From a virus: a stretch of 64,000 nt of DNA. Positions 1 through 64,000 of this stretch are shown piece by piece. Every line of letters starts with the position of its first letter. Within the stretch, counting starts at the first letter, position 1. Where the stretch lies: the IMG/VR virus record IMGVR_UViG_3300009506_000019, positions 1 to 64,000 of that record. One strand, given 5' to 3'. The notes below the pieces were generated by a model. That model ran no database searches. It was not told the origin of the DNA and saw only the letters and a list, made by a program, of their open reading frames with translations. Position numbers and translations under genes: made by a program.

Positions 1-44
1 GCCGCCGCACCCCTGCTGGCCAACCTGCCCCACTAAGGTCAACG

Positions 45-61
45 CGGCATGCGTCGTGCAT
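45..61 (+). promoter_or_regulatory. sigma54-type -24/-12 promoter CGGCATGCGTCGTGCAT
   Basis: GG-N10-GC spacing, intergenic, upstream of RBS and GTG at 107. Confidence 0.7.
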
Positions 62-106
62 CCTTCTTGGGTGTGCGGCGTGTGTCGCGCCTGAAAGGAG
101 AGCACG

Positions 107-346
107 GTGAACCCCATCACACAGCACGCGCAGCTGGCTCGAAGCCAGATGCCGAAAGGAAGCGGACCGCACCACCGGTCCAGAGGCGTGTTCGCGAAGC
201 CGCGAGCACACAACGGCAAGACCCGCCTCTTCACGAACCTGGACATCGTGAGGATGCGCCTGGCCGAAGGCGACAAGGCAGGTGCCCGTCGTCTGCTCGA
301 GGAAATCAAGTCCGGAGCCAAGAAGGCCCTGGCCGTAGCCGAGTAG
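107..346 (+). CDS. hypothetical basic protein
   Basis: AGGAG RBS, GTG start, phage-like codon usage. Confidence 0.7.
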   Translation: MNPITQHAQLARSQMPKGSGPHHRSRGVFAKPRAHNGKTRLFTNLDIVRMRLAEGDKAGARRLLEEIKSGAKKALAVAE

Positions 347-373
347 TCCACTCACAAACAGGAGAAAGCAACC

Positions 374-556
374 ATGAACCGTCCGTTTCGAAATCTCGAC
401 CTGGAGCTGCCCGAAGTGTACAAGAAGGCAGCTCAGAAGCGCCGTCGTCAGCTCAACATGGAGGCCAAGAAGATCGCTCCGGGAGCGCCGAGGGTGGCCG
501 TGGCTCGAAACGTGCTTGCGTGGCGTGAGGCGAACAAGCAGCGTCTCGGTCTCTAA
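374..556 (+). CDS. hypothetical basic protein
   Basis: AGGAG..GCAACC-ATG leader. Confidence 0.7.
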   Translation: MNRPFRNLDLELPEVYKKAAQKRRRQLNMEAKKIAPGAPRVAVARNVLAWREANKQRLGL

Positions 557-567
557 ACTGTAAGGTG

Positions 568-622
568 GTCAGTGGGAACGTATCCCCCTCCTCAGCCGGA
601 TCGTGGGAACGTTCCCACTGAC
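568..622. repeat. 14-bp inverted repeat with nested 16-bp palindrome
   Basis: GTCAGTGGGAACGT (568-581) / ACGTTCCCACTGAC (609-622); GTGGGAACGTTCCCAC at 603-618. Confidence 0.9.
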
Positions 623-649
623 TGCATATTTGTTCAACGAGTATTGTGG

Positions 650-825
650 TGTCTTGAGGTACGGACATTCAGGGTTGTATTGTCTCGAGCCTCAGACACG
701 GTGTCCGGAGGTCAAGACAGGTAAGGTATCGAGGGTCTTGAGCTGCAGACATGTTCCGTCGTCAAGACAGGGTATGTCTGGAATTCAAGACACTCGGAAT
801 CGAGAGATGTCGTTCCCACGAGACA
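650..825. repeat. array of seven 18-bp palindromic sites, consensus TGTCTTGA-NN-TCAAGACA
   Basis: copies start at 650, 681, 702, 734, 752, 775, 808; all end GACA; five start TGTC, one GGTC, one TGTT. Confidence 0.88.
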
Positions 826-844
826 CCAACAAGGAGGCTGTCAG

Positions 845-1147
845 ATGAGGCAATTCCGAATCGTCCAAGGAGGTAGAGGCGGGGACTATGAGCCATTTGC
901 CAGGTCAACAGCAACAACAGCCACCATCGACCTGGACATGACCGACCTCCACCAGAAGGTGCGGGAGTTCGAATCCACCGTCAGAGAGGTCATCGAGGGT
1001 GAGAAGCTGACCAAACGCGAATACGAACTCTTCGTCTTCATGGTGGCCCATTTCGCCGACGCCCACGAGATCTACAACGAGGAAATCCACGACGAGTGCT
1101 ATCTGCTCATGGGCAAAATCGAGAGAACCATGGGGAAGGGCAAATGA
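845..1147 (+). CDS. hypothetical protein
   Basis: AAGGAGG RBS. Confidence 0.75.
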   Translation: MRQFRIVQGGRGGDYEPFARSTATTATIDLDMTDLHQKVREFESTVREVIEGEKLTKREYELFVFMVAHFADAHEIYNEEIHDECYLLMGKIERTMGKGK

Positions 1148-1386
1148 GCATCAGGGCAAGCGACCGACTCGTCAACACCGTGCTCCCGGCCGGAGCCAGG
1201 GGACAACCCGCCAAAGGAGCCTACGGATGCCGGAAGGACAGCCGTGGACTCAAAGGATTCTACGAGCCCAAAGGCCACAGAAGAGGCAGGGTCGTAGAGT
1301 ACGTGGGAGAAGCTCTGGTGGAGTGGCTGATGGAGCAGGGGCGATGGGCAGAGGCAGAGGAGCTTCTGGATTCCCTGGGTGATTAG
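1144..1386 (+). CDS. hypothetical protein
   Basis: ATGA overlap with upstream gene. Confidence 0.65.
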   Translation: MSIRASDRLVNTVLPAGARGQPAKGAYGCRKDSRGLKGFYEPKGHRRGRVVEYVGEALVEWLMEQGRWAEAEELLDSLGD

Positions 1387-1452
1387 GACCAACAGGGGGA
1401 AGGACACCTGCTGGTAGAGAGAGGTATTGTACACTTGAACAAGGAGAGCATC

Positions 1453-1725
1453 ATGAGTCAGGACATCTGGGTTGGAATCCTCGAGTGCCCCGGAGGCTAC
1501 GAGGGAGGGCATACGTGGGTCGTCACGGGAAGTACGTTCGAAGAGGTGGCGAAGCTCCTCTGGGACGAGATGACCGCCGACGACACCAAAATCGCCGATT
1601 GGGAAGGCGTCGAGTGGGATTTCGAGCGCTTCCTGAAGGAGGAGGGCACCTACTGCGACGAGATGAAGACCCGGATTCTGCCCGCGAAGCTGGGGCAGGT
1701 CGTCAAACTCTTCCCGCAGGGCTGA
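1453..1725 (+). CDS. hypothetical acidic protein
   Basis: AAGGAGAGCATC-ATG. Confidence 0.75.
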   Translation: MSQDIWVGILECPGGYEGGHTWVVTGSTFEEVAKLLWDEMTADDTKIADWEGVEWDFERFLKEEGTYCDEMKTRILPAKLGQVVKLFPQG

Positions 1726-1728
1726 CAC

Positions 1729-1992
1729 ATGACGTTGAAACAGAAGCTCAAGGACTTCGTGCTGGTAGCCAACGACTACAGCGGGATTGAGTACGGGTTC
1801 AACACCCGAGTCAAGGGCTGGCAGGGGCAGAAGGCCATCGTCACCATCGTGGACCAGGACGACCCGGACACGGAGCAGGACGAAGTGCTATTGTCGTACG
1901 ATGGCGAGAACTACCGTATCGAAAACACGGAAGGCAAACTGCTGGCCACCACCCGATACCCCCGCGTCCTGTTCGCGATTCTGTACACGTAA
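1729..1992 (+). CDS. hypothetical protein
   Basis: tight operon packing, codon bias. Confidence 0.7.
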   Translation: MTLKQKLKDFVLVANDYSGIEYGFNTRVKGWQGQKAIVTIVDQDDPDTEQDEVLLSYDGENYRIENTEGKLLATTRYPRVLFAILYT

Positions 1993-2007
1993 CCAAGGAG
2001 AGCAACC

Positions 2008-2310
2008 ATGAGTTTGAAGGACAAAGTGCTGGTAGAGATCGAGAACCTGCGCGGCAACGCCAGGTTCCCGTCCGTGCTCGACATATGCTACAGCGGCGAG
2101 GCAACCGACTGCGCCAAGCGGCTGGGCGTGGGCCGACACGACACCGAGGAGGTCCTGACCGCCGTGAAACGGCTCCACGAAGACGGAAAGGTCAAATTCG
2201 TCTACCGCTGGGGCTATACCTGGGTGGTGCCGAGCTGGAAGAGCGACATCAAGGACGAAGAGCTGATCCAGAACCCGACTGATCGACCCTACAATTGGGA
2301 GGAGCTATGA
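2008..2310 (+). CDS. hypothetical protein, possible winged helix
   Basis: strong RBS; helix-turn-helix-like AKRLGV..EVLTAVKRLHEDGKV followed by a beta hairpin. Confidence 0.6.
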   Translation: MSLKDKVLVEIENLRGNARFPSVLDICYSGEATDCAKRLGVGRHDTEEVLTAVKRLHEDGKVKFVYRWGYTWVVPSWKSDIKDEELIQNPTDRPYNWEEL

Positions 2311-2699
2311 AATCTTCATTGAGGAAGCTCGAGAAGGCCATCAACGCGCTGCTCACGGAGAAGCAGAAACGCGAGATGGCCGAAGATGAGCAGGGAGTCA
2401 TGCTCGTGGACGAAAACAGTCCATGGGAGCACAACCCTGTGCTCTACGTCGGAGACGTGGCCGTGAAGCTGGGCGAGGATGACGACAATCTCCACGTCTG
2501 GACCGAATCGACCAAGGACGCCTACAGACTGTGTTCTCTCGACCCCAATCGGCCGATGGACGAACTGGCGAAGAAGGTCATTCGCTGTCTGAAGGCACCG
2601 TTCCCCTACGGAACCGCAGCAGCCAAGCGGTATCTCGAATGGAAGCGCCAGAATCCGGACATGGACGGATTCACGCCCAAGAAAGGGATTGATTACTGA
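2307..2699 (+). CDS. hypothetical protein
   Basis: GGAGG RBS, ATGA overlap. Confidence 0.7.
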   Translation: MKSSLRKLEKAINALLTEKQKREMAEDEQGVMLVDENSPWEHNPVLYVGDVAVKLGEDDDNLHVWTESTKDAYRLCSLDPNRPMDELAKKVIRCLKAPFPYGTAAAKRYLEWKRQNPDMDGFTPKKGIDY

Positions 2700-2890
2700 T
2701 GAGCAAACACCCACCCAGCAGCACGGAGATTCCGTTTAAGACGCCGAGCTTTTGCTTGAAGGTGATGTGTAGCACATGCAAGAGGGTCATGGGACAGAGC
2801 CAGGGCAAGTGGCGTCGATGCGGCAAGAATCAGGAAATCTTCATCTGTGACGACTGCAGGAGGAAAGACGATGCCAGCTATCGTTATTGA
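2699..2890 (+). CDS. small Cys-rich (zinc-ribbon-like) protein
   Basis: CxxC...CxxC, TGATG coupling. Confidence 0.55.
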   Translation: MSKHPPSSTEIPFKTPSFCLKVMCSTCKRVMGQSQGKWRRCGKNQEIFICDDCRRKDDASYRY

Positions 2891-3137
2891 CGGCCGAAAG
2901 CTCAGCGAGGCTCAAATCCGCGCTAAGGCCCAGAAGCAGCTGAATCAACCCAGCCTCGAAGAGGATCTGGGCGGTGGACCGGGCGACCACGGCTTCATCC
3001 TTCACGGAGATCGCCTCTTTTACTACCACGTCGCATCGGTCAAAAGAGGATTCTACGTGGCGTCAACTAATGAGATGTCACCCAGCCAGACCAGACCCCT
3101 GGTCAAAGCGTACCTCAAAGAAAGGAAGATCCGATGA
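2871..3137 (+). CDS. hypothetical protein
   Basis: AGGAGG RBS. Confidence 0.65.
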   Translation: MPAIVIDGRKLSEAQIRAKAQKQLNQPSLEEDLGGGPGDHGFILHGDRLFYYHVASVKRGFYVASTNEMSPSQTRPLVKAYLKERKIR

Positions 3138-3547
3138 AGAGCATGCATGAGCAACTCGTAAACGCCACCAAGGTGCCGGAGGTGGACTTCTTCGCCCAAC
3201 TCGCGGCCGAACTCGTGATGGCCGGAGTCAAAATCGTGCCGGAGAGGTGGTGGATGCGTCTGGGCGATTGGCTGGGCGAGAACTACACCATCTTCGACGA
3301 GCCCGAAATCCACGACCTCAACGGATTCACCCACCACGAGAACCACGCCAGAAGCCAACCCCACGAGAGCTGGCAGTGGGACACCTTCAGCCAGATGAAG
3401 GGAGCCTGGGTGATTCCGGTCGAGGAACTCATCTGCCTCTACGACAACGACCCCAACGCCTGTGACTTCGTGAGTATCAACAGACTGACCTTCGTCGGCA
3501 CCGAAGAGAAGCTGGAAGAGGCAATCATGGAGATTCTCAGAACATGA
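3134..3547 (+). CDS. hypothetical acidic protein
   Basis: ATGA coupling. Confidence 0.7.
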   Translation: MKSMHEQLVNATKVPEVDFFAQLAAELVMAGVKIVPERWWMRLGDWLGENYTIFDEPEIHDLNGFTHHENHARSQPHESWQWDTFSQMKGAWVIPVEELICLYDNDPNACDFVSINRLTFVGTEEKLEEAIMEILRT

Positions 3548-3915
3548 AGACATGGCTTGCGACGTACACGCACACCGTGGATGACTGCTGGTCGGTGAGC
3601 GCAATCGGCAACACCGAAGAGGAGGCCAAGGCTAACCTCCTGGCAAAGCTCAACTCAGATCCAAGCGAAACGTTCACGGCCGAAGAATACGAGGAAGACG
3701 GCGATTTCGAAGTCGAAGAGCTTCCTCTGGGTAACAGCTTCTGGGAGGTCGGATTTGGGTACGACTCGTTCACCCGATTCTGTCTGGCCGACACCGAAGA
3801 AGAAGCCAAAGCCAAGTTCATAAGTATGACCAAGAAAGTGCTCGATAACGCAGAAGAGCCTGGTTGGGAAGAGAATGTCTGGGCTGTCGAGTCAAGCGAT
3901 AGGTGGATGCCATGA
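3544..3915 (+). CDS. acidic protein with internal tandem duplication
   Basis: GNTEEEAKA and ADTEEEAKA repeats. Confidence 0.7.
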   Translation: MKTWLATYTHTVDDCWSVSAIGNTEEEAKANLLAKLNSDPSETFTAEEYEEDGDFEVEELPLGNSFWEVGFGYDSFTRFCLADTEEEAKAKFISMTKKVLDNAEEPGWEENVWAVESSDRWMP

Positions 3916-4181
3916 AGGTAACTCAATACTACACCAACATCAAGACTGAGGAATGGGTCATCCTGTCGGTTGGAGAGGATGGCGACGCCATGCTCGAGGA
4001 TGGCTACAAGCGAGAGTGCTCGAACACCTGGTGGCCAGATGGCAAGGAGCCCAAGACTGACGACGAGTGGGACGATCGCTACGAAAAATTCGTGGGTGGT
4101 GACATCACAACCGAAGAGGTTAGCCTCACGAAGATGAAAGGGCTGGTTCACGAACACATCGGCATGCACACCAACTATTAA
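3912..4181 (+). CDS. hypothetical acidic protein
   Basis: ATGA coupling. Confidence 0.7.
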   Translation: MKVTQYYTNIKTEEWVILSVGEDGDAMLEDGYKRECSNTWWPDGKEPKTDDEWDDRYEKFVGGDITTEEVSLTKMKGLVHEHIGMHTNY

Positions 4182-4232
4182 GGCGTACCATCTGGCGAGC
4201 CTTGATCGTGAGGCTCGCCACATGGCATGCTT

Positions 4233-4249
4233 TGACATGGCCCTTGCAT
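4233..4249 (+). promoter_or_regulatory. degenerate sigma54-type promoter TGACATGGCCCTTGCAT
   Basis: intergenic, TTGCAT -12 element plus T-rich tail, but GA in place of GG at -24. Confidence 0.35.
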
Positions 4250-4289
4250 CTCTTGTCTGTGTACCGGGTGTGATCATCAGGAGGTAAGC

Positions 4290-4478
4290 TTGACAATCCA
4301 AGTCAAAGGCGTACGTATCGACTTTCACGCTACCCACCACGCCACCTATCAGTGGGGAGCGACATTCATATGGCCAAATGGCCGGAAGACCTACGGAGAG
4401 TATCGAACCGTGGGCGAAGCAATCGAATCAGCCAAAACTCACCAAAAGGAGAGCAACCATGACCAAAATGCTGAATGA
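4290..4478 (+). CDS. hypothetical protein
   Basis: AGGAGGT RBS with TTG start. Confidence 0.6.
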   Translation: MTIQVKGVRIDFHATHHATYQWGATFIWPNGRKTYGEYRTVGEAIESAKTHQKESNHDQNAE

Positions 4479-5112
4479 CGGTCGAGCCTGCACAGCTGCC
4501 GTCAACGACATGATGGCACAGGCCCAGGAACGACGCTGGATGCCAGAGATGATGGGCGAGCGCCAGTTCATCAAGTTCGGCTTGATTTTCGGCCACTACG
4601 ACAGCCGAGGAGGAGCCTGCTTGCTGGCCGATCCCAACATCATCAACGGAATGCGTCGCTATAACGAGGCGTGCGGCTGGGAGCCAGACGACAACTGCGC
4701 GTTCGAAGACCTGCAGAATTGTTCGCAGGGCCACATCGAGATCGCGGTGGTCGGAGGCGAGCTGACAGAGGGCGAGCTGCTCCACAACTACAGCGACGAG
4801 GGAGGCTTCGTCCTCTTCAGGGTGGAGACCCGCTACGACAACAAGCTGCAGGAAGACGGCAACCCGGACTGGACCGACTGGCAGGAACAGCCATGGGCCG
4901 TGCTCGTGAAGCTCACCGAAGAGCAGCAAAAGAAGCTCGACGACTTCTACAACGAGGACGGCGACGAAGAGAATGGCAAGCTGCTGATGGCGGAAGTCCT
5001 CAAGGATGTGGACTTCGTGAGCTGGGATGGCGGAGTCCTCAGACAGCAGTACCGCTTCACCGAATGGGACGTGGGCGAAGACGCCTGCGGTCTTTGCAAC
5101 CTGGGAGTCTGA
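4459..5112 (+). CDS. hypothetical acidic protein
   Basis: AAGGAGAGCAACC-ATG. Confidence 0.75.
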   Translation: MTKMLNDGRACTAAVNDMMAQAQERRWMPEMMGERQFIKFGLIFGHYDSRGGACLLADPNIINGMRRYNEACGWEPDDNCAFEDLQNCSQGHIEIAVVGGELTEGELLHNYSDEGGFVLFRVETRYDNKLQEDGNPDWTDWQEQPWAVLVKLTEEQQKKLDDFYNEDGDEENGKLLMAEVLKDVDFVSWDGGVLRQQYRFTEWDVGEDACGLCNLGV

Positions 5113-5113
5113 C

Positions 5114-5455
5114 ATGACGATGTGGCACATGCGCTGCGAGTACGACCACGGAAAGATCGTGGACCTGGATGACCAGCTGGCCGACAATCCAGGAGAGGCG
5201 ATCAAAAAGACGTTCTCCAGTCCGGACTGGTATCTGCATCGGATCACCGAAGACCCGTATCAGCCGTGCTGGCACTTCAAGCTCAAGGACGCCAAACTCA
5301 CGGTGTACGTGTGGGAGAACGATAGCGTCTGCCCGGAGTGCGGCGCGGAAGATCCGTTCAAGCCCAACAAAGAGTATTGCGCCACGTGCCGATCGGAAGC
5401 ATACGAGACCGTGCGGGACGCGGAAATCCGAGCTGGTTGGGATCCCACGCCATGA
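5114..5455 (+). CDS. hypothetical protein with C-terminal zinc ribbon
   Basis: CPEC...CATC. Confidence 0.7.
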   Translation: MTMWHMRCEYDHGKIVDLDDQLADNPGEAIKKTFSSPDWYLHRITEDPYQPCWHFKLKDAKLTVYVWENDSVCPECGAEDPFKPNKEYCATCRSEAYETVRDAEIRAGWDPTP

Positions 5456-5841
5456 GTGAAGATATCATCAGCATGAATACGGACTACTGCGCCAAGTGTG
5501 GCGCAGAACACGACTACATGAGCGGTCCGTGTGAGAAATGCGGTAGCCACGTCTTCACCAAGGAGAAACCGCACAAGACCTACGGTGTCTACAAGTTCTA
5601 CAAGGACGGAGCCTGTAACGACAGCCCGTACATCGCCATCTTCGAAGATGAGGATGACGCAAAAAAGGCGGTAGAGGTGCTGGAAAAGCTGCGGCACGAC
5701 AACCGACGTGACATGGCCTTTGCATGTAACGAGGGTTGGGAATTCCGGTGCTACTGGACCTACGAGGAGGTACCAGCACCCAAGACGTTTGACGAGTTCA
5801 TGACTCACGTAAACGAAACACTGGAGGAGTGTGATGGCTGA
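5452..5841 (+). CDS. hypothetical protein with N-terminal zinc ribbon
   Basis: CAKC...CEKC. Confidence 0.7.
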   Translation: MSEDIISMNTDYCAKCGAEHDYMSGPCEKCGSHVFTKEKPHKTYGVYKFYKDGACNDSPYIAIFEDEDDAKKAVEVLEKLRHDNRRDMAFACNEGWEFRCYWTYEEVPAPKTFDEFMTHVNETLEECDG

Positions 5842-6268
5842 CAGAGGAAAAAGACGCCGAAAGAATCGACCAAGAAGCAGAAGTAAGAAAGAGAAGTTGT
5901 TCGCCATCGTGCACGACGGCACGTTCGAAGGCGACAGCAACTACCAATGTCCAGGAGAAAAGATTCCGTACAAAGACGGACAGACCTGGAACGAAATCAA
6001 AGAAGCCTTCCTCAAACAGAGGATGAAAGATGAGGGCTATGACGACGTGGCCGAGTTCATCGAAGAATTCGGCTATGACAAGATAGCTGGTGCCTGGGTC
6101 GTGACCGAGAAACAGTTTGAGATGATCGAGCTGGTCTGGGAATCCGACCCCGGCTGCGACAGTGCGGTCTACACGTGCAACTACACCGCCAAGTGCATGG
6201 CCGAAAAAGCGTGCGTCGCCTATCTCGGCAAGAAGCCCAAGATGCACGACAGAAAGAAGTGGTACTGA
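5834..6268 (+). CDS. hypothetical protein
   Basis: GGAGG RBS. Confidence 0.7.
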   Translation: MADRGKRRRKNRPRSRSKKEKLFAIVHDGTFEGDSNYQCPGEKIPYKDGQTWNEIKEAFLKQRMKDEGYDDVAEFIEEFGYDKIAGAWVVTEKQFEMIELVWESDPGCDSAVYTCNYTAKCMAEKACVAYLGKKPKMHDRKKWY

Positions 6269-6621
6269 TGTTAGTCTGCAAGAAGTGTGGGAGTCCGGAC
6301 ATCAACGTGGCGATGTGGGCCAACCCCAACACCAACGAGTTGATGGTTGATGGCGAACCGCTCTTCGACTACAACCAGGCACCGAAGAACATCTGCGTTC
6401 AATACTGCAACATCTGCGATGAAGAATGCGAAGTCGAAGAGAAGAAAGAGTTCGTCGCCATCAAGCCTTACTTCGGCGGGAGAAAGGTGAAGCTCGAGCT
6501 GATGTATACCTCCAAGCTCGAAATGGTGGTAAAACGTAAGGGCGAGCGTGAGTTGTTCACCCGCGAGGATGAAGAGGAAGCGTGGGCTGACAGCGAGGGT
6601 AAGCGCTGGCTGGAGGTCTGA
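6268..6621 (+). CDS. hypothetical protein with zinc ribbon
   Basis: CKKCGS...CNIC, TGATG coupling. Confidence 0.7.
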   Translation: MLVCKKCGSPDINVAMWANPNTNELMVDGEPLFDYNQAPKNICVQYCNICDEECEVEEKKEFVAIKPYFGGRKVKLELMYTSKLEMVVKRKGERELFTREDEEEAWADSEGKRWLEV

Positions 6622-6633
6622 AGGTAGTTAATT

Positions 6634-6650
6634 CGGCACGTGTCCTGCAT
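6634..6650 (+). promoter_or_regulatory. sigma54-type promoter CGGCACGTGTCCTGCAT
   Basis: GGCAC -24 element, GG-N10-GC, intergenic. Confidence 0.8.
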
Positions 6651-6702
6651 ATCTTTTGTGTGGGCCACCAATGGCCGTTTTCAAGCTGAGAGGAGAGCAA
6701 TC

Positions 6703-6927
6703 ATGGAGATGCAAGAAGTATCGTCATCGAACATCAGGCTGATTGGCTACGACGAGGCCAACAAGACGATGGGTGTCGTGTTTCACAGTGGCAACCTCTA
6801 CCACTTCTTTGACGTGCCAAAAGAAGTGCACGACGAGCTGGTGGAAGCACCGTCCGTGGGCAGGCAGTTCAACACCAGCGTGCGCGACCAGTACGAGTAC
6901 GAGGACAAGGGACCGTACAGTGGGTGA
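6703..6927 (+). CDS. KTSC domain protein
   Basis: VSSSNIRLIGYD...VFHSG.LYHFFDVP..V...L..APSVGRQFN matches the KTSC pattern. Confidence 0.9.
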   Translation: MEMQEVSSSNIRLIGYDEANKTMGVVFHSGNLYHFFDVPKEVHDELVEAPSVGRQFNTSVRDQYEYEDKGPYSG

Positions 6928-7120
6928 CACGTGGTACTGCCCAGGCTGCGGCTTCGGGACGGACAACCCAGGTATCGCCAGGGAGCACGAGTGTCCTGCA
7001 TCTGAGCTGGATATGGCTGACTGGTACTGCCCAGACCACCCGGACGGATTCAAGGAATTCGACGGCGAGCATTGGGTTTGCATCGAATGTGGCGAGCCTC
7101 TGCAGGAGAAACCCAAGTGA
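6920..7120 (+). CDS. small Cys/His-rich protein
   Basis: WYCPGC, WYCPDH, CIEC. Confidence 0.55.
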   Translation: MGDTWYCPGCGFGTDNPGIAREHECPASELDMADWYCPDHPDGFKEFDGEHWVCIECGEPLQEKPK

Positions 7121-7398
7121 GAACGTACAAAATCACAGCAGTCAGCTGCGATTGGAAGGATCGCTACGAACCCAAGCACCTCAATCAGTGCCTGCAGTTC
7201 GTCGGAAACGGAGCGCGATTCACCGACGTAGAGAACACTGGCTCTGACCAGTACGTCACCATCTGCGCCAGCCCACCTGTAACACCAAAACAGGCACAGC
7301 GCCTGTTTGACGTGGGAGACTTTCACGTCTGCGACAATTGGGAGGGCACGATGGATCAAATCCTGCGAAAACTCAGACTACGAGCGAAGGGACTCTGA
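7117..7398 (+). CDS. hypothetical protein
   Basis: AGGAG RBS, GTGA overlap. Confidence 0.65.
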   Translation: MRTYKITAVSCDWKDRYEPKHLNQCLQFVGNGARFTDVENTGSDQYVTICASPPVTPKQAQRLFDVGDFHVCDNWEGTMDQILRKLRLRAKGL

Positions 7399-7880
7399 TG
7401 AGCTGGTACATTCTGAAAGCCGGGTATCACCACAACAACCCGTCACCGTCCTGGTATCACAATATCCAGGCCGAATCCAAGGATGAGGCTCTGTTGGAAG
7501 CATACAGAGAACTCATCAGGTCTCTGACCCACGACCAGGCATCGATTCCGGACATCAGTGCCATCCTCACCCAGAACGAGCTTGCTATCGATGTCTACGA
7601 TGAAGAAGAACTTGTGGGTGACGAGGAGTACGCCACCCAGATCGTCATCTGGAAGACAATCGATCATGCTGGCGATGTCTGCATGGGTGTGGGCTTTGGA
7701 ACAAGCTCGTCCAGCACAGACAAGTACGAAAATGTTTGGATTGAGGAGCTGGAGCCGAGGAAGAACACCAAGGAACACCTGGTTCAGGCAATCCTCGGTC
7801 ACAAGGGCTACCTGGACAGACTGCCCAAGCCACTGCTTCAACAGATCGCAAACGAGCTAGCTGCCAGAGCGGAGAGGTAG
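7398..7880 (+). CDS. hypothetical protein
   Basis: TGATG coupling. Confidence 0.7.
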   Translation: MSWYILKAGYHHNNPSPSWYHNIQAESKDEALLEAYRELIRSLTHDQASIPDISAILTQNELAIDVYDEEELVGDEEYATQIVIWKTIDHAGDVCMGVGFGTSSSSTDKYENVWIEELEPRKNTKEHLVQAILGHKGYLDRLPKPLLQQIANELAARAER

Positions 7881-8090
7881 ATGTACGTCGTCACAGCGGA
7901 AAAAACAGGTAAATTCGAAATCTACAACCAACGGCGAAAGAAAGTCGTGTTCAAAGGTACAGACCGCATGATGAAGGCGAAGGCTGGTACCTCATACGAG
8001 TTCGCTAGCTGTGACGACATGCTGGCCACGCTCTGCAAGTGGGTATCGATCTCCACGTTTCGCAAAGTCACACGGATGCTAAGACCATGA
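7881..8090 (+). CDS. hypothetical protein
   Basis: GAGG RBS, abutting start. Confidence 0.6.
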   Translation: MYVVTAEKTGKFEIYNQRRKKVVFKGTDRMMKAKAGTSYEFASCDDMLATLCKWVSISTFRKVTRMLRP

Positions 8091-8263
8091 AGAGATTGCT
8101 GGACAGGATCATCCCACCGGAAGACAGAATGGCTATGGACTTTTGTTGGCAGATTGCCTACAAGCCTATCCTTCTGGGACTTATAACAGTGGGTCTAGCC
8201 ATCGCTTTCTTAGGATCTTACGCCTACTTTGCCTACTACTTTTTCACAACCAGCCCTTGCTGA
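8087..8263 (+). CDS. small membrane protein
   Basis: one long hydrophobic segment. Confidence 0.55.
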   Translation: MKRLLDRIIPPEDRMAMDFCWQIAYKPILLGLITVGLAIAFLGSYAYFAYYFFTTSPC

Positions 8264-8271
8264 ACCACACG

Positions 8272-8288
8272 CGGCACGGGCCGTGCAT
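8272..8288 (+). promoter_or_regulatory. sigma54-type promoter CGGCACGGGCCGTGCAT
   Basis: GG-N10-GC followed by TCTTTT, intergenic. Confidence 0.8.
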
Positions 8289-8344
8289 TCTTTTGTGGTG
8301 GTGGATCCCTCTCACGAGGAAGACAAACACGAAAGGAACCAGGA

Positions 8345-8551
8345 ATGAAAGCCAAGCTCATCGTCGCGTACACCGATAACACCTGGACCGACAAGCTCGT
8401 CGAAGTGCCAGATGGCGTTGTGCCCGACAAGTATTATCGAGGCAGCGTCAAGTGGACGCAGGCAGTTCTGAAGTGGGCGACCGAGAATGCGGATCTCGGC
8501 AAAGAAATCGAGTACGTCGGCATGCTCGATGCGAATCCAGAGGAAGAATAA
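8345..8551 (+). CDS. hypothetical protein
   Basis: RBS, downstream of promoter motif. Confidence 0.7.
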   Translation: MKAKLIVAYTDNTWTDKLVEVPDGVVPDKYYRGSVKWTQAVLKWATENADLGKEIEYVGMLDANPEEE

Positions 8552-8931
8552 TGGACGACGCATTCTTCAGGAAGCTCTCACCGAGTGAAGAGCAGGAATT
8601 CCGGGAGTGGGCGAGGGAGAACTTCGATCCACAAAAGGACGCCGATCCGTGCTGGCACCCGTGCGTGCACGACGAGTGGGCCAAGCTCAAGCGCAACGAT
8701 GTGGGCTTCTTCTATTTCGAAGCTCAGACCGGCATCATCCGGGAGAAGCGGCCGATGGCACCAAGCAACTTCCACAACTACAGGCTTCCCAACCTCCTGA
8801 TGGGTACGGTGAAGGAAGCCGTAGAATCGGCCACGGTCGGACCACACGGCTTGCAGTACAAACACGAACGCGACTTCCTCGCAGACCTCGAGGAGTACGA
8901 CACGGAGACCAACAATGACGGCACCAGATAG
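8551..8931 (+). CDS. hypothetical protein
   Basis: TAATG coupling; FREWAREN..WHP.V motif. Confidence 0.7.
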   Translation: MDDAFFRKLSPSEEQEFREWARENFDPQKDADPCWHPCVHDEWAKLKRNDVGFFYFEAQTGIIREKRPMAPSNFHNYRLPNLLMGTVKEAVESATVGPHGLQYKHERDFLADLEEYDTETNNDGTR

Positions 8932-9361
8932 CTTCGATGGCTGCGCAGGCGACTGGCTACAGTTCAAGGCGTGGCTCAAAGAGAATCATCTGAAGGGCAA
9001 TGACATGCTGGGCATGGGCATTGACGACACTGGCTTTGTGGCCTTCAACCAGAGCCACATCGTCAAAGAACGTCCGGATTTCCCGTATGTCAGACCAGAG
9101 GTCGTCAGAATCATCCAAGATCCAGATGACGACCCAAGCTGTTATATTCATCTGGTGGATGAGTGCAACGCTAGTCCGATTCAGATGCAGATCTCATGGT
9201 CACGCCATTTCTTCCTCCCCATCGAAGAAGCGGACTACTGCATCTGCGAGGAATGCAAAAAGCTCATCCCGGACGACGACATCAGACGCTTTCGTTTCGA
9301 GGCTGGGAACCGCTACACTCTCCCGAGGATCTGCGATGACTGCGCAGAGAAGGTGAAGTAG
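8915..9361 (+). CDS. hypothetical protein with C-terminal zinc finger
   Basis: CEEC...CDDC. Confidence 0.7.
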   Translation: MTAPDSFDGCAGDWLQFKAWLKENHLKGNDMLGMGIDDTGFVAFNQSHIVKERPDFPYVRPEVVRIIQDPDDDPSCYIHLVDECNASPIQMQISWSRHFFLPIEEADYCICEECKKLIPDDDIRRFRFEAGNRYTLPRICDDCAEKVK

Positions 9362-9367
9362 ATAACG

Positions 9368-9799
9368 ATGACGATTAGCTCGTTCGATGGGGAATACCAA
9401 TTCCTCAGCAACTTCTTTCCAGTAACTGTATTCCTGGATGGCGAGTGCTACCCATCGGTTGAGCACGCATATCAGGCAGCAAAAACCACCAACCCATACG
9501 AACGTCAATTCATCAAAGATATGAAAACACCCGGCAGAGCCAAACGTGCTGGTCGTCACCTCATGCTACGTGAAGATTGGGAGCTGATAAAAATCAGCGT
9601 CATGCACGACTTATTGCGCCAAAAATTCAGCCACGAAACGCTGCGCAAACGACTACTGGCCACAGGAGATGAAAAGCTGGAAGAAGGCAACACCTGGAAG
9701 GATTACTTCTGGGGTGTTTGCAACGGAATCGGACAAAACCAGCTTGGCGTGTTGTTGATGCGCGTGCGAGAGGAAATAAGGCACTGTGAGAAAACCTGA
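9368..9799 (+). CDS. NADAR (YbiA-like) family protein
   Basis: FLSNF, YPSVEHAYQAAK, LREDW, LLATG, LEEGN.W.DYFWG, NQLG.LLM.VRE. Confidence 0.93.
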   Translation: MTISSFDGEYQFLSNFFPVTVFLDGECYPSVEHAYQAAKTTNPYERQFIKDMKTPGRAKRAGRHLMLREDWELIKISVMHDLLRQKFSHETLRKRLLATGDEKLEEGNTWKDYFWGVCNGIGQNQLGVLLMRVREEIRHCEKT

Positions 9800-10091
9800 T
9801 CCACAAGAACTCGCCAAGTGGGAACGCTGGGCGAAAAACCACGGATGGCGCTGTCTTGGCAGGGCAGTTGCATACATCCGGAAATTGGAGGGCAACATGA
9901 AGCTTGCATTCAGTCTCAATGAACTCAAAATCATGCACGACACGGTGTGCACCCACGAAGAGATGGCAGGAGACGATCCTGAGAGCTTTGGTGATCAGGG
10001 TGAGTACACCACTCTGCGTAAGAAGCTGAAAGACGCCATCGATCACATCGAGAAAGAAGCAGTCATACAGGCCGAGGTAGCCGATGGCTGA
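9786..10091 (+). CDS. hypothetical protein
   Basis: operon packing. Confidence 0.6.
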   Translation: MRKPDPQELAKWERWAKNHGWRCLGRAVAYIRKLEGNMKLAFSLNELKIMHDTVCTHEEMAGDDPESFGDQGEYTTLRKKLKDAIDHIEKEAVIQAEVADG

Positions 10092-10386
10092 ACTCACCAA
10101 AATGGAGAGGCTGCGACACTTCGTCAACGCGGCTCACAACTACGCTGCTGTTGAGTACAAATGCACTGTCACCATCCTCCAAGAGTACAAAGAGGATAAC
10201 TATGTGGTGGTCGCAATGTACGACTCAGAATGCGACCCGGAAACAGATGATCCGACGTGCATGGCCACGCTCTCCGTCACCAGCGCAGAAGTCCCGTTCA
10301 ACTGTAACTTCGTATTGAACAGGGATCCAGGACAACACGCCCTCCTCAAACAACCAGCCGATCTATTCCGACTGATGTACGCATAG
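10084..10386 (+). CDS. hypothetical protein
   Basis: GAGG RBS. Confidence 0.7.
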   Translation: MAELTKMERLRHFVNAAHNYAAVEYKCTVTILQEYKEDNYVVVAMYDSECDPETDDPTCMATLSVTSAEVPFNCNFVLNRDPGQHALLKQPADLFRLMYA

Positions 10387-10453
10387 TAAACCAGACAACT
10401 GGTTAAGCTATACATCCTCACCAGGTCATCCTTAACATTGGAGCAAGGGAATA

Positions 10454-10834
10454 ATGCGACACGGAAAAGGCAAGGGCAAGGGCAGAGACCGCAACGACAA
10501 CCAAGAGCGCACTTACCAGCCTCGCGAATGGACGCTGGCGGAAACGCTCGAGAAAGGACGGATCAGAGTAGAAATCACCACTTCTCGCAACCAGAATGGC
10601 ACCAAGATGCACTCCGTGTCGATTCGCAAGAAGATTTTCGACCGTGACGGTGAACCGGTCATCGACTTCGAAGGGAAAGAGAAGACGACCGGATTCTTCC
10701 GTCGCGAAGACATGGCCGACATCGGTGAGCTGGCTATTGAGGCTCAACGGTGGATTGATGCTGACAAGCATGAGGATCAACAGTCCAAGTCGGCTCAAAA
10801 CGGAAGGAAGAACCACGCGCAGCCGCGTGCGTAA
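10454..10834 (+). CDS. putative PC4/SpoVG-like single-stranded nucleic acid binding protein
   Basis: beta-rich core SVSIRKKIFDRDG...TGFFRREDM followed by a C-terminal helix. Confidence 0.45.
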   Translation: MRHGKGKGKGRDRNDNQERTYQPREWTLAETLEKGRIRVEITTSRNQNGTKMHSVSIRKKIFDRDGEPVIDFEGKEKTTGFFRREDMADIGELAIEAQRWIDADKHEDQQSKSAQNGRKNHAQPRA

Positions 10835-10841
10835 CTAAGGC

Positions 10842-10858
10842 TGGCACGGCGTCTGCAT
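10842..10858 (+). promoter_or_regulatory. sigma54-type promoter TGGCACGGCGTCTGCAT
   Basis: TGGCACG -24 element, GG-N10-GC. Confidence 0.82.
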
Positions 10859-10924
10859 TCTTTGGGGGTGTGTGGGCGTCGTGCCCGTTAATTCGTAACC
10901 CAATCTCACGAGGAGATGACAACC

Positions 10925-11464
10925 ATGGCAAAGATCAAGATCAGTGCGCTGGCAGACAGGCTCAGCATGGACCCGAAGGCCGTCATCGCCAAGCTGGCAG
11001 AAGCTGGCATCCAGGCGAAACGACGCGACAGCTCAGTCGATGAGACCGCCGCTCTCGCGGCTCTCGGAACGGCACCCGCTTCAGCTCCGGCCGAGCAGGG
11101 AGCGGAGGTGGTGAGCCTGGACCAGGCACGCGAAAAGAAGGCATCGAAACCGAAGAAGGAAAAGACGCCGAAAAAGCCGAAGTCCGACAGCGACGATTGG
11201 TACAAGAAGTACCCGTGGGTCGTGAAGGGCAGCGTGCGCGAGCCGACCTCAGCCGACCGCAAGGCTCTGGGCTCGCGATGTCACGGCAAGGTGTGCACCG
11301 TCCGATGCGTGGACAGCGGAGTGGAGCGCGTGGTCAACACGCAGGACGCTTTTCAGTCCAAACGCTGCCCGGACGCGCAAAAGGCGTACATGCGTCGCCG
11401 ACGTGCCGAGCGCCGTCAGGCCCGCAAGGATGCCAAGGCAGCCAAGAAAGCCAATCACAGCTAG
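10925..11464 (+). CDS. IF2-N-like domain fused to a novel basic domain (paralog of 21581-21937)
   Basis: KIKISALADRLSMDPKAVIAKLAEAGIQAK..SSVDE resembles the IF2 N-terminal motif; C-terminal domain shared with the 21581 ORF. Confidence 0.65.
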   Translation: MAKIKISALADRLSMDPKAVIAKLAEAGIQAKRRDSSVDETAALAALGTAPASAPAEQGAEVVSLDQAREKKASKPKKEKTPKKPKSDSDDWYKKYPWVVKGSVREPTSADRKALGSRCHGKVCTVRCVDSGVERVVNTQDAFQSKRCPDAQKAYMRRRRAERRQARKDAKAAKKANHS

Positions 11465-11487
11465 CAGCCAGAGCTAGCAAACCAGAG

Positions 11488-11542
11488 GACAGCTCGCCTC
11501 CAACCCTACCCGCTCTCCGGGGTTGGAGGCGACTGTCTTTCT
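11488..11542 (+). terminator. intrinsic terminator-like hairpin
   Basis: GACAG(C)TCGCCTCCAACCC / GGGTTGGAGGCGACTGTC followed by TTTCT. Confidence 0.75.
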
Positions 11543-11628
11543 GATGGAGGTAAGAGATGCTGGTGCTTGCCACACATAGTACGATGCCAAGCCTCAACAT
11601 CTGTTGGTCTTCATCACAGGAGGAACCG

Positions 11629-11916
11629 ATGATCCACGAACGACTCACGTGCGAACAAACAATCAAGACTGAAATCACCTTGGAATTGAATCATGTAGCC
11701 TTGAGACAACTGTTGGTGGAAGCTGGATATAAGCTGCCCGAGGATGTAAAGTTCAAGGTATACCGACCAGGCATCAGCGACGATCCAGGCTGCGATGTTG
11801 ACATTGACTTCGATACCATGGTCAATGTCGTCTGGACGGACACAAAGACCAGGTGTGAAGACTTCGATTCGCAGCCGGAGATCAAAGAACAAATCGAATT
11901 GGCCGGATGGAAATGA
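11629..11916 (+). CDS. hypothetical protein
   Basis: AGGAGG RBS. Confidence 0.7.
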   Translation: MIHERLTCEQTIKTEITLELNHVALRQLLVEAGYKLPEDVKFKVYRPGISDDPGCDVDIDFDTMVNVVWTDTKTRCEDFDSQPEIKEQIELAGWK

Positions 11917-12176
11917 GGCTCAGCGAGAAACAATACGCCAAGGTCCTGGCTGTAAATAAGGACCACTGCCGGTGGATAATCTCCACCGTCACACGCATAT
12001 TCGGCACGATCCGTGAATGGATCGGCATAGCGTATCCGCCCGACGATGTGGAGCTGGTAGCTACCGTGAGAATCTACCGATCAAAAGACAACAGCTATTT
12101 CATCAAACTCGGCAACCACGCATCCTACACAGCGGGCTATTGGTTTGAACAAACTCACAAGGGAGAGCAATCATGA
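11913..12176 (+). CDS. hypothetical protein
   Basis: ATGA coupling. Confidence 0.6.
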   Translation: MRLSEKQYAKVLAVNKDHCRWIISTVTRIFGTIREWIGIAYPPDDVELVATVRIYRSKDNSYFIKLGNHASYTAGYWFEQTHKGEQS

Positions 12177-12718
12177 CAAACTTCAATCGAGAAAGGATCA
12201 GGCAAGACCTGACCTTCAATCCGGACATGAGCCTGCATCAGGCTTTCATGGATCTGGCGTATGACGGATGGAACCAAGGTGGGGCAGAGCACTGGTCCTA
12301 TCAGGACATGCTGAACAACGCACGCTACGTCTACGGAGAGATCGTAGAAATGGCCGTCATGTTGGGCAACTACAACTACCAAGTCGAAAATGGCGGTCAC
12401 ATGCAGTATTTCGACAACGGCTACGCCAGCGAGGGCAAAGACCCGTACGCCGACAAGGACTGCATGATGGTCAGCCGCCTCATCACCCTCATGGACAAGC
12501 ACGGCATCGCCAAGACCGAGCTGGGCAAAAAGGTACGCGAGCTGCTCTGCGAATTCCAAGTCCGTACATCCTGCTGTGACGACCCGATGGATGAGGAATA
12601 CGGAGCCGACTACGACGACCTGGACAGCCAGTATTATAACCTCAACAAGCAATGGATGGCAGAACTCGAATCCTTCCTCAAGGGCTGGATGGAAAAGAAC
12701 GAGAACCCACTGTCATGA
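12173..12718 (+). CDS. DMP19/DUF4375-like acidic protein (putative DNA mimic)
   Basis: QVENGGHMQYFDN motif, acidic C-terminus with DLDSQYY. Confidence 0.65.
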   Translation: MTNFNRERIRQDLTFNPDMSLHQAFMDLAYDGWNQGGAEHWSYQDMLNNARYVYGEIVEMAVMLGNYNYQVENGGHMQYFDNGYASEGKDPYADKDCMMVSRLITLMDKHGIAKTELGKKVRELLCEFQVRTSCCDDPMDEEYGADYDDLDSQYYNLNKQWMAELESFLKGWMEKNENPLS

Positions 12719-12966
12719 AAGTAACCAGACGCAGAGTGGGTGGAACGATGGACTTCCACCCCAAGACTCCAGAGGAGCGAATTGCTGCATTCCGGCAAAT
12801 CGTGGACGACAAGGCGTACGCCAAGATCGATGGCTGCATGATCGATCTGTTTAGCGCCAACTACGTAGTGCAGGTGTACGACGCTCTGAACGAGACCAAC
12901 AAGCAGAAATTCGCGAGCCGCATGGCACCGCTCATGGCCAACATCGCATTCAAGCTGGTGAAGTGA
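12715..12966 (+). CDS. conserved phage hypothetical protein
   Basis: IDLFSA..VVQVYDALNE.NK.KF motif. Confidence 0.7.
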   Translation: MKVTRRRVGGTMDFHPKTPEERIAAFRQIVDDKAYAKIDGCMIDLFSANYVVQVYDALNETNKQKFASRMAPLMANIAFKLVK

Positions 12967-12967
12967 C

Positions 12968-13192
12968 ATGGGGGAACTCAGCAAACAACAAATACTGAAC
13001 CTGGCCAAGAATGCGGCCAAGTACGAGTTTGGCAGCCACGGTCTATTCGGCATCAATGGACCCACCGAGTTCTTCTTCGAATTGGAGAAGATAGACAACA
13101 TCGAAGACTTGCGTGCATTTGTAGAGGTCTTTGCAGCAGAGATGCGAGCCAGACTCTACAAGATGTGGAAGGAGCAGTGGACCAATGTGTAA
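12968..13192 (+). CDS. hypothetical protein
   Basis: operon packing. Confidence 0.6.
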   Translation: MGELSKQQILNLAKNAAKYEFGSHGLFGINGPTEFFFELEKIDNIEDLRAFVEVFAAEMRARLYKMWKEQWTNV

Positions 13193-13520
13193 CGGAGAGC
13201 GCTGTAAGACCAAGGAGGAGAGACTAGCCGTCATTCGTGAACTGGCTGGTTGCCTCAACCTGGATGGCTTCACCATCGATCGTGACAAGCTCATGGATGT
13301 GTGGGCTGCCATTCACTTTCATCCTGTCATCTGCGCAAGGATTCTGTTCCCTGACCGACCCAAGCGGTACGTATCTGTCACCCAGGACCTTGGCAACTAC
13401 GCATGCAACAAATCGTGTGCAATGGGACTCAGGCTCGAGGGTAAAATCAACAACGCTTTCGCCTATGAGCACGCATGCGAAATGATCTACAAAGATCTTC
13501 CTGCTTGGGCGAGGTGGTAA
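13185..13520 (+). CDS. hypothetical protein
   Basis: AAGGAG RBS; ends CEMIYKDLPAWARW. Confidence 0.7.
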   Translation: MCNGERCKTKEERLAVIRELAGCLNLDGFTIDRDKLMDVWAAIHFHPVICARILFPDRPKRYVSVTQDLGNYACNKSCAMGLRLEGKINNAFAYEHACEMIYKDLPAWARW

Positions 13521-13521
13521 C

Positions 13522-13854
13522 GTGAAAACAGTGCTATTCGTAGACGATGAAGTTCCAATCCTGTATGCCATCAAACGCAACATGAAGGTCCATAGGGATC
13601 AAATCCGATGCCTGTTCACTTGTGACGTGGACACTGCCATCTATCTTGTTGATCAAGTTGACATGGTAGTAACCGACTGGACAATGCCGGGTGGCAGTGG
13701 ACGAGACGTAGTGGATAAGTGCAAACAGATGAACGTGCCAGTCATCGTGAGTAGTGGCGATGACCTCACCATCGATGTGCCGCACATAAAAAAGCCATGC
13801 ATAGCGCAGATTCCAGACGCTGTGGCACGTGCTCTGCATCTCTTGGATCTATAG
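13522..13854 (+). CDS. stand-alone response regulator receiver (CheY-like)
   Basis: LFVDDE, VVTDWTMPGGSG (phospho-acceptor Asp), VIVSSG, KKP. Confidence 0.9.
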   Translation: MKTVLFVDDEVPILYAIKRNMKVHRDQIRCLFTCDVDTAIYLVDQVDMVVTDWTMPGGSGRDVVDKCKQMNVPVIVSSGDDLTIDVPHIKKPCIAQIPDAVARALHLLDL

Positions 13855-13864
13855 GAGGAGTACC

Positions 13865-14362
13865 ATGGCGCACAACAAGAAGTGGGACAACGACAGCAAG
13901 CTGTCCGACTGGTTTGAGAAGCAACTAAACGAGCTGGACGAATGGGGCGGAGAAGGCTCATCCATCGACGCTATCGGCAACTGTGTGAGCGACGACCACA
14001 TGTTCTCGTACTGTTACGAGGGCCTGGGTAAGGAAATAGACACCAACGACTACATCAACGCGGCTATCGATTTTGGCATGGATGTGAAAGACAACAAAAT
14101 CTTTCACTTCTACTTCCGAAGCGTCAACTTCTACTTCCTGGCTCGTAACAAGACCGAATTCAAGCACATGATCCTTGCGGCCATCAAAGAGTGGAAGGAC
14201 GGCTGCGAGCCCATCGAGAGGGAAGAGCCACAGCCGCCACGTGATGAGGTGATGGAGTCTCTCCTCAAAGACATCTACTCACACGTGAGAGATCCGAAGG
14301 GACGAAACGACATCGAAACCAATTGGTGCGAACGTATTGAGGCACTTGGACTAGGCAAATGA
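13865..14362 (+). CDS. hypothetical acidic protein
   Basis: AGGAGG RBS. Confidence 0.7.
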   Translation: MAHNKKWDNDSKLSDWFEKQLNELDEWGGEGSSIDAIGNCVSDDHMFSYCYEGLGKEIDTNDYINAAIDFGMDVKDNKIFHFYFRSVNFYFLARNKTEFKHMILAAIKEWKDGCEPIEREEPQPPRDEVMESLLKDIYSHVRDPKGRNDIETNWCERIEALGLGK

Positions 14363-15243
14363 GGTACTGGCTCAGCATAGACTTCGACTACTTCGTGCGT
14401 GAAGAGTCGATTTGGGATTGGGGACACCGCGAGGCTCCTCTCTTCCGCGATTTCCTGTGGCAGCCACGAGTCCAAGGCTTCCTCCACAATGGAGTCGATC
14501 TACGCAAGGAGATGGACCCACAAGCATTCGCCAAACCCACACCAGACCAGTTTTGGAAGGCACTGGAAGAACGCGGACTCAACATCTCCAGAGCCACAAG
14601 GCTAATCGTGGCAGACTCCCACACATGGGGTGCCGTGGTCTTTGGAGCCTGGTGGCCAGGCAAGGTGCCAAAAAACCATCGTACACTCCTTAGCTTCGAT
14701 GCTCATCATGACTTGGGCTACTCACAACACAATGCCAGAGATACAGTTGAGAGCCAAAACATAGACTGTGCGTCATGGTTGTTGTGGGTTATGCATCAGT
14801 GGAAACACCTGCAAGCTCGAATCATCTATCCACCGTGGCGTGGACTGGAGGAATGGAAGTATTCGGAGCCGTCATTCAAAGGCTTCTTCTACGGTGACGT
14901 GCGTAAAAGGGTAAACGCCAGCGTATGGGATGACGATATTCCGTCCGGTGAAGTTGACCAGATCTACATTTGCCGATCAGGATCTTGGGTCCCACCCTGG
15001 CTCGACAACCAATTCATCAAGTTCGTGCGGGAGTTGGAGAGTAAGACACTCGCAGATGTCGAAGTCCCATTCATCGATGATGAACATTGCAACCCGATGG
15101 AGCCGCGAGACTTCGATTATGACGCCTTGTGTGAGCAAGCGGAAAGAACGCAAGAGGTCATGCAATCCTTTGCTGATCCAGACTCCGCAATCCGCAAGGA
15201 ATACAGAAAGTTGATGAAAATCAAGAACCAGGAGGAGATGTAA
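14359..15243 (+). CDS. UPF0489/arginase-deacetylase-fold-like metal-dependent hydrolase
   Basis: LSIDFDYF, DSH, FDAHHD, ICRSGSWVPPWLD. Confidence 0.65.
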   Translation: MRYWLSIDFDYFVREESIWDWGHREAPLFRDFLWQPRVQGFLHNGVDLRKEMDPQAFAKPTPDQFWKALEERGLNISRATRLIVADSHTWGAVVFGAWWPGKVPKNHRTLLSFDAHHDLGYSQHNARDTVESQNIDCASWLLWVMHQWKHLQARIIYPPWRGLEEWKYSEPSFKGFFYGDVRKRVNASVWDDDIPSGEVDQIYICRSGSWVPPWLDNQFIKFVRELESKTLADVEVPFIDDEHCNPMEPRDFDYDALCEQAERTQEVMQSFADPDSAIRKEYRKLMKIKNQEEM

Positions 15244-15644
15244 TGCCGCGTTGTCCAGACTGCAATCTCTTTGTCAGTCTCGAGGAGGCAGAGCCAGAGG
15301 TAGAGTCGCTCGAGATCGATGACAACCAAATCACAGCTCAGGTTCGCATTACCAACAACTGCGAACAATGCGGAACCGAGCTGACCGAGGCCACCCTCGA
15401 GATGGAAGAAATTCTCGACGAAGAGATCCTCTCCAAGCACGAGGGCGACAAACACGAAATCACAATCGAAGAAGAAAGCTCCGAGCGCGACCAGCGAACG
15501 GAGGGAAAGGGCCGTGGCCTACGCACTTTCTATGGTGCGAGACTTGCATATAAGGTCATGTGCTCATGCAATGACGAAAAGCCAGTTCATGAAGGCGAGC
15601 TGTATGACGACATACAGGCGTCTGGCATGGACGAGTGTTTTTAA
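15243..15644 (+). CDS. very acidic Cys-containing protein
   Basis: CPDC, CEQC, CSC; Glu-rich. Confidence 0.7.
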   Translation: MPRCPDCNLFVSLEEAEPEVESLEIDDNQITAQVRITNNCEQCGTELTEATLEMEEILDEEILSKHEGDKHEITIEEESSERDQRTEGKGRGLRTFYGARLAYKVMCSCNDEKPVHEGELYDDIQASGMDECF

Positions 15645-15662
15645 TCTCACAAGGAGGCAACC

Positions 15663-16187
15663 ATGGCAACTTGGTGTAGTGGGGTGCGAGCAGCACAACA
15701 CTTGATGGAGGGAGTAGAAGAATGCCTGCAAGGCTACGGCTACTACTTCCATGTCACGCTCTATCCATTCCGATCCAACGGTGGACGGAGCAACGGGGTA
15801 TCGGCTATTTTCGAGTACGACTACCCGAAGCAGGACAAGGAACGAAAGTTGGTTTGCATTACACTCTTCGAACACTGGAACACGGACAATCTCTGTGTGA
15901 AGGTTGATAGGTGGGTGCCGACTAACGTGCCCACAACCGAAGGGCACGACGAGCCGAATGCCGAGTTCCGCTACGACAGCATGCAGACACAGACTGTGGC
16001 ATACGCCATCCAGAGCTTTTTGCTACAGTATTTCGACCTTCCGTATCCGAAAGAATGGGATGTACCCAAGGGATTTCGAGGAACCGGCACCTTCGAAGAC
16101 GAGGGGCGCATGGATGTGGCAGACGATATCATGATGCCGACCATCGTAGACTGGTGCGATCCACCAGAGGAGAGGGAAAATGGCTGA
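15663..16187 (+). CDS. hypothetical protein
   Basis: CTCACAAGGAGGCAACC-ATG. Confidence 0.75.
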   Translation: MATWCSGVRAAQHLMEGVEECLQGYGYYFHVTLYPFRSNGGRSNGVSAIFEYDYPKQDKERKLVCITLFEHWNTDNLCVKVDRWVPTNVPTTEGHDEPNAEFRYDSMQTQTVAYAIQSFLLQYFDLPYPKEWDVPKGFRGTGTFEDEGRMDVADDIMMPTIVDWCDPPEERENG

Positions 16188-16464
16188 ATTCATCAACGAC
16201 ACCAAGATGTGGCATCAGATGATGATGGACATGCCGTTCAAAGCACCTGGTGGTAGAACCGCCGAAGAAGCAGCTACCAAACCCGGCAACTGTGTGAAAT
16301 CCAACGAGCGCGATCCATCCAGCGGTGGCTTTCCCAAGTACCACGGTCGTCTGCTCAGCTATGGTGATGAGTGCGTGGTCCTGGGCCACAACAGCCCCGT
16401 CAGCGAGCCTTTTATTTGGAAGGGCACCAATCAGGAATACCACCAGACTTGGGTGGTTGACTAG
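16180..16464 (+). CDS. hypothetical protein
   Basis: GAGG RBS. Confidence 0.7.
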   Translation: MAEFINDTKMWHQMMMDMPFKAPGGRTAEEAATKPGNCVKSNERDPSSGGFPKYHGRLLSYGDECVVLGHNSPVSEPFIWKGTNQEYHQTWVVD

Positions 16465-16469
16465 ATCTA

Positions 16470-16486
16470 TGGCACGTGTCCTGCAT
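16470..16486 (+). promoter_or_regulatory. sigma54-type promoter TGGCACGTGTCCTGCAT
   Basis: near-consensus; predicted +1 just before the AGGAGG RBS. Confidence 0.85.
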
Positions 16487-16512
16487 TCTTTTGGTGTATA
16501 GGAGGACTGTAC

Positions 16513-16956
16513 ATGCCCAAAACAAATCGAAAAGCCCTAATATGGGAAGACTTCAATAAGGAATTCTGGACTGGTTACAACGGTGACGATGGCGACGGAC
16601 CAGTCCACATTCTCTGGTTCGCAAGGAAAGGAACCTTCGAATTGGAGAACAACATCGTGGTGGAAATCGAGCTGATGACACGTGGGTACGCCGATCATTA
16701 CGTCGGCTACATGGTAAGGCTCATCCACAAGACCAAGGGCAAGCTGACCGAGCACTTCTTCAGGTTTGATGATTACCTGGAGGAAAGGGAAGACAACAGA
16801 GACGATTATCCTCTTGGCGATAACACGTGCTTTTACGTGGATAGCAGAGCCAAGTGGTACATCGCCATCCCAACCTTCGATGATATCGCCGATTTTCAAT
16901 CCAGGGTGATGACTTTCATCGGAGAATACGGGGAAGCTAAAAGCCGCGTGGCATAG
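16513..16956 (+). CDS. hypothetical protein
   Basis: AGGAGG RBS. Confidence 0.75.
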   Translation: MPKTNRKALIWEDFNKEFWTGYNGDDGDGPVHILWFARKGTFELENNIVVEIELMTRGYADHYVGYMVRLIHKTKGKLTEHFFRFDDYLEEREDNRDDYPLGDNTCFYVDSRAKWYIAIPTFDDIADFQSRVMTFIGEYGEAKSRVA

Positions 16957-16965
16957 CGCGTGCAT
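16949..16965 (+). promoter_or_regulatory. sigma54-type promoter TGGCATAGCGCGTGCAT
   Basis: GG-N10-GC overlapping the upstream stop codon. Confidence 0.75.
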
Positions 16966-16993
16966 TCTATTATCTCACAGGAGGAGAGCAATC

Positions 16994-17578
16994 ATGGCGA
17001 AGAAGAACACACTCACCAAGGCCAACGGGAAGACCAAGAACGAGGTCGAGAAATTCCCTGTCACTGGTTTCGAAAAGACCGTCCCACAGCTGCGGAAAAT
17101 CGACTCCGACATCGCTGAGCTTCTGAAGCAACGCGACGAGCTGAGGGAGAAGATCCTCGACAACGTGCGGAAAAGCCGCAAGCATTGGGAAAAGAAAGGT
17201 AAGTTCTACAAGACGTTTGTGATCCAGAGCGCCGATGGCGTGGACGCGATTGTTCTGTTCAAGAACGCCTTCTCCAAGGTCGATGCAGAGCAAGAACCGG
17301 AAATGCGGGAGAAGCTCACCGACGCCATCTTCGACCAGCTGTACGAAGTCGTGACGGTGCAGGCGCTCAAAAGCAAGCCCGATTGGGCAGAGCTGAAGAA
17401 GCTCCTGGGCAAACGCGCCGATGAATTCATCAAAGAGAGCAAGCACATCTCTCATCGCAGCGAATTCATGGAGACCCGTGCTGATCTCCGCAACCAGGTG
17501 TCCACCGAGATCAACAAGGTCCTGGACGAGTACACCGAATCCGTGCAAGCGACACCAGATCTCAGGCTCAAGGGATGA
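16994..17578 (+). CDS. hypothetical protein with N-terminal coiled coil
   Basis: strong leader, strong codon bias. Confidence 0.8.
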   Translation: MAKKNTLTKANGKTKNEVEKFPVTGFEKTVPQLRKIDSDIAELLKQRDELREKILDNVRKSRKHWEKKGKFYKTFVIQSADGVDAIVLFKNAFSKVDAEQEPEMREKLTDAIFDQLYEVVTVQALKSKPDWAELKKLLGKRADEFIKESKHISHRSEFMETRADLRNQVSTEINKVLDEYTESVQATPDLRLKG

Positions 17579-17850
17579 GTGAACCAACCTTCATGCAACA
17601 GCGCATTCACATGCGCCATACCTTCAAGGATGTGATGGAAAGCCTACAGATCCTTGATAGGCATAGCAAAGGTCTGGTTTCGTTGGACCCGGATGAGGTT
17701 GAGCATCATGCTCTCACCGTGGATTTTGCCATGGAGGAAATCAACGAAATCATAGAAGTACAAATGCGCACATTAGTGCCAGATTCACCGGAGCAAAACG
17801 ATGAGAGTGGCGAGATCCACCCTGGAACAGAAGATCCAAAAGCTCACTGA
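17575..17850 (+). CDS. hypothetical protein
   Basis: ATGA coupling. Confidence 0.6.
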   Translation: MSEPTFMQQRIHMRHTFKDVMESLQILDRHSKGLVSLDPDEVEHHALTVDFAMEEINEIIEVQMRTLVPDSPEQNDESGEIHPGTEDPKAH

Positions 17851-18190
17851 AGCAACGGGCAAGGACTTCTTCTTCGATTGGGGAAGCGGCAGATGTCCAC
17901 GCCTTTGTATGGCAGTGAATGGCGACCGCATGTGTTCCCGCTACATCACACCACGCCTAACTGGCGGGAAAATGTTACAGTGGCTGGAATCCTTCGAGGC
18001 AGGACTAGCACACAGTGGCGCAAACAAAATGCGTGACGCTCTCAACAGTGCACCTCCACCACCATCCATCACGGACCAGTCACCACGCACAGCAGAGCTA
18101 TTGCTGCAGTGGATGGCTGAATACAGGGATTGGTACGACAAGCGAGGTGAAGCGCTGTCTTTCCGGTCTCACAATGAGGTCACTCTTTAG
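17801..18190 (+). CDS. hypothetical protein
   Basis: GGAG RBS. Confidence 0.65.
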   Translation: MRVARSTLEQKIQKLTEATGKDFFFDWGSGRCPRLCMAVNGDRMCSRYITPRLTGGKMLQWLESFEAGLAHSGANKMRDALNSAPPPPSITDQSPRTAELLLQWMAEYRDWYDKRGEALSFRSHNEVTL

Positions 18191-18683
18191 GCTGAATGTA
18201 AACCTCACCAGTTGACTGCACATGTTGCATTATGCTGTCAAAAGAGGGAGGTTTAGCAGCTTTCTTCGGTTTCTTGTCAAACTCTTTTTCTTCGCCAGAG
18301 TCTGACTCGTCGAGTGGTGCGGGGACAGCCAGCGCAGCTGGTACTCTCCCACCACTTCGACGCACTCCTCTCAAATACCCCTTCAATTCAGCTATCTCCA
18401 GCTTCAGAGCAATTACTTCATCAGAATAAGATTTGATGTTACCGCTCATCTCTTCCACGGTAGAAGCCAGATTCTCATAAGAACTTCGCTGAACCAGTGC
18501 CGCAGTGCTTCTTTCTCTATAATCCAGATAGGTATTTACCAAAACACCAGGAACAGCAGTTAATGCAGCAATAAGAGCTGCTACTCCCGCCCAATTGATT
18601 GGCTTCTTCTTTGGCTCTTCACACTCATCACAATCTTCGTCAGAATCATGAGTGTGAACATGAGTTGTGCGATGTGGGGTCAT
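18180..18683 (-). CDS. single-TM plus coiled-coil membrane protein
   Basis: WAGVAALIAALTAVPGVLV then heptad repeats. Confidence 0.7.
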   Translation of the reverse strand: MTPHRTTHVHTHDSDEDCDECEEPKKKPINWAGVAALIAALTAVPGVLVNTYLDYRERSTAALVQRSSYENLASTVEEMSGNIKSYSDEVIALKLEIAELKGYLRGVRRSGGRVPAALAVPAPLDESDSGEEKEFDKKPKKAAKPPSFDSIMQHVQSTGEVYIQPKE

Positions 18684-19084
18684 GGTCCGAATTTCTTGGT
18701 CCTAGCAGACAGATTTACAATAACAGCCTGCCTACGCATGTTTTGTTGACGAATTAGCGCCATCTCGAGCTGCTCAACTGTAAGCTGAGTATGTCTTACT
18801 AGGTACTCACCCAGCATTTCCCCTTTCGACATCTTGAATTCTTTTACCATTCTCTCCAAATCGTTATAGTTAATAAAACCCATTTGAATTAGAATATTAC
18901 CAATACTGGATGGATCATCCTCTGGACGCACACCATTAACTCCTGGAGTTAATGACTGTCGCTGCTCAAGTTCCACAGACAGTTGCTCAGCTGCTGATAT
19001 GAATTCCTTACTCATGGTTGTGATTTTATCTAGCATCATCTTGATGGAATTAGTCTGGTCCAACTCACACTTAGGGTTAGCCAT
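18680..19084 (-). CDS. MshEN-like (c-di-GMP binding motif) protein
   Basis: tandem IGNILIQMGFI...L and LGEYLV....LT.EQLE.AL.RQ. Confidence 0.7.
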   Translation of the reverse strand: MANPKCELDQTNSIKMMLDKITTMSKEFISAAEQLSVELEQRQSLTPGVNGVRPEDDPSSIGNILIQMGFINYNDLERMVKEFKMSKGEMLGEYLVRHTQLTVEQLEMALIRQQNMRRQAVIVNLSARTKKFGP

Positions 19085-19619
19085 TTTCTTCCCCATCATC
19101 TTCGACATCAACAACTTGTAACTTGCTTCGCATCTCTTCCATCATATTTTTTATACTAGCAATCGATCTGTAAGCGTCAATAGTTCGCCTACGATCACGT
19201 CTATCCGTCAGGTTCTGAGCCATCAGGATAAGAGGAGATGCAAAAGCTGCTTGAAAGGACAAAACTAGATTAAGCAGGATAAATGGGTATGGATCCCATC
19301 CGGTCACCAGCATTACTGCATTAGCTGCTACCCAGAACGACAGGATAACAGACTGAAGGATAATAAATCTCCAACTACCAATAAACCCAACTACTTTGGT
19401 AGCCACCTTCTCACCAACAGTAGCATCGAGACCATCACCGTAACGAAGATTCTCAATCTCCTCCAGGATGTTCTTTTGTGTCTCAATGATGGTTTTCAGA
19501 TCGGAGTTCGTCATTGCACTTCCATTAACTCTATGCGCAGTTGCTGATAGTAGTTGAGAACACCGACCTCCTAACGTCAAGTTAGGCAGCGATGCCACTA
19601 CTGACAAACACGCTACCAT
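19077..19619 (-). CDS. DUF1003 membrane protein
   Basis: IGSWRFI, WDPYPFILLNLVLSFQAAFASPLILMAQN. Confidence 0.9.
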   Translation of the reverse strand: MVACLSVVASLPNLTLGGRCSQLLSATAHRVNGSAMTNSDLKTIIETQKNILEEIENLRYGDGLDATVGEKVATKVVGFIGSWRFIILQSVILSFWVAANAVMLVTGWDPYPFILLNLVLSFQAAFASPLILMAQNLTDRRDRRRTIDAYRSIASIKNMMEEMRSKLQVVDVEDDGEENG

Positions 19620-19627
19620 CTCTTATT

Positions 19628-21343
19628 TTACAGGTCAGTCATCGACACCACAATGCGCCCTGCCTTGCTGGCCTGTACACCTAATTCCAGATCAGAAGGA
19701 GTCTCGAGTGAAAGCTCTTCTTCGCGCTCTCCCTCTTCTTCCCCTTCCATTCTTTCCTTTTCTTCTTCGATGTTATGCAGGAATACTTCTACAGCGTCAA
19801 CTGCCAGAACATCAGCATTGGGGGCTTCCGGGTCGATGTTTTGGATGGTATAGTCAAGCTCGTCCACATTTTGCTCGTACATACGTACAACTTCTTTGAG
19901 CTTGGCCAATTCGTCTGTATCCTTGGCTCCCATCTTTGGCTTGGGTGGAAGCTTGGTGCCCTTTGGTAGTCCGGCACGTTCTAGCTCCCTCTGCTTACGT
20001 CTTTCCTTTCTGGACTGAGCCAACTCTTCCTTCGTCTTTTTCGGCTTAGGTGCCTTTTTCGATTTAGGGCTAGCTTGAGCAACACGAACACCGACAGACT
20101 TCCAGTATTCGTTCCACTCCCTCATACCTTCAGCCATGTCGTCAACAACAACCATGGCTTGTCTAATCATAACCGCAACATGCTCAGTCATGGGCTGAAC
20201 TTCATAGTTACCCAATGACTCTTCAAATCGACGCAGGCCAGCCTCATCCCACAACCCAAGACGTTCCAGTTTCTCCATACGAACATCATACTTGTCACCA
20301 CTCTTGGTAACCAAGTATGTACGCTTCATGTCTGAACTATAAACCGATACAGTACCGTAATGTTCGAGTGCCTGACCAAGTTTACCTGGTAGACCAGGCT
20401 CATAGGTCGGCATGCCAGGCTCTGCTGGCGCTGCTGGCGTTGGTTGTGTGGTTATAGTTTGAGTTGGCGTGTCGGTCTGTGCAGCTTTGGCAATGTGCCG
20501 CTCATCGTCAGCAGAACCAGACGCTACACCACCAATACCACCAGTTTGAGATCCGGTTGGGCCGACGTAATCGGATTTCGGCTTATCAGAGATTTCTGGC
20601 TCAAAGACATCACCAGCCTCTTTGTCCCCGCCACCTTCTCTCATTTCTTGTTCTACGAATTCTTCTACACCCTCCAACCCCTGTGGTGTATGATCGGTGT
20701 CTTCGTCTTCTTCTTGTTCGATGAATTCCTCTAGTGTGGGACCAGCAGCGCCCTTGTCACCTTCAACCCCGTGCTCTTCGTGTTCCTCATGTTCTTCTTC
20801 GAGAAACTCAGTCATACCAGGTGGAGTTGAAGTCTTTCCACCACCATCAAGTCCCACATCCAATGAGCCTGGTGTGAGGACTAGCACCGTGCCAGTCGCC
20901 ACCTTGCCGTGGACTGGTAGCCGCACCTTGCAACCAACCTTCAACTCCACACCAAAACGGTCTGTGACGGCTACGGAGCTTTCTTTCTTGATAGGCTCAG
21001 GGTCATACCCGAGCACATGATCTTCACCATGCTTGCGGGTCAGAACAAAGCCACCCTCACCAGGCACCATCTCCCACAGATGGTGACCCTCACGGAAAAA
21101 GCCAGTGCCAATTCTTTCAAACTGGCTTGGTATATCAGTAAGACTTGCCACGACAATGCGCTTGGTGGTATTATCGTCATTGCTTACTTTTTGTGCAATC
21201 TTTTTGATTGAGGCGGTCTTCTGATGCTTGGATGCACGCTTTTCTCCGGCACGGCTTACGCCGTCCTTAATACGACGAATGGAATTATCGTCAAGCGTGC
21301 TGGTACCTTGCTGACTGACCCTATTGGCATTCATACGATGCAT
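19628..21343 (-). CDS. large low-complexity protein, possible internal virion protein
   Basis: GGGAG RBS before ATG at 21343; acidic and basic blocks; repeated K/R-x-A-S/Q motifs. Confidence 0.55.
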   Translation of the reverse strand: MHRMNANRVSQQGTSTLDDNSIRRIKDGVSRAGEKRASKHQKTASIKKIAQKVSNDDNTTKRIVVASLTDIPSQFERIGTGFFREGHHLWEMVPGEGGFVLTRKHGEDHVLGYDPEPIKKESSVAVTDRFGVELKVGCKVRLPVHGKVATGTVLVLTPGSLDVGLDGGGKTSTPPGMTEFLEEEHEEHEEHGVEGDKGAAGPTLEEFIEQEEDEDTDHTPQGLEGVEEFVEQEMREGGGDKEAGDVFEPEISDKPKSDYVGPTGSQTGGIGGVASGSADDERHIAKAAQTDTPTQTITTQPTPAAPAEPGMPTYEPGLPGKLGQALEHYGTVSVYSSDMKRTYLVTKSGDKYDVRMEKLERLGLWDEAGLRRFEESLGNYEVQPMTEHVAVMIRQAMVVVDDMAEGMREWNEYWKSVGVRVAQASPKSKKAPKPKKTKEELAQSRKERRKQRELERAGLPKGTKLPPKPKMGAKDTDELAKLKEVVRMYEQNVDELDYTIQNIDPEAPNADVLAVDAVEVFLHNIEEEKERMEGEEEGEREEELSLETPSDLELGVQASKAGRIVVSMTDL

Positions 21344-21441
21344 TTCGATACTCCCAATCTCCGGAGTCTGCGTTCTACTGCTACCGAATAGTCCATTAAG
21401 CATGAATATTGGTAACATTCTGTTCAACCCAATCTCCATAC

Positions 21442-21458
21442 TGGCACACCTCGTGCAT
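21442..21458 (+). promoter_or_regulatory. sigma54-type promoter TGGCACACCTCGTGCAT
   Basis: GG-N10-GC in a divergent intergenic region. Confidence 0.75.
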
Positions 21459-21580
21459 CGCTAATAGGGTATGAAGATGGTAGGGATACCTACACCATAG
21501 GACCTTTTGTGCACTACAGAGTGAACAAATTATCAATCCGTTCCACCATAAGGCTATAACCAAGTGAAAGGAGCTGTACC

Positions 21581-21937
21581 ATGGGTGGTAAGAAAAAGTC
21601 CAAACTTCGTGTTGTGAAGGGTGGCAAGAACGACAAGAAGGCCGCGCCGAAGAAGAAGTTCGACGAGGAAGCCTTCTACAAGAAGTACAAGCATGTCGTT
21701 CCTGGGTCCGTCAAGGAGGCAAAGCCTGGCTCTGTTGTGGACGGCTGCAAGGTCGCACATGGTCGCATCTGCAAGATCAAGTGCAAAGAGACCGGCAAGC
21801 TCCGCACCATCAACGTGCAGGATGCCTTTCAAACCTTCTTCACCGCCGAGGTGCAGAAGCGCAAGCAACTCGAGCGTGCAGCCGAGCGCCGCAAGAAGAG
21901 CGGCAAGAAGGCACGTCGCAAGAGCAAAGCAGGCTGA
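21581..21937 (+). CDS. highly basic small protein (paralog of the 10925 C-terminal domain)
   Basis: KKY..VV.GSV.E, HG..C...C...G..R..N.QDAFQ shared motif; Lys-rich. Confidence 0.8.
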   Translation: MGGKKKSKLRVVKGGKNDKKAAPKKKFDEEAFYKKYKHVVPGSVKEAKPGSVVDGCKVAHGRICKIKCKETGKLRTINVQDAFQTFFTAEVQKRKQLERAAERRKKSGKKARRKSKAG

Positions 21938-21940
21938 CCC

Positions 21941-21984
21941 AGCTGATGGCAGCCTAGTGGAATCAAGCCGCTGGGCTGCCAGCT
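21941..21984 (+). terminator. strong hairpin after the basic-protein gene
   Basis: TGGCAGCCTAGTGG / CCGCTGGGCTGCCA stem; no clear U tract. Confidence 0.55.
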
Positions 21985-22004
21985 ACCCTCCTGTAAATAG
22001 CATA

Positions 22005-22021
22005 TGGCACGTGCCCTGCAT
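22005..22021 (+). promoter_or_regulatory. sigma54-type promoter TGGCACGTGCCCTGCAT
   Basis: 28 nt identical to the 26327 site. Confidence 0.85.
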
Positions 22022-22064
22022 TTTATGATCGTGCGGAAGCTATCACCACACAGGAGGCTCTATC

Positions 22065-22979
22065 ATGACAAATGACATCCAATCCGCACTGGCAAGTGGT
22101 TCGCGAAAGATCGGTTTTCTCACATGGTACGACTGTCGCAATGCGAGCGTCACACCCACCAAGCTGAAGGCTCTCTTCGACAAGCATGGTCTCGATGAGT
22201 CCCATTTCCCGGATACCATCAAACCGAAGAATGCTTTCCAGAAGGCTTGCCGCAAGGCGATGGCCGAGACGAGCACAAGCAGCGACACACGCCGCTCCAT
22301 CACCAAGCTCATCGTCGATGGTCTGGACAAGATCATCTACGGTGTCGTGGATTTGAATGTTCACGAGAAGGCGGAGTCCATCGACCCCGATTTCAGCGAT
22401 AAGGTGTGGCTCGACAAGAACACACTCAGCGTCGGATTCGACAAGGGACACGACCTGTCCCGCAATGTGAAGAAGATCTTCGACCAGCTCTGTGGTGAAT
22501 ACACGACACGCGACATCAGCCGCATGATCGTAAAGTCTCTCGACCACATGGCGTCTGTCTCCCTCCGTGATGCTGGCGTCATCTACTTCGTGCCTGTCGG
22601 CTTCGAAAAAGATCTGCTCGCTCTACAGGGAGTGGTGAACGACGTGGGCGAGTGCAATATGAGAGTTTTTGCGCTGGGCTCCAGCGATGGGAACTCGGCC
22701 GGAATCGAGAATGCTGCAAAAAGCCAGATTGCAGACAAGATCGATGCGATGAAGGAAGACATCGCAGACTTGAAAGAATCCATCGAGTCTGGTACCGTCA
22801 AGGGTAAGACGGTGGACAACAGTATCGAAGTCCGTCGCAAGAGGTTCAATGAGCTGAAGATGCGATGTCAAGTGTTGGCCGATGCTCTCAAAATCAAGGC
22901 CGACACGCTCGAAGGGAATCTGGGCGAGGTTGAGGACCTCATCAACAAGGAACTGGAAGAGTTCGTCGGCGCTGCGTGA
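22065..22979 (+). CDS. DUF6744-like protein
   Basis: G.LTW...VT...L..LF..HGL....P..I.P..AF..A, G.IYFVP pattern recalled for this family. Confidence 0.55.
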   Translation: MTNDIQSALASGSRKIGFLTWYDCRNASVTPTKLKALFDKHGLDESHFPDTIKPKNAFQKACRKAMAETSTSSDTRRSITKLIVDGLDKIIYGVVDLNVHEKAESIDPDFSDKVWLDKNTLSVGFDKGHDLSRNVKKIFDQLCGEYTTRDISRMIVKSLDHMASVSLRDAGVIYFVPVGFEKDLLALQGVVNDVGECNMRVFALGSSDGNSAGIENAAKSQIADKIDAMKEDIADLKESIESGTVKGKTVDNSIEVRRKRFNELKMRCQVLADALKIKADTLEGNLGEVEDLINKELEEFVGAA

Positions 22980-23182
22980 TGCTAGTCTACGAATCATTCA
23001 CTGAGGAAGAAATCCGCATCGAGGCAGAGAATTTTGCTGAAGATGCGGATCTTCCTTTCCCCTCTTTCAACGAGGCAATGAACGTTTATTTGAATTCAAA
23101 ACCATCAACGTGGAGATTGATCTCCCACTGCATGTTTGGATCCTACACGAAACACCAATTCATTTGGTCAACCGGAGAATGA
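22979..23182 (+). CDS. hypothetical protein
   Basis: TGATG coupling. Confidence 0.55.
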   Translation: MLVYESFTEEEIRIEAENFAEDADLPFPSFNEAMNVYLNSKPSTWRLISHCMFGSYTKHQFIWSTGE

Positions 23183-23185
23183 AAG

Positions 23186-23659
23186 ATGGCCACCGAGAAT
23201 CGTGAGCCGCGAGACGTCCTGAGCGATACGAACGTGTATATGAAGTGCGTTCCGTTCGAAAACAAAGAAGGCGGCTACTTCATCGGCAATTGCAACATCG
23301 AAGTCGGTCTCAAAAACACCGTCTTGCGATTTGTGCCTCCCCATCCAGACGACGTGGAGGCTGCACAGGCCGAAGGAAGAAAGGCCGTAGGACGACTCGT
23401 CATCCTGAATGGCACCTACAATAATGAAGAATTTGAAGAATTCATGTCAGAAACGGAAGATCTCGAAGGGATCCCAGCCTACTTCCATGGTCTGTGCAAC
23501 ATGGACATCAATGCGCTGGACACCGTAATCAAGTTCTTCCCGGAACGATTCGATGAGAAGAACGTGCTACTCATCAATCAGACGCAGAGACGTGATGGCA
23601 AGAGGATCGACAACCCAATGGAGGTTAAGATCTTCATGCGATGCAAGAACCTGCGTTAA
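23186..23659 (+). CDS. hypothetical protein
   Basis: GGAG RBS; internally repeated CN(I/M)(E/D)(V/I)....TV..F.P motif. Confidence 0.7.
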   Translation: MATENREPRDVLSDTNVYMKCVPFENKEGGYFIGNCNIEVGLKNTVLRFVPPHPDDVEAAQAEGRKAVGRLVILNGTYNNEEFEEFMSETEDLEGIPAYFHGLCNMDINALDTVIKFFPERFDEKNVLLINQTQRRDGKRIDNPMEVKIFMRCKNLR

Positions 23660-23665
23660 GATAGC

Positions 23666-23682
23666 TGGCACGGTATATGCAT
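23666..23682 (+). promoter_or_regulatory. sigma54-type promoter TGGCACGGTATATGCAT
   Basis: GG-N10-GC, intergenic. Confidence 0.82.
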
Positions 23683-23728
23683 TCTTGTATGGTAGGCAAC
23701 TCACACCTACCCTGTATTGGAGACAACC

Positions 23729-24841
23729 ATGAGCACTGATTATCGCGGAAAGATTTCGCAGAACATCGACGAGCTGCAAAGCCGATTCTTTGAGAGGGAC
23801 CATATCATCCTCTCGGCATGGGCAGCTCTACTCTCTCGCAACCACATGCTGCAGCTTGGCGTCCCTGGCACAGCCAAATCGATGTTGACACAAGCAATGT
23901 GTGCAAGCATCAGCGGCTCACGCTACTTCGAACGTCTGCTGACCAAATTCTCCCCTCCAGAGGAGCTGTTTGGACCTACCAGCATGAAGGGGCTCGAAAA
24001 CGACGAGTATCGTCGTATCACCACAAAGATGCTGCCGGAAGTGGAGATCGCGTTCATCGACGAAATCTTCAAGGCCAATGCATCAATTCTCAACAGCCTG
24101 CTAACCATCATCAACGAGCGCGAATTTGACAACGGCACTGACCGTACAAAGGTGCCGCTCATCTCTCTGTTCGGAGCAAGCAACGAACTCCCACAAGAAG
24201 AGGAATTGGAGGCTCTGTACGATCGCTTCCTTCTTCGCTTCGACGTGCCGTATATCCAAGACGGCAGCAATTGGGAAGCCTTGATGCTGATGGATGATGA
24301 CGACCTGGTAGTCGAAAACACCATCACGTTGAAGGAATTGCAAGCAGCACAAGCAGAAGTCCGCAAGGTCACACTGTCTCCCGCCACCGTCAAGACCATG
24401 CGCGAAATCAAGATGCGCTTGGAGCGGCAGGGTGTCATCGCCAGCGACAGACGATGGAAGCAGACGGTGCGTGTGCTCAAGGCATGGGCTTGGCTGCACG
24501 GCCGCGATGAGGTAGTGACTCAGGACCTGAGCCTGTTGTGCGACATGATGTGGCGCGACCCAGGCCAACGTCCCATCGTCGTGCAGGAAGTCTTGGCCGT
24601 CACCAATCCGCTGGACCTGGCTGCCACCGAGATCTACGACACCGTGAACGATGTCTACTCCAAGTGGGACCCGAAAGATTCGGCATCCACGGAAGAGACC
24701 GCTGCCAAGATCCGGCTTGCCATGGAGAAACTGGATCACACCATCAAGACCGGCAAGGAAGAAATGCTGGGCAAGACTCGTGAGGTCCGCAACATCATGG
24801 CGATGTGGTACAAGGAAGTCCTCAAGTCAATGGATTTGTGA
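23729..24841 (+). CDS. RavA/MoxR-family AAA+ ATPase
   Basis: Walker A GVPGTAKS, EELFGP, Walker B FIDEIFKA, ASNELP, ALYDRF, SDRRW. Confidence 0.92.
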   Translation: MSTDYRGKISQNIDELQSRFFERDHIILSAWAALLSRNHMLQLGVPGTAKSMLTQAMCASISGSRYFERLLTKFSPPEELFGPTSMKGLENDEYRRITTKMLPEVEIAFIDEIFKANASILNSLLTIINEREFDNGTDRTKVPLISLFGASNELPQEEELEALYDRFLLRFDVPYIQDGSNWEALMLMDDDDLVVENTITLKELQAAQAEVRKVTLSPATVKTMREIKMRLERQGVIASDRRWKQTVRVLKAWAWLHGRDEVVTQDLSLLCDMMWRDPGQRPIVVQEVLAVTNPLDLAATEIYDTVNDVYSKWDPKDSASTEETAAKIRLAMEKLDHTIKTGKEEMLGKTREVRNIMAMWYKEVLKSMDL

Positions 24842-25023
24842 TGCACGACTTCGACGAACAAGAAGAAAGCCTGTCCTGGACAGTAACCAAGTGGGCTTAT
24901 TGGATTTTCAAAGCTGTGGTGATCACAGGACTCATCACAGGCATCCTCATCAGCCAGCAATGCCGTGATTTCATGAGCGGCCAGGTGAAGGAAATTTGCG
25001 AACTGATTAGGATTTGTGGTTAA
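24841..25023 (+). CDS. small membrane protein
   Basis: TGATG coupling, one TM segment. Confidence 0.55.
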   Translation: MHDFDEQEESLSWTVTKWAYWIFKAVVITGLITGILISQQCRDFMSGQVKEICELIRICG

Positions 25024-25031
25024 CTGAAGAT

Positions 25032-25176
25032 GGGAGGCGTGTCCGGTGATTCACGGTTCTTTACTGCAGTCCTATACCCATCCGTGGGTAAACCGTGGAC
25101 GCAGCATGGTTGCCCGTGAGTTGTCGTTAGTGAGACTCCCTGGGCGGTGAGGTCACGCTAAACCGCCCGTCCTTTT
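25032..25176 (+). ncRNA. candidate structured RNA followed by a terminator-like hairpin
   Basis: non-coding gap with nested stems (see finding). Confidence 0.4.
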
Positions 25177-25188
25177 GAGGAGAAGAAA

Positions 25189-25581
25189 ATGGACGTAGTT
25201 GACCGCATTGTGAAAATCGTAAACCTCGCCATCGAAGCCGATCCATCTGCCATGCGGGCTCTTTTCGAAAATCGAGTCCCGTGCAATCAACGTCTGGCCG
25301 ATGACCCGGAAATCCAAGTCATGAAGGAAAACGATGACGTTGGTTATACCATCGGTGTGCTTGGCCTTTTGAGTGGAATCGCTGGTGTCCGCACCTACAA
25401 AGGCCAGGAGAATTTCTCCAAAATTTGGGCCGTCTACAATGTGGACTGCCCAATCCATGGCACCAATGAAGAAGAGCCTGGCCTTGCAGTAGGGGAAACT
25501 TGCCCTGTTGAAGGCTGCGAAGAGAAGTTGGTGCTGGGTGACTTGTTGCGAATTGAAAGGGTGCCAGCAGAAACGGAATAG
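25189..25581 (+). CDS. hypothetical protein
   Basis: GAGGAG RBS; DP.AM.AL...RVPCN..LAD.P motif. Confidence 0.75.
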   Translation: MDVVDRIVKIVNLAIEADPSAMRALFENRVPCNQRLADDPEIQVMKENDDVGYTIGVLGLLSGIAGVRTYKGQENFSKIWAVYNVDCPIHGTNEEEPGLAVGETCPVEGCEEKLVLGDLLRIERVPAETE

Positions 25582-25583
25582 GC

Positions 25584-25832
25584 GTGAACGACGAAGTGCC
25601 TCCAGTTTGGGATCAGATTGTAGCTCTACCAACGTGGACGCTCAACAACCTGATGTATCCGTTTTTGCCAGAGGATCATCTATTCAAGCGATACAAAGCA
25701 ACCCCTCCCCTGGCAAACTGGACCAAATGGAGAACGCCACTTCACACGCTATTCGACACAGCCATTTGGATTTCAGGATCGATGTTGCTGGTAACGTTAA
25801 TCGCAATGTTTTTCAAGCATATAGCTCAGTAG
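25584..25832 (+). CDS. small membrane protein
   Basis: C-terminal TM segment. Confidence 0.55.
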   Translation: MNDEVPPVWDQIVALPTWTLNNLMYPFLPEDHLFKRYKATPPLANWTKWRTPLHTLFDTAIWISGSMLLVTLIAMFFKHIAQ

Positions 25833-25833
25833 T

Positions 25834-25909
25834 GCTCCCATAGAACAATGGTTAGTTCACCGGGCTTTCAATCCGGGCACAGTGGGTTCGATTCCCCTTG
25901 GGAGCACCA
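25834..25909 (+). tRNA. tRNA-Glu (anticodon TTC)
   Basis: acceptor GCTCCCA/TGGGAGC, D arm GAAC/GTTC, anticodon loop CT-TTC-AA, GGTTCGATTCC, encoded CCA; T-stem imperfect. Confidence 0.92.
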
Positions 25910-25923
25910 TATTTGAGGTACCT

Positions 25924-26322
25924 ATGAAACTAGCTCCAAAAAGAAAGAGAGTGGGACCGCCAAATAAGATCACCAAGTATAAATATGGCAGTGAATACCG
26001 AAGGCTCCGTAATCTTCTCCTCCAACACGACCTCAAGCACAACACCGACGCATTTAGATGTGATGAACGACTGATGCGTGCGGCTATTCTCATGTTTGCT
26101 GGTCTGGAAATAGGAACAGACAGCGTAGACAACCTCTATCGTTATCTTGGTTACAACATCCAAAAATACTGCATTCAAGACATGTCATCACGTCTTCGCA
26201 AAAACGGAATATGGCAGAAAGGATCAACCTGTTGCAATTGGAATGACGAGCACGGCTATATTGAATTGATGTGTGACTCTATGGTAGCAATCGGGCTATT
26301 GGCGTGTGAACCGGTAAGGTAG
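25924..26322 (+). CDS. hypothetical protein
   Basis: GAGG RBS. Confidence 0.65.
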   Translation: MKLAPKRKRVGPPNKITKYKYGSEYRRLRNLLLQHDLKHNTDAFRCDERLMRAAILMFAGLEIGTDSVDNLYRYLGYNIQKYCIQDMSSRLRKNGIWQKGSTCCNWNDEHGYIELMCDSMVAIGLLACEPVR

Positions 26323-26326
26323 TATC

Positions 26327-26343
26327 TGGCACGTGCCCTGCAT
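26327..26343 (+). promoter_or_regulatory. sigma54-type promoter TGGCACGTGCCCTGCAT
   Basis: identical to the 22005 site over 28 nt. Confidence 0.85.
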
Positions 26344-26371
26344 TTTATGATCGTACAGGAGGCGCGTATAC

Positions 26372-27736
26372 ATGATTATCACCAACCTAGATGCATGGGA
26401 TCGCCGCGAATTCCTCGATTGCATGCAGTACGACCAGAAGCTGAAAGATGTCGAAATCGACGGGAGCAAGCGACAGCCCAACTTCGCAGAATTCATGATC
26501 GATATCTTTGGTGGGCTTTACAAGTACGAGCCCAAGCTGCGTGAAGAGGATCAGAAAATCGCTGGCACGGAGTGGATGGACGAGATCTACAATGAGATCT
26601 CCCAGCTCCAAGAATGGAAGACGCTACGCGAGCGCACGCGCATGAACGGTGGTGCCTCGGCCGAAGCCACGGCTGAGTTTTGTCTCCAATTCATGGACCA
26701 GGTGCCAAAGCCACCAAAAAAGAATCAGCAGCAGCAACCACAACCACAGCAACAAGGACAGCCGCAGCAAGGCGGTGGTGCTGGCAACCAGCCCAAGCCA
26801 CCAGGGCTCGACATGTCCAAGATTCGCCAAGCTGCACGCAATGCATGCAAAAAGGCGACCGAGGCAGCAGACCGACACAACAGCATGATGTCTGCTTTCG
26901 GTCAGGGCAATGAAACAGGCATTCGACAAACTACCGCTCCTGGTCTGAAGAAGCAGCTGGCCGAAAAGCTCGTTAACAACGAGCACCTTCGCAAGATTGC
27001 AGAACTGGCCGGTCGTATGAAGAGACTCGCCATCCAAAAGCAGAAATCCAAGACTCGGTATGGGACCGATGAAATCGCCAACATCACAGTGGGCGACGAA
27101 TTGTCTCGTCTCGTGCCATCAGAGATTGCCAAACTCTCACATCCCGTCCTGAAGAAGGACTTCTTCAAGCGATACCTGGAAAAGAGCCTGCTCCAGTATC
27201 AACTACGCGGACGCGAGAAAGAAGGACGCGGACCGCTCATCGTCTGCATCGACGAATCCGGCACCATGAGTGGACAACGGGACATCTGGGCCAAAGCCGT
27301 AGCTATGGCTCTACTCCACATCGCACAGCGTCAGAAGCGCCGCTATTTCATGATCCATTATGACTCCAATGTGACCAGGACCGACGAGTTTTTTGGAACT
27401 GCCGATCCTCTGGAGATCATTGACGCAATTTCCCACTACACTGCTGGTGGAACCGAATTTGAAGAGCCACTGAACATGGCGCTTCAGATGATCAACAAGG
27501 GAAAGGAAACCGGATACAAGAAAGCCGACATCGTATTCATCACAGATGGACAAGCTACCGTATCAGACCAATTCCTACAGATCTTCAACATGGGAAAGAA
27601 GGTAGCCAACTTCCAGGTTATCGGCGTGGCCATTGATTGCCGCGATGTGGAGACACTCAAGAAGTTCTCCGATCAGCTGATTCACGTTTGGGGTGGACGC
27701 GACGATGAAGCCCTGAACATCATGTTCGACGTATAG
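26372..27736 (+). CDS. VWA domain protein (ViaA/CoxE-like partner of the AAA ATPase)
   Basis: MIDAS-like DESGT, GGT.F..PL, DIVFITDG; GDELSRLVPSE; Gln-rich linker. Confidence 0.9.
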   Translation: MIITNLDAWDRREFLDCMQYDQKLKDVEIDGSKRQPNFAEFMIDIFGGLYKYEPKLREEDQKIAGTEWMDEIYNEISQLQEWKTLRERTRMNGGASAEATAEFCLQFMDQVPKPPKKNQQQQPQPQQQGQPQQGGGAGNQPKPPGLDMSKIRQAARNACKKATEAADRHNSMMSAFGQGNETGIRQTTAPGLKKQLAEKLVNNEHLRKIAELAGRMKRLAIQKQKSKTRYGTDEIANITVGDELSRLVPSEIAKLSHPVLKKDFFKRYLEKSLLQYQLRGREKEGRGPLIVCIDESGTMSGQRDIWAKAVAMALLHIAQRQKRRYFMIHYDSNVTRTDEFFGTADPLEIIDAISHYTAGGTEFEEPLNMALQMINKGKETGYKKADIVFITDGQATVSDQFLQIFNMGKKVANFQVIGVAIDCRDVETLKKFSDQLIHVWGGRDDEALNIMFDV

Positions 27737-27745
27737 GGGAACCCC

Positions 27746-29602
27746 ATGACCAAAGATTTGGAACAAAAGTTGCAACAGGCTCGAGAAGCGTATTACAAAG
27801 ACGGCACCTCTCCATTGACGGATGCCGAGTATGATGCTCTCGAGGATGAGCTTCGTGCCGTAGATCCAGACAATCCACTACTCAAAGAGGTTGGAGCCGA
27901 CACCGACAGTGGCTGGTCCAAGGCCAGACATGAGATTCCGATGGGATCTCTCAACAAGGTGCAAAACAAAGACCAGTACAATTCCTGGTTGAAGAGCGTA
28001 GGACTCAATGTAGGAGAATTCGGTGTTGGAATCCTTTTCATCAGCGAGAAGCTAGACGGTAGCTCTATCGCTGTACAGTACGTGGATGGCGTCTACACCA
28101 AAGCCATCACACGTGGCGATGGGGAAGAAGGGGAAGACATCACACCCAATGTCGCCAAGATGAAAAATGTGCCACCGAATCTCCCAATCAAATGGACTGG
28201 TTGGCTACGTGGTGAGATCCTTCTATTCAAGGAGGATTGGCAACAGCACATGAGCGATAAGAAGAACCCACGCAACGCAGCTGCTGGCACAGCAAAACGC
28301 CACGATGGCGAAGGCTGTGAACATCTCACCGTCTTGTACTACGACATGACGGATTCTGGTACGTACACCAGCGACAAACTCATGGCAAAACATGGGATGC
28401 TCGAATTCATCGAAAATGCTCTGGGTCTACGCACAGCCAACCATGTTGGACCAGTCATCCCAAATGAAATACCAGGCATTGTTGAGTCATGGGAGCAGAA
28501 TAGGGAGGAGATTCCATACGAAATCGATGGAATGGTCATTGAAATCAACGCCCGCAACATGTTCGAGATGATGGGTGAAACAGACAACCGACCGAAGGGG
28601 GCGGTAGCTTACAAGTTCAAGCCCATCCAAAAGACAACCAAGGTACGAGACATCACGTGGCAGGTAGGACGCACAGGACGTGTTACGCCTGTGGCTGAAC
28701 TGGAGCCAGTAGACATTGGTGGTGTGACAATTTCACGCGCCTCGCTTCACACCGCACGGATGGCACTGGACAGCAACGCTGGTCCCGGTGCCTTGGTTGT
28801 TATCTCACGCAGGAATGATGTAATTCCATACGTGGAGAATGTCATTCAGGGAGCAAAGGTTCAACCACCCAAGTTCCCATGCGATTGGGATGGAGAGTAT
28901 CTCGTTGTTCGCGAAATGGACGATAAGACCGAGCTTTACAACTCCATCAAAACTTGGGTACAACGTCTCCGCATCCTCCATTGGGGCGACGCACTCATCA
29001 AGCTCATCATCGATTATGAGCTGGCTTCCTCCCTTCCGGATTTGTATAGCCTGGATTGGAACTTCTTGGGTGACCTTGCTGGTCAAGGTGTTGCGAAGCG
29101 TGCCAAGAAATCTCTCGAGGACAAGGGGCAAGACATTCCGTTCGCAGACTTCATCTCGGCTTTGAACATCAGATTCCTGGACACAAAGTCCAAGAATTTG
29201 GTAGCCATCGGCATCGATACTCCCGAGAAGCTCCTGGCTGCTACTGTAGACCAGCTCACAACAGCGGAAGGCATCGGCGACACCAAAGCTGTTGAGATCC
29301 GGAAGAGCCTCGACAAACTCAAACCAGTTATCGAACGGATGGGAAAGATTATATCTTTCGAAGAGAAGAGTGGCCCATTGGCTGGCCTCTCATTCTGCTT
29401 CACTGGAGCTATGAGCAGGCCACGGAAAGAACTGGAAAACATGGCACTCGACGCTGGTGCTGAAGTCAAAAAGTCCGTATCTGCTGGGCTCACCCATCTG
29501 GTCATGGCCAATCCAGACTCCACCACAACCAAGGCACAGAAGGCACGGAAGCTTGGCACCAAGTGCATCAGTGAGGCCGAGTTTAAGGGGATGTTCTCAT
29601 AA
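27746..29602 (+). CDS. ligA: NAD-dependent DNA ligase
   Basis: D.EYD, SEKLDG, TRGDG, LRGEI, NPRNAAAG, QVGRTG, C-terminal BRCT. Confidence 0.95.
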   Translation: MTKDLEQKLQQAREAYYKDGTSPLTDAEYDALEDELRAVDPDNPLLKEVGADTDSGWSKARHEIPMGSLNKVQNKDQYNSWLKSVGLNVGEFGVGILFISEKLDGSSIAVQYVDGVYTKAITRGDGEEGEDITPNVAKMKNVPPNLPIKWTGWLRGEILLFKEDWQQHMSDKKNPRNAAAGTAKRHDGEGCEHLTVLYYDMTDSGTYTSDKLMAKHGMLEFIENALGLRTANHVGPVIPNEIPGIVESWEQNREEIPYEIDGMVIEINARNMFEMMGETDNRPKGAVAYKFKPIQKTTKVRDITWQVGRTGRVTPVAELEPVDIGGVTISRASLHTARMALDSNAGPGALVVISRRNDVIPYVENVIQGAKVQPPKFPCDWDGEYLVVREMDDKTELYNSIKTWVQRLRILHWGDALIKLIIDYELASSLPDLYSLDWNFLGDLAGQGVAKRAKKSLEDKGQDIPFADFISALNIRFLDTKSKNLVAIGIDTPEKLLAATVDQLTTAEGIGDTKAVEIRKSLDKLKPVIERMGKIISFEEKSGPLAGLSFCFTGAMSRPRKELENMALDAGAEVKKSVSAGLTHLVMANPDSTTTKAQKARKLGTKCISEAEFKGMFS

Positions 29603-29925
29603 TGCAATACATCGGCGCGTTCGTACAAATGCTCCCATCAGGTCGCGGATACAAGGCGTACCTATGGGGGCAACCAGACCTGCACATCATGGATTGGAAC
29701 GGTGCAAACTATCGACGCGCCACAATTCCAGGCCAACCACTTTTCGGATTTCAAACACCTGAGAAGGCAATTAACTTCGTACTGGCAAACTACCAAACCG
29801 AAGCTGATTTGAAGAAATACGCCGAGAAGTGTGGTGATGGAGCCTTTCTCACAGACGAATTTATAACCGATTCACACGAGGTCAGGTGGGATGGGAAGAA
29901 AAAAGCAACCAAGGTATGTGATTAG
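29602..29925 (+). CDS. hypothetical protein
   Basis: TAATG coupling. Confidence 0.6.
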   Translation: MQYIGAFVQMLPSGRGYKAYLWGQPDLHIMDWNGANYRRATIPGQPLFGFQTPEKAINFVLANYQTEADLKKYAEKCGDGAFLTDEFITDSHEVRWDGKKKATKVCD

Positions 29926-30124
29926 GTGGAGCCACAACTGTTACTACCATCCACGCAAACAGATGCTGCTTGGAGAGCAAGGCAAGAAGCTTGCAAGACG
30001 CTACACGCGTGGAGAAGCAGAAAGGGTCATCAAAAATTGGGGCAGTAATTGGCCCAACGCAAAGATTGAAGAGGTAGATGATGGACGACAATCAGTGGAA
30101 GGCGAAGATTCAGGCAATAACTGA
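29891..30124 (+). CDS. hypothetical protein
   Basis: ORF in operon; overlaps both neighbours. Confidence 0.45.
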   Translation: MGRKKQPRYVIRWSHNCYYHPRKQMLLGEQGKKLARRYTRGEAERVIKNWGSNWPNAKIEEVDDGRQSVEGEDSGNN

Positions 30125-30461
30125 CCCTGTTGTCCTTCTGAGGGAAATTGTTATAGCTGTTGACGATGGCTACTTTGGCCACGACCCATACTATAAAGAC
30201 ATAAAGGAAGTATACATGAACAAGGCAATAGAATTGTCTGGTGGAGAGCTGACGATCTGTATGGAACGTCTTTTGAACGATATTGATTGTTCAGGTGACG
30301 GCCACGTACAGATGGTGAATTACAACAAAGCCACAATTCAGGGCCTTCTTGATCGTGGGCTTATCACCCTACTCATGCACCGAAAACACGGCCCACATGA
30401 TGGTAAGGTTATCCGCCGTCGCAGAAACAAGGAATATCAAAACCCACAACTCAACAGGTGA
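30078..30461 (+). CDS. hypothetical protein
   Basis: GAGG RBS. Confidence 0.65.
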   Translation: MMDDNQWKAKIQAITDPVVLLREIVIAVDDGYFGHDPYYKDIKEVYMNKAIELSGGELTICMERLLNDIDCSGDGHVQMVNYNKATIQGLLDRGLITLLMHRKHGPHDGKVIRRRRNKEYQNPQLNR

Positions 30462-30464
30462 CAT

Positions 30465-30797
30465 ATGGCAGACAAAAACGAAACCTATAGCGTGCCAGGA
30501 CAGTTGGCTGTCGCCTTGCAGAGTGGACGTGGACAATTCGTCCAGCTCTACATGGCTGAAATCGACAAAGGCATCGAAATTCCAAGAGAACAACTCAAGG
30601 AAATCGTGCGCCTTGTTGGTGACATGATCGAAGACAACCGCCAACTTCGACACGAGAACCAAGTGCTGCGTAGCCTCATCAGCGACACCAAGGTGGAGCT
30701 GAAAGAACAACTCGATCACATCGAGTTCGCAAGGAACGAAGCACGCAAGACATTGCGTGAGATGCAGCAACAAATCGACGAACTGGACGAAGACTGA
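30465..30797 (+). CDS. coiled-coil protein
   Basis: heptad-rich C-terminus. Confidence 0.7.
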   Translation: MADKNETYSVPGQLAVALQSGRGQFVQLYMAEIDKGIEIPREQLKEIVRLVGDMIEDNRQLRHENQVLRSLISDTKVELKEQLDHIEFARNEARKTLREMQQQIDELDED

Positions 30798-31273
30798 TGC
30801 CAAGACGATATGCGCAAAACACAGCCACGCCAATCGCACGTAGCCGTGGAGAGATCACCAAACTTCTCCAAGATTGGGGTGCGACGGCTATTCAATGGAC
30901 CGACGAATTCGAAGCGGACAAGTGTACGCTCCGGTTCATGTGGAAGCATGATGACACGGAGTACCTTGCACGCATCTCTATTGGCCTTCCTGGTCGAGAT
31001 GAGCTTGAAGAGGAAGCCTGGCACGGTGGCTTGAAACGTGTACATGAGGGGAAGCTCAAGAAACTCATGTCTGGACGTGGAAAACAAGAACATCGACTCT
31101 TGCTCCTGTGGATCAAAGCCGCACTAAACGCGGTAGATGCAGGCATGGTTTCTGCCGAAGCCATCTTCCTTCCATTCTTTGAAGACCAACAGGGCAACAC
31201 TGTAGCCGAAATTGCTGTTCCCAAGTTGGCCAAGTTGCGGTCTGGGTCCGCAATGAAACTGCTGACATCATGA
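30797..31273 (+). CDS. conserved phage hypothetical protein
   Basis: RYA..T.......RSR.EI...L..WGA; R.L.L.IKA.L.AV..G.......FLP. Confidence 0.75.
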   Translation: MPRRYAQNTATPIARSRGEITKLLQDWGATAIQWTDEFEADKCTLRFMWKHDDTEYLARISIGLPGRDELEEEAWHGGLKRVHEGKLKKLMSGRGKQEHRLLLLWIKAALNAVDAGMVSAEAIFLPFFEDQQGNTVAEIAVPKLAKLRSGSAMKLLTS

Positions 31274-31464
31274 AGTGGAAGATGCTGCCACGAGGATACA
31301 ACAGACGTTGTGTTGCTCTGGACAGTGACGGCAAACGCTGCAGAAAGAAAGCCACCTGGAAAGGCGAATACCACGGTGATGGCGAAATCTACACGTATTT
31401 CGACAACGCGCCACAGTGGGTCCAGGTAGAAATGTGTAACGAACACGCGAGCAAGTGTAAATGA
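31270..31464 (+). CDS. small Cys/His protein
   Basis: RC......GKRC...C.EH. Confidence 0.6.
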   Translation: MKWKMLPRGYNRRCVALDSDGKRCRKKATWKGEYHGDGEIYTYFDNAPQWVQVEMCNEHASKCK

Positions 31465-31640
31465 GTCAATTCGAAAACAAACTTGAGGTTGAAAAAATCG
31501 AAGACGGACAGTGTTTCTCTTGCAACAGAGAAGGACGAGTCACCCGCATTCGAACCAAAAACACCAACTACTCTATGAGATCCATGTGTCTGTGCTACAA
31601 ATGCCTGGCGTGGTTGAAGGGGAAACTACGTGGCTTTTGA
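31461..31640 (+). CDS. small zinc-finger protein (not in the ORF track)
   Basis: ATGA coupling; CFSC...CYKC. Confidence 0.55.
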   Translation: MSQFENKLEVEKIEDGQCFSCNREGRVTRIRTKNTNYSMRSMCLCYKCLAWLKGKLRGF

Positions 31641-31657
31641 TGGTACGGGTTATGCAT
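31641..31657 (+). promoter_or_regulatory. sigma54-type promoter TGGTACGGGTTATGCAT
   Basis: GG-N10-GC, about 15 nt before the helicase ATG. Confidence 0.7.
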
Positions 31658-31671
31658 CTTTTTATGGTAGT

Positions 31672-33180
31672 ATGAAGTATCAGCTAAGACCATACCAACA
31701 AGAGGCGGTAGAACGCTTACGAGATTCGTACCGTAACCGCAACCAGCGTGTGGTTCTAGTCTCACCAACTGGATCTGGCAAGACCGTTATCGCATCAAAC
31801 ATCATTGAACGGGCCACCATGAAAAACGGTGGTCGCGTGCTCTTCATAGCTCATCGCCGAGAGATTATCGATCAGACCAGCAAAAAGCTGGCTGAAATCG
31901 GTATACCACATGGCGTCATGATGGGTGATGATGGTCGAAGAGACCCTAATGCACCTGTCCAAGTGGCCAGCATCCAGACTCTAATTCGGCGAGAGCTTCC
32001 ACCTACCGACTTCATCATCATAGACGAGTGCCATCTGTCTCTGGCCGTATCATACCAGAAGGTAATGTGCCACTATGAGGACACACCAATCCTGGGTCTG
32101 ACGGCCACTCCGTGGCGCACGGACGGCCAGGGGCTTGGCCGGATTTATGAAGACATGGTGATGGTGTCCCAGGTAAAGGAACTGGTCAGAAAAGGCTACC
32201 TTCTTGCCCCGGAGATCTTTGCCCCGTTTCGTCCCGATCTGTCCAGTGTTAGGATAAAACTCGGTGACTACGTAGCATCGGACCTATCCATGGTCATGAA
32301 TAAGAGTCACCTGATTGGTAGCATCGTCACTCACTGGAAAAAATATGCACAAGGTATGGCTACTGTTGCATTTGCAGCATCACGGAAGCACAGCAAGCAC
32401 ATAGTACAGAATTTCCTTGACGCTGGAATTCCAGCTGCACATCTAGACCATGCTACCCCCAAAGACGAACGCGAGTCTATTCTACAACAATTGGCTGTTG
32501 GAAGTCTAAAGGTAGTATCCAACGTTGGCATTCTAACTGAAGGGTGGGATCTTCCACAGCTTGAATGCCTCATTATGGCAAGACCAACAATGTCAGAGAC
32601 GCTCTACCTACAAATGGTGGGGCGTGTGATGCGCACCATAGAAGGTAAAACTAGAGCTTTGGTGCTAGACCATGCTGGTTGCTTCTTCAGACACAACTCA
32701 CCCATCGTCGATCGTGATTACTCACTCGATGATAGGGTACAAGAACGCAAAGGTAAAAAATTCGGCAAAAGACACATCAAAATCTGCCCAGACTGTCACC
32801 GTGTCTGTGCAGCTAATAATGTTACGTGTCCTGTGTGTGGATTCAATTTCGATGCAGGGAGAGTCCCAGAAGAAATACCTGGCCAACTGGTTAGGATCAG
32901 AGAAGAATATGTGCCATCATGCAAAAATTGTGGCCAACAATCACTACGACGAGCAAATAGAGGCTACATATCAGAAAACGCAATAGAATATAGATGCGCG
33001 GCGTGTAGAATGCCAAATATTCTGGCCACCACCAAATTGCGAGACCTAGATCAGGCACAACGACACAGGGAATTTTGGAAGTTGAAAACATACGGAATTA
33101 GCAAAGGATACAAGCCGCAGTGGGCCGAATTCAGCTACACAGAACTGTTCGGCATAACACCAAAACAGGACAACTTCTAA
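31672..33180 (+). CDS. SF2 DEAD/DEAH helicase (RadD/YejH-like) with C-terminal zinc ribbons
   Basis: LRPYQ, PTGSGKT, IIDECH, GLTATP, LTEGWD, QMVGRVMR, CPDC..CPVCG. Confidence 0.93.
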   Translation: MKYQLRPYQQEAVERLRDSYRNRNQRVVLVSPTGSGKTVIASNIIERATMKNGGRVLFIAHRREIIDQTSKKLAEIGIPHGVMMGDDGRRDPNAPVQVASIQTLIRRELPPTDFIIIDECHLSLAVSYQKVMCHYEDTPILGLTATPWRTDGQGLGRIYEDMVMVSQVKELVRKGYLLAPEIFAPFRPDLSSVRIKLGDYVASDLSMVMNKSHLIGSIVTHWKKYAQGMATVAFAASRKHSKHIVQNFLDAGIPAAHLDHATPKDERESILQQLAVGSLKVVSNVGILTEGWDLPQLECLIMARPTMSETLYLQMVGRVMRTIEGKTRALVLDHAGCFFRHNSPIVDRDYSLDDRVQERKGKKFGKRHIKICPDCHRVCAANNVTCPVCGFNFDAGRVPEEIPGQLVRIREEYVPSCKNCGQQSLRRANRGYISENAIEYRCAACRMPNILATTKLRDLDQAQRHREFWKLKTYGISKGYKPQWAEFSYTELFGITPKQDNF

Positions 33181-33476
33181 TGACAAGACCTATGTACGTG
33201 ATTTGTAAATGCTGTGGAAACAAACGTGGAGTTGCTCCTCAGGAGCAACAGTGCGTCTGTATCTGCACGTCGTGTGGAAAAAGGCCAATACAAGGAACGC
33301 CAATTGAAGCAGATGGACGATGTGAAGATTGTCATCGTCACCCGCCAGGCACGCCATGGAAAGGTGGCACGCTACCCAACGGATGTGAGCTATACGTCAT
33401 GCCGAAAGATTGGAAACCAGGAGATCCAATCAGAACGTCTTCCACGACTGAGACTTCGGAACAGCCTTCAGAATAA
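33180..33476 (+). CDS. Cys-rich hypothetical protein
   Basis: TAATG coupling, multiple CxxC. Confidence 0.5.
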   Translation: MTRPMYVICKCCGNKRGVAPQEQQCVCICTSCGKRPIQGTPIEADGRCEDCHRHPPGTPWKGGTLPNGCELYVMPKDWKPGDPIRTSSTTETSEQPSE

Positions 33477-33630
33477 CCTTCTTTACGTCAAGACTACTTT
33501 CACACTTCGGGCAAGTAGGCTTGCTGTCTGCAGTCTCTTTGAGCGTTTGAATTGCCTCGAATTGATACGGCTCCCCATCATTCTCTTCGAGGCACTTGAT
33601 ACTGCTACATTCGAAATCATACATCGGCAT
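33430..33630 (-). CDS. FmdB-family zinc ribbon protein
   Basis: MPMYDFEC...C...FE........CPKC. Confidence 0.8.
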   Translation of the reverse strand: MPMYDFECSSIKCLEENDGEPYQFEAIQTLKETADSKPTCPKCESSLDVKKVILKAVPKSQSWKTF

Positions 33631-33811
33631 GGTAGATCATCTCCTGAGCTTCAACAACATTGTCATCCAGCTCTTGCTTGTAGCCAACATACTGAGCGTT
33701 TTTGAACACTACGTGCTCACCGTTGTCTGCATAAATCACGTGTAAGTCCATCCCCTCCTGGCCCTTCTCCCACCACATCCTCTGGACGAATCGACTTTCT
33801 GTGTTCGGCAT
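33617..33811 (-). CDS. hypothetical protein
   Basis: AAGGA RBS. Confidence 0.55.
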   Translation of the reverse strand: MPNTESRFVQRMWWEKGQEGMDLHVIYADNGEHVVFKNAQYVGYKQELDDNVVEAQEMIYHADV

Positions 33812-34001
33812 GTATGAGTTCCTTTATGGTATCACTGAACACAGTGTGATTTCGTTTATTCATAATGTCATTCAATTTCTTCTTTGTGTCCAGGTCCAAA
33901 TGAAAGATGAATGTTGTTACATGACCAGCCACGACGGTTTCCAATTCGGATCCGTCGCCTTCTGGTATGTCTCTGCTAGAATCCTGAGGCTCATCTCGCA
34001 T
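33717..34001 (-). CDS. possible ribbon-helix-helix protein
   Basis: TTFIFHLD...KKKL..I.......SDTIKELI; overlaps other ORFs. Confidence 0.35.
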   Translation of the reverse strand: MRDEPQDSSRDIPEGDGSELETVVAGHVTTFIFHLDLDTKKKLNDIMNKRNHTVFSDTIKELIHAEHRKSIRPEDVVGEGPGGDGLTRDLCRQR

Positions 34002-34150
34002 GGGTCTTTGCTCCCCTCACCATCAAACTTCGTCTTGAAGCTCTTGACCCAATGCCTCTCTATCGGATGAAGGGGATCCTTCTCCTCCTGATTCTTCGGT
34101 TCCGTTTGCTCTATCTTCTCCAGGATCTTGCGCTGGCTGGGGGTCAACAT
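33917..34150 (-). CDS. hypothetical protein
   Basis: protein-like sequence, but overlaps the trigger factor 3' end. Confidence 0.4.
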   Translation of the reverse strand: MLTPSQRKILEKIEQTEPKNQEEKDPLHPIERHWVKSFKTKFDGEGSKDPCEMSLRILAETYQKATDPNWKPSWLVM

Positions 34151-35369
34151 ACGTGAAGTTTACCTTTTCATCAATAAGGTGATGCAGAACCTTCTCAGCA
34201 TACCCTTGTTCGTTCCTCTCGTATTGCGGCTTGTCCTTCTCTTCCTCGTCCCACTCAATGCCAAGAAACTCCCCGATTTGTTTGAGCAGCGTATTCTGCT
34301 TTGCTACACGCTTCAACTCTTGCCGCAAGAACGGAGTGTCTTGATGCTTGCCCTTGGCTATCAATTCCCTAGCATGTGCCTCTGCCCACGCATCGGGAAA
34401 ATCCGGATACTTGATGGTTGAGGTTATGTGATCGAGAACCAATGTCTTCTTGGTCTGTTCTTCACGCGACTTGTTGATTCTGTCTGCCGAGTCAAATAAG
34501 CTCTTTTTCCATTCCTCGAGAGAGTCATAGCCAGCAGTTATTGCAAGATCATCATCAACTTCTGGCTCTGTACACCTGTAGACACGATTAACTGTGACAC
34601 GAATTTCGAACTTGGACTTGCCCTCGAAATCTTGCTTGAACGGGCCTGGAATCTCTTCAGGATTGGTGGTTGTGATGGAGAACGTGTTACCAGGAACAGA
34701 ACCGAGAAGCTTCTCATACAAAGAGCGAGGATTAACACCGCCCTCGACCAATCGAATATTGGTCGCCTCGTGACTTCCATGATCGAATTTTTCATCATCC
34801 AGGAAAGCTACAATCATGACCTCTACCATGTCGTCTTCTGCTGCTGGTAGAGTATTCCCCTCGTCATCTTCTTTTATGTGGAGGTATGGATTGATGCGAG
34901 AAAAAGCCATGATTCTGTAGTTAACGTAATCGTCTGGGTTCAGCTTCTGTATATCAAAAGCCATCTCCAGATCTTCTTCCTTGATTTCTGCTTTGGGCTC
35001 CACTGCGGTCTTGAATGTGACTACCCATGACCCATCATCATTCTCGACGGCATCCATGTCGTACGTGTGAATAACCTTGTTTGGAGATTTCTCCAAAATT
35101 TTTGCATTTGCGTAGGTTACAAATGAGGCAGCGTATACAGCTTGTATTCCACCCATTCGCTGCTCAATGAGACCAATAGGAGCTTTCCCCTTCCTGAATC
35201 CATTGATTTTAATGACCTTGCGCTGCGCCTTCATATAATTCGTCTTGATCTTCTTTGCCATCTCATGAGCGACAGTGAAGGTAACATCAAGACCGATGTT
35301 GTCGGTATCAGGAATGGAAACCGCGTCGAGCGTGTATTCTTTGTCCACACTATCGGTGAAACCGCACAT
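34023..35369 (-). CDS. tig: trigger factor-like chaperone
   Basis: ribosome-binding signature NGFRKGKAP, FKBP-like middle region, PEVDDDLA. Confidence 0.85.
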   Translation of the reverse strand: MCGFTDSVDKEYTLDAVSIPDTDNIGLDVTFTVAHEMAKKIKTNYMKAQRKVIKINGFRKGKAPIGLIEQRMGGIQAVYAASFVTYANAKILEKSPNKVIHTYDMDAVENDDGSWVVTFKTAVEPKAEIKEEDLEMAFDIQKLNPDDYVNYRIMAFSRINPYLHIKEDDEGNTLPAAEDDMVEVMIVAFLDDEKFDHGSHEATNIRLVEGGVNPRSLYEKLLGSVPGNTFSITTTNPEEIPGPFKQDFEGKSKFEIRVTVNRVYRCTEPEVDDDLAITAGYDSLEEWKKSLFDSADRINKSREEQTKKTLVLDHITSTIKYPDFPDAWAEAHARELIAKGKHQDTPFLRQELKRVAKQNTLLKQIGEFLGIEWDEEEKDKPQYERNEQGYAEKVLHHLIDEKVNFTYVDPQPAQDPGEDRANGTEESGGEGSPSSDREALGQELQDEV

Positions 35370-35377
35370 GATGTCTC

Positions 35378-37396
35378 CTACGCAGCCAGTTGATTGGCTT
35401 CATAAATTTCCAGCGTGGAAATTTCATTCTCCATGTGTGCTGTCCATCTCTCATCAAACGCCATCGTGTTCAATAGCCTGGTGTTGTGAGAGATAATCAA
35501 ACATGTTGGCACCAGCTCTACGATAGACTCAAAAGCTTCGACCAACTTGTCAGCATTAACATCGTCCAGATTCTCATCCAATTCGTCCACTGCCGTGATG
35601 TTTACACCCAAACCACGTTCAATAGACAGTTGAATCATAGCAAGGAATGTGGCCACAACTATAATCTTCTTCTGACCACCAGAATACATCTCAATTGGAA
35701 CACCAGTCTTCTTTTCTGTGTCCACGATGAAATTGAGACCAGACACTATACCTTTACCTCTAGTGGTGCTTCTAGCTGTGACAAAACGAGCAAACAACCC
35801 AGGCCCCCACAATTCATACAATCTATCGGCCAACAGCTGATTCAGCCTATCTATGGCAGCCTCATATTCTTGTATCCGAATCTTTTTCAAGTTGCGTTCT
35901 GTCCATTTGAGGTGCGATATCTCATTGGTCATAGACACAGCTTGAGTTTCAAGATGTTGAATCCCAGCTTCGATCTGCTCTACTTCATTAATCTTGCTTT
36001 GTAGGCTAGCCAAATGCATCTTGGCAATGGAGATATTGGTTGGTGCCATCTTGATTTCGTTGTTCAGATAGCTGAGTTTTTCATTCAGATGCTCAATTGC
36101 AGAACATATGTCCTGGTATTCTTTCTTTTTGGCGAGTTGTTTTTGTTTGGATTCTTCCAAATGGCGCAGCTCTTCTTCCATCTTCAATTTCGCTGCGGCT
36201 TTAGCTTCCCCTACAGCCTTCTCATGTGCAGCAACCAAACGACCATGATCTTCATATAGAGCATCGACCTTCAATCCTCCATCAGAGATGAGGTCTGTTA
36301 GGCGCTCTATTTCTTTCTTGAGATGCTCCTGGTCAACCACTTGTCCACAGTTACTACATACTCCCTCACCAACAGTCTGGTAATGATTTACTGTAGTAAG
36401 ATTATTGCGATTCTCCGCCTGAAGGGTCAGAATTTGATTGTGAATAGCACCAATCTTTTCTGGCTCCGGTGGTGGTTCAAAATTTTCATATCTTTCCCTG
36501 CTGTGCCGTTCTTCTGCAACCAGAATTTGTAATTCCTGCTCAACATCATCTATAGTAGATTGCTTCATTTGAAGCTCAGATATTTGTTGCTGAGTTGTGG
36601 CTGCAGCCTGGCATAGGCCCTTGTAATTCTCTTCTACCACTTGAACAGACCTAGCTGCCTCCTGTATGTCCTGTTCAGTAGGTAAGATAATATGATTCAA
36701 CGAGTTCTTCCTACCATTGATTTCACTATTCAAATTAGCAAGCTCTGTATCTTTGTTGGTATATGCTGCCTTGGCTATCTCCGCAGCACTGGTCCAAATA
36801 GAGACATCAGCTATCGCCTGAATGATTTTCTCTCGAGCACCACTTGTGCCCAACACCAATGCCGATTCTGCACTCTGCCCCAGACACACATAGGCAGAGA
36901 ACTGGTCATACGTCATACCGAAGATGTTATCTATAATGAACTGCTTCGCATCATCCATACTTTTGTTATCACGCGAAGCGGTGGGCCTCATATCAACCCA
37001 CTGACTCCCATCCCACATCTCAACAAAGATGTCGTCACCTGTGTATGTACCACCCAACGATAAATGTTGACTCGGACCATCCACACCTTGAGGATAAGTA
37101 GTACCTCTCCATTTGCGAATATTCATGATACGCCACGTCTTGCCTTCACGATCTACACACCACAAGACGCCAAACATACCGTTATCCCAATCGACATGGT
37201 GATTAACCACATTCAATCCGGATTTGGTAGTATCATTCTTACTGAATGCAATCTCTTTGATAGAATTGAGAATGGAAGATTTTCCACTCCCATTGCGTCC
37301 AGAAATCAAAACTCGACCTTTCTTGTCGAGCTGAACAACTGGCATCCAACCAAATGAAAACATGCCAGTAGGATTTACCGCTAAGATAGTCAGCAT
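35378..37396 (-). CDS. sbcC: SbcC/Rad50-like (gp46-type) ATPase; start may be 37438 or 37474
   Basis: GRNGSGKS, Zn hook CSNC, YSGGQ, VDELD, ISHN, coiled coils. Confidence 0.92.
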   Translation of the reverse strand: MLTILAVNPTGMFSFGWMPVVQLDKKGRVLISGRNGSGKSSILNSIKEIAFSKNDTTKSGLNVVNHHVDWDNGMFGVLWCVDREGKTWRIMNIRKWRGTTYPQGVDGPSQHLSLGGTYTGDDIFVEMWDGSQWVDMRPTASRDNKSMDDAKQFIIDNIFGMTYDQFSAYVCLGQSAESALVLGTSGAREKIIQAIADVSIWTSAAEIAKAAYTNKDTELANLNSEINGRKNSLNHIILPTEQDIQEAARSVQVVEENYKGLCQAAATTQQQISELQMKQSTIDDVEQELQILVAEERHSRERYENFEPPPEPEKIGAIHNQILTLQAENRNNLTTVNHYQTVGEGVCSNCGQVVDQEHLKKEIERLTDLISDGGLKVDALYEDHGRLVAAHEKAVGEAKAAAKLKMEEELRHLEESKQKQLAKKKEYQDICSAIEHLNEKLSYLNNEIKMAPTNISIAKMHLASLQSKINEVEQIEAGIQHLETQAVSMTNEISHLKWTERNLKKIRIQEYEAAIDRLNQLLADRLYELWGPGLFARFVTARSTTRGKGIVSGLNFIVDTEKKTGVPIEMYSGGQKKIIVVATFLAMIQLSIERGLGVNITAVDELDENLDDVNADKLVEAFESIVELVPTCLIISHNTRLLNTMAFDERWTAHMENEISTLEIYEANQLAA

Positions 37397-37498
37397 ACCA
37401 TCGATCCTGGGCCTTTTAACGTGGTGAGGAAAGGCCATAACCTCATATTGACCCCGGTGACACAGGACCACCACTGTTCCAAGCGTGACAGCTCAGAA

Positions 37499-37696
37499 CT
37501 AGAACTCCACAACGTGCAGCATCTCGGCATCCAGCACCACGAGATCCTCGCTGTCGGACTTCATCTTGAGATTTTCCTTCAACTTCTTCTTCGCCTTTGA
37601 GATGGCGATGTTGATGTTGGCTGCCACACCGTACATCGTCACTTTCTCATTCTTGTCCTTCGGATTCTCAATCACCACTTTCCACATGTACTTCAT
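37499..37696 (-). CDS. hypothetical protein
   Basis: GGGAG RBS. Confidence 0.65.
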   Translation of the reverse strand: MKYMWKVVIENPKDKNEKVTMYGVAANINIAISKAKKKLKENLKMKSDSEDLVVLDAEMLHVVEF

Positions 37697-37923
37697 TTGA
37701 ATCTCCCGTTGTTTTGCCGGATGCCCTTCTTTTGGGCGAACCAGGTAGGAACAGCCACTATTTTCCTGTCAAAAGACAGCGTTATTTTTGCAATCTTGGG
37801 AACCCACACATGCCCAAAATCTGTATTGAATAGTCTGGCGTCCGCTGTCTCTTTGATGATTCCATAGTGATACACATAGGTCACTTCGGAATTGGAAAAC
37901 TCTGACACACCAAAACTACTCAT
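37693..37923 (-). CDS. small phage protein (paralog of 56939-57133)
   Basis: ET.DA.L.......W.PK.......P.W.A.KKG motif. Confidence 0.65.
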   Translation of the reverse strand: MSSFGVSEFSNSEVTYVYHYGIIKETADARLFNTDFGHVWVPKIAKITLSFDRKIVAVPTWFAQKKGIRQNNGRFK

Positions 37924-38195
37924 AACAGATCACTCGGTTCGATGTTATTATTTATCATCAATCGGATAGCGTCTTTCACTATCTGACCAACGATCTCATC
38001 ACCAGGCCAATGAGTAACCAGTCTACTTTTTAGTCGAATCTCCTCAGGATCAACATAAGTTCGTTCGATCGTACCCAAATCAGACACTTCTGCACGGACA
38101 CGTTCATGTATGTCCGTGTGATAATTGTCACGTAATTGAGCAACAAAACTCTTTAGATTTTTGAGGTCTTTCCTCTCATCAAAAATGTCACTCAT
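37920..38195 (-). CDS. hypothetical protein
   Basis: operon packing. Confidence 0.65.
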   Translation of the reverse strand: MSDIFDERKDLKNLKSFVAQLRDNYHTDIHERVRAEVSDLGTIERTYVDPEEIRLKSRLVTHWPGDEIVGQIVKDAIRLMINNNIEPSDLL

Positions 38196-38436
38196 TTGTG
38201 AAAGTTCCTTCCTGACCAGCCTCTGGCTCTGGCTCTTCTAGCAGGTAGCCGATAGACCGAAGCGCTTTGTTGACTTCTTCCCACGCCTTCGTCAGTTGGC
38301 CAATACTCTGGCAGACACGGGGCGTCCGCTCGAACGACATCATCTGCATCTTCGTGTCGAGCAACGCTTGGCTGGCTACGGTTATCTGACCAGTCATTCT
38401 GTCCCGTTGTACTTGCGTAGGCGTCTGTCGAATCAT
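38188..38436 (-). CDS. hypothetical protein
   Basis: GGAG RBS. Confidence 0.6.
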   Translation of the reverse strand: MIRQTPTQVQRDRMTGQITVASQALLDTKMQMMSFERTPRVCQSIGQLTKAWEEVNKALRSIGYLLEEPEPEAGQEGTFTNE

Positions 38437-38502
38437 GAAATGTCAGCACTCCATTCGTTGCCGCTGTTGCTCCTGGGTAAGGTACAATAGCCGCCATGGT
38501 CA

Positions 38503-39612
38503 TCAAATAGCCCTTCTCGCTTCCCGGATAGCCCATTTCCCCATCTCTGCAAGAAGCAATGGGTCAAATTCCTTTGTGTTGATACCACTCACCCAAGCAC
38601 ACCACTTATCTTCTGGTTGCGTGGCCTCCATCATACCCGGTGCTATTTGTACCTTTTCATAGGCTCTATCAATTATGATTCTACATCTCCTAACACCGTG
38701 TTGTTGAATTGTATTCTCAATCAACTCAACATTGAGAGAGCCTGCATGCTTTCCCATAAAAGTAATTTCAACAATACCTTCATTACCATCAAGCTGTGAT
38801 TGAAGAAGCGACGTTGTTTTCATCAACGCGTCCATGTCGTTCACAGCCTCGAGCTTCTTTCGTACAAAACGTGGTGACTTGGATGGAACAAAATACATAT
38901 CGAGACGTGGCTGTTCATTGAAGTTTACACACATGTGCCAGAAGCCACGCAATTGTTCTCTGTCACCCCAATTGTGTTGAAGTGGAGCACCTACGTACCT
39001 AGATGGACAGCCCAAAAGCTCAGTCAGATCTTGCGGAGTGTGGTTGTCTCCTCCGATGATGTAATCCGCCTCCAACCTTCTGAGAAGATTAGGATGAATA
39101 CCGCTGCTAGCAGAAGAACCACGAGCAAGGGCAGAGCCAGCGACAAGACCATGGAATAGTACAACAAGAGGGCGAGGATGATCCCTATCCAAAGTAGCAA
39201 TTTCAGGATGCCTTTCATAACCCGATGGAATACAGAGGAAATGAACACCCTCAATCTCGAATTGTTGCACATTCTCTATAACCCGAATATTTCGAAGATC
39301 CGTTTTATATATAGCCGCACTGATAAAAGCGTGCCCACTTGCCGCCGATTTGGTCCATCTATCGTGATTTCCGACAAGGACAATGGTTTCAATACCGGAA
39401 TCTGACCTTCTTTTCCAAGATTCTTCGGCAGCGGCAATAACACTCCGATTTGGATTTGTTGCTCTGTACCAATCTCCAAGGAAGAAGACTTGTCGTATTT
39501 TGTTTTCGATTGCATACTGAGTCACCTGGTCTTCGATAGCAACAATGTCGGCTTCCACAATGCCATTATTGTAGTCATCATGGTGAATGTCTGAATAAGC
39601 TATGAATTGCAT
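38503..39612 (-). CDS. sbcD: SbcD/Mre11-like metallophosphoesterase nuclease
   Basis: SDIH, LGDW, VGNHD, FHG, GDNH motifs. Confidence 0.9.
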   Translation of the reverse strand: MQFIAYSDIHHDDYNNGIVEADIVAIEDQVTQYAIENKIRQVFFLGDWYRATNPNRSVIAAAEESWKRRSDSGIETIVLVGNHDRWTKSAASGHAFISAAIYKTDLRNIRVIENVQQFEIEGVHFLCIPSGYERHPEIATLDRDHPRPLVVLFHGLVAGSALARGSSASSGIHPNLLRRLEADYIIGGDNHTPQDLTELLGCPSRYVGAPLQHNWGDREQLRGFWHMCVNFNEQPRLDMYFVPSKSPRFVRKKLEAVNDMDALMKTTSLLQSQLDGNEGIVEITFMGKHAGSLNVELIENTIQQHGVRRCRIIIDRAYEKVQIAPGMMEATQPEDKWCAWVSGINTKEFDPLLLAEMGKWAIREARRAI

Positions 39613-39884
39613 CAGTGTAGTGTCTCGTTCTTGTCCCGCTCAAATCGTTCATCGGGCACATAGTGTCTGTTGTCCTCTACAATATAAATATCCACATTCC
39701 TCTTCCTATTTGCAAAAATGTAAACGATGCCGACTATGATACCAACCCAGGTAAATACACCAAATACAATGAAGAATGGAAGCCAATTACCGGTATAAAT
39801 ACAACCGGCAGTTACCCCACCAATCACAACGATAGGGTAAAAATGACGTTTAAGCTTCTGGCCCATTCTCCACAACGTCAGCAT
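39612..39884 (-). CDS. two-TM membrane protein
   Basis: two hydrophobic segments. Confidence 0.65.
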   Translation of the reverse strand: MLTLWRMGQKLKRHFYPIVVIGGVTAGCIYTGNWLPFFIVFGVFTWVGIIVGIVYIFANRKRNVDIYIVEDNRHYVPDERFERDKNETLH

Positions 39885-40206
39885 AGTAATTAATGTACCA
39901 AGCTGCCTTCCTTAAATCCTCTACCTTCTTGCCTGGGTCCTTTTTACCAGCACGTGCGATGTATTTCAACGCACTACCAAGACAAAATCCCTCGAGCCAA
40001 CCATATCCTCGAATAACCTTGATAGGCTCGAATTTGGCATGCTCACCACCGTAATGAGATGGGTGATTCACCATGTCTGGTTTGTCTTTGACTACTTCTG
40101 ACATGGGCTTTCCCGATGGCCAAATTGGATCATTGGGGCTTTTCTGTGAACAGTTGTCATGGTGCTGACTAAATCCATACCCACACTCATCACAAGTTTC
40201 GCTCAT
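39850..40206 (-). CDS. DUF3310 protein
   Basis: DMVNHPSHY, GFCLG.ALKYI.RAGKK, EDLRKAAWY. Confidence 0.9.
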   Translation of the reverse strand: MSETCDECGYGFSQHHDNCSQKSPNDPIWPSGKPMSEVVKDKPDMVNHPSHYGGEHAKFEPIKVIRGYGWLEGFCLGSALKYIARAGKKDPGKKVEDLRKAAWYINYYADVVENGPEA

Positions 40207-40823
40207 ACCCCTACCGTCCTGAAGATTTCATGTGCCTCTTCCTCTGGAACTTCGCATCCCTTTACCCGATTGAGATGGATGTGGCTGCATTCATGCATAT
40301 AGGCGGTTTGCTCAATCGGTTTACCTCCCTGACCGACTTTGATGAAATTACCTGAAGCCACCCCATATACCAACCGCATTGGATAACCAGGCGTAAGCAC
40401 CTCAAACACACCAGGAGCCACAAATAAACAAATAAGGCCATTCAATATGGTGTGTTGAGCTGGAATACTCTTGAATTTCTCATAATACATGTCCCATCGA
40501 ATGAACATCTCACCTGTTGTGTCTTCCACATCTTTCAACAGATAGAGTGTCGTTTTGTCATCAAAGAAGCATTGGATACCATGTTTAGTCGTGAACTTCC
40601 ACTTGGAAATCCACTTCCATCTCTGATAGTAGAATGCCACGAAAATGACGACACACGACACCAACACGGCAATCGATGTGACCCATCCACCTACCGGCAC
40701 CTTTTCTCCCCAGGTGTCAGCGTTTAGATGGCTTGCGATCGCTGCAGATATGGCTATTAAGCCCAGAAATAGCGCGAACCAAATTGGAAAAATGTCTTTT
40801 GCTCTGATTAAGCTCGGCTTCAC
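40203..40823 (-). CDS. membrane-anchored putative zinc metallopeptidase
   Basis: two N-terminal TMs, HECSH (HExxH) and downstream H. Confidence 0.5.
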   Translation of the reverse strand: MKPSLIRAKDIFPIWFALFLGLIAISAAIASHLNADTWGEKVPVGGWVTSIAVLVSCVVIFVAFYYQRWKWISKWKFTTKHGIQCFFDDKTTLYLLKDVEDTTGEMFIRWDMYYEKFKSIPAQHTILNGLICLFVAPGVFEVLTPGYPMRLVYGVASGNFIKVGQGGKPIEQTAYMHECSHIHLNRVKGCEVPEEEAHEIFRTVGV

Positions 40824-41040
40824 GGCTAATCTCCAAAAGTAAATGTTCTATGTTGGCAATTGCCCCATCCAGCCAACTAACTATCGAATCTGGGCAATCA
40901 TCTTCTTCATAAAAAGCCTCCAAATCTTTCTTGATGCGTTCAATCTCGTAGAGATAAAAATCAATGTTGTTCTCAAAGATTTTTACTTTGGCTCTACATG
41001 AGTCGCAGCCGAATTGGAGGCGCGTGTGCTCGCATGTCAT
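40717..41040 (-). CDS. hypothetical protein
   Basis: ATGA coupling; 3' overlap with the downstream gene. Confidence 0.5.
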   Translation of the reverse strand: MTCEHTRLQFGCDSCRAKVKIFENNIDFYLYEIERIKKDLEAFYEEDDCPDSIVSWLDGAIANIEHLLLEISREAELNQSKRHFSNLVRAISGLNSHICSDRKPSKR

Positions 41041-41354
41041 TTAATTACTTGTTCTGGCATATAGATATATACTGCAGCCTCCTCCTCACAGCACTCACAT
41101 CGATAACCGCACCGATAAATAGCGCCACGAATCAATGGTGTTTTCTTTCGATTGGTTTTGTTCACAATGGACTTGTGAATGGTAATGCACTTTTTCGGCA
41201 AATCCTTCAGCTCACTGAAGAACTTGATTGGTCTCCCCTCAAAACCAATATGTACAGACATCAACGGCTGATGTTTGAATCTTGGTAAAAACAAATCCAA
41301 CCTGGAGTTGTCTTTGTCAATGTTCGTACGTTTGGTTCTGGCTTCTACAATCAT
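41037..41354 (-). CDS. hypothetical protein
   Basis: GAGG RBS, ATGA coupling. Confidence 0.6.
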   Translation of the reverse strand: MIVEARTKRTNIDKDNSRLDLFLPRFKHQPLMSVHIGFEGRPIKFFSELKDLPKKCITIHKSIVNKTNRKKTPLIRGAIYRCGYRCECCEEEAAVYIYMPEQVIK

Positions 41355-42013
41355 ACTTCCACCTCGTAATGTTCAAATACAGGTGGTGTTGGAGGCTCTT
41401 GCCCCTTGCTCTTACGATATGCTGAAAAATCGAGGAACTGTTCCTCCACCCACTGTCTTTGTGATTGGATGAACTTCTGCAGCGTCTTGGGGAAAGTAGT
41501 ACGTGTAGCTGCCATTTTAAGCAACACATTACCACATGCCGTAGAATCGTTCATGGCACGGTGTGCACCAACCAACGGAATGCCGTACTTGTCTGCGGCG
41601 TCTGTCAGTCGCTTTCCCTTGTTGTATTTGTGCCACTTTTTGAAAAGAATCATAGGGTCTGCCATGGGTTTCAATGGAAATTCCATGCCCACGCGCTTGA
41701 ATTCTTCTTTCAACACACCACGATCGTAATCGTAGTTATAGGCGCAATGAATGTCATAAATGTTCAACGTATTCCATACCCACCATGCAATCTCAGCAAA
41801 CGTCGGTGAGTCTTCAACATCGACGTCTGTAATTTTGTGTACAGCTGATGCACCTGGGTCGATAGGAACAAGCGGTCTGACAAACGTGCCCCATTCCTGT
41901 ATTGGCTTCGCATTTTTGAATAAACTGAAGCCAATCTCAACCACATGATCACCAAGAATGGCGGTCTCGGTATCGAATACTAGCACGCTGCCTTTTAGGA
42001 AATCAGGAATCAT
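41351..42013 (-). CDS. dnaQ: DEDDh 3'-5' exonuclease (DnaQ/epsilon-like)
   Basis: FDTET, AYNYDYD, AHRAMND. Confidence 0.9.
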   Translation of the reverse strand: MIPDFLKGSVLVFDTETAILGDHVVEIGFSLFKNAKPIQEWGTFVRPLVPIDPGASAVHKITDVDVEDSPTFAEIAWWVWNTLNIYDIHCAYNYDYDRGVLKEEFKRVGMEFPLKPMADPMILFKKWHKYNKGKRLTDAADKYGIPLVGAHRAMNDSTACGNVLLKMAATRTTFPKTLQKFIQSQRQWVEEQFLDFSAYRKSKGQEPPTPPVFEHYEVEV

Positions 42014-42279
42014 TTTTCTATTGGTCTTCCCATGATGTCGGTCATAGGCACCAGACCGGGCACCTCATCGGCTGGTTTGTGCTCAGTATACGCACAATTC
42101 GGACACTCAAGAGTGACCGAATTCTCAATGTGTGATCGCACATGAAGCACACGATCTTCGTGATTGCCAGCAGCATTGCATGACGGACAAGGAATATTGG
42201 TCTTCTTTTCGAATTTGACTCGTCGTCCTTTTTCAGACACCAAGTCACCAATTATGTTCTCCGCCATCTGGATCTCCAT
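42010..42279 (-). CDS. zinc-ribbon protein
   Basis: CPSC...CPNC. Confidence 0.65.
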   Translation of the reverse strand: MEIQMAENIIGDLVSEKGRRVKFEKKTNIPCPSCNAAGNHEDRVLHVRSHIENSVTLECPNCAYTEHKPADEVPGLVPMTDIMGRPIEK

Positions 42280-42538
42280 TCAATATGAAAGTTTTTCTCT
42301 CTGCAACATTGCAAAGAGTATAGACTGCATCTTTGTATCTTTTACTATGTTCTATCTTTTGTAGAACAGAGTGAATGTCTGATGTTACGGACGCCAATCT
42401 CTTGGACATGTCTTTTGGTACGAGCTTTCCTAACTCTTTATCTTTAGTCAGGTCTTGTATGGGAAACCCTATGGAATCCAAAGCTACCACAAGTTTCCTC
42501 ATGCCGCGTATTGCGACAATTAATTCAGCGTCAGTCAT
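42245..42538 (-). CDS. hypothetical protein
   Basis: overlaps the DnaE stop. Confidence 0.6.
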   Translation of the reverse strand: MTDAELIVAIRGMRKLVVALDSIGFPIQDLTKDKELGKLVPKDMSKRLASVTSDIHSVLQKIEHSKRYKDAVYTLCNVAERKTFILNGDPDGGEHNW

Positions 42539-45500
42539 CCAATGCTTCCATAGAAATTAAATACTTAATATCATCACCAAAGTTCTTGACTGCATCATCC
42601 AGGATGTGGGGAGGAACTGTAATCCGACCACGAATAGATGCATATTTCCTGGGTCCAAGAACACTGATGTTATTTACGATACCACCTATATGATTAACAA
42701 CCTCACTCGGGTCATGGCCATTCAGGCGAAATACGCCCTGTACTGGCAATCCATTTGCTAGGTTAATGGCATTATCGACACGCAACATCACCTTATCATC
42801 TCTGAACTTGTCTGGTTTCACCACGCACTCAAACATGGCAATCTCACCAGCCACCAAGATCTTTTGCAAATCTTCACACAATGGCCACCAGACATTGGTA
42901 ACAATAAAGCCTTCACTATCACTCAAGCTGATGTTGAGGTACGGCCTGCTAGGAAATCCACGTTCTGGATTTTCCTTGGTCTGCTTCCTATAAATGTAAT
43001 CTATCATCCCAACGACCAGAACTGACTCACCGATTTCACACTCCATATTAGCAATATGAACGGGCATCACAACTCTAGTGTTGCCTCTTTCCAAGTGAGT
43101 GGACAATCTGTGATAAATAGCCGCTGGGTGTCCGGTAATAAATGAGTTCAAAGATTCTCGCTCATTTTGAGAAATCTCGAGTTCTGTGTACTCATGCCCA
43201 TTCACACCCTCGAGCTTCATAGCTATCTCGATAGGTGAAACTTTGGAGCCATCGAACTTCTTATTTTTCTTCTTGGCCCACTTGTTGATCACATCGATAT
43301 TGTCTACCTTGTCTCGATCACAGAGCATCTTATCCCATGTGAATGCTCCTGCTTTAACCAGGTTGACTTTGGCTGTCTTGTTGACGCTGGGCATGCGCTG
43401 ACAGAAGTTGATGAACGAAGTAAATGGGCCACCGCTTCCTCTTTCAACAACAATTTCTGGTGCTGATTTGCCGACATTTCTTACGGCTGCAAGCCCCATA
43501 TAAATGTTGCCATCTGTTCCAACCTCGTAATCGATGTGGGATTGATTGATGTTAGGTGGAAATACCTTACACTTGCCACCACCAATAATCGAACGCAAAA
43601 GAGTAGGAAGCCGCTTATTATTTCCGCGAAATGCGTCAAGCAACGAGGCATAATACTCGGACGGATAGTGCGCCTCCAGGTAAGCAGTCACATACGTAAT
43701 CCAACCATACCCGCACGAGTGACCACGGTTCCACATGTAACGTGCGTAACCATGAAGCTTCTTGGTCAGATCGTCCACCCAAGATTCAAGAGTGCCTGTC
43801 CAATCTGGTGGTGGCTCCAGACCTGGCATCTTCATTGCACCAACTTTGAAGTCTTCAATACAAGCGTCCACTACCTCCGGAATCTTTTTACCAATTCCTT
43901 TACGGAATTTGTCTGCCTCTACGTCACTAAAACCAGCGATGATGCGTGCCATTGCCATCGCTTGTTCCTGGAACAAGACGGTTTGATACGTGTCGTTCAG
44001 AACCCCATCTAACCAAGGATGCCAGCTAGTAGCGGCTTGCCTTCCGTGTCTACGTTCCACGTACTGGTCCGTAACTCCCGACTCCAACGGTCCGGGACGG
44101 AATAGTGCGTTGAGCGCCATGAGGTGCTCGAAATTTCGCGGGTTAAGTTGTTTACAGAGCCTGCGATAGCCTGTTGAATCGAGTTGGAAGACGGACACAT
44201 AATCTGCGCCTGCAACGAGATCAAATGTGGCTGCGTCGTCGGTTGGCAGGTTATAGACATCAAGATCAATTCCATGTCTCGCCTTTATTCTGTTGACTGC
44301 GTACTGAATAATATCGATATTGCGTAACCCCAGCATATCCAGCTTCAGAAGACCAAGAATCTCACAATCGTACATGTCGTACTGAGTACCAGACAATCCG
44401 TCTTCTTCAGGTGGAGGAATCAACGGCACCAGCTCATTTAGAGCTTCATTCGACACCACTACACCAGCAGCATGAAAGCCGAGATTTTTGGCTGTACCAG
44501 TCAGTGCCAGAGCAATGGGAAGCCACTCTGGCTTGAAATCCATCATCTTTTTGATTTCTTCTTGAACGCTCGAGTCCAAGCTGTCCCATTCTGTCACATC
44601 GTCTGGAATGGCTTTACGCAAATCCCTGTTCACTGTGTGTGGGACTTGTAATGCACGGCCTACATTCTCAATAGCTGCCCTAAGAGCCATTGTCTGGTAG
44701 GTAGCAATGTGTGCGACACGATCCTTTCCATGCACGTCTGCGATATGAGCCAAAACCTCTGGTCGTCTTTCTTGGGAGATGTCAGTATCGATATCGGGAA
44801 GGTCTTTACGTCCAGAGTGAATGAATCGCTCAAATGGGACTCTCCATCTAATGGGGTCCATTGTAATAATGTCGAGAGCATAGCACACCAAACTACCAAC
44901 AGAAGAACCACGTCCAAACGGAACCATGATTCCTTGTTTCTTCATCCAACTAACGATTTCACCAATCAACAAGAAGTAACTAGAAAATTTCTTGTCTTTC
45001 ATCACACCGAGTTCATACTGAAGACGCTCTATGTACGCTGGGTCGCTTGCCTTTCCCTTTTCGTACATTCCACGCCATGCGTCCATCTCCAGTTGTCTGT
45101 GTGTCTCATCGAAATCGGTGTATTCTTTTCCTCCACTCTTATAGGTTGGAACGATGAATTCTTTGTTGACTAGTCCGTAGTCTTCTACCCTTCGAGCTAC
45201 GGCCATCGTATTTTGAACCCAAGGCTGAGCGTGTTCGAAGAAGGAACTAAAAAATACCGGTGGTTTGAACCAATTGTCTATTCCCTCTGGAACATGAATG
45301 TCCAAAGCATGCTTTCCAATTTTGCGACCTACACTATAAGCAAATGCTTCATCTTCATTGGTATACAGTACATTACCTGTCACCAAAACTGGTGTCTGTG
45401 TCTGCTGTGATACCTGATTGACGATACTGATGACTTCTGATCGTGTCGTGTTGATCTCTATATAAGTCTCCATCCTTGGCTTCACAACATTCAGCATGTA

Positions 45501-46238
45501 GCCAGCCATGTTGAAATCACCACCAAAATCAACCATGGCAATCAGGTCTTGCGACACAGGAATATCGGCATCGGTGATAAACACACCGTCTTTGGTCTTG
45601 CGTTCACACCATGCAACGGTCGTCATTTTAACCAGTTGCTTGTAACCATTTCGATTCATAGCTATGAACGTAATGGGATAGGTAATCACGTCCACTTTTA
45701 CATCGAATTCCACTCCAAGGATGGGTTTGATTCCCTCTTTTTGACAATCTTTCACAAAAGTTGGGGAACCACACATATTGCCAAACTCTGTCTTGGCCAG
45801 AGCTGGCATTCCATATTCCTTTGCTTTTTTGATGAGATCGGATGGCTTACAGGTAGCCTTAAGCAGGCTAAGATGAGTATGCACGCGTAGATGCACAAAC
45901 GAGTTCAGATAGGGATCGGAATATGCCTCAAGTGCTTCTCTTTGGGATTCTGGACTGTGACAATGAGATAATGTTTCACCGAACGCGTCTGCGGTGATGG
46001 TGTCGTTTGATGGAATGCGTTCCCTTTCTTCGAGCACATAATTGTTACTCGGCGCATCGAGCAAACGCTCATCATGTTCATCTGCGGACCCCATATCTTC
46101 ACCCATTAATATAACACCGCAATTTTGACACATTCGTGCGTTGAAATCGCTCGACCAATGAATGGCTGGTTTTGGGCAACCACAGCTAGTCATCCATAAC
46201 CTCAGCTCATCCAGGTTATACTTCTGCCTCTGCGCCAA
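42531..46238 (-). CDS. dnaE: DNA polymerase III alpha subunit (family C)
   Basis: GRGSSVGSLV, PDIDTD, HAAGVV, KLDMLGL, RPGP, FQEQ, PNINQS, OB fold. Confidence 0.96.
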   Translation of the reverse strand: MAQRQKYNLDELRLWMTSCGCPKPAIHWSSDFNARMCQNCGVILMGEDMGSADEHDERLLDAPSNNYVLEERERIPSNDTITADAFGETLSHCHSPESQREALEAYSDPYLNSFVHLRVHTHLSLLKATCKPSDLIKKAKEYGMPALAKTEFGNMCGSPTFVKDCQKEGIKPILGVEFDVKVDVITYPITFIAMNRNGYKQLVKMTTVAWCERKTKDGVFITDADIPVSQDLIAMVDFGGDFNMAGYMLNVVKPRMETYIEINTTRSEVISIVNQVSQQTQTPVLVTGNVLYTNEDEAFAYSVGRKIGKHALDIHVPEGIDNWFKPPVFFSSFFEHAQPWVQNTMAVARRVEDYGLVNKEFIVPTYKSGGKEYTDFDETHRQLEMDAWRGMYEKGKASDPAYIERLQYELGVMKDKKFSSYFLLIGEIVSWMKKQGIMVPFGRGSSVGSLVCYALDIITMDPIRWRVPFERFIHSGRKDLPDIDTDISQERRPEVLAHIADVHGKDRVAHIATYQTMALRAAIENVGRALQVPHTVNRDLRKAIPDDVTEWDSLDSSVQEEIKKMMDFKPEWLPIALALTGTAKNLGFHAAGVVVSNEALNELVPLIPPPEEDGLSGTQYDMYDCEILGLLKLDMLGLRNIDIIQYAVNRIKARHGIDLDVYNLPTDDAATFDLVAGADYVSVFQLDSTGYRRLCKQLNPRNFEHLMALNALFRPGPLESGVTDQYVERRHGRQAATSWHPWLDGVLNDTYQTVLFQEQAMAMARIIAGFSDVEADKFRKGIGKKIPEVVDACIEDFKVGAMKMPGLEPPPDWTGTLESWVDDLTKKLHGYARYMWNRGHSCGYGWITYVTAYLEAHYPSEYYASLLDAFRGNNKRLPTLLRSIIGGGKCKVFPPNINQSHIDYEVGTDGNIYMGLAAVRNVGKSAPEIVVERGSGGPFTSFINFCQRMPSVNKTAKVNLVKAGAFTWDKMLCDRDKVDNIDVINKWAKKKNKKFDGSKVSPIEIAMKLEGVNGHEYTELEISQNERESLNSFITGHPAAIYHRLSTHLERGNTRVVMPVHIANMECEIGESVLVVGMIDYIYRKQTKENPERGFPSRPYLNISLSDSEGFIVTNVWWPLCEDLQKILVAGEIAMFECVVKPDKFRDDKVMLRVDNAINLANGLPVQGVFRLNGHDPSEVVNHIGGIVNNISVLGPRKYASIRGRITVPPHILDDAVKNFGDDIKYLISMEALDD

Positions 46239-46953
46239 TGTTAGTAAATGCCTTCCTGAAGCAACCGTTGGGCTTCACACACAACACCTTGTCATTCTTT
46301 GGATCCACCCCAAATTCATCCGTCAGAGCACCACAAGAATCACACCTGACAGTGCCCACATCTGGACGAGCTATCACCTGCTCTCCCAGCTCTGACGCCA
46401 ATAACTCACAATCAGATGCCGCATCCGGTGGCATAAAATTGCGAAAATCTTCATTCACCCCAACAGCTCTTTGAATGATCACACTGAAGTATTCCAGGGT
46501 AGGTCCCTTACCAGTAACACCTGGAACTATACTCGGATAGATAGTGGCAATTCCACCACCATCGATAGCGTAGCGCTTCTTATATCTACGCTTACTATCA
46601 ATGTCGAAGTCCAGCTGTTTCATCATTTTGGTAAATTTGAGTCCAAACGTGGCTTCCTTGTCCTGCCCATTCCCTTTCGGATCTGGAGATTTATCCAAAC
46701 GACGAACAGCACTTTGGGTAGTATCAGCAATCTTCTCGCGTGCAGATTTCTTCTTCCCCGCAGGAGGCTTGCACTTGCTATTGCTTGGAAACTGATTTGC
46801 GGACGCACAAGTCTGCTTGTTCTTTGCAAACTTGCCAACAACCAAAGATGCACCACACGCATCGCACTCCACGATCTTCTGTTTGGCAGGGTCCAGCTTT
46901 ATGTTTCTAACGTTGCTGCCTTTCATGTTAACCTCACCGCAGGCCAATGCCAC
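46216..46953 (-). CDS. hypothetical protein with zinc ribbons
   Basis: CDAC and CDSC pairs; start may be the second Met. Confidence 0.7.
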   Translation of the reverse strand: MALACGEVNMKGSNVRNIKLDPAKQKIVECDACGASLVVGKFAKNKQTCASANQFPSNSKCKPPAGKKKSAREKIADTTQSAVRRLDKSPDPKGNGQDKEATFGLKFTKMMKQLDFDIDSKRRYKKRYAIDGGGIATIYPSIVPGVTGKGPTLEYFSVIIQRAVGVNEDFRNFMPPDAASDCELLASELGEQVIARPDVGTVRCDSCGALTDEFGVDPKNDKVLCVKPNGCFRKAFTNIGAEAEV

Positions 46954-47740
46954 GTTGCTGGGCAGCTACCAGCAGCTTCTTCCTTGCAACAGCATATAGC
47001 CTAGTTATTCGAGGGCGAGACACACCCATGACTTTGGATAGATAGGTGTGCGTTCCATCGATAAGTCTTGTTTTGTTCGATTCGTTCGCATGTGCCAGGC
47101 AGAATGCTATGACTCGATGTTCGTTCGCATTCAGTGTAATTCCATCATCGATTATTTTGATAAGAGATTCAATAATATCTCTGTCACTATACTCCTCTTC
47201 GAACGTGTTTCCTGTTTCAAACACAGCAATTGCATGTCGATCGTTATCGGAAAAGTCTGAATCTGAGTCTGATTTTGGATTGCTGCCTGAGAGTGAATGT
47301 TTGGTATAGAATCGGCGCTGTTTTTGAAACGACCACAGCACCCATTTTCTTGCCCATCCGGTCTTGGGATTTGTTCCAAACAAATACTCGGTAAGATAAG
47401 CAGACTCCCCGATTCTATATCCATGTTCTTCATCAATGAGACACTCGATGACCCTGGATTCAAGATCCATGATCAAATTGTTCATGTCAACGTAGCCATT
47501 GCCTACCCTGGCCACAGCATTGTTCGCTAATCTCACCAAACTTGGACGTACCATCTGCAACAATAATCGAGATGATTCCTCTCGATTAATGTCCAGACGA
47601 ATCCTACAGGCGAGGATATTGATGACTACGTTGCGAGGAGTGGTTCTTTCAGAATAGCACTTACTGACATATCTGCAAGTGCCACATTTTTGCTCTTGCC
47701 GGGCACTCCGTGGCGTGGATGGAGTTAGCCCGTACATCAC
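46934..47740 (-). CDS. divergent sigma70-family RNA polymerase sigma factor
   Basis: region-4 HTH-like LNANEHRVI...T.TYLSKVMGVSRPRITRLYAVARKKL; region-2-like LVRLA...DMNNL. Confidence 0.65.
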   Translation of the reverse strand: MMYGLTPSTPRSARQEQKCGTCRYVSKCYSERTTPRNVVINILACRIRLDINREESSRLLLQMVRPSLVRLANNAVARVGNGYVDMNNLIMDLESRVIECLIDEEHGYRIGESAYLTEYLFGTNPKTGWARKWVLWSFQKQRRFYTKHSLSGSNPKSDSDSDFSDNDRHAIAVFETGNTFEEEYSDRDIIESLIKIIDDGITLNANEHRVIAFCLAHANESNKTRLIDGTHTYLSKVMGVSRPRITRLYAVARKKLLVAAQQRGIGLR

Positions 47741-47946
47741 AACTCAATGCCATCCTTCAGCGTCAACGTTGCGTCGGTAGCATTGAGCTTTACGTCCCAA
47801 TCATAGAAATTGGGTGGTTCCTGTGCTGACCAAAGAAAATTCTCTTTCCCAGCGTCTACATCAACTTGAACTTCAAAATCCAAGTCTTTGTAGGTTTCAG
47901 ATGCGGCCACTTGATCTACTACTGCCTGAAGACTTGTAAGCATCAT
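47737..47946 (-). CDS. hypothetical acidic protein
   Basis: operon coupling. Confidence 0.6.
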   Translation of the reverse strand: MMLTSLQAVVDQVAASETYKDLDFEVQVDVDAGKENFLWSAQEPPNFYDWDVKLNATDATLTLKDGIEL

Positions 47947-48134
47947 ATTGACACCCCCTCAAGCAACCACATCTTTCCTGTGTTGACATCAATCCTGACA
48001 TCAGCTTCACTTGCTGATTTGGTCACCCCATCAGTAAAGATGTACACAACGCCGCTGTTTGCCATGACGTATGCCGCACCAGAATACGCGGCGAGCACAG
48101 CATCAATCTTGGATTTAAGTTGGGTGGCTGTCAC
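47943..48134 (-). CDS. hypothetical protein
   Basis: operon coupling. Confidence 0.55.
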   Translation of the reverse strand: MTATQLKSKIDAVLAAYSGAAYVMANSGVVYIFTDGVTKSASEADVRIDVNTGKMWLLEGVSI

Positions 48135-48327
48135 GTTCTTTCTCCTGAACTACGCGCTGCGCTTCTTTGACGACTTTGAGCCAATTGCTGGTTTCCCCAG
48201 CTTTATATGTTCTCCAAATTTCGTCGCGCAACGGCTTGGGTACTTTGAACCAATGAGGTTTACACATGAGCATATTGCGTGGAATACGCTCACTACATCC
48301 TACGGCATGACACGTCGTAAACCCCAT
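48115..48327 (-). CDS. conserved small Zn-binding phage protein
   Basis: CHA.GC......LMC..HW..VP..L...IW..Y. Confidence 0.7.
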   Translation of the reverse strand: MGFTTCHAVGCSERIPRNMLMCKPHWFKVPKPLRDEIWRTYKAGETSNWLKVVKEAQRVVQEKERDSHPT

Positions 48328-48330
48328 GAC

Positions 48331-49746
48331 TTATCCTACTTTAACACACCTGATGTGCTGAGCAAAGGTCGGATATACCTTTTTAAGCCAATCATACATA
48401 CCACAGGCAATATTCCTGTAGCTGATGTGACCTTGGGGTTTCGACCTCAACTCAATCACATAGAAATCTTGTTCGAGATTCGAATACCAGACAGTGCGAT
48501 GCCGATATGCCAACGGAGTCATGTAGAGGAAAGCGTCCTTCTCTGGAGCAATTTCTCTCATGGTGTAGATAGCTTTGGCCGCATTCTCCATGACTTCCTC
48601 AAACTGGTCACGGAATCCAGCCTCCACAATGTCGTCTGGAATTGAAAATCCCAACTCCGTGGTCGGAAGTTGAGGAAATTGCTTGCAACGGCGATGACGT
48701 TGAAGATCGCGATAAGCACCGTAATCAACCACGATATCCCAAATCGTTGGGACCGCAGCCAACTCTTCCGGCACAGGATCGTGTTCACCACGTTTCTCGA
48801 GCATCTCATTGATAAGATGCGTGGCCTGTTCCATGCCAATGGCGTACTCATAGAAAGAACCAAAACCATGCTGACACACGATTGATCGAGCAACCGTCTG
48901 TATGGCATCAGGTTCATTCATGGTGTACGCAAGCTCAACACCATTTTCTTTCACTGGTGCATCTGCGACGTTGTGATCGTACCAATCACTCAAGTGCTTT
49001 CGGCCCAACGCTCTTGCAGCACCGATGTAGTAGGATGAGTCAGCATGTCTGACCAATGTTGGTAGCTGCTCCATTCCCTTTTCTTTCAATGTCCTACCCA
49101 GCTCCCGAAATTCATGAACTTCACTAGACAACAACTTGGTAATGAGAATGGACAAGTCTCGACCATTCATTCTCATAGCCAAATTGGTCTGTGTTCCAAT
49201 GGGGAGCAAATATCGAAGAGCATCAAAGGCGCGACGTTGAGCCACAAACTTATCACTACCCGTCACCTTCTGAGCAAATTCCTGCATCGGCTCCTTCAAT
49301 CGCTCATAGGTAGCAAACAACTCCTCCATTGATGCGATGTAGTGATCTCGGGCTTTGCCTTCAAGATAGGGTGGAATGTAGTACGCTGTATACCGACCAT
49401 CCTCATCCTTGAACAAAAAATTCTGAGCCCTGGTCGATTTCTCCTGATACGCACCACGCGGCATGGACTCAAGAATTTTGCTGGCGAGAATGCTGACACC
49501 TTCAAAACAAATGTTGGGCACAGCCATCTCAGCCACAGATGCATGTCCATAGTTGATAACATACTTCTCGTGGAATTGGGCTGCACCTTCAACAGTCACC
49601 TTCTTGGCAATCTCGTTGAAAGGCTCCGGCGAACGAGCACACTTGGCAAAGATGGTTGCAATCTCTTCTTCCGAGAAGTTGCGGTCGAGAGAATAGATGT
49701 TAACCGGATGCATTTTTCTTGTCCTTTCCACCGTAGATGTAGACAT
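48331..49746 (-). CDS. thyX: FAD-dependent thymidylate synthase (tandem-domain ThyX)
   Basis: YGHASVAE, EKSTR, RYLLP, RDLQRHR, ELRS..QGH.SYR. Confidence 0.92.
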   Translation of the reverse strand: MSTSTVERTRKMHPVNIYSLDRNFSEEEIATIFAKCARSPEPFNEIAKKVTVEGAAQFHEKYVINYGHASVAEMAVPNICFEGVSILASKILESMPRGAYQEKSTRAQNFLFKDEDGRYTAYYIPPYLEGKARDHYIASMEELFATYERLKEPMQEFAQKVTGSDKFVAQRRAFDALRYLLPIGTQTNLAMRMNGRDLSILITKLLSSEVHEFRELGRTLKEKGMEQLPTLVRHADSSYYIGAARALGRKHLSDWYDHNVADAPVKENGVELAYTMNEPDAIQTVARSIVCQHGFGSFYEYAIGMEQATHLINEMLEKRGEHDPVPEELAAVPTIWDIVVDYGAYRDLQRHRRCKQFPQLPTTELGFSIPDDIVEAGFRDQFEEVMENAAKAIYTMREIAPEKDAFLYMTPLAYRHRTVWYSNLEQDFYVIELRSKPQGHISYRNIACGMYDWLKKVYPTFAQHIRCVKVG

Positions 49747-49897
49747 AGCCTACTTCTATGTGAACTTCGTGTCCAGTCCTATCGTGATGCTGAACAGCAA
49801 CGCCATGAGCGTTCTTGCTGTCCCAGGTCTTATCACAATCAAAGCAATGAGCTATGAGATGAACCCGACCACCACCACGATAATTTCTTTTACTCAT
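49700..49897 (-). CDS. small Cys/His zinc-finger protein
   Basis: C..C......NA......H...TGH. Confidence 0.6.
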   Translation of the reverse strand: MSKRNYRGGGRVHLIAHCFDCDKTWDSKNAHGVAVQHHDRTGHEVHIEVGYVYIYGGKDKKNASG

Positions 49898-50345
49898 CTG
49901 TCGAGCCAAATCCGCTTGTCCCGCGCACTGTGTTGGGAAGATTCCCCACCACCTCAATAGGTGGAACAACACGCGAATGAATGACCAACTGTGCTAGTCG
50001 GTCTCCATTGTGAATCGGATGTGGTTCGAGAGTCGGATTCCAGATGAAAATTGACAGCTCACCTGTATATCCTTCATCTATCGTGCCACCCATGACAAAC
50101 AACTTACGCTTGGCAAAGGTGCTGGATCGCGGCCTGATGTCGCCCCAATAGCCTTCTGGCAACTTGATGTAGACACCAGTACGAATATTGACCATTTTCT
50201 GTGGATTGACAACGAAAGTACCACCATCATTCTCAACCCATGTTTTCAAATCATATCCAACATCACCGGGCTTGGCTGGGCCTGATATTGGGTCTTCATT
50301 TGGGCATTCTGGGTGCACACGCACCATTAGCTTAATATCAGGCAC
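49890..50345 (-). CDS. dut: trimeric dUTPase
   Basis: GYDL, PRSS, GTIDEGYTGE, GDRLAQLV, RGTSGFGST. Confidence 0.95.
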   Translation of the reverse strand: MPDIKLMVRVHPECPNEDPISGPAKPGDVGYDLKTWVENDGGTFVVNPQKMVNIRTGVYIKLPEGYWGDIRPRSSTFAKRKLFVMGGTIDEGYTGELSIFIWNPTLEPHPIHNGDRLAQLVIHSRVVPPIEVVGNLPNTVRGTSGFGSTDE

Positions 50346-50853
50346 GAGCAGCTCCTAACAATCCTTGAGATTCTTGAGCTTTGGTAAGTTCCTTCTTCAG
50401 AACTTCCAACTCACTAGCTTGACAGCGCATCTTAGCACGTTGTTCTTCAATCTCATGTGCTGCCTTCATGAGCTTCCCATAAAGCTCGTTCACATCCTTG
50501 ACAAAGATAGCCTGTCTGCCGATATATTGCATGTAGACAGACTCAGCCATGTCCGTGATGATGATCATGGGCTTGTGGTTACGTACCTGATAGAACTCAA
50601 TTGGTGTACCAACTGAAGTTTGTCCCTTCTTCAGCGACCCAACCAAGATATCAGACCGTTCCAATGCCACCATGTTGATGTCGTGAATGTACGCTGCGAT
50701 GTCAGCGTCCACATTGCGAAACTTGAATGGAGCACATGGATCAAAGAATGCCAACTCTTTGTTGACATCACATAGAGCAAGTAGCTCTTCCTTCCAAGAT
50801 GCACCCTTGTCCTTTTCATAATCGATAGGACCGGCCATGTAACAAATGATCAT
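50338..50853 (-). CDS. nucleoside 2-deoxyribosyltransferase-like protein
   Basis: YMAGPID, SDILV, SVGTPIE. Confidence 0.8.
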   Translation of the reverse strand: MIICYMAGPIDYEKDKGASWKEELLALCDVNKELAFFDPCAPFKFRNVDADIAAYIHDINMVALERSDILVGSLKKGQTSVGTPIEFYQVRNHKPMIIITDMAESVYMQYIGRQAIFVKDVNELYGKLMKAAHEIEEQRAKMRCQASELEVLKKELTKAQESQGLLGAARA

Positions 50854-51419
50854 TTTCTCAATCCCACTATTTTGGCCAGTGAAGCAGCAGCTTGCACCAG
50901 GTCTGAATTAATGACCGTATAATACGGTATGTTGTATTGGAATATCACCTTCTCCATCTGATCGATCATCTTGTCCTGTTTCTCGATCTTCAGCGACAAT
51001 TTGTCTAGTTCATCTTGGTCATCGCGCATTCGATGCTCTGCACGCAGACGTAGATGTTCCCCGATTACCTTAATGAAACAACCGTCGTCTTCGGTACCAG
51101 CCAACTGGTTGTCCAACATCCATTTGACTTGGCCGTCAAAACGAGGACAGCTATCAAGAAAGATTAACTCTGACCCTTGCCCGCGCCTCTTATTGATCAT
51201 CTTGAGTATCTCTTCTCTCATCCGATCTTCGAATGGAAAGAGATTACCCTGAGCCATATGCTCCAACTCCACCTCTGTAGATAGACGCCTTGCAATGTCA
51301 CCGGTCTTGACATGTGCAATGATTTCCTTGCTGGATTGCACCAATGTCTCTATGAGAGTGCTCTTACCAGAACATGGAACACCAAAGACACCAATGATTC
51401 TTCCAGATCGTCGCTTCAT
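50850..51419 (-). CDS. adenylate/NMP kinase-like protein
   Basis: GVPCSGKST, TGDIAR, LDSCPR...Q, RDD. Confidence 0.82.
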   Translation of the reverse strand: MKRRSGRIIGVFGVPCSGKSTLIETLVQSSKEIIAHVKTGDIARRLSTEVELEHMAQGNLFPFEDRMREEILKMINKRRGQGSELIFLDSCPRFDGQVKWMLDNQLAGTEDDGCFIKVIGEHLRLRAEHRMRDDQDELDKLSLKIEKQDKMIDQMEKVIFQYNIPYYTVINSDLVQAAASLAKIVGLRK

Positions 51420-54049
51420 GCTGCAAGCCTCTTGTGTAACGAACCTAAATCAGAGAAGGTAGAACAATCAGTAATGCGGAGATGAGAGCTGCCTGGATCG
51501 ATATGAAGCTTGGCATTCACCTGAAAATCTGATACACCACCACGCCTCTTACCTATGATGACCTTCCGATTCCCTTTGGCTTCGCCATCTTCCGCAATCT
51601 TCTTTTTGCTCTTTACTTCAATATAAACAAAGTTGTCACAATCCTGAATAATCTGATACGAGCCAGCGATTTTATGCTGACCCTGTGCCATCTTATCACG
51701 ATTGAGCTGTGCAATGATAATGGCTGGCAGGCCCATGTCACCGACCACCCGATTAATGATCATCTTCGATGCGTGACCAATAACCTGTTCTCTACTCCAT
51801 CTTTCCTGACCAGGTGCCGTGGTAATGAGCTGGATGTAATCCCAAATTACCGCCTGAATACCATACTTCCACCGATACTCATCAATGATGGCGATAATTT
51901 CATCAATGTGGCCATATGCTGGTTTTGCACAATAGTATCCGGATTTTGCTATCTTCTCACGTGCTTTCCGGATCTCCTCTGCTTCTTTTTGGCTCAAAAG
52001 GCCAGACTGCATTCTACTGTTGTCGATACCAGTCATGATCGATGCAAGACGCATCGTATTATCACGACTGTACATCTCTTGGCCAATCCACAGTGTCTTT
52101 ACTTCAGCATCTACAGCCAGACACTTGAGAATGTTCATGCCAAGCAATGATTTTCCAGATCCAGAATCACCACCTATGACAGTGTAGTGCCGCTGGATTC
52201 CTCCAAGCACCAAATCAACAGACGGCATGTGGTGAAAGCTGTGTCCAATGATTAAGTTACCACCTGACTTGCTGCGTTCTTTGACCTCGTTGTAAAACTC
52301 GTCTGCCAACTCTTGTGGTGTGCGAGCCTGGGGACGAGCAGACGATGACGTAGAAATGAGCTGGCTACGGTGTGTCTCTACTATCTCCACAAAATCCTGT
52401 GATAGATCACGCGATGCTGTAATGAGACCACTAGCCTGCTCGGAAGCAGAACGCCTACGCCACATGTCCAATACTATCTCTGACGCAGCAATCTCGGTGT
52501 ACTTCAAAGAAAGGTCAAACATCTGCGCCACAACAGTAGGCAGCTCTGGATTTGGATGTTGAGCCATGGCCTCATCCAACACTGCCTGTGGCGTATAATT
52601 ATCACCGTACTTGTCTGCGGCATCGATGCAGGCATTGTATAATCGTCTATAATGCGAAATGGTAAATGCTCTCTCTATAATACCAGCAGCTCTTGCAGCA
52701 GCTAAAGCAGATGGATTCTCCATACACATGACCACGAGCGCTCTCTCAGCTTCAGTATTGAATAATTCACTGAATTGCGCTTTAATCTCAGCCACATAAT
52801 CAATCACAGCTTCTTTGGTGCTGTTGATCAACTTGGCCAAGTAATCTGCAGCCATGTCCAACTGAATTCCTGATGCCTTGGTCAGGAAATCACGAAGGTC
52901 TGTGAACAGAGTCTCTTTTTCTGTGTATGATAGGGTTCCGTCTGCTGAACCAGTAAATTTCGTGCGGATGTAATGTTCGACCGGAAGCTCTGTCTTACTG
53001 AGCATGGCATATACTGCTTCATCGCCACCCTCTTTCCACACATCGTGTGGGTCCATATCTACTTCTGGTCGCGCTACCAGTATCAGAGCCTCACCAATAC
53101 GACGTGGCTTACTGACCAATTCGAGTGATTTCAACCACCCAGATTGATCACCATCATAACAAGCTATGATCTTTTTCAGCTTGAATTCAGAAAGAAACTC
53201 TATCTGCTTATCTGTAATAGCTGCGGTCATACAGCCAGCAGCCTTCAATGCAATGGAATCTCGAAATCCCTCCACCACTACCAGCGTGCCATCGTTTGTG
53301 CGGATATTCTTACGAGCAACATGCATTCCATACATAACAGTTGGGTCATGTAATGGGTGCGTAGATTTGTTGCCCATATATGGAGCTTTGTCCCCACCAA
53401 GCTGCTTGGTGTAAAATCCAATGACCTCTGACTTGTGGTTGTGAATCGGATAGATTATGGCGTTGTTGAACAAATCTTTACGATAGAACTCGAGCTTCTC
53501 AATATCTTCTTGTGAGAGCGCTATTTGCTTCGATAAATGAGCAACCAGCACATCTTTGTCTGGACAGTAGCCGACCTGGTATGGAGCAATTTGATCAAGA
53601 GTGAATCCAGACCGAGACATGTAATCGTCACGAATCTGAATGTTCTCTCTCAGCAGTTGATGCATATATTCTGCTGCAAGATTGTTGATTTGTACGTACC
53701 GAGATCTTGCTATTTCTTCTGGTGAGGGGTCTTTGTAGAATGGTGTGAGGTCGAGCTTGAATCTATCTGCGACGTGTTGGACGGACTCAATGAAAGAGAG
53801 ATTGTGCCAGAGCTGCGCCCAGGCAAATATGTCTCCGCTATGTTGCTCCCCTCCCCAATCCTTGAATCGATTTCCACTAACTTTGAAGGAGGGATTGTCT
53901 TCGTCGCGGAACGGAGACGTACAGACGTAAGTATTATTTGATTCTTCTTTCCATTCGACATCGCCCACATCCTCATCGATTACCTGCATTAGGTCAGAGT
54001 TTTCTCTGACGTATTCCTTAGCTCCCTGTAGGTTGCTGAATTTTCTCAT
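51416..54049 (-). CDS. fused DnaG primase-DnaB helicase
   Basis: TOPRIM VEGFRD and CYDGD; helicase GDSGSGKS, WDYIQL, AQLNR, IAGS..I.QD.D. Confidence 0.92.
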   Translation of the reverse strand: MRKFSNLQGAKEYVRENSDLMQVIDEDVGDVEWKEESNNTYVCTSPFRDEDNPSFKVSGNRFKDWGGEQHSGDIFAWAQLWHNLSFIESVQHVADRFKLDLTPFYKDPSPEEIARSRYVQINNLAAEYMHQLLRENIQIRDDYMSRSGFTLDQIAPYQVGYCPDKDVLVAHLSKQIALSQEDIEKLEFYRKDLFNNAIIYPIHNHKSEVIGFYTKQLGGDKAPYMGNKSTHPLHDPTVMYGMHVARKNIRTNDGTLVVVEGFRDSIALKAAGCMTAAITDKQIEFLSEFKLKKIIACYDGDQSGWLKSLELVSKPRRIGEALILVARPEVDMDPHDVWKEGGDEAVYAMLSKTELPVEHYIRTKFTGSADGTLSYTEKETLFTDLRDFLTKASGIQLDMAADYLAKLINSTKEAVIDYVAEIKAQFSELFNTEAERALVVMCMENPSALAAARAAGIIERAFTISHYRRLYNACIDAADKYGDNYTPQAVLDEAMAQHPNPELPTVVAQMFDLSLKYTEIAASEIVLDMWRRRSASEQASGLITASRDLSQDFVEIVETHRSQLISTSSSARPQARTPQELADEFYNEVKERSKSGGNLIIGHSFHHMPSVDLVLGGIQRHYTVIGGDSGSGKSLLGMNILKCLAVDAEVKTLWIGQEMYSRDNTMRLASIMTGIDNSRMQSGLLSQKEAEEIRKAREKIAKSGYYCAKPAYGHIDEIIAIIDEYRWKYGIQAVIWDYIQLITTAPGQERWSREQVIGHASKMIINRVVGDMGLPAIIIAQLNRDKMAQGQHKIAGSYQIIQDCDNFVYIEVKSKKKIAEDGEAKGNRKVIIGKRRGGVSDFQVNAKLHIDPGSSHLRITDCSTFSDLGSLHKRLAA

Positions 54050-54855
54050 GATAGCTTCACCTTATCGAACTCTGCTCTATTCTCTTCACCCACAGCAGCT
54101 TTTTCTTCCACTTTATCCCAATCAATCTCCTCACCGACAGTAACCATTTCCTTCATTTTGCTGATTACAAGCTCAGAATATGCATCCAATTCGCTGAGTT
54201 CATCAAGCTCAACTTTTTGAAACGCACGCTCTTTATTTATTATGCCACGAAGGTAATCAGTGGAGTGCTGTCGTATGTTGAAAACTTTGTCCATACATTC
54301 TTGGACGAAACTGAGACTACAATCCCTCGTAAATTCGAAGATGTGGTAAAGAGAAGTGAAGTTGAAATCTGCAACCAACCAACTGGTCACCAATTCATAC
54401 ATCTCTGTATAAGCTGGTTCTAATTGATCAATGTGATGGGGATATACTGCTAGCTTTGAACGAGGAAATTGAATCATCTCTTTCCAAAACTCGACATCAT
54501 CAAACACAGCCAGCTTAAACCAATCAATGTCCTTGCGGCGAGCAGCTCCGGACGCAATAGTGCCACGCTCCCATTCCGGTGGTGCGGTACCTTTTTTGGG
54601 TTTTGCTTTAAATTGGGTTGAAGTACGACGAAGTATGCCCTGAAATATCTGATCTGTGTGTTGGTAGTATGCAGCCTTTTCCCAATGAATGCGATTATAC
54701 TGTCCCCTCAATCTATCTACCCATGCCGTCAGACTCTCAGTACCACGATGTGAGAAACACATCTCATACACATTGTCACGCAGCTGGCGTGCACCACTGC
54801 TCATAGTGAGATTAAATGGTGGGCTGTTCAACAGCTGCGCAATGTGGCTATCCAT
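54046..54855 (-). CDS. hypothetical protein, possible DnaD-like replication factor
   Basis: V.ECM.......STDYLRGII motif; coupled to the primase-helicase. Confidence 0.45.
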   Translation of the reverse strand: MDSHIAQLLNSPPFNLTMSSGARQLRDNVYEMCFSHRGTESLTAWVDRLRGQYNRIHWEKAAYYQHTDQIFQGILRRTSTQFKAKPKKGTAPPEWERGTIASGAARRKDIDWFKLAVFDDVEFWKEMIQFPRSKLAVYPHHIDQLEPAYTEMYELVTSWLVADFNFTSLYHIFEFTRDCSLSFVQECMDKVFNIRQHSTDYLRGIINKERAFQKVELDELSELDAYSELVISKMKEMVTVGEEIDWDKVEEKAAVGEENRAEFDKVKLS

Positions 54856-55084
54856 CTATCTTTTTCTGTGCCCAAAAAGGTGGTCTGCTATAAATCTCCT
54901 CATCAGAGGACGGCTGCGGTGGTTTTAGTAGTTTCTTCTTTTCGACTGGAATGGTGGTCTGCGCAACAGCATCGAGTATCAATCGTGATACCCACTGGCT
55001 GGCCTGCAGATCGTGCTCACGACAAAATCCCATCATCTTCTGATGAACATCATCAGAAAGATGAATGACCTTACCACCAGACAT
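54848..55084 (-). CDS. ribbon-helix-helix-like regulator
   Basis: KVIHLSDDVH..M..FC.E....ASQWV..LI. Confidence 0.55.
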   Translation of the reverse strand: MSGGKVIHLSDDVHQKMMGFCREHDLQASQWVSRLILDAVAQTTIPVEKKKLLKPPQPSSDEEIYSRPPFWAQKKIDG

Positions 55085-55130
55085 TTTACCTCCGATGAAC
55101 CTTCTATAGTTGGCTTTGCTTAAAAGTTAA

Positions 55131-55520
55131 CTATAGTTCCACCATCCAACGAGGGTTGAATGGAATGTCGGTCATTTGAATTTCTTGAGTTCTATGAACG
55201 TAATAAGATCTGGTGCCGTTTCTTGCTAAATCATGCGCAAAAAACAACAAACCAAATCTACCTTGACGAAACGAATAGGGCTCAGCCAACCGCCAGACAT
55301 TGGAATACAAAATTTTGACCAAAACTCTTTTTCTTGCTGCCCTACGAATAAGAGTGACAATCTCGGCCTCTTGAAGATAGGTAGCTCGCTCTACTGGCTT
55401 TTTCAGCTCTTCTACTTCAGTGGTTTCTTCCTCTGGTAGCGGCTCTTTTTGAAAGAATGGTAGCTTGGGAAGCTTCAGCTTCCGCACAACCGACTTGATT
55501 CGTTCAAATAGGCCAGCCAT
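55131..55520 (-). CDS. stand-alone WYL domain protein
   Basis: I.Y....R..EPYS.......FFAHD.......RSY...R..EI..T...F.PRW. Confidence 0.8.
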   Translation of the reverse strand: MAGLFERIKSVVRKLKLPKLPFFQKEPLPEEETTEVEELKKPVERATYLQEAEIVTLIRRAARKRVLVKILYSNVWRLAEPYSFRQGRFGLLFFAHDLARNGTRSYYVHRTQEIQMTDIPFNPRWMVEL

Positions 55521-56137
55521 TATGCCGCCTCTCTTCTTCCATCTGCATAGATATAATGCGTAATTTGTTTTTCCTTGGATTTGACGTTTCGCACTGGAAG
55601 CTGACCAAACCTATGGATATAGTCTTCCTTCCAGTTCCAAATCGACTGGTACGTTCTACCAAGATAATATGGCCTATACACAATGAGCGAATGTGGTAAA
55701 TCTGAAGTTGTGCCGTAGTTGCCTTTTTTATCGGGGTGTGGCAACCAGAATTTGAGCCTACCGCTAACATGACGAACCTCAGCCGCCTTGTCCCAGACCC
55801 AATCGCTCCAATATTTTACATCCGTGCATGTGTGCACTAAAGCAGTAACCGTGATGCCTTTTTGACTCTCGAGCCAACACTTCTCCAAAAACAATGGTAC
55901 CATACCACGACTATATGGTGGATTCAACCATACACTAATACCCATCTTGTGCCAAATCTGCGCAAGAGAGTTCTGTTCTTTAGTTATGTAGGTGTCACAC
56001 TTCGTATTGAACGCAGCAGCTGCCGCGTCAAAAGCGTAGCGAAACTCGTAATCGCAAATCTGAAAGAAGTCTGGACAGGTCTCGTAATATTCCTTGCCCC
56101 CGCCAGGCGTTCTATCTTTCCCCTTCTGGTGTCCCAT
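55520..56137 (-). CDS. phage N6-adenine DNA methyltransferase (Dam-like)
   Basis: ETCP.FF, FDAAA...NTKC, WLNPPYSR, GRLKF. Confidence 0.9.
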   Translation of the reverse strand: MGHQKGKDRTPGGGKEYYETCPDFFQICDYEFRYAFDAAAAAFNTKCDTYITKEQNSLAQIWHKMGISVWLNPPYSRGMVPLFLEKCWLESQKGITVTALVHTCTDVKYWSDWVWDKAAEVRHVSGRLKFWLPHPDKKGNYGTTSDLPHSLIVYRPYYLGRTYQSIWNWKEDYIHRFGQLPVRNVKSKEKQITHYIYADGRREAA

Positions 56138-56939
56138 CGATGACCCTCAAATTCTGATTGCCACCACATCTCCAACATGTACCTACTTCATCAGAGGCGG
56201 CAACAAATCGCGCACCACACATACAAGTACGCTTTACGTTTAATGGCATCTCGGATATGTCCATCTCTGATGCTCCACCATGTCCATTCTGACACGTCCA
56301 ACCACCAGGAGTTTGATACTGCTGATCACCACAAACAGAACAATACCGTTCTTCCCTTCCAAACGTCACTGGTCCTGGACCTTGTAGCATATGGGCTGGA
56401 ATACCTGTGTGATATTCTTTATCTTTAAACGACCGACTTGCTACAGCACCAACTGAATTGTTGTATTTTCCTTCGTACAATCGATCAATGGTGCCTTCCA
56501 AAGTGTCGAAGTATATCTGGCAGATTCGTGTATCTCGATAGACTTTGACGGGTCTGACGACAACGATCTCAAGAGTCCATTGACTGATGAAACCCACGTC
56601 GCCAAAGCCAGCGGTGAGATGGACGAGGATTCCAAGACGTGCCATCGAACTTCGACCTTCAATGCAAGGCACGTACGATTTTGAACCCGCGACTTCGACG
56701 GTGTGACCGAGATATAGGGTACCGGGAAGCAAAATGAATCCATCTTGGGCATCGATTTCGAAAACCTCAGTTGGAGTCTCTTTTCTGACATCGAGTAGCT
56801 CCCCTTTATAAACGCGCAACTCTGACCCAAGAGTTAAATCGTATGAGTTGGGACCAAGATGATCAGAATTGAATGGGTCGATAACAATATGACCGGCCTC
56901 TACTTCATTCTGAATTCGAAGTCCTGTAAGCTTGGCCAT
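56112..56939 (-). CDS. dcd: dCTP deaminase with Cys-rich C-terminal extension
   Basis: PNSYDLTL, GRSSMARLG, TAGFGDVGF..QWTLEI, ICQIYF, Y.GKY. Confidence 0.92.
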   Translation of the reverse strand: MAKLTGLRIQNEVEAGHIVIDPFNSDHLGPNSYDLTLGSELRVYKGELLDVRKETPTEVFEIDAQDGFILLPGTLYLGHTVEVAGSKSYVPCIEGRSSMARLGILVHLTAGFGDVGFISQWTLEIVVVRPVKVYRDTRICQIYFDTLEGTIDRLYEGKYNNSVGAVASRSFKDKEYHTGIPAHMLQGPGPVTFGREERYCSVCGDQQYQTPGGWTCQNGHGGASEMDISEMPLNVKRTCMCGARFVAASDEVGTCWRCGGNQNLRVIDGTPEGER

Positions 56940-57133
56940 TAGATAAGCCCCTTCTTCTCCGCAATCCACTCTGTGATTACCAGAGTGCCCTCGTCACCAT
57001 TTTTCCAAACTTCAGAATCATCATCAATCTGTGATTGCGGAATCCAATATTCATCGCCCTCTACGACCACAAGTATCGCATCATCTGTTTCGTGGATACA
57101 TTCTACATCATCATAACTTACCGTTCTTGACAT
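56939..57133 (-). CDS. small phage protein (paralog of 37693-37923)
   Basis: ETDDAIL...WIPQSQ...TEWIAEKKGL. Confidence 0.75.
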   Translation of the reverse strand: MSRTVSYDDVECIHETDDAILVVVEGDEYWIPQSQIDDDSEVWKNGDEGTLVITEWIAEKKGLI

Positions 57134-57377
57134 CTTTCAACCCGCCTGTCACATCGACGATCATCATCGCCAGGTTTGCAACGTCAGTAGATTCAATCAC
57201 AACGTTGTCCAGATTGTCTGCATTCAACGCGTCTTGAAGCTCCTGGACCTCTTCTTTCAAATGATTCAAAAGGCCCTGAGGAGTGGCCGTCTTCCACGTA
57301 TCACCACCATACTTTTTCTGCTTGATGGTAATTCGAGTGTCCATAAGTTCTGCGAATGTTTTAACCTCGTTTCTCAT
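57111..57377 (-). CDS. MazG-like all-alpha NTP pyrophosphohydrolase
   Basis: HLKEEVQEL...ESTDVANLAMMIVD. Confidence 0.72.
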   Translation of the reverse strand: MRNEVKTFAELMDTRITIKQKKYGGDTWKTATPQGLLNHLKEEVQELQDALNADNLDNVVIESTDVANLAMMIVDVTGGLKDVKNGKL

Positions 57378-58816
57378 CCAATCACCGTGTCCCCATCTTT
57401 GTCGTATTGGTTCTTCCGTAATTGAGCATGCTTCCTCAAAAACGGAACATCGTCAACAAAATCTGTGACCAGACCATACTTCTTACCATTGTCTGATCTA
57501 CAGACTCTTCCCTTCAATTGGCGAGCGTCCTTGGTTGGATATGCAATGGCTATATTGTCCAACGACTTGATATTAAGTCCGTAACTTCCAATGTCAGACA
57601 CTACCAAAAGTTGTTCTTTATTCTGAACATCCTTGAAAACTTGATTTCGTTTTCCTCGAGCTGTGCTGCCCTGGAGCATCACCGGATCGTATCGTCGCAT
57701 TGCTTCACACAATGCTTCCCCATATGCAATCTTTTGATAGAAGACATAACAGCTCATACCACCATCTACCATGGCGGCAGCGTGGTTGGCTATCTGTTCA
57801 ATACGCTCCTCGTTGTCTATTACCTGCTCCTGCACAACGTCTTTGTATTCAAGCCCAGGCTCGTGTTTACCATCCCAATCTGCGAAGTTGGATATCTTAG
57901 GTGTGAGCGGCCTATTGATGATCAATGGTACGGTGACACCAAGCTTGATGAAATCCACCTCTCCACGACTATCGAAAATCTTCTTGCCAAAATGTTGTTC
58001 CATTTCTAGATTCTTGCCCTTCTCCGTAGCATGTGCCCACGCATACGGAGTGGCAGTCATCCCAACAAATCTGGCAGCAGGTAAATTACCATATAGCTTA
58101 TCAACGCTAGCATTATCAGCTTCATGTACCTCGTCATGTATGACCAGTCCAACATTGTCCAACCACTCCCGTAATGGCTCCTCTTTCCATGAAGCTGCTT
58201 TTTTCTTTTGCTTGTCGGACAGACGTAGAATTGTGCCAAGAGATTGCATGGTAGCGATTGTCACATCGCCAAGTTCAAAGTCACCAGATCCAACAATTCC
58301 AACCTGTCCAGGAACTACCTGATCAAAAGCTTCAAACGTCTGGTCGAGTAATGTTCTGCTATTAACAACAATTAGAGTGCGATGCTGGTGTAATTTCACC
58401 ATCAACTGCATCATAATTGTCTTGCCAGTACCAGTTGGACTAGCCACAATAACGTGTGACTCTTTGAATGTAGACTCAGCTGCTTCCACCTGAAATGGGT
58501 ATGGTGTAATGCTACCAAAGTCTATCTTGCCAAGATCAGAAATCTTCTCCGCTTGAGGGCGAAGATCAACTATCTCATATGGGATGTTGTCTCTTTGCAA
58601 TCGAAGACCAACACGCCAGACCAATCCGGTACGAAATTCCTGCTTCGGCATGTTGAAGAGATAGTTATATCCATCCCATCTCTTGTTTTTGAAATACCAA
58701 GTATGCTGATATCCAGCCGGATGGTAGCGCAGATCATTATTGAGCCGCGTGCAGACCTCTGCTGGTAGTGTGGGCTCAATCCGCGAAAAAACTCTATCTA
58801 CGACAATTTTGTGCAT
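57374..58816 (-). CDS. UvsW-like SF2 helicase
   Basis: WDG N-domain, PTGTGKT, DEVH, GMTATP, GLNIKSL, QLKGR..R. Confidence 0.9.
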   Translation of the reverse strand: MHKIVVDRVFSRIEPTLPAEVCTRLNNDLRYHPAGYQHTWYFKNKRWDGYNYLFNMPKQEFRTGLVWRVGLRLQRDNIPYEIVDLRPQAEKISDLGKIDFGSITPYPFQVEAAESTFKESHVIVASPTGTGKTIMMQLMVKLHQHRTLIVVNSRTLLDQTFEAFDQVVPGQVGIVGSGDFELGDVTIATMQSLGTILRLSDKQKKKAASWKEEPLREWLDNVGLVIHDEVHEADNASVDKLYGNLPAARFVGMTATPYAWAHATEKGKNLEMEQHFGKKIFDSRGEVDFIKLGVTVPLIINRPLTPKISNFADWDGKHEPGLEYKDVVQEQVIDNEERIEQIANHAAAMVDGGMSCYVFYQKIAYGEALCEAMRRYDPVMLQGSTARGKRNQVFKDVQNKEQLLVVSDIGSYGLNIKSLDNIAIAYPTKDARQLKGRVCRSDNGKKYGLVTDFVDDVPFLRKHAQLRKNQYDKDGDTVIG

Positions 58817-59223
58817 CAGTGGCGCGATTGTCTTGGGTCCGGTACTCCGATTCCAGTCATAATCCGCGATGCTGCTTCATATTGACCACCAACAACCTGC
58901 CAAGTGCGATACAGTATGTCCTTCTTTGCCTCCAAACGCATTTGTGTCTCTTCGTCCCAATTTGGGTCTTTCTTCTTCTTCATAATCTTCTGTTCAGACC
59001 ATGCTGACACGATACAGTTGAATAGCTCGGTCACATAAGCTTGGTTGTTTGAAAAGATACCAAGCAGAGGGACAATCTGCGAGAGTACATCAATCGGACT
59101 GTTTGGGTGATACACTGGAACTTTATGAGCTAGAATAGCAGAACTCAAAAACTGCTGAAGATGATCTGTTGTGATGTCTTTCACATTCAGTATCGTAACC
59201 GGTGGCAGATTAATCATTTCCAA
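58816..59223 (-). CDS. hypothetical helical protein (UvsY-like position)
   Basis: between resolvase and helicase; size and context only. Confidence 0.5.
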   Translation of the reverse strand: MEMINLPPVTILNVKDITTDHLQQFLSSAILAHKVPVYHPNSPIDVLSQIVPLLGIFSNNQAYVTELFNCIVSAWSEQKIMKKKKDPNWDEETQMRLEAKKDILYRTWQVVGGQYEAASRIMTGIGVPDPRQSRH

Positions 59224-59807
59224 TTCTCCGGATCTGACTCCAACATATCCTTATATTGCCAGACAGCGACACTCACACAATCTGGATAGAAGAATATGAA
59301 ATGCTGCGTCTTACAGCGTTCGAGTCGTTCAGAGATTCGCGATGCGTGGTCATTGAATGCAGCACAGAATGTTGCCATATCGAACCGATTAAAAATCAAC
59401 ATTGGATTCTTGTCGATTGGACACTCTTCTTCTGCCTGTCGCAACCAAGCCCATACTTTCGCCTTCTCTGAGAAAAAGTTATGAAGACCCGTAAAATTGC
59501 TTGGCTGATTCTTCAGCTCAAGATGCCATTTGAAATCAGGGGCGTTGGTACAAATGTCACCAGCCATGTCGAATCCCTCTTTGAGAGCAGAGCCTCCAGA
59601 CATGGGTGTACGTTTGAATTCATAATTGCTCTTGCCCTGATTCCACCAGACAGCAATTTCTTTGGCCTTCTTGTTCTCAAAATTAGCGCCCTTACGGCGA
59701 GCAGCCTTCCCCGCCCTCGACTGTTTTTCTTTCAGCGAGGGGAGGAAGACGTGCCCGCATTCAGGACACTTGGCCCTAACTTGAGACTTTGTTTTTGCCT
59801 CTGTCAT
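59214..59807 (-). CDS. Holliday junction resolvase, PD-(D/E)xK family
   Basis: KGANFE, RTPMSGG, GDI, ELKN, W..QA..E. Confidence 0.85.
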   Translation of the reverse strand: MTEAKTKSQVRAKCPECGHVFLPSLKEKQSRAGKAARRKGANFENKKAKEIAVWWNQGKSNYEFKRTPMSGGSALKEGFDMAGDICTNAPDFKWHLELKNQPSNFTGLHNFFSEKAKVWAWLRQAEEECPIDKNPMLIFNRFDMATFCAAFNDHASRISERLERCKTQHFIFFYPDCVSVAVWQYKDMLESDPENWK

Positions 59808-61108
59808 GCTGTTGCTGCTTGTGGCTCCTCCACAATGTTCTCTGGTGGAACCACTGGCTCTCCCTTGGTCATACCAGAACCGTCAATCATGCCCATAGCA
59901 TCAAAGACCTCTGCTCTGATGTCATTCATGACTTCTGGGCGCTCTTTGATCTTGTTGATGAGAGCTGCTTTTCCGTTCTCATTTAGCGGACCAAATGAGA
60001 ACCAGGAGCTTGCTTGTTTGACAACACCGGTACGAATGCCAGTGTCAACATAGTCCTTGACCACATCAACACCACGCATGTACTCGATACCAGCCTCATC
60101 ACGGAAGTTCTCGAAGTACACATCGAAATCGAAATGATAGTTGGTGCTTGGCAATTCTGCAGGAATCGGAGCTGTTTTGTTTTTGACAACCTTTACCCGC
60201 GAATTGACTCCGACGCGTTTTTCTCTGAACACGCCGTCAACACCCTCTACCTTCCTGCGAATTTCTTCGTAGGAAACGACCTCGAACCTGTAGCTCGAGT
60301 AAAACTTCAGAGCGTTTCCACCGGTCTCGATTTCCGATTTCTCCCATCGAGTTGCCATGGGCTTGCCACGAATCTGATTGATGAAGTGCACCAATGAATG
60401 ACCTGTAGCAGCCGCCAGTGACGATGCCTTCTTCACGCCTTCCGACATGAGCTGGGCCGTAGTTGCCTTTTGGCCCTGTCCGACATCATTGATGAACACC
60501 TGCGATGGAACCAGTGCAGGACAGGAATCGAGAATGATGTAGTCCACATCCATCTGCAGACAAAGCATCATCGCATCGAAGAAATCCTCACCAGTCATGA
60601 TCTTCTCTGGCGTACTCTGTACCAGAATCAGATCGTTCGTGTTCATACCGGCACTCTCAGCAAACTGCTTGGAAAACGTACCTTCAGCGTCCAAAAATGC
60701 AACAAGCTTGTTGACCACATTCCCACTATGGTCAATCTTCGTACAACGCTGAATATACGCACCAATTGTCATACAACAGAGAGTCTTACCGGTGCCCTCC
60801 CAACCATGGATATCCATGATTCGGCCACCGATAAGACCTCCATTGCCAACCGCCAAGTCCATTGAAAGAATGCCAGATGGAGTAACCACGATTGGTTTAA
60901 CCGTGGGCTTTTGGGCAACGGCACCACCAAGTTTCTTGTTCAACTCTTCAATGATCTGATCTGCGTTTCCGACTCTGACCAATTGAATGTCTTGAGCCTT
61001 ATCTTTGGCTCTCTTGGAGGACTTCTTCTTTGGTGCCGGTGCTGGTACCGAAGTCGGCTCCTCTTTCGAGGCACTCTTATCCTGTTGTGGTTTCTTTTTG
61101 GTAGCCAT
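59804..61108 (-). CDS. recA: RecA/UvsX recombinase
   Basis: SMDLAVG.GG, GWEGTGKT, FLDAE, ILDS, FINQIR, TGGNALKFYSS, VKNK. Confidence 0.95.
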   Translation of the reverse strand: MATKKKPQQDKSASKEEPTSVPAPAPKKKSSKRAKDKAQDIQLVRVGNADQIIEELNKKLGGAVAQKPTVKPIVVTPSGILSMDLAVGNGGLIGGRIMDIHGWEGTGKTLCCMTIGAYIQRCTKIDHSGNVVNKLVAFLDAEGTFSKQFAESAGMNTNDLILVQSTPEKIMTGEDFFDAMMLCLQMDVDYIILDSCPALVPSQVFINDVGQGQKATTAQLMSEGVKKASSLAAATGHSLVHFINQIRGKPMATRWEKSEIETGGNALKFYSSYRFEVVSYEEIRRKVEGVDGVFREKRVGVNSRVKVVKNKTAPIPAELPSTNYHFDFDVYFENFRDEAGIEYMRGVDVVKDYVDTGIRTGVVKQASSWFSFGPLNENGKAALINKIKERPEVMNDIRAEVFDAMGMIDGSGMTKGEPVVPPENIVEEPQAATA

Positions 61109-61111
61109 GAC

Positions 61112-62767
61112 TTACCCCTGTGCGATGCGTTGATCGACAGCAGCACTCAGCTTGACAAGATCAGCAAGTGGGGCAGTCGAGAAATCGGTTGTCCCAATGG
61201 TGGCCGTGAGGAATGGCATCATGTTTTGTGCGATGCCAGGACCTTGGAAATCTGGGATGTTGAGAAACTTCGCGTTCAATTGTTCCAAGATTTGCTGTCT
61301 CTGAGCCTCATCGCCACCAGCTTGCTGTGCTGGAGCTGGCTGCTGGGCCGGAGCTTGCGCAGCTGGTTGTGGTTGAGCTTGACCAGCTCCACCAAGGAGA
61401 GCCTCGATGTGATGAGCGTATTGCTCTTTCTTGTTTCCCTTCAAAAACGTGAGATATCCTCTGTCGTTCTCGAGGACCCATCCCAACGTTTTGCCACTAT
61501 ACTTGCCGAAATCGACGAGGACATCGGCTGGACCACCAGCCGCAGCAGCGACAGGTGCCGGTGCTGCAGCTGGGGTCGGAGCAGGCTGTGGCGCAGCCGG
61601 AGTCGGTACTGGAGCTGAGGTTGGTACCTGAGCTGGCGGAACTTGTTGAGCTTGAACCGGAGGTGCAAAGGTTGGCTGCCCTCCCACGGGGGCGTTGGGT
61701 ACCTCTGGTTGGGTGGGAGCCACACCAGGAACCGGCATTCCTGGCATTCCCTGGACCGGAGCTTGGGGCATGAATCCCTGGCCAGACGGGGCCGAGGGTA
61801 CGTATCCACCCCCAGGAGCTTGGGGATTATATCCGGGAATACCCCCTACTGGAAGCTGCATGGCTACCCCAGGAGTGGGGGTCTGTGGAGGTGCCGCAAC
61901 GGGCTGTGCAACGGGAGCCGCAGGAGTGGCCATCTGGGGCATCGTCGCCTGGGGCATCGGGTTGGCCGGAGGCATCGGATTGGCCGGAGGCATCGCCGCC
62001 TGGGGCATCGTCGTCTGAGGCATCGTCGTCTGAGGCATCGGATTGGCCGGAGGCAACGAAGCTGGCATGGCTCCGTGTGTGGCCACCGGTTGACCACCAG
62101 GCGTATAGCCTGGCATTTGTTGTTGAGGCTGACCACCAGCTACCTGTTGTGGCTGTTGCTGGGTTGTACCGTTGATGAACTTGAGCATGTCATCTTCGGT
62201 CTGGAACGGAATCATGTCAGAGATGGCTTTTTTCATCATCTCTTGACATTTGATTGAAAGAGCGTTCATGTCGCCCTGATAGTTGAAATCAGACTTGTCC
62301 TGACGAGAGGTTTTGTATTGAACCCGACGACCATTGCCCTCTGTCCAACACATCCAATCACAATCAGTGACCTTGCCACCCTGGTCGTACCACTTCGTCA
62401 TCTCCTCATAGAATTGATTGCCAAATTTGGCAATCTTCACATCTTGAGCTTCATAGTCCCATACAGGAAGGAGATGGACAGGTCGAACACTGAAGTCTTG
62501 TCGATTGCCGTCACGATCAAACTTGTCTTGTTGATCGAGGATATCCCAGAGAGGATCTTGATTGTCCTTCATCCAGGTAGAAAAGCTGGCATCAACTTGC
62601 CGATAGAAACGAAGGTTTTCCTTCTTCCCTTGTGGTGTAACTCTCGAACACGAAGGAATGTTGTGTACCCATCTGCCCTCGGCCTCTGGAAACAGAGGTC
62701 TGATGAGCTTGGGGTTGTTGGTGACGGTGAGGTAGATCGTGTCTTTTTTGATCTGAAGGAACGACAT
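61112..62767 (-). CDS. putative gp32-like ssDNA-binding protein with long P/Q/A linker and FGKY domain
   Basis: aromatic OB-like N-domain next to recA; DFGKYSGKTLGWV....GYL motif. Confidence 0.6.
   Translation of the reverse strand: MSFLQIKKDTIYLTVTNNPKLIRPLFPEAEGRWVHNIPSCSRVTPQGKKENLRFYRQVDASFSTWMKDNQDPLWDILDQQDKFDRDGNRQDFSVRPVHLLPVWDYEAQDVKIAKFGNQFYEEMTKWYDQGGKVTDCDWMCWTEGNGRRVQYKTSRQDKSDFNYQGDMNALSIKCQEMMKKAISDMIPFQTEDDMLKFINGTTQQQPQQVAGGQPQQQMPGYTPGGQPVATHGAMPASLPPANPMPQTTMPQTTMPQAAMPPANPMPPANPMPQATMPQMATPAAPVAQPVAAPPQTPTPGVAMQLPVGGIPGYNPQAPGGGYVPSAPSGQGFMPQAPVQGMPGMPVPGVAPTQPEVPNAPVGGQPTFAPPVQAQQVPPAQVPTSAPVPTPAAPQPAPTPAAAPAPVAAAAGGPADVLVDFGKYSGKTLGWVLENDRGYLTFLKGNKKEQYAHHIEALLGGAGQAQPQPAAQAPAQQPAPAQQAGGDEAQRQQILEQLNAKFLNIPDFQGPGIAQNMMPFLTATIGTTDFSTAPLADLVKLSAAVDQRIAQG
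61935..62053 (-). repeat. coding tandem repeats (PPANPM / PQxxM)
   Basis: 15- and 18-nt units such as GGCATCGTCGTCTGA and GGCATCGGATTGGCCGGA on the + strand. Confidence 0.9.
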
Positions 62768-62847
62768 TGAATTCTCCTGTTTTTGTCCGTTTTGGGTTTG
62801 GAATTAGTCTACTCGTACTCGTACTCGTTGCTCGTCTCTCGTCCAGG

Positions 62848-63105
62848 TCATCGAGCCAAGTCTGCCTCGATACCTCGAATCTCACTAGTTATCACAGAAT
62901 AGGTAATTCCGTCAAACTCGTTGGCAACACCATGTTGCTGCCGAATGTTGAAAATCCGAATCATGGACTGCTCGATCTTCTTCAGAGCATCCAACTCCGC
63001 CTTGAGATAAGCGCGACGTGGATCTTCATCCTCGCCTCTACCTTCAACGTTTTGTGTCTCAAAGTTGTTTAGGTTGAAGCGGCGCTGAACGTTTTCTGTT
63101 GTCAT
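62848..63105 (-). CDS. hypothetical protein
   Basis: ATG 8 nt after TATAAT. Confidence 0.6.
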   Translation of the reverse strand: MTTENVQRRFNLNNFETQNVEGRGEDEDPRRAYLKAELDALKKIEQSMIRIFNIRQQHGVANEFDGITYSVITSEIRGIEADLAR

Positions 63106-63113
63106 GATTCGCT

Positions 63114-63122
63114 ATTATAGCA
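63114..63122 (-). promoter_or_regulatory. sigma70-type extended -10 promoter (TGcTATAAT)
   Basis: minus strand reads ...TGCTATGCTATAATAGCGAATC-ATG. Confidence 0.65.
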
Positions 63123-63146
63123 TAGCACTCTGACAAATTAACTGGT

Positions 63147-63208
63147 GGCCTGTTGAAGCCGACTGCTGGGGGGGGGAGGGATTACCATGCCGCCGACCCC
63201 AACAGGCC
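63147..63208 (-). ncRNA. 17-bp hairpin with C-rich loop (candidate sRNA or processing signal)
   Basis: stem closes fully only on the minus strand (4 G-U pairs); loop contains CCCTCCCCCCCCC. Confidence 0.45.
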
Positions 63209-63214
63209 CCAACT

Positions 63215-63379
63215 TCAATCATCATCCCAGCATCTACACGGCAAAATACTGTCACCGTGGAACCTGCCACAATGAATACAATACTTCTCACGTATTGCAT
63301 TCAAGAACTTGAGCCGCTCCTCTTCACTCATCTCCTCAAATTCAGGGAGAACAATGCTGAGAAGCTGCTCAATGGTCAT
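63215..63379 (-). CDS. small Cys-rich protein
   Basis: TGATG coupling to the PurA-like gene; YC.HCG...C.C. Confidence 0.65.
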   Translation of the reverse strand: MTIEQLLSIVLPEFEEMSEEERLKFLNAIREKYCIHCGRFHGDSILPCRCWDDD

Positions 63380-64000
63380 CACACTTCGTCCGGACCGCCT
63401 GATTGTACTACGGCTGCCATCTCCCCAGAGGATCGACGGACAATCGTGTGCTCCACATCCGGACCAGTTGACAAGTAATTGAAAAACACTCCGAGCTTGG
63501 ATTCCAGAGTCGTGATCCAATCTCTGGTTTTCTGTGTCAGTGAGTCCCATGATGACTTGTGCCGATCTTGATAGTTCAGGTAGTCAACAAACGACAACAT
63601 GAGCTTCGTTGGTCGATTGATATCCAACGCCTTCTTGAGATCGGTAGGCTTCCCATCGGGCCTATCAAGCGTAAATACCCGACGCTTGCGCTTCGTTGCA
63701 GTGGTGATTTCTACGATGGGCTCTGGAGACTCGGCGTGCTCTGTGATTTCTTCCCATGTAATTTCTTCGCCCGACATAGGACCAGAATCTCCAGCAACAC
63801 GAATAGGAAAAGTACGGGTGACACCATAGACATCCCTGACGGCAAATGGGGAAATGCCCGCGTCAGCACACCAATTAGAAGCATTGGTGTCACGAGAAGT
63901 AGTTTTGCCACGGTATCCATGGTGAAGAGAAAGGACGGAGCCCTGAGTTCCTTCAAGTAGGATCGGCTCATTCCTGTCAATAAGCCGATTGAGAAACTCA
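63379..64000 (-). CDS. adenylosuccinate synthetase-like (PurA/PurZ-type), 5' part outside the window
   Basis: manual translation: LLEGTQG, TTSRDT, RTFPIRVAGDSGP, EITTATKRKRRV, LSFVDY, STGP. Confidence 0.9.
   Translation of the reverse strand, partial: EFLNRLIDRNEPILLEGTQGSVLSLHHGYRGKTTSRDTNASNWCADAGISPFAVRDVYGVTRTFPIRVAGDSGPMSGEEITWEEITEHAESPEPIVEITTATKRKRRVFTLDRPDGKPTDLKKALDINRPTKLMLSFVDYLNYQDRHKSSWDSLTQKTRDWITTLESKLGVFFNYLSTGPDVEHTIVRRSSGEMAAVVQSGGPDEV

Follow-up and report, generated by a model that had tools for sequence, protein, structure and literature searches.

The accessory arm and its repeated motif

The 64,000-nt stretch analysed here (the window) belongs to the genome of a 166-kb uncultured sediment phage and includes a 33-kb accessory arm, encoded on the + strand, in which a near-perfect copy of a sigma-54 promoter sequence stands before about a dozen gene groups. 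The arm holds approximately 60 genes (positions are those of our own gene calls), among them small ORFans and genes for a NADAR protein, a DMP19-like protein, a RavA-like ATPase, a VWA protein, a DUF6744 protein, a NAD-dependent ligase and a helicase. The NADAR protein and the DMP19-like DNA mimic are likely products of counter-defence genes. The gene content of the arm suggests an 'early' timing. The preliminary description listed 11 sites, all of which are present, and missed a twelfth at 13823-13839; together they give a density of about one per 2.5 kb.

All of the predicted promoter cores lie on the + strand, and their scores are quoted from a matrix built from the sites. The first (CGGCAT-N6-TGCAT, 45-61, 25.7 bits) has a predicted +1 near 70 and would head a unit from the GTG at 107, about 49 nt past the -12 C if that is the start codon. 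Further cores are found at 6634-6650 (26.8 bits; 14 nt past the stop codon at 6621 and before the gene at 6703-6927), at 8272-8288 (33.1 bits; before the gene at 8345-8551) and at 10842-10858 (30.8 bits; 9 nt past the stop codon at 10834 and before an IF2_N-like gene at 10925-11464). The newly added core at 13823-13839 (29.4 bits) sits in the last ten codons of an ORF at 13522-13854, with 29 nt from its -12 C to the ATG of the gene at 13865-14362. That ORF, also on the + strand and also found in a relative (L022), encodes a stand-alone CheY-like receiver domain in which the acidic pocket, the phospho-acceptor Asp, the Ser and the Lys-Pro are all present; a link to host two-component or enhancer-binding protein (bEBP) signalling is possible.

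Two cores flank the gene at 16513-16956: one at 16470-16486 (34.0 bits) lies 7 nt past the stop codon at 16464, and one at 16949-16965 overlaps the stop codon at 16956, precedes the gene at 16994-17578 and has an orthologous site in both L022 and L024. The weakest exact copy, at 21442-21458 (18.6 bits, 9.8 on leave-one-out), adjoins the start of a minus-strand island (19628-21439) and precedes the gene at 21581-21937. The remaining four stand before the DUF6744 gene (core 22005-22021, gene 22065-22979), a RavA/MoxR-like AAA+ gene (core 23666-23682, gene 23729-24841), the VWA gene (core 26327-26343, 6 nt past the stop codon at 26322; gene 26372-27736) and the helicase gene. The last of these cores (31641-31657) is a TGGTAC variant and would have a very short leader if translation of the helicase begins at its likely ATG at 31673, about 19 nt past the -12 C. 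A degenerate copy reported earlier at 4233-4249 on the same strand (TGACAT-N5-TTGCAT, with GA for GG), before the gene at 4290-4478, does exist, but at 13.8 bits it is weak and we regard it as doubtful.

Ten of the 12 sites fall between called genes, one is on a stop codon (16949) and one is in the last codons of a gene (13823), in an arm of which gaps make up 14%. Every copy is on the coding strand of the arm and points to the next gene, the start codon of which lies 29-126 nt past the -12 C across the 12 sites. At four sites this distance is just 29-32 nt and includes an AGGAGG, the Shine-Dalgarno sites being 15-18 nt past the -12 C. With leaders this short, transcription would have to start just past the -12 box, as it does in sigma-54 promoters.

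Statistics, consensus and conservation of the motif

The strict pattern GGYAY-N6-TGCAT is matched 12 times in the 64-kb window as compared with 0.55 +/- 0.76 expected (100 dinucleotide shuffles, maximum 3), and all 12 matches are on the + strand within 1-32 kb. The earlier observation of the motif is confirmed. A looser pattern, GG-N10-GCAT, is not enriched (43 found, 35.7 expected), and the signal therefore resides in the full motif. With the site-built matrix the 12 copies score 18.6-34 bits (9.8-31.7 on leave-one-out), and no further match above 16.8 bits was found on either strand of the 166-kb genome. Only a spacer of N6 is enriched, with nine copies versus none or one for each other spacer from N2 to N10 (1-33.2 kb), and this was repeated in the genome of the phage under study (G000) and in L022, L024, L025, G003 and G004. 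A 13-fold excess of TGGYAY-N3-TGCW on the minus strand proved to be a Gly-Thr-x-Ala coding repeat and carries no signal. Scanning IMG/VR with the 17-mer as an exact pattern gave 12 single matches, approximately the chance level.

The consensus of the copies is TGGCACG-N4-nTGCAT, with the GG-N10-GC spacing exact in all 12 and a conserved G 12 nt past the -12 C. The motif of the E. coli sigma-54 holoenzyme is TGGCACnnTTnTTGC (PMC8743547). When the sites of close relatives are added (27 sites, four genomes), conservation is nearly complete at T-26 (24/27), C (26/27), A (27/27), G-20 (25/27), T-14 (27/27) and A-11 (27/27), and the likeness to sigma-54 promoters pointed out in the preliminary description in fact extends well past the GG and GC dinucleotides to TGGCACG, the exact spacing and TGCA. 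The 27 sites agree with the extended consensus TGGCAC-N5-TTGCW with a sole departure at -15, where T occurs in none of the 12 window sites and in none of the 27. This replacement, correctly noted before, had been taken as a hint of a phage-specific variant or activator, but it is confined to the close clade; sites of the distant relative G003 carry the canonical TTGCAA, including the T at -15, so the missing T is no hallmark of phage use. The predicted start is also conserved, with G, T and A at +1 to +3 in 21, 19 and 17 of the 27 sites and +1 falling exactly 12 nt after the -12 C.

Comparison between relatives shows which parts of the sites are kept. In the upstream regions of the VWA and RavA-like genes of four genomes (52-73% protein identity, 38-49% GC) both boxes are invariant, whereas the spacer and flanks vary or fail to align, and boxes are kept at the orthologous VWA, RavA-like ATPase, DUF6744 and helicase genes of relatives in which the flanks can no longer be aligned. 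At site 23666 the predicted +1, at 23691, is the first base of a 5'UTR hairpin in the RavA-like leader that is conserved and covarying. Two wider kin that carry the phage sigma factor discussed below have many copies: G003 has 13 forward and 7 reverse (1 and 1 for a reversed control pattern) and G004 has 0 forward and 20 reverse (1 and 0 for the control). In the 20 kb of G003 that was examined, 8 of 13 copies are followed by a Shine-Dalgarno site and by an ORF, 53 aa or longer, that starts 27-45 nt after the -12 C. Genomes of the lineage are 160-178 kb in size. Megablast of 12 kb found no relative among isolated phages, tblastn with DnaE gave no match above 31% identity, and single-protein searches of IMG/VR (RavA-like protein, DnaE) found no close kin.

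Candidate readers of the motif

We favor the interpretation, which we consider likely on the strength of motif and context, that the sites serve as promoters for the sigma-54 RNA polymerase of the host. In this scheme host RNA polymerase with host sigma-54 would bind the -24 (TGGCAC) and -12 (TGCA) boxes, an AAA+ enhancer-binding activator would open the promoter in an ATP-driven step, and transcription would begin at the conserved G, 12 nt past the -12 C. The transcripts, which would have short leaders with a Shine-Dalgarno site, would form about a dozen units over the 33-kb + strand arm, and the accessory arm would then probably depend on a host transcription pathway for which few phage examples have been described. 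RNA-library contigs from four metatranscriptome runs (13700-33699) cross several of the sites, at low depth, with several variant phages represented and with DNA carry-over possible; they show no transcript starts or ends and so bear on neither transcription nor the start positions.

It is scarcely credible that the repeats lack promoter function and are intrinsic terminators, RNA hairpins that mark gene ends or no more than joints left by recombination. Many copies do lie 6-14 nt past a stop codon and have a T-rich run behind them, three (at 43, 8270 and 16945) were picked out by a terminator scan, and breakpoints between variant phages coincide with the motif (loose ends at 22005 and 26356). 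However, the cores have a mean folding energy of -3.3 kcal/mol as compared with -2.3 for shuffles, and just three are below -5.8; neither a common stem nor covariation is seen, and the invariant bases do not pair among themselves. The strict strand bias and the fixed spacing instead indicate a protein reader.

That reader could be encoded by the phage itself, in which case the resemblance to sigma-54 promoters would be convergent. The most obvious candidate is an ECF-like factor of the sigma-70 family with an N-terminal Cys cluster, encoded at 46934-47740 on the minus strand and outside the promoter set. It is a true member of that family: the sigma-2 domain aligns with region 2 of sigmaE (Z 9.8, rmsd 2.9 A, 94 residues), the sigma-4 domain superimposes on SigL (Z 9.3, rmsd 3.1 A, 73 residues), and all of the top 50 Foldseek matches are sigma factors. 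Its gene belongs to the core set, at 36-81% identity over the alignment, and was found in every motif-bearing genome, which means that co-occurrence cannot separate the two readers, and a loosely conserved GTA lies 18-19 nt past TGGCAC, near the spacing of ECF -35 and -10 elements. Nevertheless, we consider recognition by this factor, raised as an alternative in the preliminary description, to be improbable given the geometry of the sites. Sigma-70-family factors require 16-18 nt between their two elements. Here the conserved boxes are 6 nt apart, and the expected arrangement for sigma-70 or ECF factors (16-18 nt, with the start 5-8 nt past the second element) is not seen. Moreover: (i) with GTA as a -10 element, transcription at the four short-leader sites would start inside or after the Shine-Dalgarno site; (ii) the TGCA box, the most conserved part of the motif, would have no role; (iii) phages in which the sigma factor has diverged to 38-48% identity still keep the motif at the universal sigma-54 consensus and (iv) for a motif to converge on 11 of the 12 consensus positions, with the spacing exact, is improbable in itself. 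Counts of k-mers and dyads in the minus arm gave no second promoter motif attributable to this factor.

Returning to host sigma-54, profile searches found no match above cut-off to sigma-54 (PF04552) or to the enhancer-binding activator domain (PF00158) in G000, G001, G003 and G004, or to sigma-54 PF04963 in G000, and GAFTGA is absent from the six-frame translation of G000. An rpoN-like or GAFTGA-containing gene of the phage's own, which the preliminary description had proposed to look for, was not found, and use of the host RpoN becomes the best reading. The proposed hijack agrees with the orientation of the sites, their placement before genes, their conservation in the lineage and the lack of phage sigma-54 and bEBP genes, and we put it forward as a prediction from sequence. 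The presence of rpoN in the host is an assumption, and the earlier suggestion of hosts for which RpoN is essential is a guess. As for the identity of the host, the look-alikes of the trigger factor hint at Bacteroidota, a loose indication that the strong AGGAGG sites speak against; ligase look-alikes are viral, and the sole match in genome collections is to a contig of 4.9 kb binned as an actinomycete.

Activation of the predicted promoters

Among bacterial transcription routes, that of sigma-54 alone stays completely off until the promoter has been opened by an ATPase activator, without which sigma-54 promoters are silent. A host activator would thus be needed in the interpretation that we favor, and this is mechanistically awkward if the arm genes are early. 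Within 250 nt upstream of the sites there is no dyad of 4-nt half-sites (spacer 0-14) common to at least 5 of the 12 regions, and sites of the form TGTC-N10-GACA occur in the arm only at 650-825. Because the search showed no common upstream enhancer, the host activator would have to work from solution or from sites invisible to this search. FlgR of Helicobacter and CtcC of Chlamydia are enhancer-independent sigma-54 activators, and by analogy a protein of this type would explain sigma-54 promoters that have no upstream activator sites.

The same two absences, of an activator gene in profile searches of the phage records and of an enhancer in the 12 upstream regions, could also be accounted for if the sites bound host sigma-54 holoenzyme mostly unproductively, parking or sequestering it in closed complexes that would act as decoys or roadblocks or would insulate gene cassettes from one another. 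Sigma-54 holoenzyme does form stable closed complexes without an activator (PMC5095919), and opposed, overlapping copies occur at genome positions 85013, 85037 and 85044. We nevertheless give this scenario a slim chance, as all 12 copies are co-directed with the downstream genes and lie 29-126 nt before start codons, a purine is conserved at the canonical distance and in one case a conserved 5'UTR hairpin follows, and other promoters from which the genes of the arm could be expressed are not in excess (sigma-70-like promoters are not enriched there, at 4 versus 7.2 expected and 18 versus 15.8).

A more far-reaching version of the host sigma-54 model is that the lineage runs its accessory or host-takeover arm on host sigma-54 polymerase with neither a conventional enhancer-binding protein nor enhancers. 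We offer this tentatively and think it rather unlikely, but if it were true it would imply a novel way of opening sigma-54 promoters. One option would be a phage opening factor unrelated to bEBPs, candidates for which would be the RavA-like ATPase/VWA/DUF6744 set and the CheY-like receiver, which are co-conserved and themselves lie behind these promoters. The other would be a captured host activator that is switched on by infection, for example an envelope-stress activator. In either case the absent -15 T would tune the fork-junction lock at -12.

A sigma-54-run arm with no activator of its own would mean that infection is gated by the signalling state of the host or that sigma-54 can be fired by a novel route, and either answer would bear on how uncultured phages time their programmes. 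Short and conserved as they are, the promoters lend themselves to direct in vitro work that needs no culture of the host, and they would also offer compact, orthogonal and tightly off parts for engineering.

Sigma-70 promoters and phage polymerases are the basis of nearly all phage biology. The earlier statement to this effect about well-studied phages needs an exception for Pseudomonas phage YuA (Yuavirus): its development depends on host sigma-54 (Ceyssens 2008, cited in PMC5053324), and ONT-cappable-seq mapped a start at a single sigma-54-like promoter, the many others being sigma-70-like or phage-specific (PMC10914365). YuA is the only published precedent that we found. It is a lytic phage with no RNA polymerase of its own that uses a host sigma-54-type promoter, a description that probably also fits the phage studied here, but in place of its single site there are 12-13 here and up to 20 in kin, spread over a whole arm and conserved across a lineage of 160-178-kb phages in which no sequence relationship to YuA was seen.

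Bacterial -24/-12 promoters, the enhancer-dependent mechanism of which is reviewed in PMC5095919, share with the phage sites TGGCAC at -24, TGC at -12 and the exact GG-N10-GC (PMC8743547), as well as a G after TGGCAC, an A/T-rich stretch to the start and a gene-ward orientation. The phage sites differ in their density over the arm, in the close clade's lack of the -15 T, in having no recognised enhancer within 250 nt and no activator gene in the same genome, and in the conserved G-T-A at +1 to +3.

In their arrangement the sites also recall the repeated early-promoter cassettes (PeSLs) of T4-type phages, which combine sigma-70 early promoters with a stem-loop. In both cases a promoter module is repeated between small accessory genes, often directly past the preceding stop codon, variant breakpoints fall at the module and copies within a genome are homogenised; the phage sites, however, carry sigma-54-type boxes and no stable stem. 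Such homogenisation is evident in the copies before the DUF6744 (22005) and VWA (26327) genes, which match each other over 28 nt in this phage, as they also do in L022.

A two-box motif in the plus-strand arm

The 166,061-bp IMG/VR virus record whose first 64 kb form the window (G000; 48% GC, marine sediment, rated complete) was searched for genes on the basis of codon usage. A plus-strand arm of approximately 65 mostly small genes occupies positions 1-33.2 kb and is broken by a minus-strand island of four genes at 18180-21439, and beyond the arm genes lie on the minus strand. The pattern GGYAY-N6-TGCAT occurs 12 times in the window, exclusively on the plus strand, against 0.55 copies expected by comparison with shuffled background; GG-N10-GCAT by itself is not enriched. 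Strong copies in the whole record are restricted to the plus strand between 46 and 31642, and a matrix made from them found nothing above 16.8 bits in the rest of the record on either strand. All 11 sites listed in the preliminary description are correct and the degenerate copy it placed at 4233 is indeed a weak copy, but it missed a copy at 13823.

Ten sites are in gaps between called genes, often 6-14 nt past the preceding stop codon, while the site at 16949 overlaps a stop codon and that at 13823 lies within ten codons of a gene's 3' end. At all sites the next start codon follows at a distance of 29-126 nt. TGGCACG-N4-nTGCAT is the consensus; a T-rich run comes after it, and G-T-A after that. 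N6 is the sole enriched spacing between the boxes. A hairpin reading was rejected, as the cores are not more stably folded than shuffles (-3.3 versus -2.3 kcal/mol) and have no stem in common; the motif is a two-box signal read by a protein. The same folding results speak against the sites being terminators or joints, which we regard as highly improbable.

Conservation in relatives

Our searches found no close isolated phage, and relatives were located in public assemblies through homologues of the VWA protein: L022 (from a 174.6-kb contig; VWA identity 73%), L024 (57%) and L025 (52%, with only 38% GC). All three keep the gene order. The motif is present before the orthologues of (i) the VWA gene and a 194-aa gene in 3/3 relatives; (ii) the RavA-like gene and the helicase gene in L022 and L024 and (iii) the DUF6744 gene in L022 and L025. 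When the regions upstream of the VWA and RavA-like genes were aligned, the conserved columns were the -24 box, the -12 box and the ribosome site; the spacer is variable and the upstream flank unalignable. The 5' leader of the RavA-like gene also forms a hairpin (window 23691-23711) that has kept its loop (AACTCACA-like) across four genomes and shows compensating changes; the first base of the hairpin is the predicted +1.

The DUF6744 and VWA promoters (22005-22032 and 26327-26354) are identical over 28 nt in the window; in L022, too, the two match each other exactly, but not the pair in the window. Identity within genomes combined with difference between them suggests that the two promoters are homogenised (gene conversion) or share an expression setting. 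RNA-library contigs, which lack transcript ends, cover the promoter region, and where they come from variant phages their similarity to the window begins or ends at promoter boxes (22005, 26356), which suggests cassette exchange at promoters. One such variant has TGGCAT-ATATCC-TGCAT before its VWA gene.

Which factor reads the motif

As proposed in the preliminary description, the motif resembles the sigma-54 -24/-12 consensus, with agreement at T-26, GG, C, A, C, G-20, T-14, GC and A-11 and no deviation in spacing (TGGCACnnTTnTTGC is the motif of the E. coli holoenzyme; PMC8743547). The noted replacement of the -15 T is borne out in the close clade, where T is found at 0/27 sites, but not in the related phage G003, which has TTGCAA; absence of this T is therefore a clade trait.

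At four sites the Shine-Dalgarno sequence starts 15-18 nt after the C of the -12 GC doublet, so the transcription start must directly follow the -12 box. Such a predicted start fits sigma-54 and disagrees with a -35/-10 reader. The helicase gene is listed with a GTG start at 31630 that is 5' of its own promoter (window 31630-31675); a family match and the relatives point to ATG 31673 as the probable start, and its leader would then be no longer than about 7 nt. Given the consensus match, the leader geometry at the four sites and the fact that sigma-70-like promoters are not in excess in the plus-strand arm, we favor the host sigma-54 holoenzyme as the probable reader of the sites.

The phage does encode a sigma factor of its own, and a phage factor might read the motif instead. 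The ORF at 46934-47740 (minus strand) has no Pfam hit or PHROG annotation; it represents a conserved core protein family with an N-terminal Cys cluster. Its AlphaFold model (mean pLDDT 78.6) can be superposed on ECF sigma factors one domain at a time, with Z 9.8 and an rmsd of 2.9 A over 94 residues for sigma-2 and Z 9.3 and an rmsd of 3.1 A over 73 residues for sigma-4, and on this modelled structure we assign it, in line with the earlier call, as a divergent sigma-70-family factor. Factors of this family need approximately 17 nt between their two elements, which conflicts with the short leaders at the four sites and makes this reader unlikely. Promoters that could be assigned to the phage sigma were looked for in the minus arm and not found.

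Sigma-54 promoters require an activator (PMC5095919). No sigma-54 DNA-binding domain (PF04552) or enhancer-binding activator (bEBP) ATPase (PF00158) scored above cut-off in the four phage records searched (G000, G001, G003 and G004). G000 has no match to PF04963 (the sigma-54 core-binding domain) or Sigma70_r2, and no GAFTGA in any frame; the full-genome check for rpoN-like or bEBP genes, which the preliminary description had called for, thus returned none above cut-off. The RavA-like ATPase has its match in E. coli RavA (E 1.7e-56), and none among bEBPs. With no phage-encoded activator, and no shared site in the regions upstream of the promoters, the sites could be non-productive docking sites, although we give this even less credence than a phage-encoded reader.

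Phage YuA is the published precedent that we found: it needs the sigma-54 of its host for development (PMC5053324), and one sigma-54-like promoter is among its mapped starts (PMC10914365), compared with 12 copies here. Further literature searches did not turn up any phage in which sigma-54 controls a large regulon.

Gene content and copies beyond the arm

Products of the minus arm include DnaE, a DnaB-primase fusion, ThyX, SbcC-like and SbcD-like proteins and a trigger-factor-like protein. The plus-strand arm encodes DUF6744, a RavA/MoxR-type AAA+ ATPase, the VWA protein, an NAD-dependent ligase, a helicase, a NADAR protein (9368-9799, E 6e-24), a DMP19-like protein (12173-12718, E 1e-4, below cut-off) and a CheY-like receiver; for most of its remaining genes no family was found. 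The NADAR and DMP19-like proteins likely have counter-defence or DNA-mimic functions, consistent with a host-takeover arm, and it is solely from gene content that we infer 'early' timing. The stand-alone receiver (13522-13854, plus strand; PF00072, 29.9 bits versus a cut-off of 30.2) has the usual catalytic residues complete and a homologue in L022. That a phage-borne response-regulator domain adjoins sigma-54-type promoters may hint at a link to host two-component or bEBP signalling. A 290-nt non-coding stretch (557-844) contains a palindrome of 16 nt, perfect in both halves, at 603-618. Between 650 and 825 it also has TGTC-N10-GACA sites, five of them exact and seven under a loose match. These sites form the sole palindrome array in the arm, which is distant from most promoters; the other promoters have no such sites nearby. 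Candidate roles for the stretch are those of an origin, a bank of operators or an enhancer.

More distant kin were found with the conserved phage sigma as probe. In G003 (160.7 kb, terminal repeats) the motif occurs 13 times in forward and 7 times in reverse orientation, versus 1 and 1 for a control pattern, with the copies arranged divergently around 80 kb and using the canonical TTGCAA; G004 has 20 copies on a single strand, and G001 fewer (4 forward and 7 reverse versus 2 and 2). In the minus arm of G000, three sigma-54-like boxes, two overlapping head to head, lie at 84994-85059 (2495-2560 of stretch L029), with a small membrane/coiled-coil gene on one side and a 219-aa gene on the other. 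The divergent pair before the former is common to G000 and G001 (2210-2310 of stretch L030). Separately, an exact-pattern scan picked up an unrelated 43-kb viral contig (L014) in which TGGCAC-N6-TGCAT stands three times, with both orientations represented, in a span of 430 nt (7932-8367).

Follow-up and report, generated by a model that had tools for sequence, protein, structure and literature searches.

Seven imperfect palindromes of 18 bp each, packed into 176 bp near the start of a large phage genome (positions 650-825), constitute what is, judging from the sequence, close to certainly a protein-binding DNA element. Our tentative preference, held at clearly less than even confidence, is that this array docks a host regulator of the NtrC/TyrR class and acts as an enhancer. 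A replication origin ranks second and a repressor operator third; the docking and operator readings need a binding protein of one and the same kind, and both could be true. The phage has a dozen sigma-54 promoters but no gene for an activator, and its activator-type sites form a single dense cluster. Should this cluster be an enhancer, it would illustrate how a phage begins infection with a sensor-activator borrowed from its host, tell which host factor to seek and provide a compact, portable multi-site enhancer, and this among phages running on sigma-54 promoters, which to our knowledge have barely been studied. If it is an origin, it would mark the replication start in a family of DnaE-replicated large phages for which we know of no origin.

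The window analysed here is the first 64 kb of a contig of 166,061 bp, of linear class and with a CheckV completeness of 100% according to its IMG/VR record. Plus-strand genes occupy about the first 34 kb and minus-strand genes the rest of the contig, and both contig ends (position 1 of the window and genome positions 166033-166061) fall inside a gap between diverging genes. The replication gene set comprises a DnaE-type polymerase, a primase-helicase, a UvsX-like recombinase, an SbcC-like protein and an NAD-dependent ligase. The polymerase shares only about 30% identity with those of the closest GenBank phages, and neither near nor distant DNA searches of GenBank phages with positions 1-4000 or 300-1500 returned a match.

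The sites start at 650, 681, 702, 734, 752, 775 and 808, just as the initial annotation had placed them, and the array sits inside the gap 557-844 between genes 374-556 and 845-1147. Five of the seven (650, 681, 702, 775 and 808) keep the core TGTC-N10-GACA exactly, and the other two miss one core base each (GGTC at 734, TGTT at 752). These five are the only exact cores in the 64-kb window, where shuffles predict 1.74, and they make up half of the 10 found in the whole genome (166 kb). GACA/TGTC density peaks at 648 with 13 per 200 bp, compared with a genome mean of 1.9 (sd 1.4) and a runner-up of 9; site density and shuffle counts together rule out chance clustering. When the seven sites are turned into a weight matrix, no comparable site appears in the rest of the 166-kb genome: the best match outside the array lies within a gene and scores 16.6, below all seven sites (17.9-26.6). 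Likewise, the ideal palindrome has 19 matches in the genome with up to four mismatches, six of them in the array, and with up to three mismatches all four matches are in the array.

The consensus first put forward, TGTCTTGA-NN-TCAAGACA, captures the type of palindrome but is idealised: the actual sites each show 1 to 5 mismatches to it over 16 positions. When uniformly oriented, the sites are made up of a TGTCTYGA half and a weaker half, mostly of TGTCYG type. The strong half is on the left in site 1 (650-667; TGTCTTGA, matrix score 26.6), site 2 (681-698; TGTCTCGA, 22.5) and site 4 (734-751; 23.4), and on the right in site 3 (702-719; TCAAGACA, 25.9). Site 6 (775-792) comes nearest to the ideal palindrome, with one mismatch of 16. 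The weak or marginal members are site 5 (752-769), which abuts site 4 and scores 19.9 in the matrix and 11.4 in leave-one-out, and site 7 (808-825), which has the weakest inner match around its exact core, a leave-one-out score of 7.2 and a reverse copy of the 9-mer GTGGGAACG inside it.

The helical phasing described in the initial annotation stands as well, with moderate significance only (P about 0.01-0.05) and with 752 as the sole off-phase site. Among periods of 5-25 bp, 10.5 bp fits best, with a Rayleigh R of 0.82; against random non-overlapping placement P is 0.025 for all seven sites, and for the best six of seven R is 0.96 with a P of 0.01. Apart from 752, the sites share one face of the helix, in steps of 21 bp and of 31-33 bp.

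The array reads as a DNA element rather than as part of a protein or an RNA. Open reading frame 603-848, whose translation had been raised as something that could constrain the repeats, has a codon score of -0.11 per codon (real early genes average 0.59, with a minimum of 0.27), a GC3 of 0.55 versus 0.72 and no ribosome site; it looks non-coding, so translation is no explanation for the repeats. The plus-strand RNA of 640-835 folds at -81.4 kcal/mol (z = -5.5 against shuffles) and some of its pairings run 3-4 bases past the 18-mers (730-752 with 774-796, and 647-668 with 807-828), as would fit a long 5' leader or a small RNA whose copies pair with one another. However, the opposite strand folds equally far beyond its own shuffles (z = -5.9), as inverted repeats in general would, conservation falls on the outer TGTC/GACA rather than on the paired inner bases, the array has no match in Rfam and helical phasing is a property of duplex DNA, which together make a structured RNA very improbable. 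With the reading frame non-coding and both strands folding equally, the array is therefore taken as a DNA element.

In the docking reading, the double-stranded array would bind a regulator, most likely a host protein, that is dimeric, has a Fis-type helix-turn-helix and belongs to the sigma-54 enhancer-binding proteins of the NtrC/TyrR class. Its dimers would bind cooperatively along one face of the DNA to give one or two activator rings, which, by DNA looping, would set off sigma-54 RNA polymerase poised at the early promoters, beginning with the one nearest to the array (P46). Bound protein lying across the entrance to the strain-specific genes 845-1386 may also gate them. The three-turn spacing and one-face phasing of the sites favour this, as do the non-coding reading frame, the equal folding of both strands and the lack of an Rfam match. 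In the case of NtrC, several dimer sites are known to nucleate the activator ring, and the NtrC enhancer of glnAp2, with its five sites, resembles the phage array in having several dimer sites whose helix face matters. Natural NtrC sites differ, however, in lying upstream of the promoter and in their sequence, TGCACC-N5-GGTGCA, and we know of no enhancer that carries as many as seven sites.

The promoters that such a regulator could serve are plentiful. Twelve strong sigma-54-type promoters (tGGCACG-N4-nTGCATt) lie at 46, 6635, 8273, 10843, 13824, 16471, 16950, 21443, 22006, 23667, 26328 and 31642, all on the plus strand, all in short gaps 5' of genes and often with a T run just after. P46 (46-62, plus strand; GGCATG-N4-GTGCAT, score 30.2) lies 590 bp upstream of the array and reads towards it; the next nearest are at 4234 (weak) and 6635, so that P46 is the only one within 3 kb. 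Together with its counterpart at 1971 in a relative (the contig L017, considered below), it forms a distinct subclass, GCGGCAT-N-CGT-NN-TGCATC. Sigma-54 promoters always depend on an ATP-driven activator. No gene with a Sigma54_activat, HTH_8 or Sigma54_DBD domain was found in the phage genome and no upstream dyads common to the other 11 sigma-54 promoters were seen, and it is this combination of twelve promoters, no activator gene of the phage's own and no local sites elsewhere that speaks for docking. Small inverted repeats were also observed 30-50 bp 5' of the promoters at 6635, 10843, 13824, 16471, 21443, 23667 and 31642, and the operon borders look like a unit of a hairpin followed by a promoter.

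The phage does encode a stand-alone CheY-like receiver domain (13522-13854, plus strand, 110 aa; 11621-11974 in L017), in which the acidic pocket, phospho-acceptor Asp and Lys-Pro motif are all retained, and which could act on host two-component or sigma-54 activator signalling. At its most ambitious, the docking reading would make the array a single genome-level hub, from which a host activator of PAS or NtrC type, possibly switched on with the help of the receiver protein, fires all 12 early promoters over 32 kb. We regard this as improbable; were it true, all early transcription of the phage would depend on a single docking site for a single host sensor protein.

The sequence of the sites points towards the same class of regulator. 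For the sigma-54 activator GlrR/QseF, the consensus in the literature is TGTCN10GACA (PMC3045617), a form of TGT-N12-ACA. This agreement strengthens the link to NtrC/TyrR-family sites that the initial annotation had drawn from TGT-Nx-ACA dyads, and the core is also seen at PAS-type sigma-54 activators of marine gammaproteobacteria. The glmY gene has three GlrR sites at upstream distances above 100 bp, and IHF is required for its activation (PMC3045617). As read from the E. coli sequence, these sites are 32 and 64 bp apart, carry gTGTC...GACAc flanks and serve the promoter TGGCACAGTTACTGCAT. They share with the phage array the core, its spacing, the G/C flanks, the steps of about three turns (32/64 bp against 31-33 bp) and the tie to sigma-54 promoters of the TGGCAC-N5-CTGCAT type. 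On the other hand, the three E. coli sites are 116-229 bp upstream of the start and accompanied by IHF sites, whereas the phage has seven sites and neither a downstream promoter nor an IHF consensus, and the inner bases are AGACA/GGACA in the phage but CGACA at the E. coli GlrR sites.

A scan of viral contigs and bacterial genomes for clusters of three sites returned at least 239 clusters. Among the matches listed, 192 of 239 are regular tandem arrays, with 21-23 bp as the commonest periods, and 47 are irregular. The irregular ones listed are of three kinds: PpsR-like triplets (TGTCA...TGACA) in genomes of Rhodobacterales, Erythrobacter and Sphingomonas, sets of activator sites, and viral arrays inside initiator genes. 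The second kind is found in Marinobacter (L173) and Motiliproteus (L254 and L256), where each locus has three sites adjoining a PAS-Sigma54_activat-HTH_8 gene, at 60-75 bp from a sigma-54-like promoter driving dehydrogenase or CoA-transferase genes. These sets are like the phage array in their irregular TGTC-N10-GACA sites, their steps of 20-35 bp, their marine habitat and their G+C of about 52%, and this identity of core and spacing, here and in GlrR/QseF, is a main argument for docking; they differ from it in adjoining an activator gene and a sigma-54 promoter, since the phage array has neither.

The L254 sites (TGTCTTGATATCAAGACA, TGTCTTGATTTCGAGACA and TGTCTGCTTTTCAAGACA), which are almost restricted to their own locus in a 4.7-Mb genome, come closer still, sharing with the phage consensus the TTGA/TCAA inner bases and the pattern of strong and weak halves. 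Yet one family sharing the phage's inner four bases is what chance would be expected to yield among the 239 array families listed. The match is not significant alone and could be due to chance, and given how many families were screened, Motiliproteus is a lead for the host and not a finding. Across the 239 arrays listed, a sigma-54-like promoter is close by in only four, which also tells against docking. Other matches were set aside: the perfect palindrome TGTCTTGA-NN-TCAAGACA occurs in viral contigs as five lone single sites, taken as chance; very similar boxes between monooxygenase and transporter genes in three soil contigs (L260, L267 and L270) were uninformative; and a two-site pattern scan of metagenomes gave 16 unrelated matches and no relative of the phage.

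The main weakness of the enhancer reading is that no sigma-54 promoter follows the array, the nearest being 0.6 kb upstream. None lies 60-250 bp downstream, and over 560-845 the promoter matrix scores at best below -8, compared with 21-39 at the real promoters. An enhancer 0.6 kb downstream of its own promoter would be unusual; relocated enhancers can act from downstream or over kilobases. It also counts against docking that the IHF consensus WATCAR-N4-TTR is absent from both strands of 1-1200, that the inner bases are unlike those of the E. coli GlrR sites and that relatives do not conserve the array; some enhancers, however, work without IHF or another bending site. The reading is further weakened by the irregular arrays with the same core that sit in initiator genes of other viral contigs. 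The interpretation in the initial annotation is partly supported: the twelve sigma-54-type promoters and the activator-type motif agree with it, but neither a promoter downstream nor an activator of the phage itself was found to back the step to a super-enhancer.

Comparison with relatives bears on all of these readings. Homologues of the trigger factor led to relatives at 75%, 62% and 55% identity, and searches of viral contigs with DnaE or trigger factor gave one distant match or none. Conservation in related phages had been suggested as a check on the array, and the array is absent from every relative reached. The 55% relative (L017), an ENA contig of 174.6 kb, was followed to its left end and keeps the gene order loosely; its matching gap holds no repeat array but a 17-bp perfect hairpin and a 280-bp A+T-rich gap, and it is without genes 845-1147 and 1144-1386. 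In the 62% relative, as judged from the gene map only, three abutting genes leave no gap at the matching position. A search with the GGYEG-gene family found near-identical short contigs whose sequence begins a little 3' of the array, and further members of the family on other short contigs. We conclude that the array is strain-specific and that two extra genes come with it.

L017 nevertheless provides a precedent for docking. It has 13 sigma-54-type promoters within 19.9 kb (680-19397), some of them a perfect TGGCACG-N4-TTGCA. Three ATTGTATG-NN-CATACAAT palindromes at 506-583 lie 115-175 bp 5' of its first two tandem sigma-54 promoters (680-761), which are near-perfect and each lie within a GCCAGATCTGGC palindrome. 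This is a classical enhancer layout, and it follows that the phage family does put dyad clusters near early sigma-54 promoters. At its end (1-95) the L017 contig itself carries a 14-bp tandem repeat in six copies. Within this phage family, three independent assemblies all stop within about 2 kb of one place, which may be a real genome end or a repeat that breaks assemblies, and sequence upstream of P46 is possibly missing from our contig because the three stop near there.

The immediate surroundings of the array offer several further features. Directly 3' of gene 374-556 there is a long hairpin (565-625, plus strand; -39.8 kcal/mol, z -5.4) with 14-bp perfect arms (568-581 and 609-622), built around a 16-bp perfect palindrome (603-618, GTGGGAACGTTCCCAC), for which a terminator, an RNA processing site or an origin palindrome are all possible. 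Four of the six genomic copies of the 9-mer GTGGGAACG fall between 572 and 820, the one within site 7 at 811-819, and the 9-mer could represent a second binding motif or a site of RNA processing. A short A+T-rich spacer (623-649) separates the hairpin from the array; the 30-bp window from 626 has 33% G+C, the joint lowest of the first 7 kb, but the stretch is short, and by nearest-neighbour energy others are less stable.

Beyond the array, which ends 19 bp 5' of its start codon, gene 845-1147 (plus strand, 100 aa) has an AAGGAGG ribosome site at 831-837 and encodes an acidic orphan, with no relatives in viral contigs or among 5.8 billion proteins. The following gene, 1144-1386 (plus strand), is a paralogue at 33-40% identity of gene 107-346, the first gene of the phage, whose family has a member at 2035-2301 in L017. 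The model of this family, a disordered basic tail and a helical hairpin (pLDDT 66), shows no DNA-binding fold, and the family was rejected as the protein that binds the array. No DNA-binding family was found among the array's neighbours, which encode proteins of 60-100 aa, and searches of the phage genes for candidate binders found no ParB, HTH_3, HTH_8 or Phage_rep_O.

The strongest competitor of docking, though in itself a doubtful one, is a lambda-type origin in which the seven imperfect inverted repeats are the iterons of a phage initiator. This protein would bend the DNA into a wrapped complex and open the A+T-rich stretch beside the hairpin palindrome. Lambda and Stx phage origins consist of 4-6 imperfect inverted-repeat iterons of 19 bp beside an A+T-rich region (PMC7466680). 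Two unrelated viral contigs, L061 (295-445) and L110 (702-865), carry five irregular TGTC-N10-GACA sites inside an ORF with an N-terminal HTH_36, followed in L061 by a Toprim/AAA_25 primase-helicase as the next gene, and by analogy these arrays look like lambda-type origins using the same core; it is such arrays inside initiator genes that keep the origin alternative alive. The phage array resembles both groups in its imperfect inverted repeats of 18-19 bp (4-6 in the lambda family), its irregular spacing and possibly its A+T-rich neighbour. The iteron-like look of the regular tandems among the arrays listed, the phasing and uniqueness of the array, the joint lowest G+C of the flanking 30 bp within 7 kb and the adjoining large palindrome would all fit an origin, and so would its position, with gene orientation and cumulative GC skew diverging at a point 0.65 kb away.

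That skew, however, simply tracks the direction of transcription at the array, and the A+T-rich stretch is short and not uniquely unstable. In the lambda family, L061 and L110 the sites lie inside the initiator gene, with a helicase or primase gene next, whereas the phage array is intergenic, among tiny genes and 40-50 kb away from the replication genes. No initiator gene holds or flanks it: of the small neighbours without a DNA-binding family one is acidic and another is modelled as a helical hairpin, Phage_rep_O is absent and the sole HTH_36 signal is sub-threshold and 86 kb away. Moreover, relatives with the same replication genes lack the element, L017 having no repeats and the 62% relative no intergenic space at all.

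Somewhat less likely again is an array of repressor operators, in the manner of PpsR/CrtJ or TyrR, lying over or downstream of a weak sigma-70-type promoter and shutting off or roadblocking read-through into genes 845-1386 and the 5.8 kb of genes that follow. TyrR operators mix strong and weak boxes, as the phage array does, and in PpsR/CrtJ and TyrR systems alike the boxes are TGT-N12-ACA palindromes, bound cooperatively; the phage sites may likewise overlap a sigma-70-type promoter. A candidate promoter of this type, TTGAGG-N18-TATTGT (654-683, plus strand), is covered by sites 1 and 2. It matches 8 of 12 positions of a sigma-70-like consensus that may not be the host's, and no promoter was reported in the gap by a stricter scan (9/12). 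If the strong hairpin that precedes the gap terminates transcription, a promoter would be needed there. Most other operon borders are a small hairpin and then a sigma-54 promoter, and here the array takes the promoter's place and ends close to the start codon. The two extra genes accompany the array in presence and in absence, as though all had been inserted as one regulated cassette.

PpsR is known to bind TGTcN10gACA palindromes (PMC5747161), and PpsR-like triple sites were found in the Rhodobacterales, Erythrobacter and Sphingomonas, as described above. These sites, however, favour TGTCA over the TGTCT/TGTCC of the phage, and PpsR/CrtJ and TyrR regulation uses two or three boxes where the phage has seven, which seems excessive for two small genes. 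The weakness of the promoter is a further difficulty, and no repressor gene was found, HTH_3 being absent and the neighbours being without a DNA-binding family.

A packaging or partition site, a decoy for a host regulator or no function at all seems quite unlikely: the array is 650 bp from the contig end, close to where the three assemblies end, and many replicated genomes with seven sites each could titrate a scarce regulator, but there is no ParB gene, no terminase nearby and no terminal repeat found by IMG/VR on the phage contig, and the clustering is too dense for chance.

Two further observations concern control regions and repeat arrays elsewhere. In the phage genome, three overlapping sigma-54-like motifs on both strands (85013-85060) lie beside a 422-aa ORF (86099-87367, minus strand) whose sole signal is the sub-threshold match to HTH_36, and this may be a second control region with a DNA-binding protein. 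A metagenome contig of 1.8 kb (L262) carries at 100-520 a TGTCTTG...AAGACA array with a 24-bp period, followed by four tandem repeats of about 27 bp and a 258-aa ORF without a family, and may represent the origin of a small replicon.
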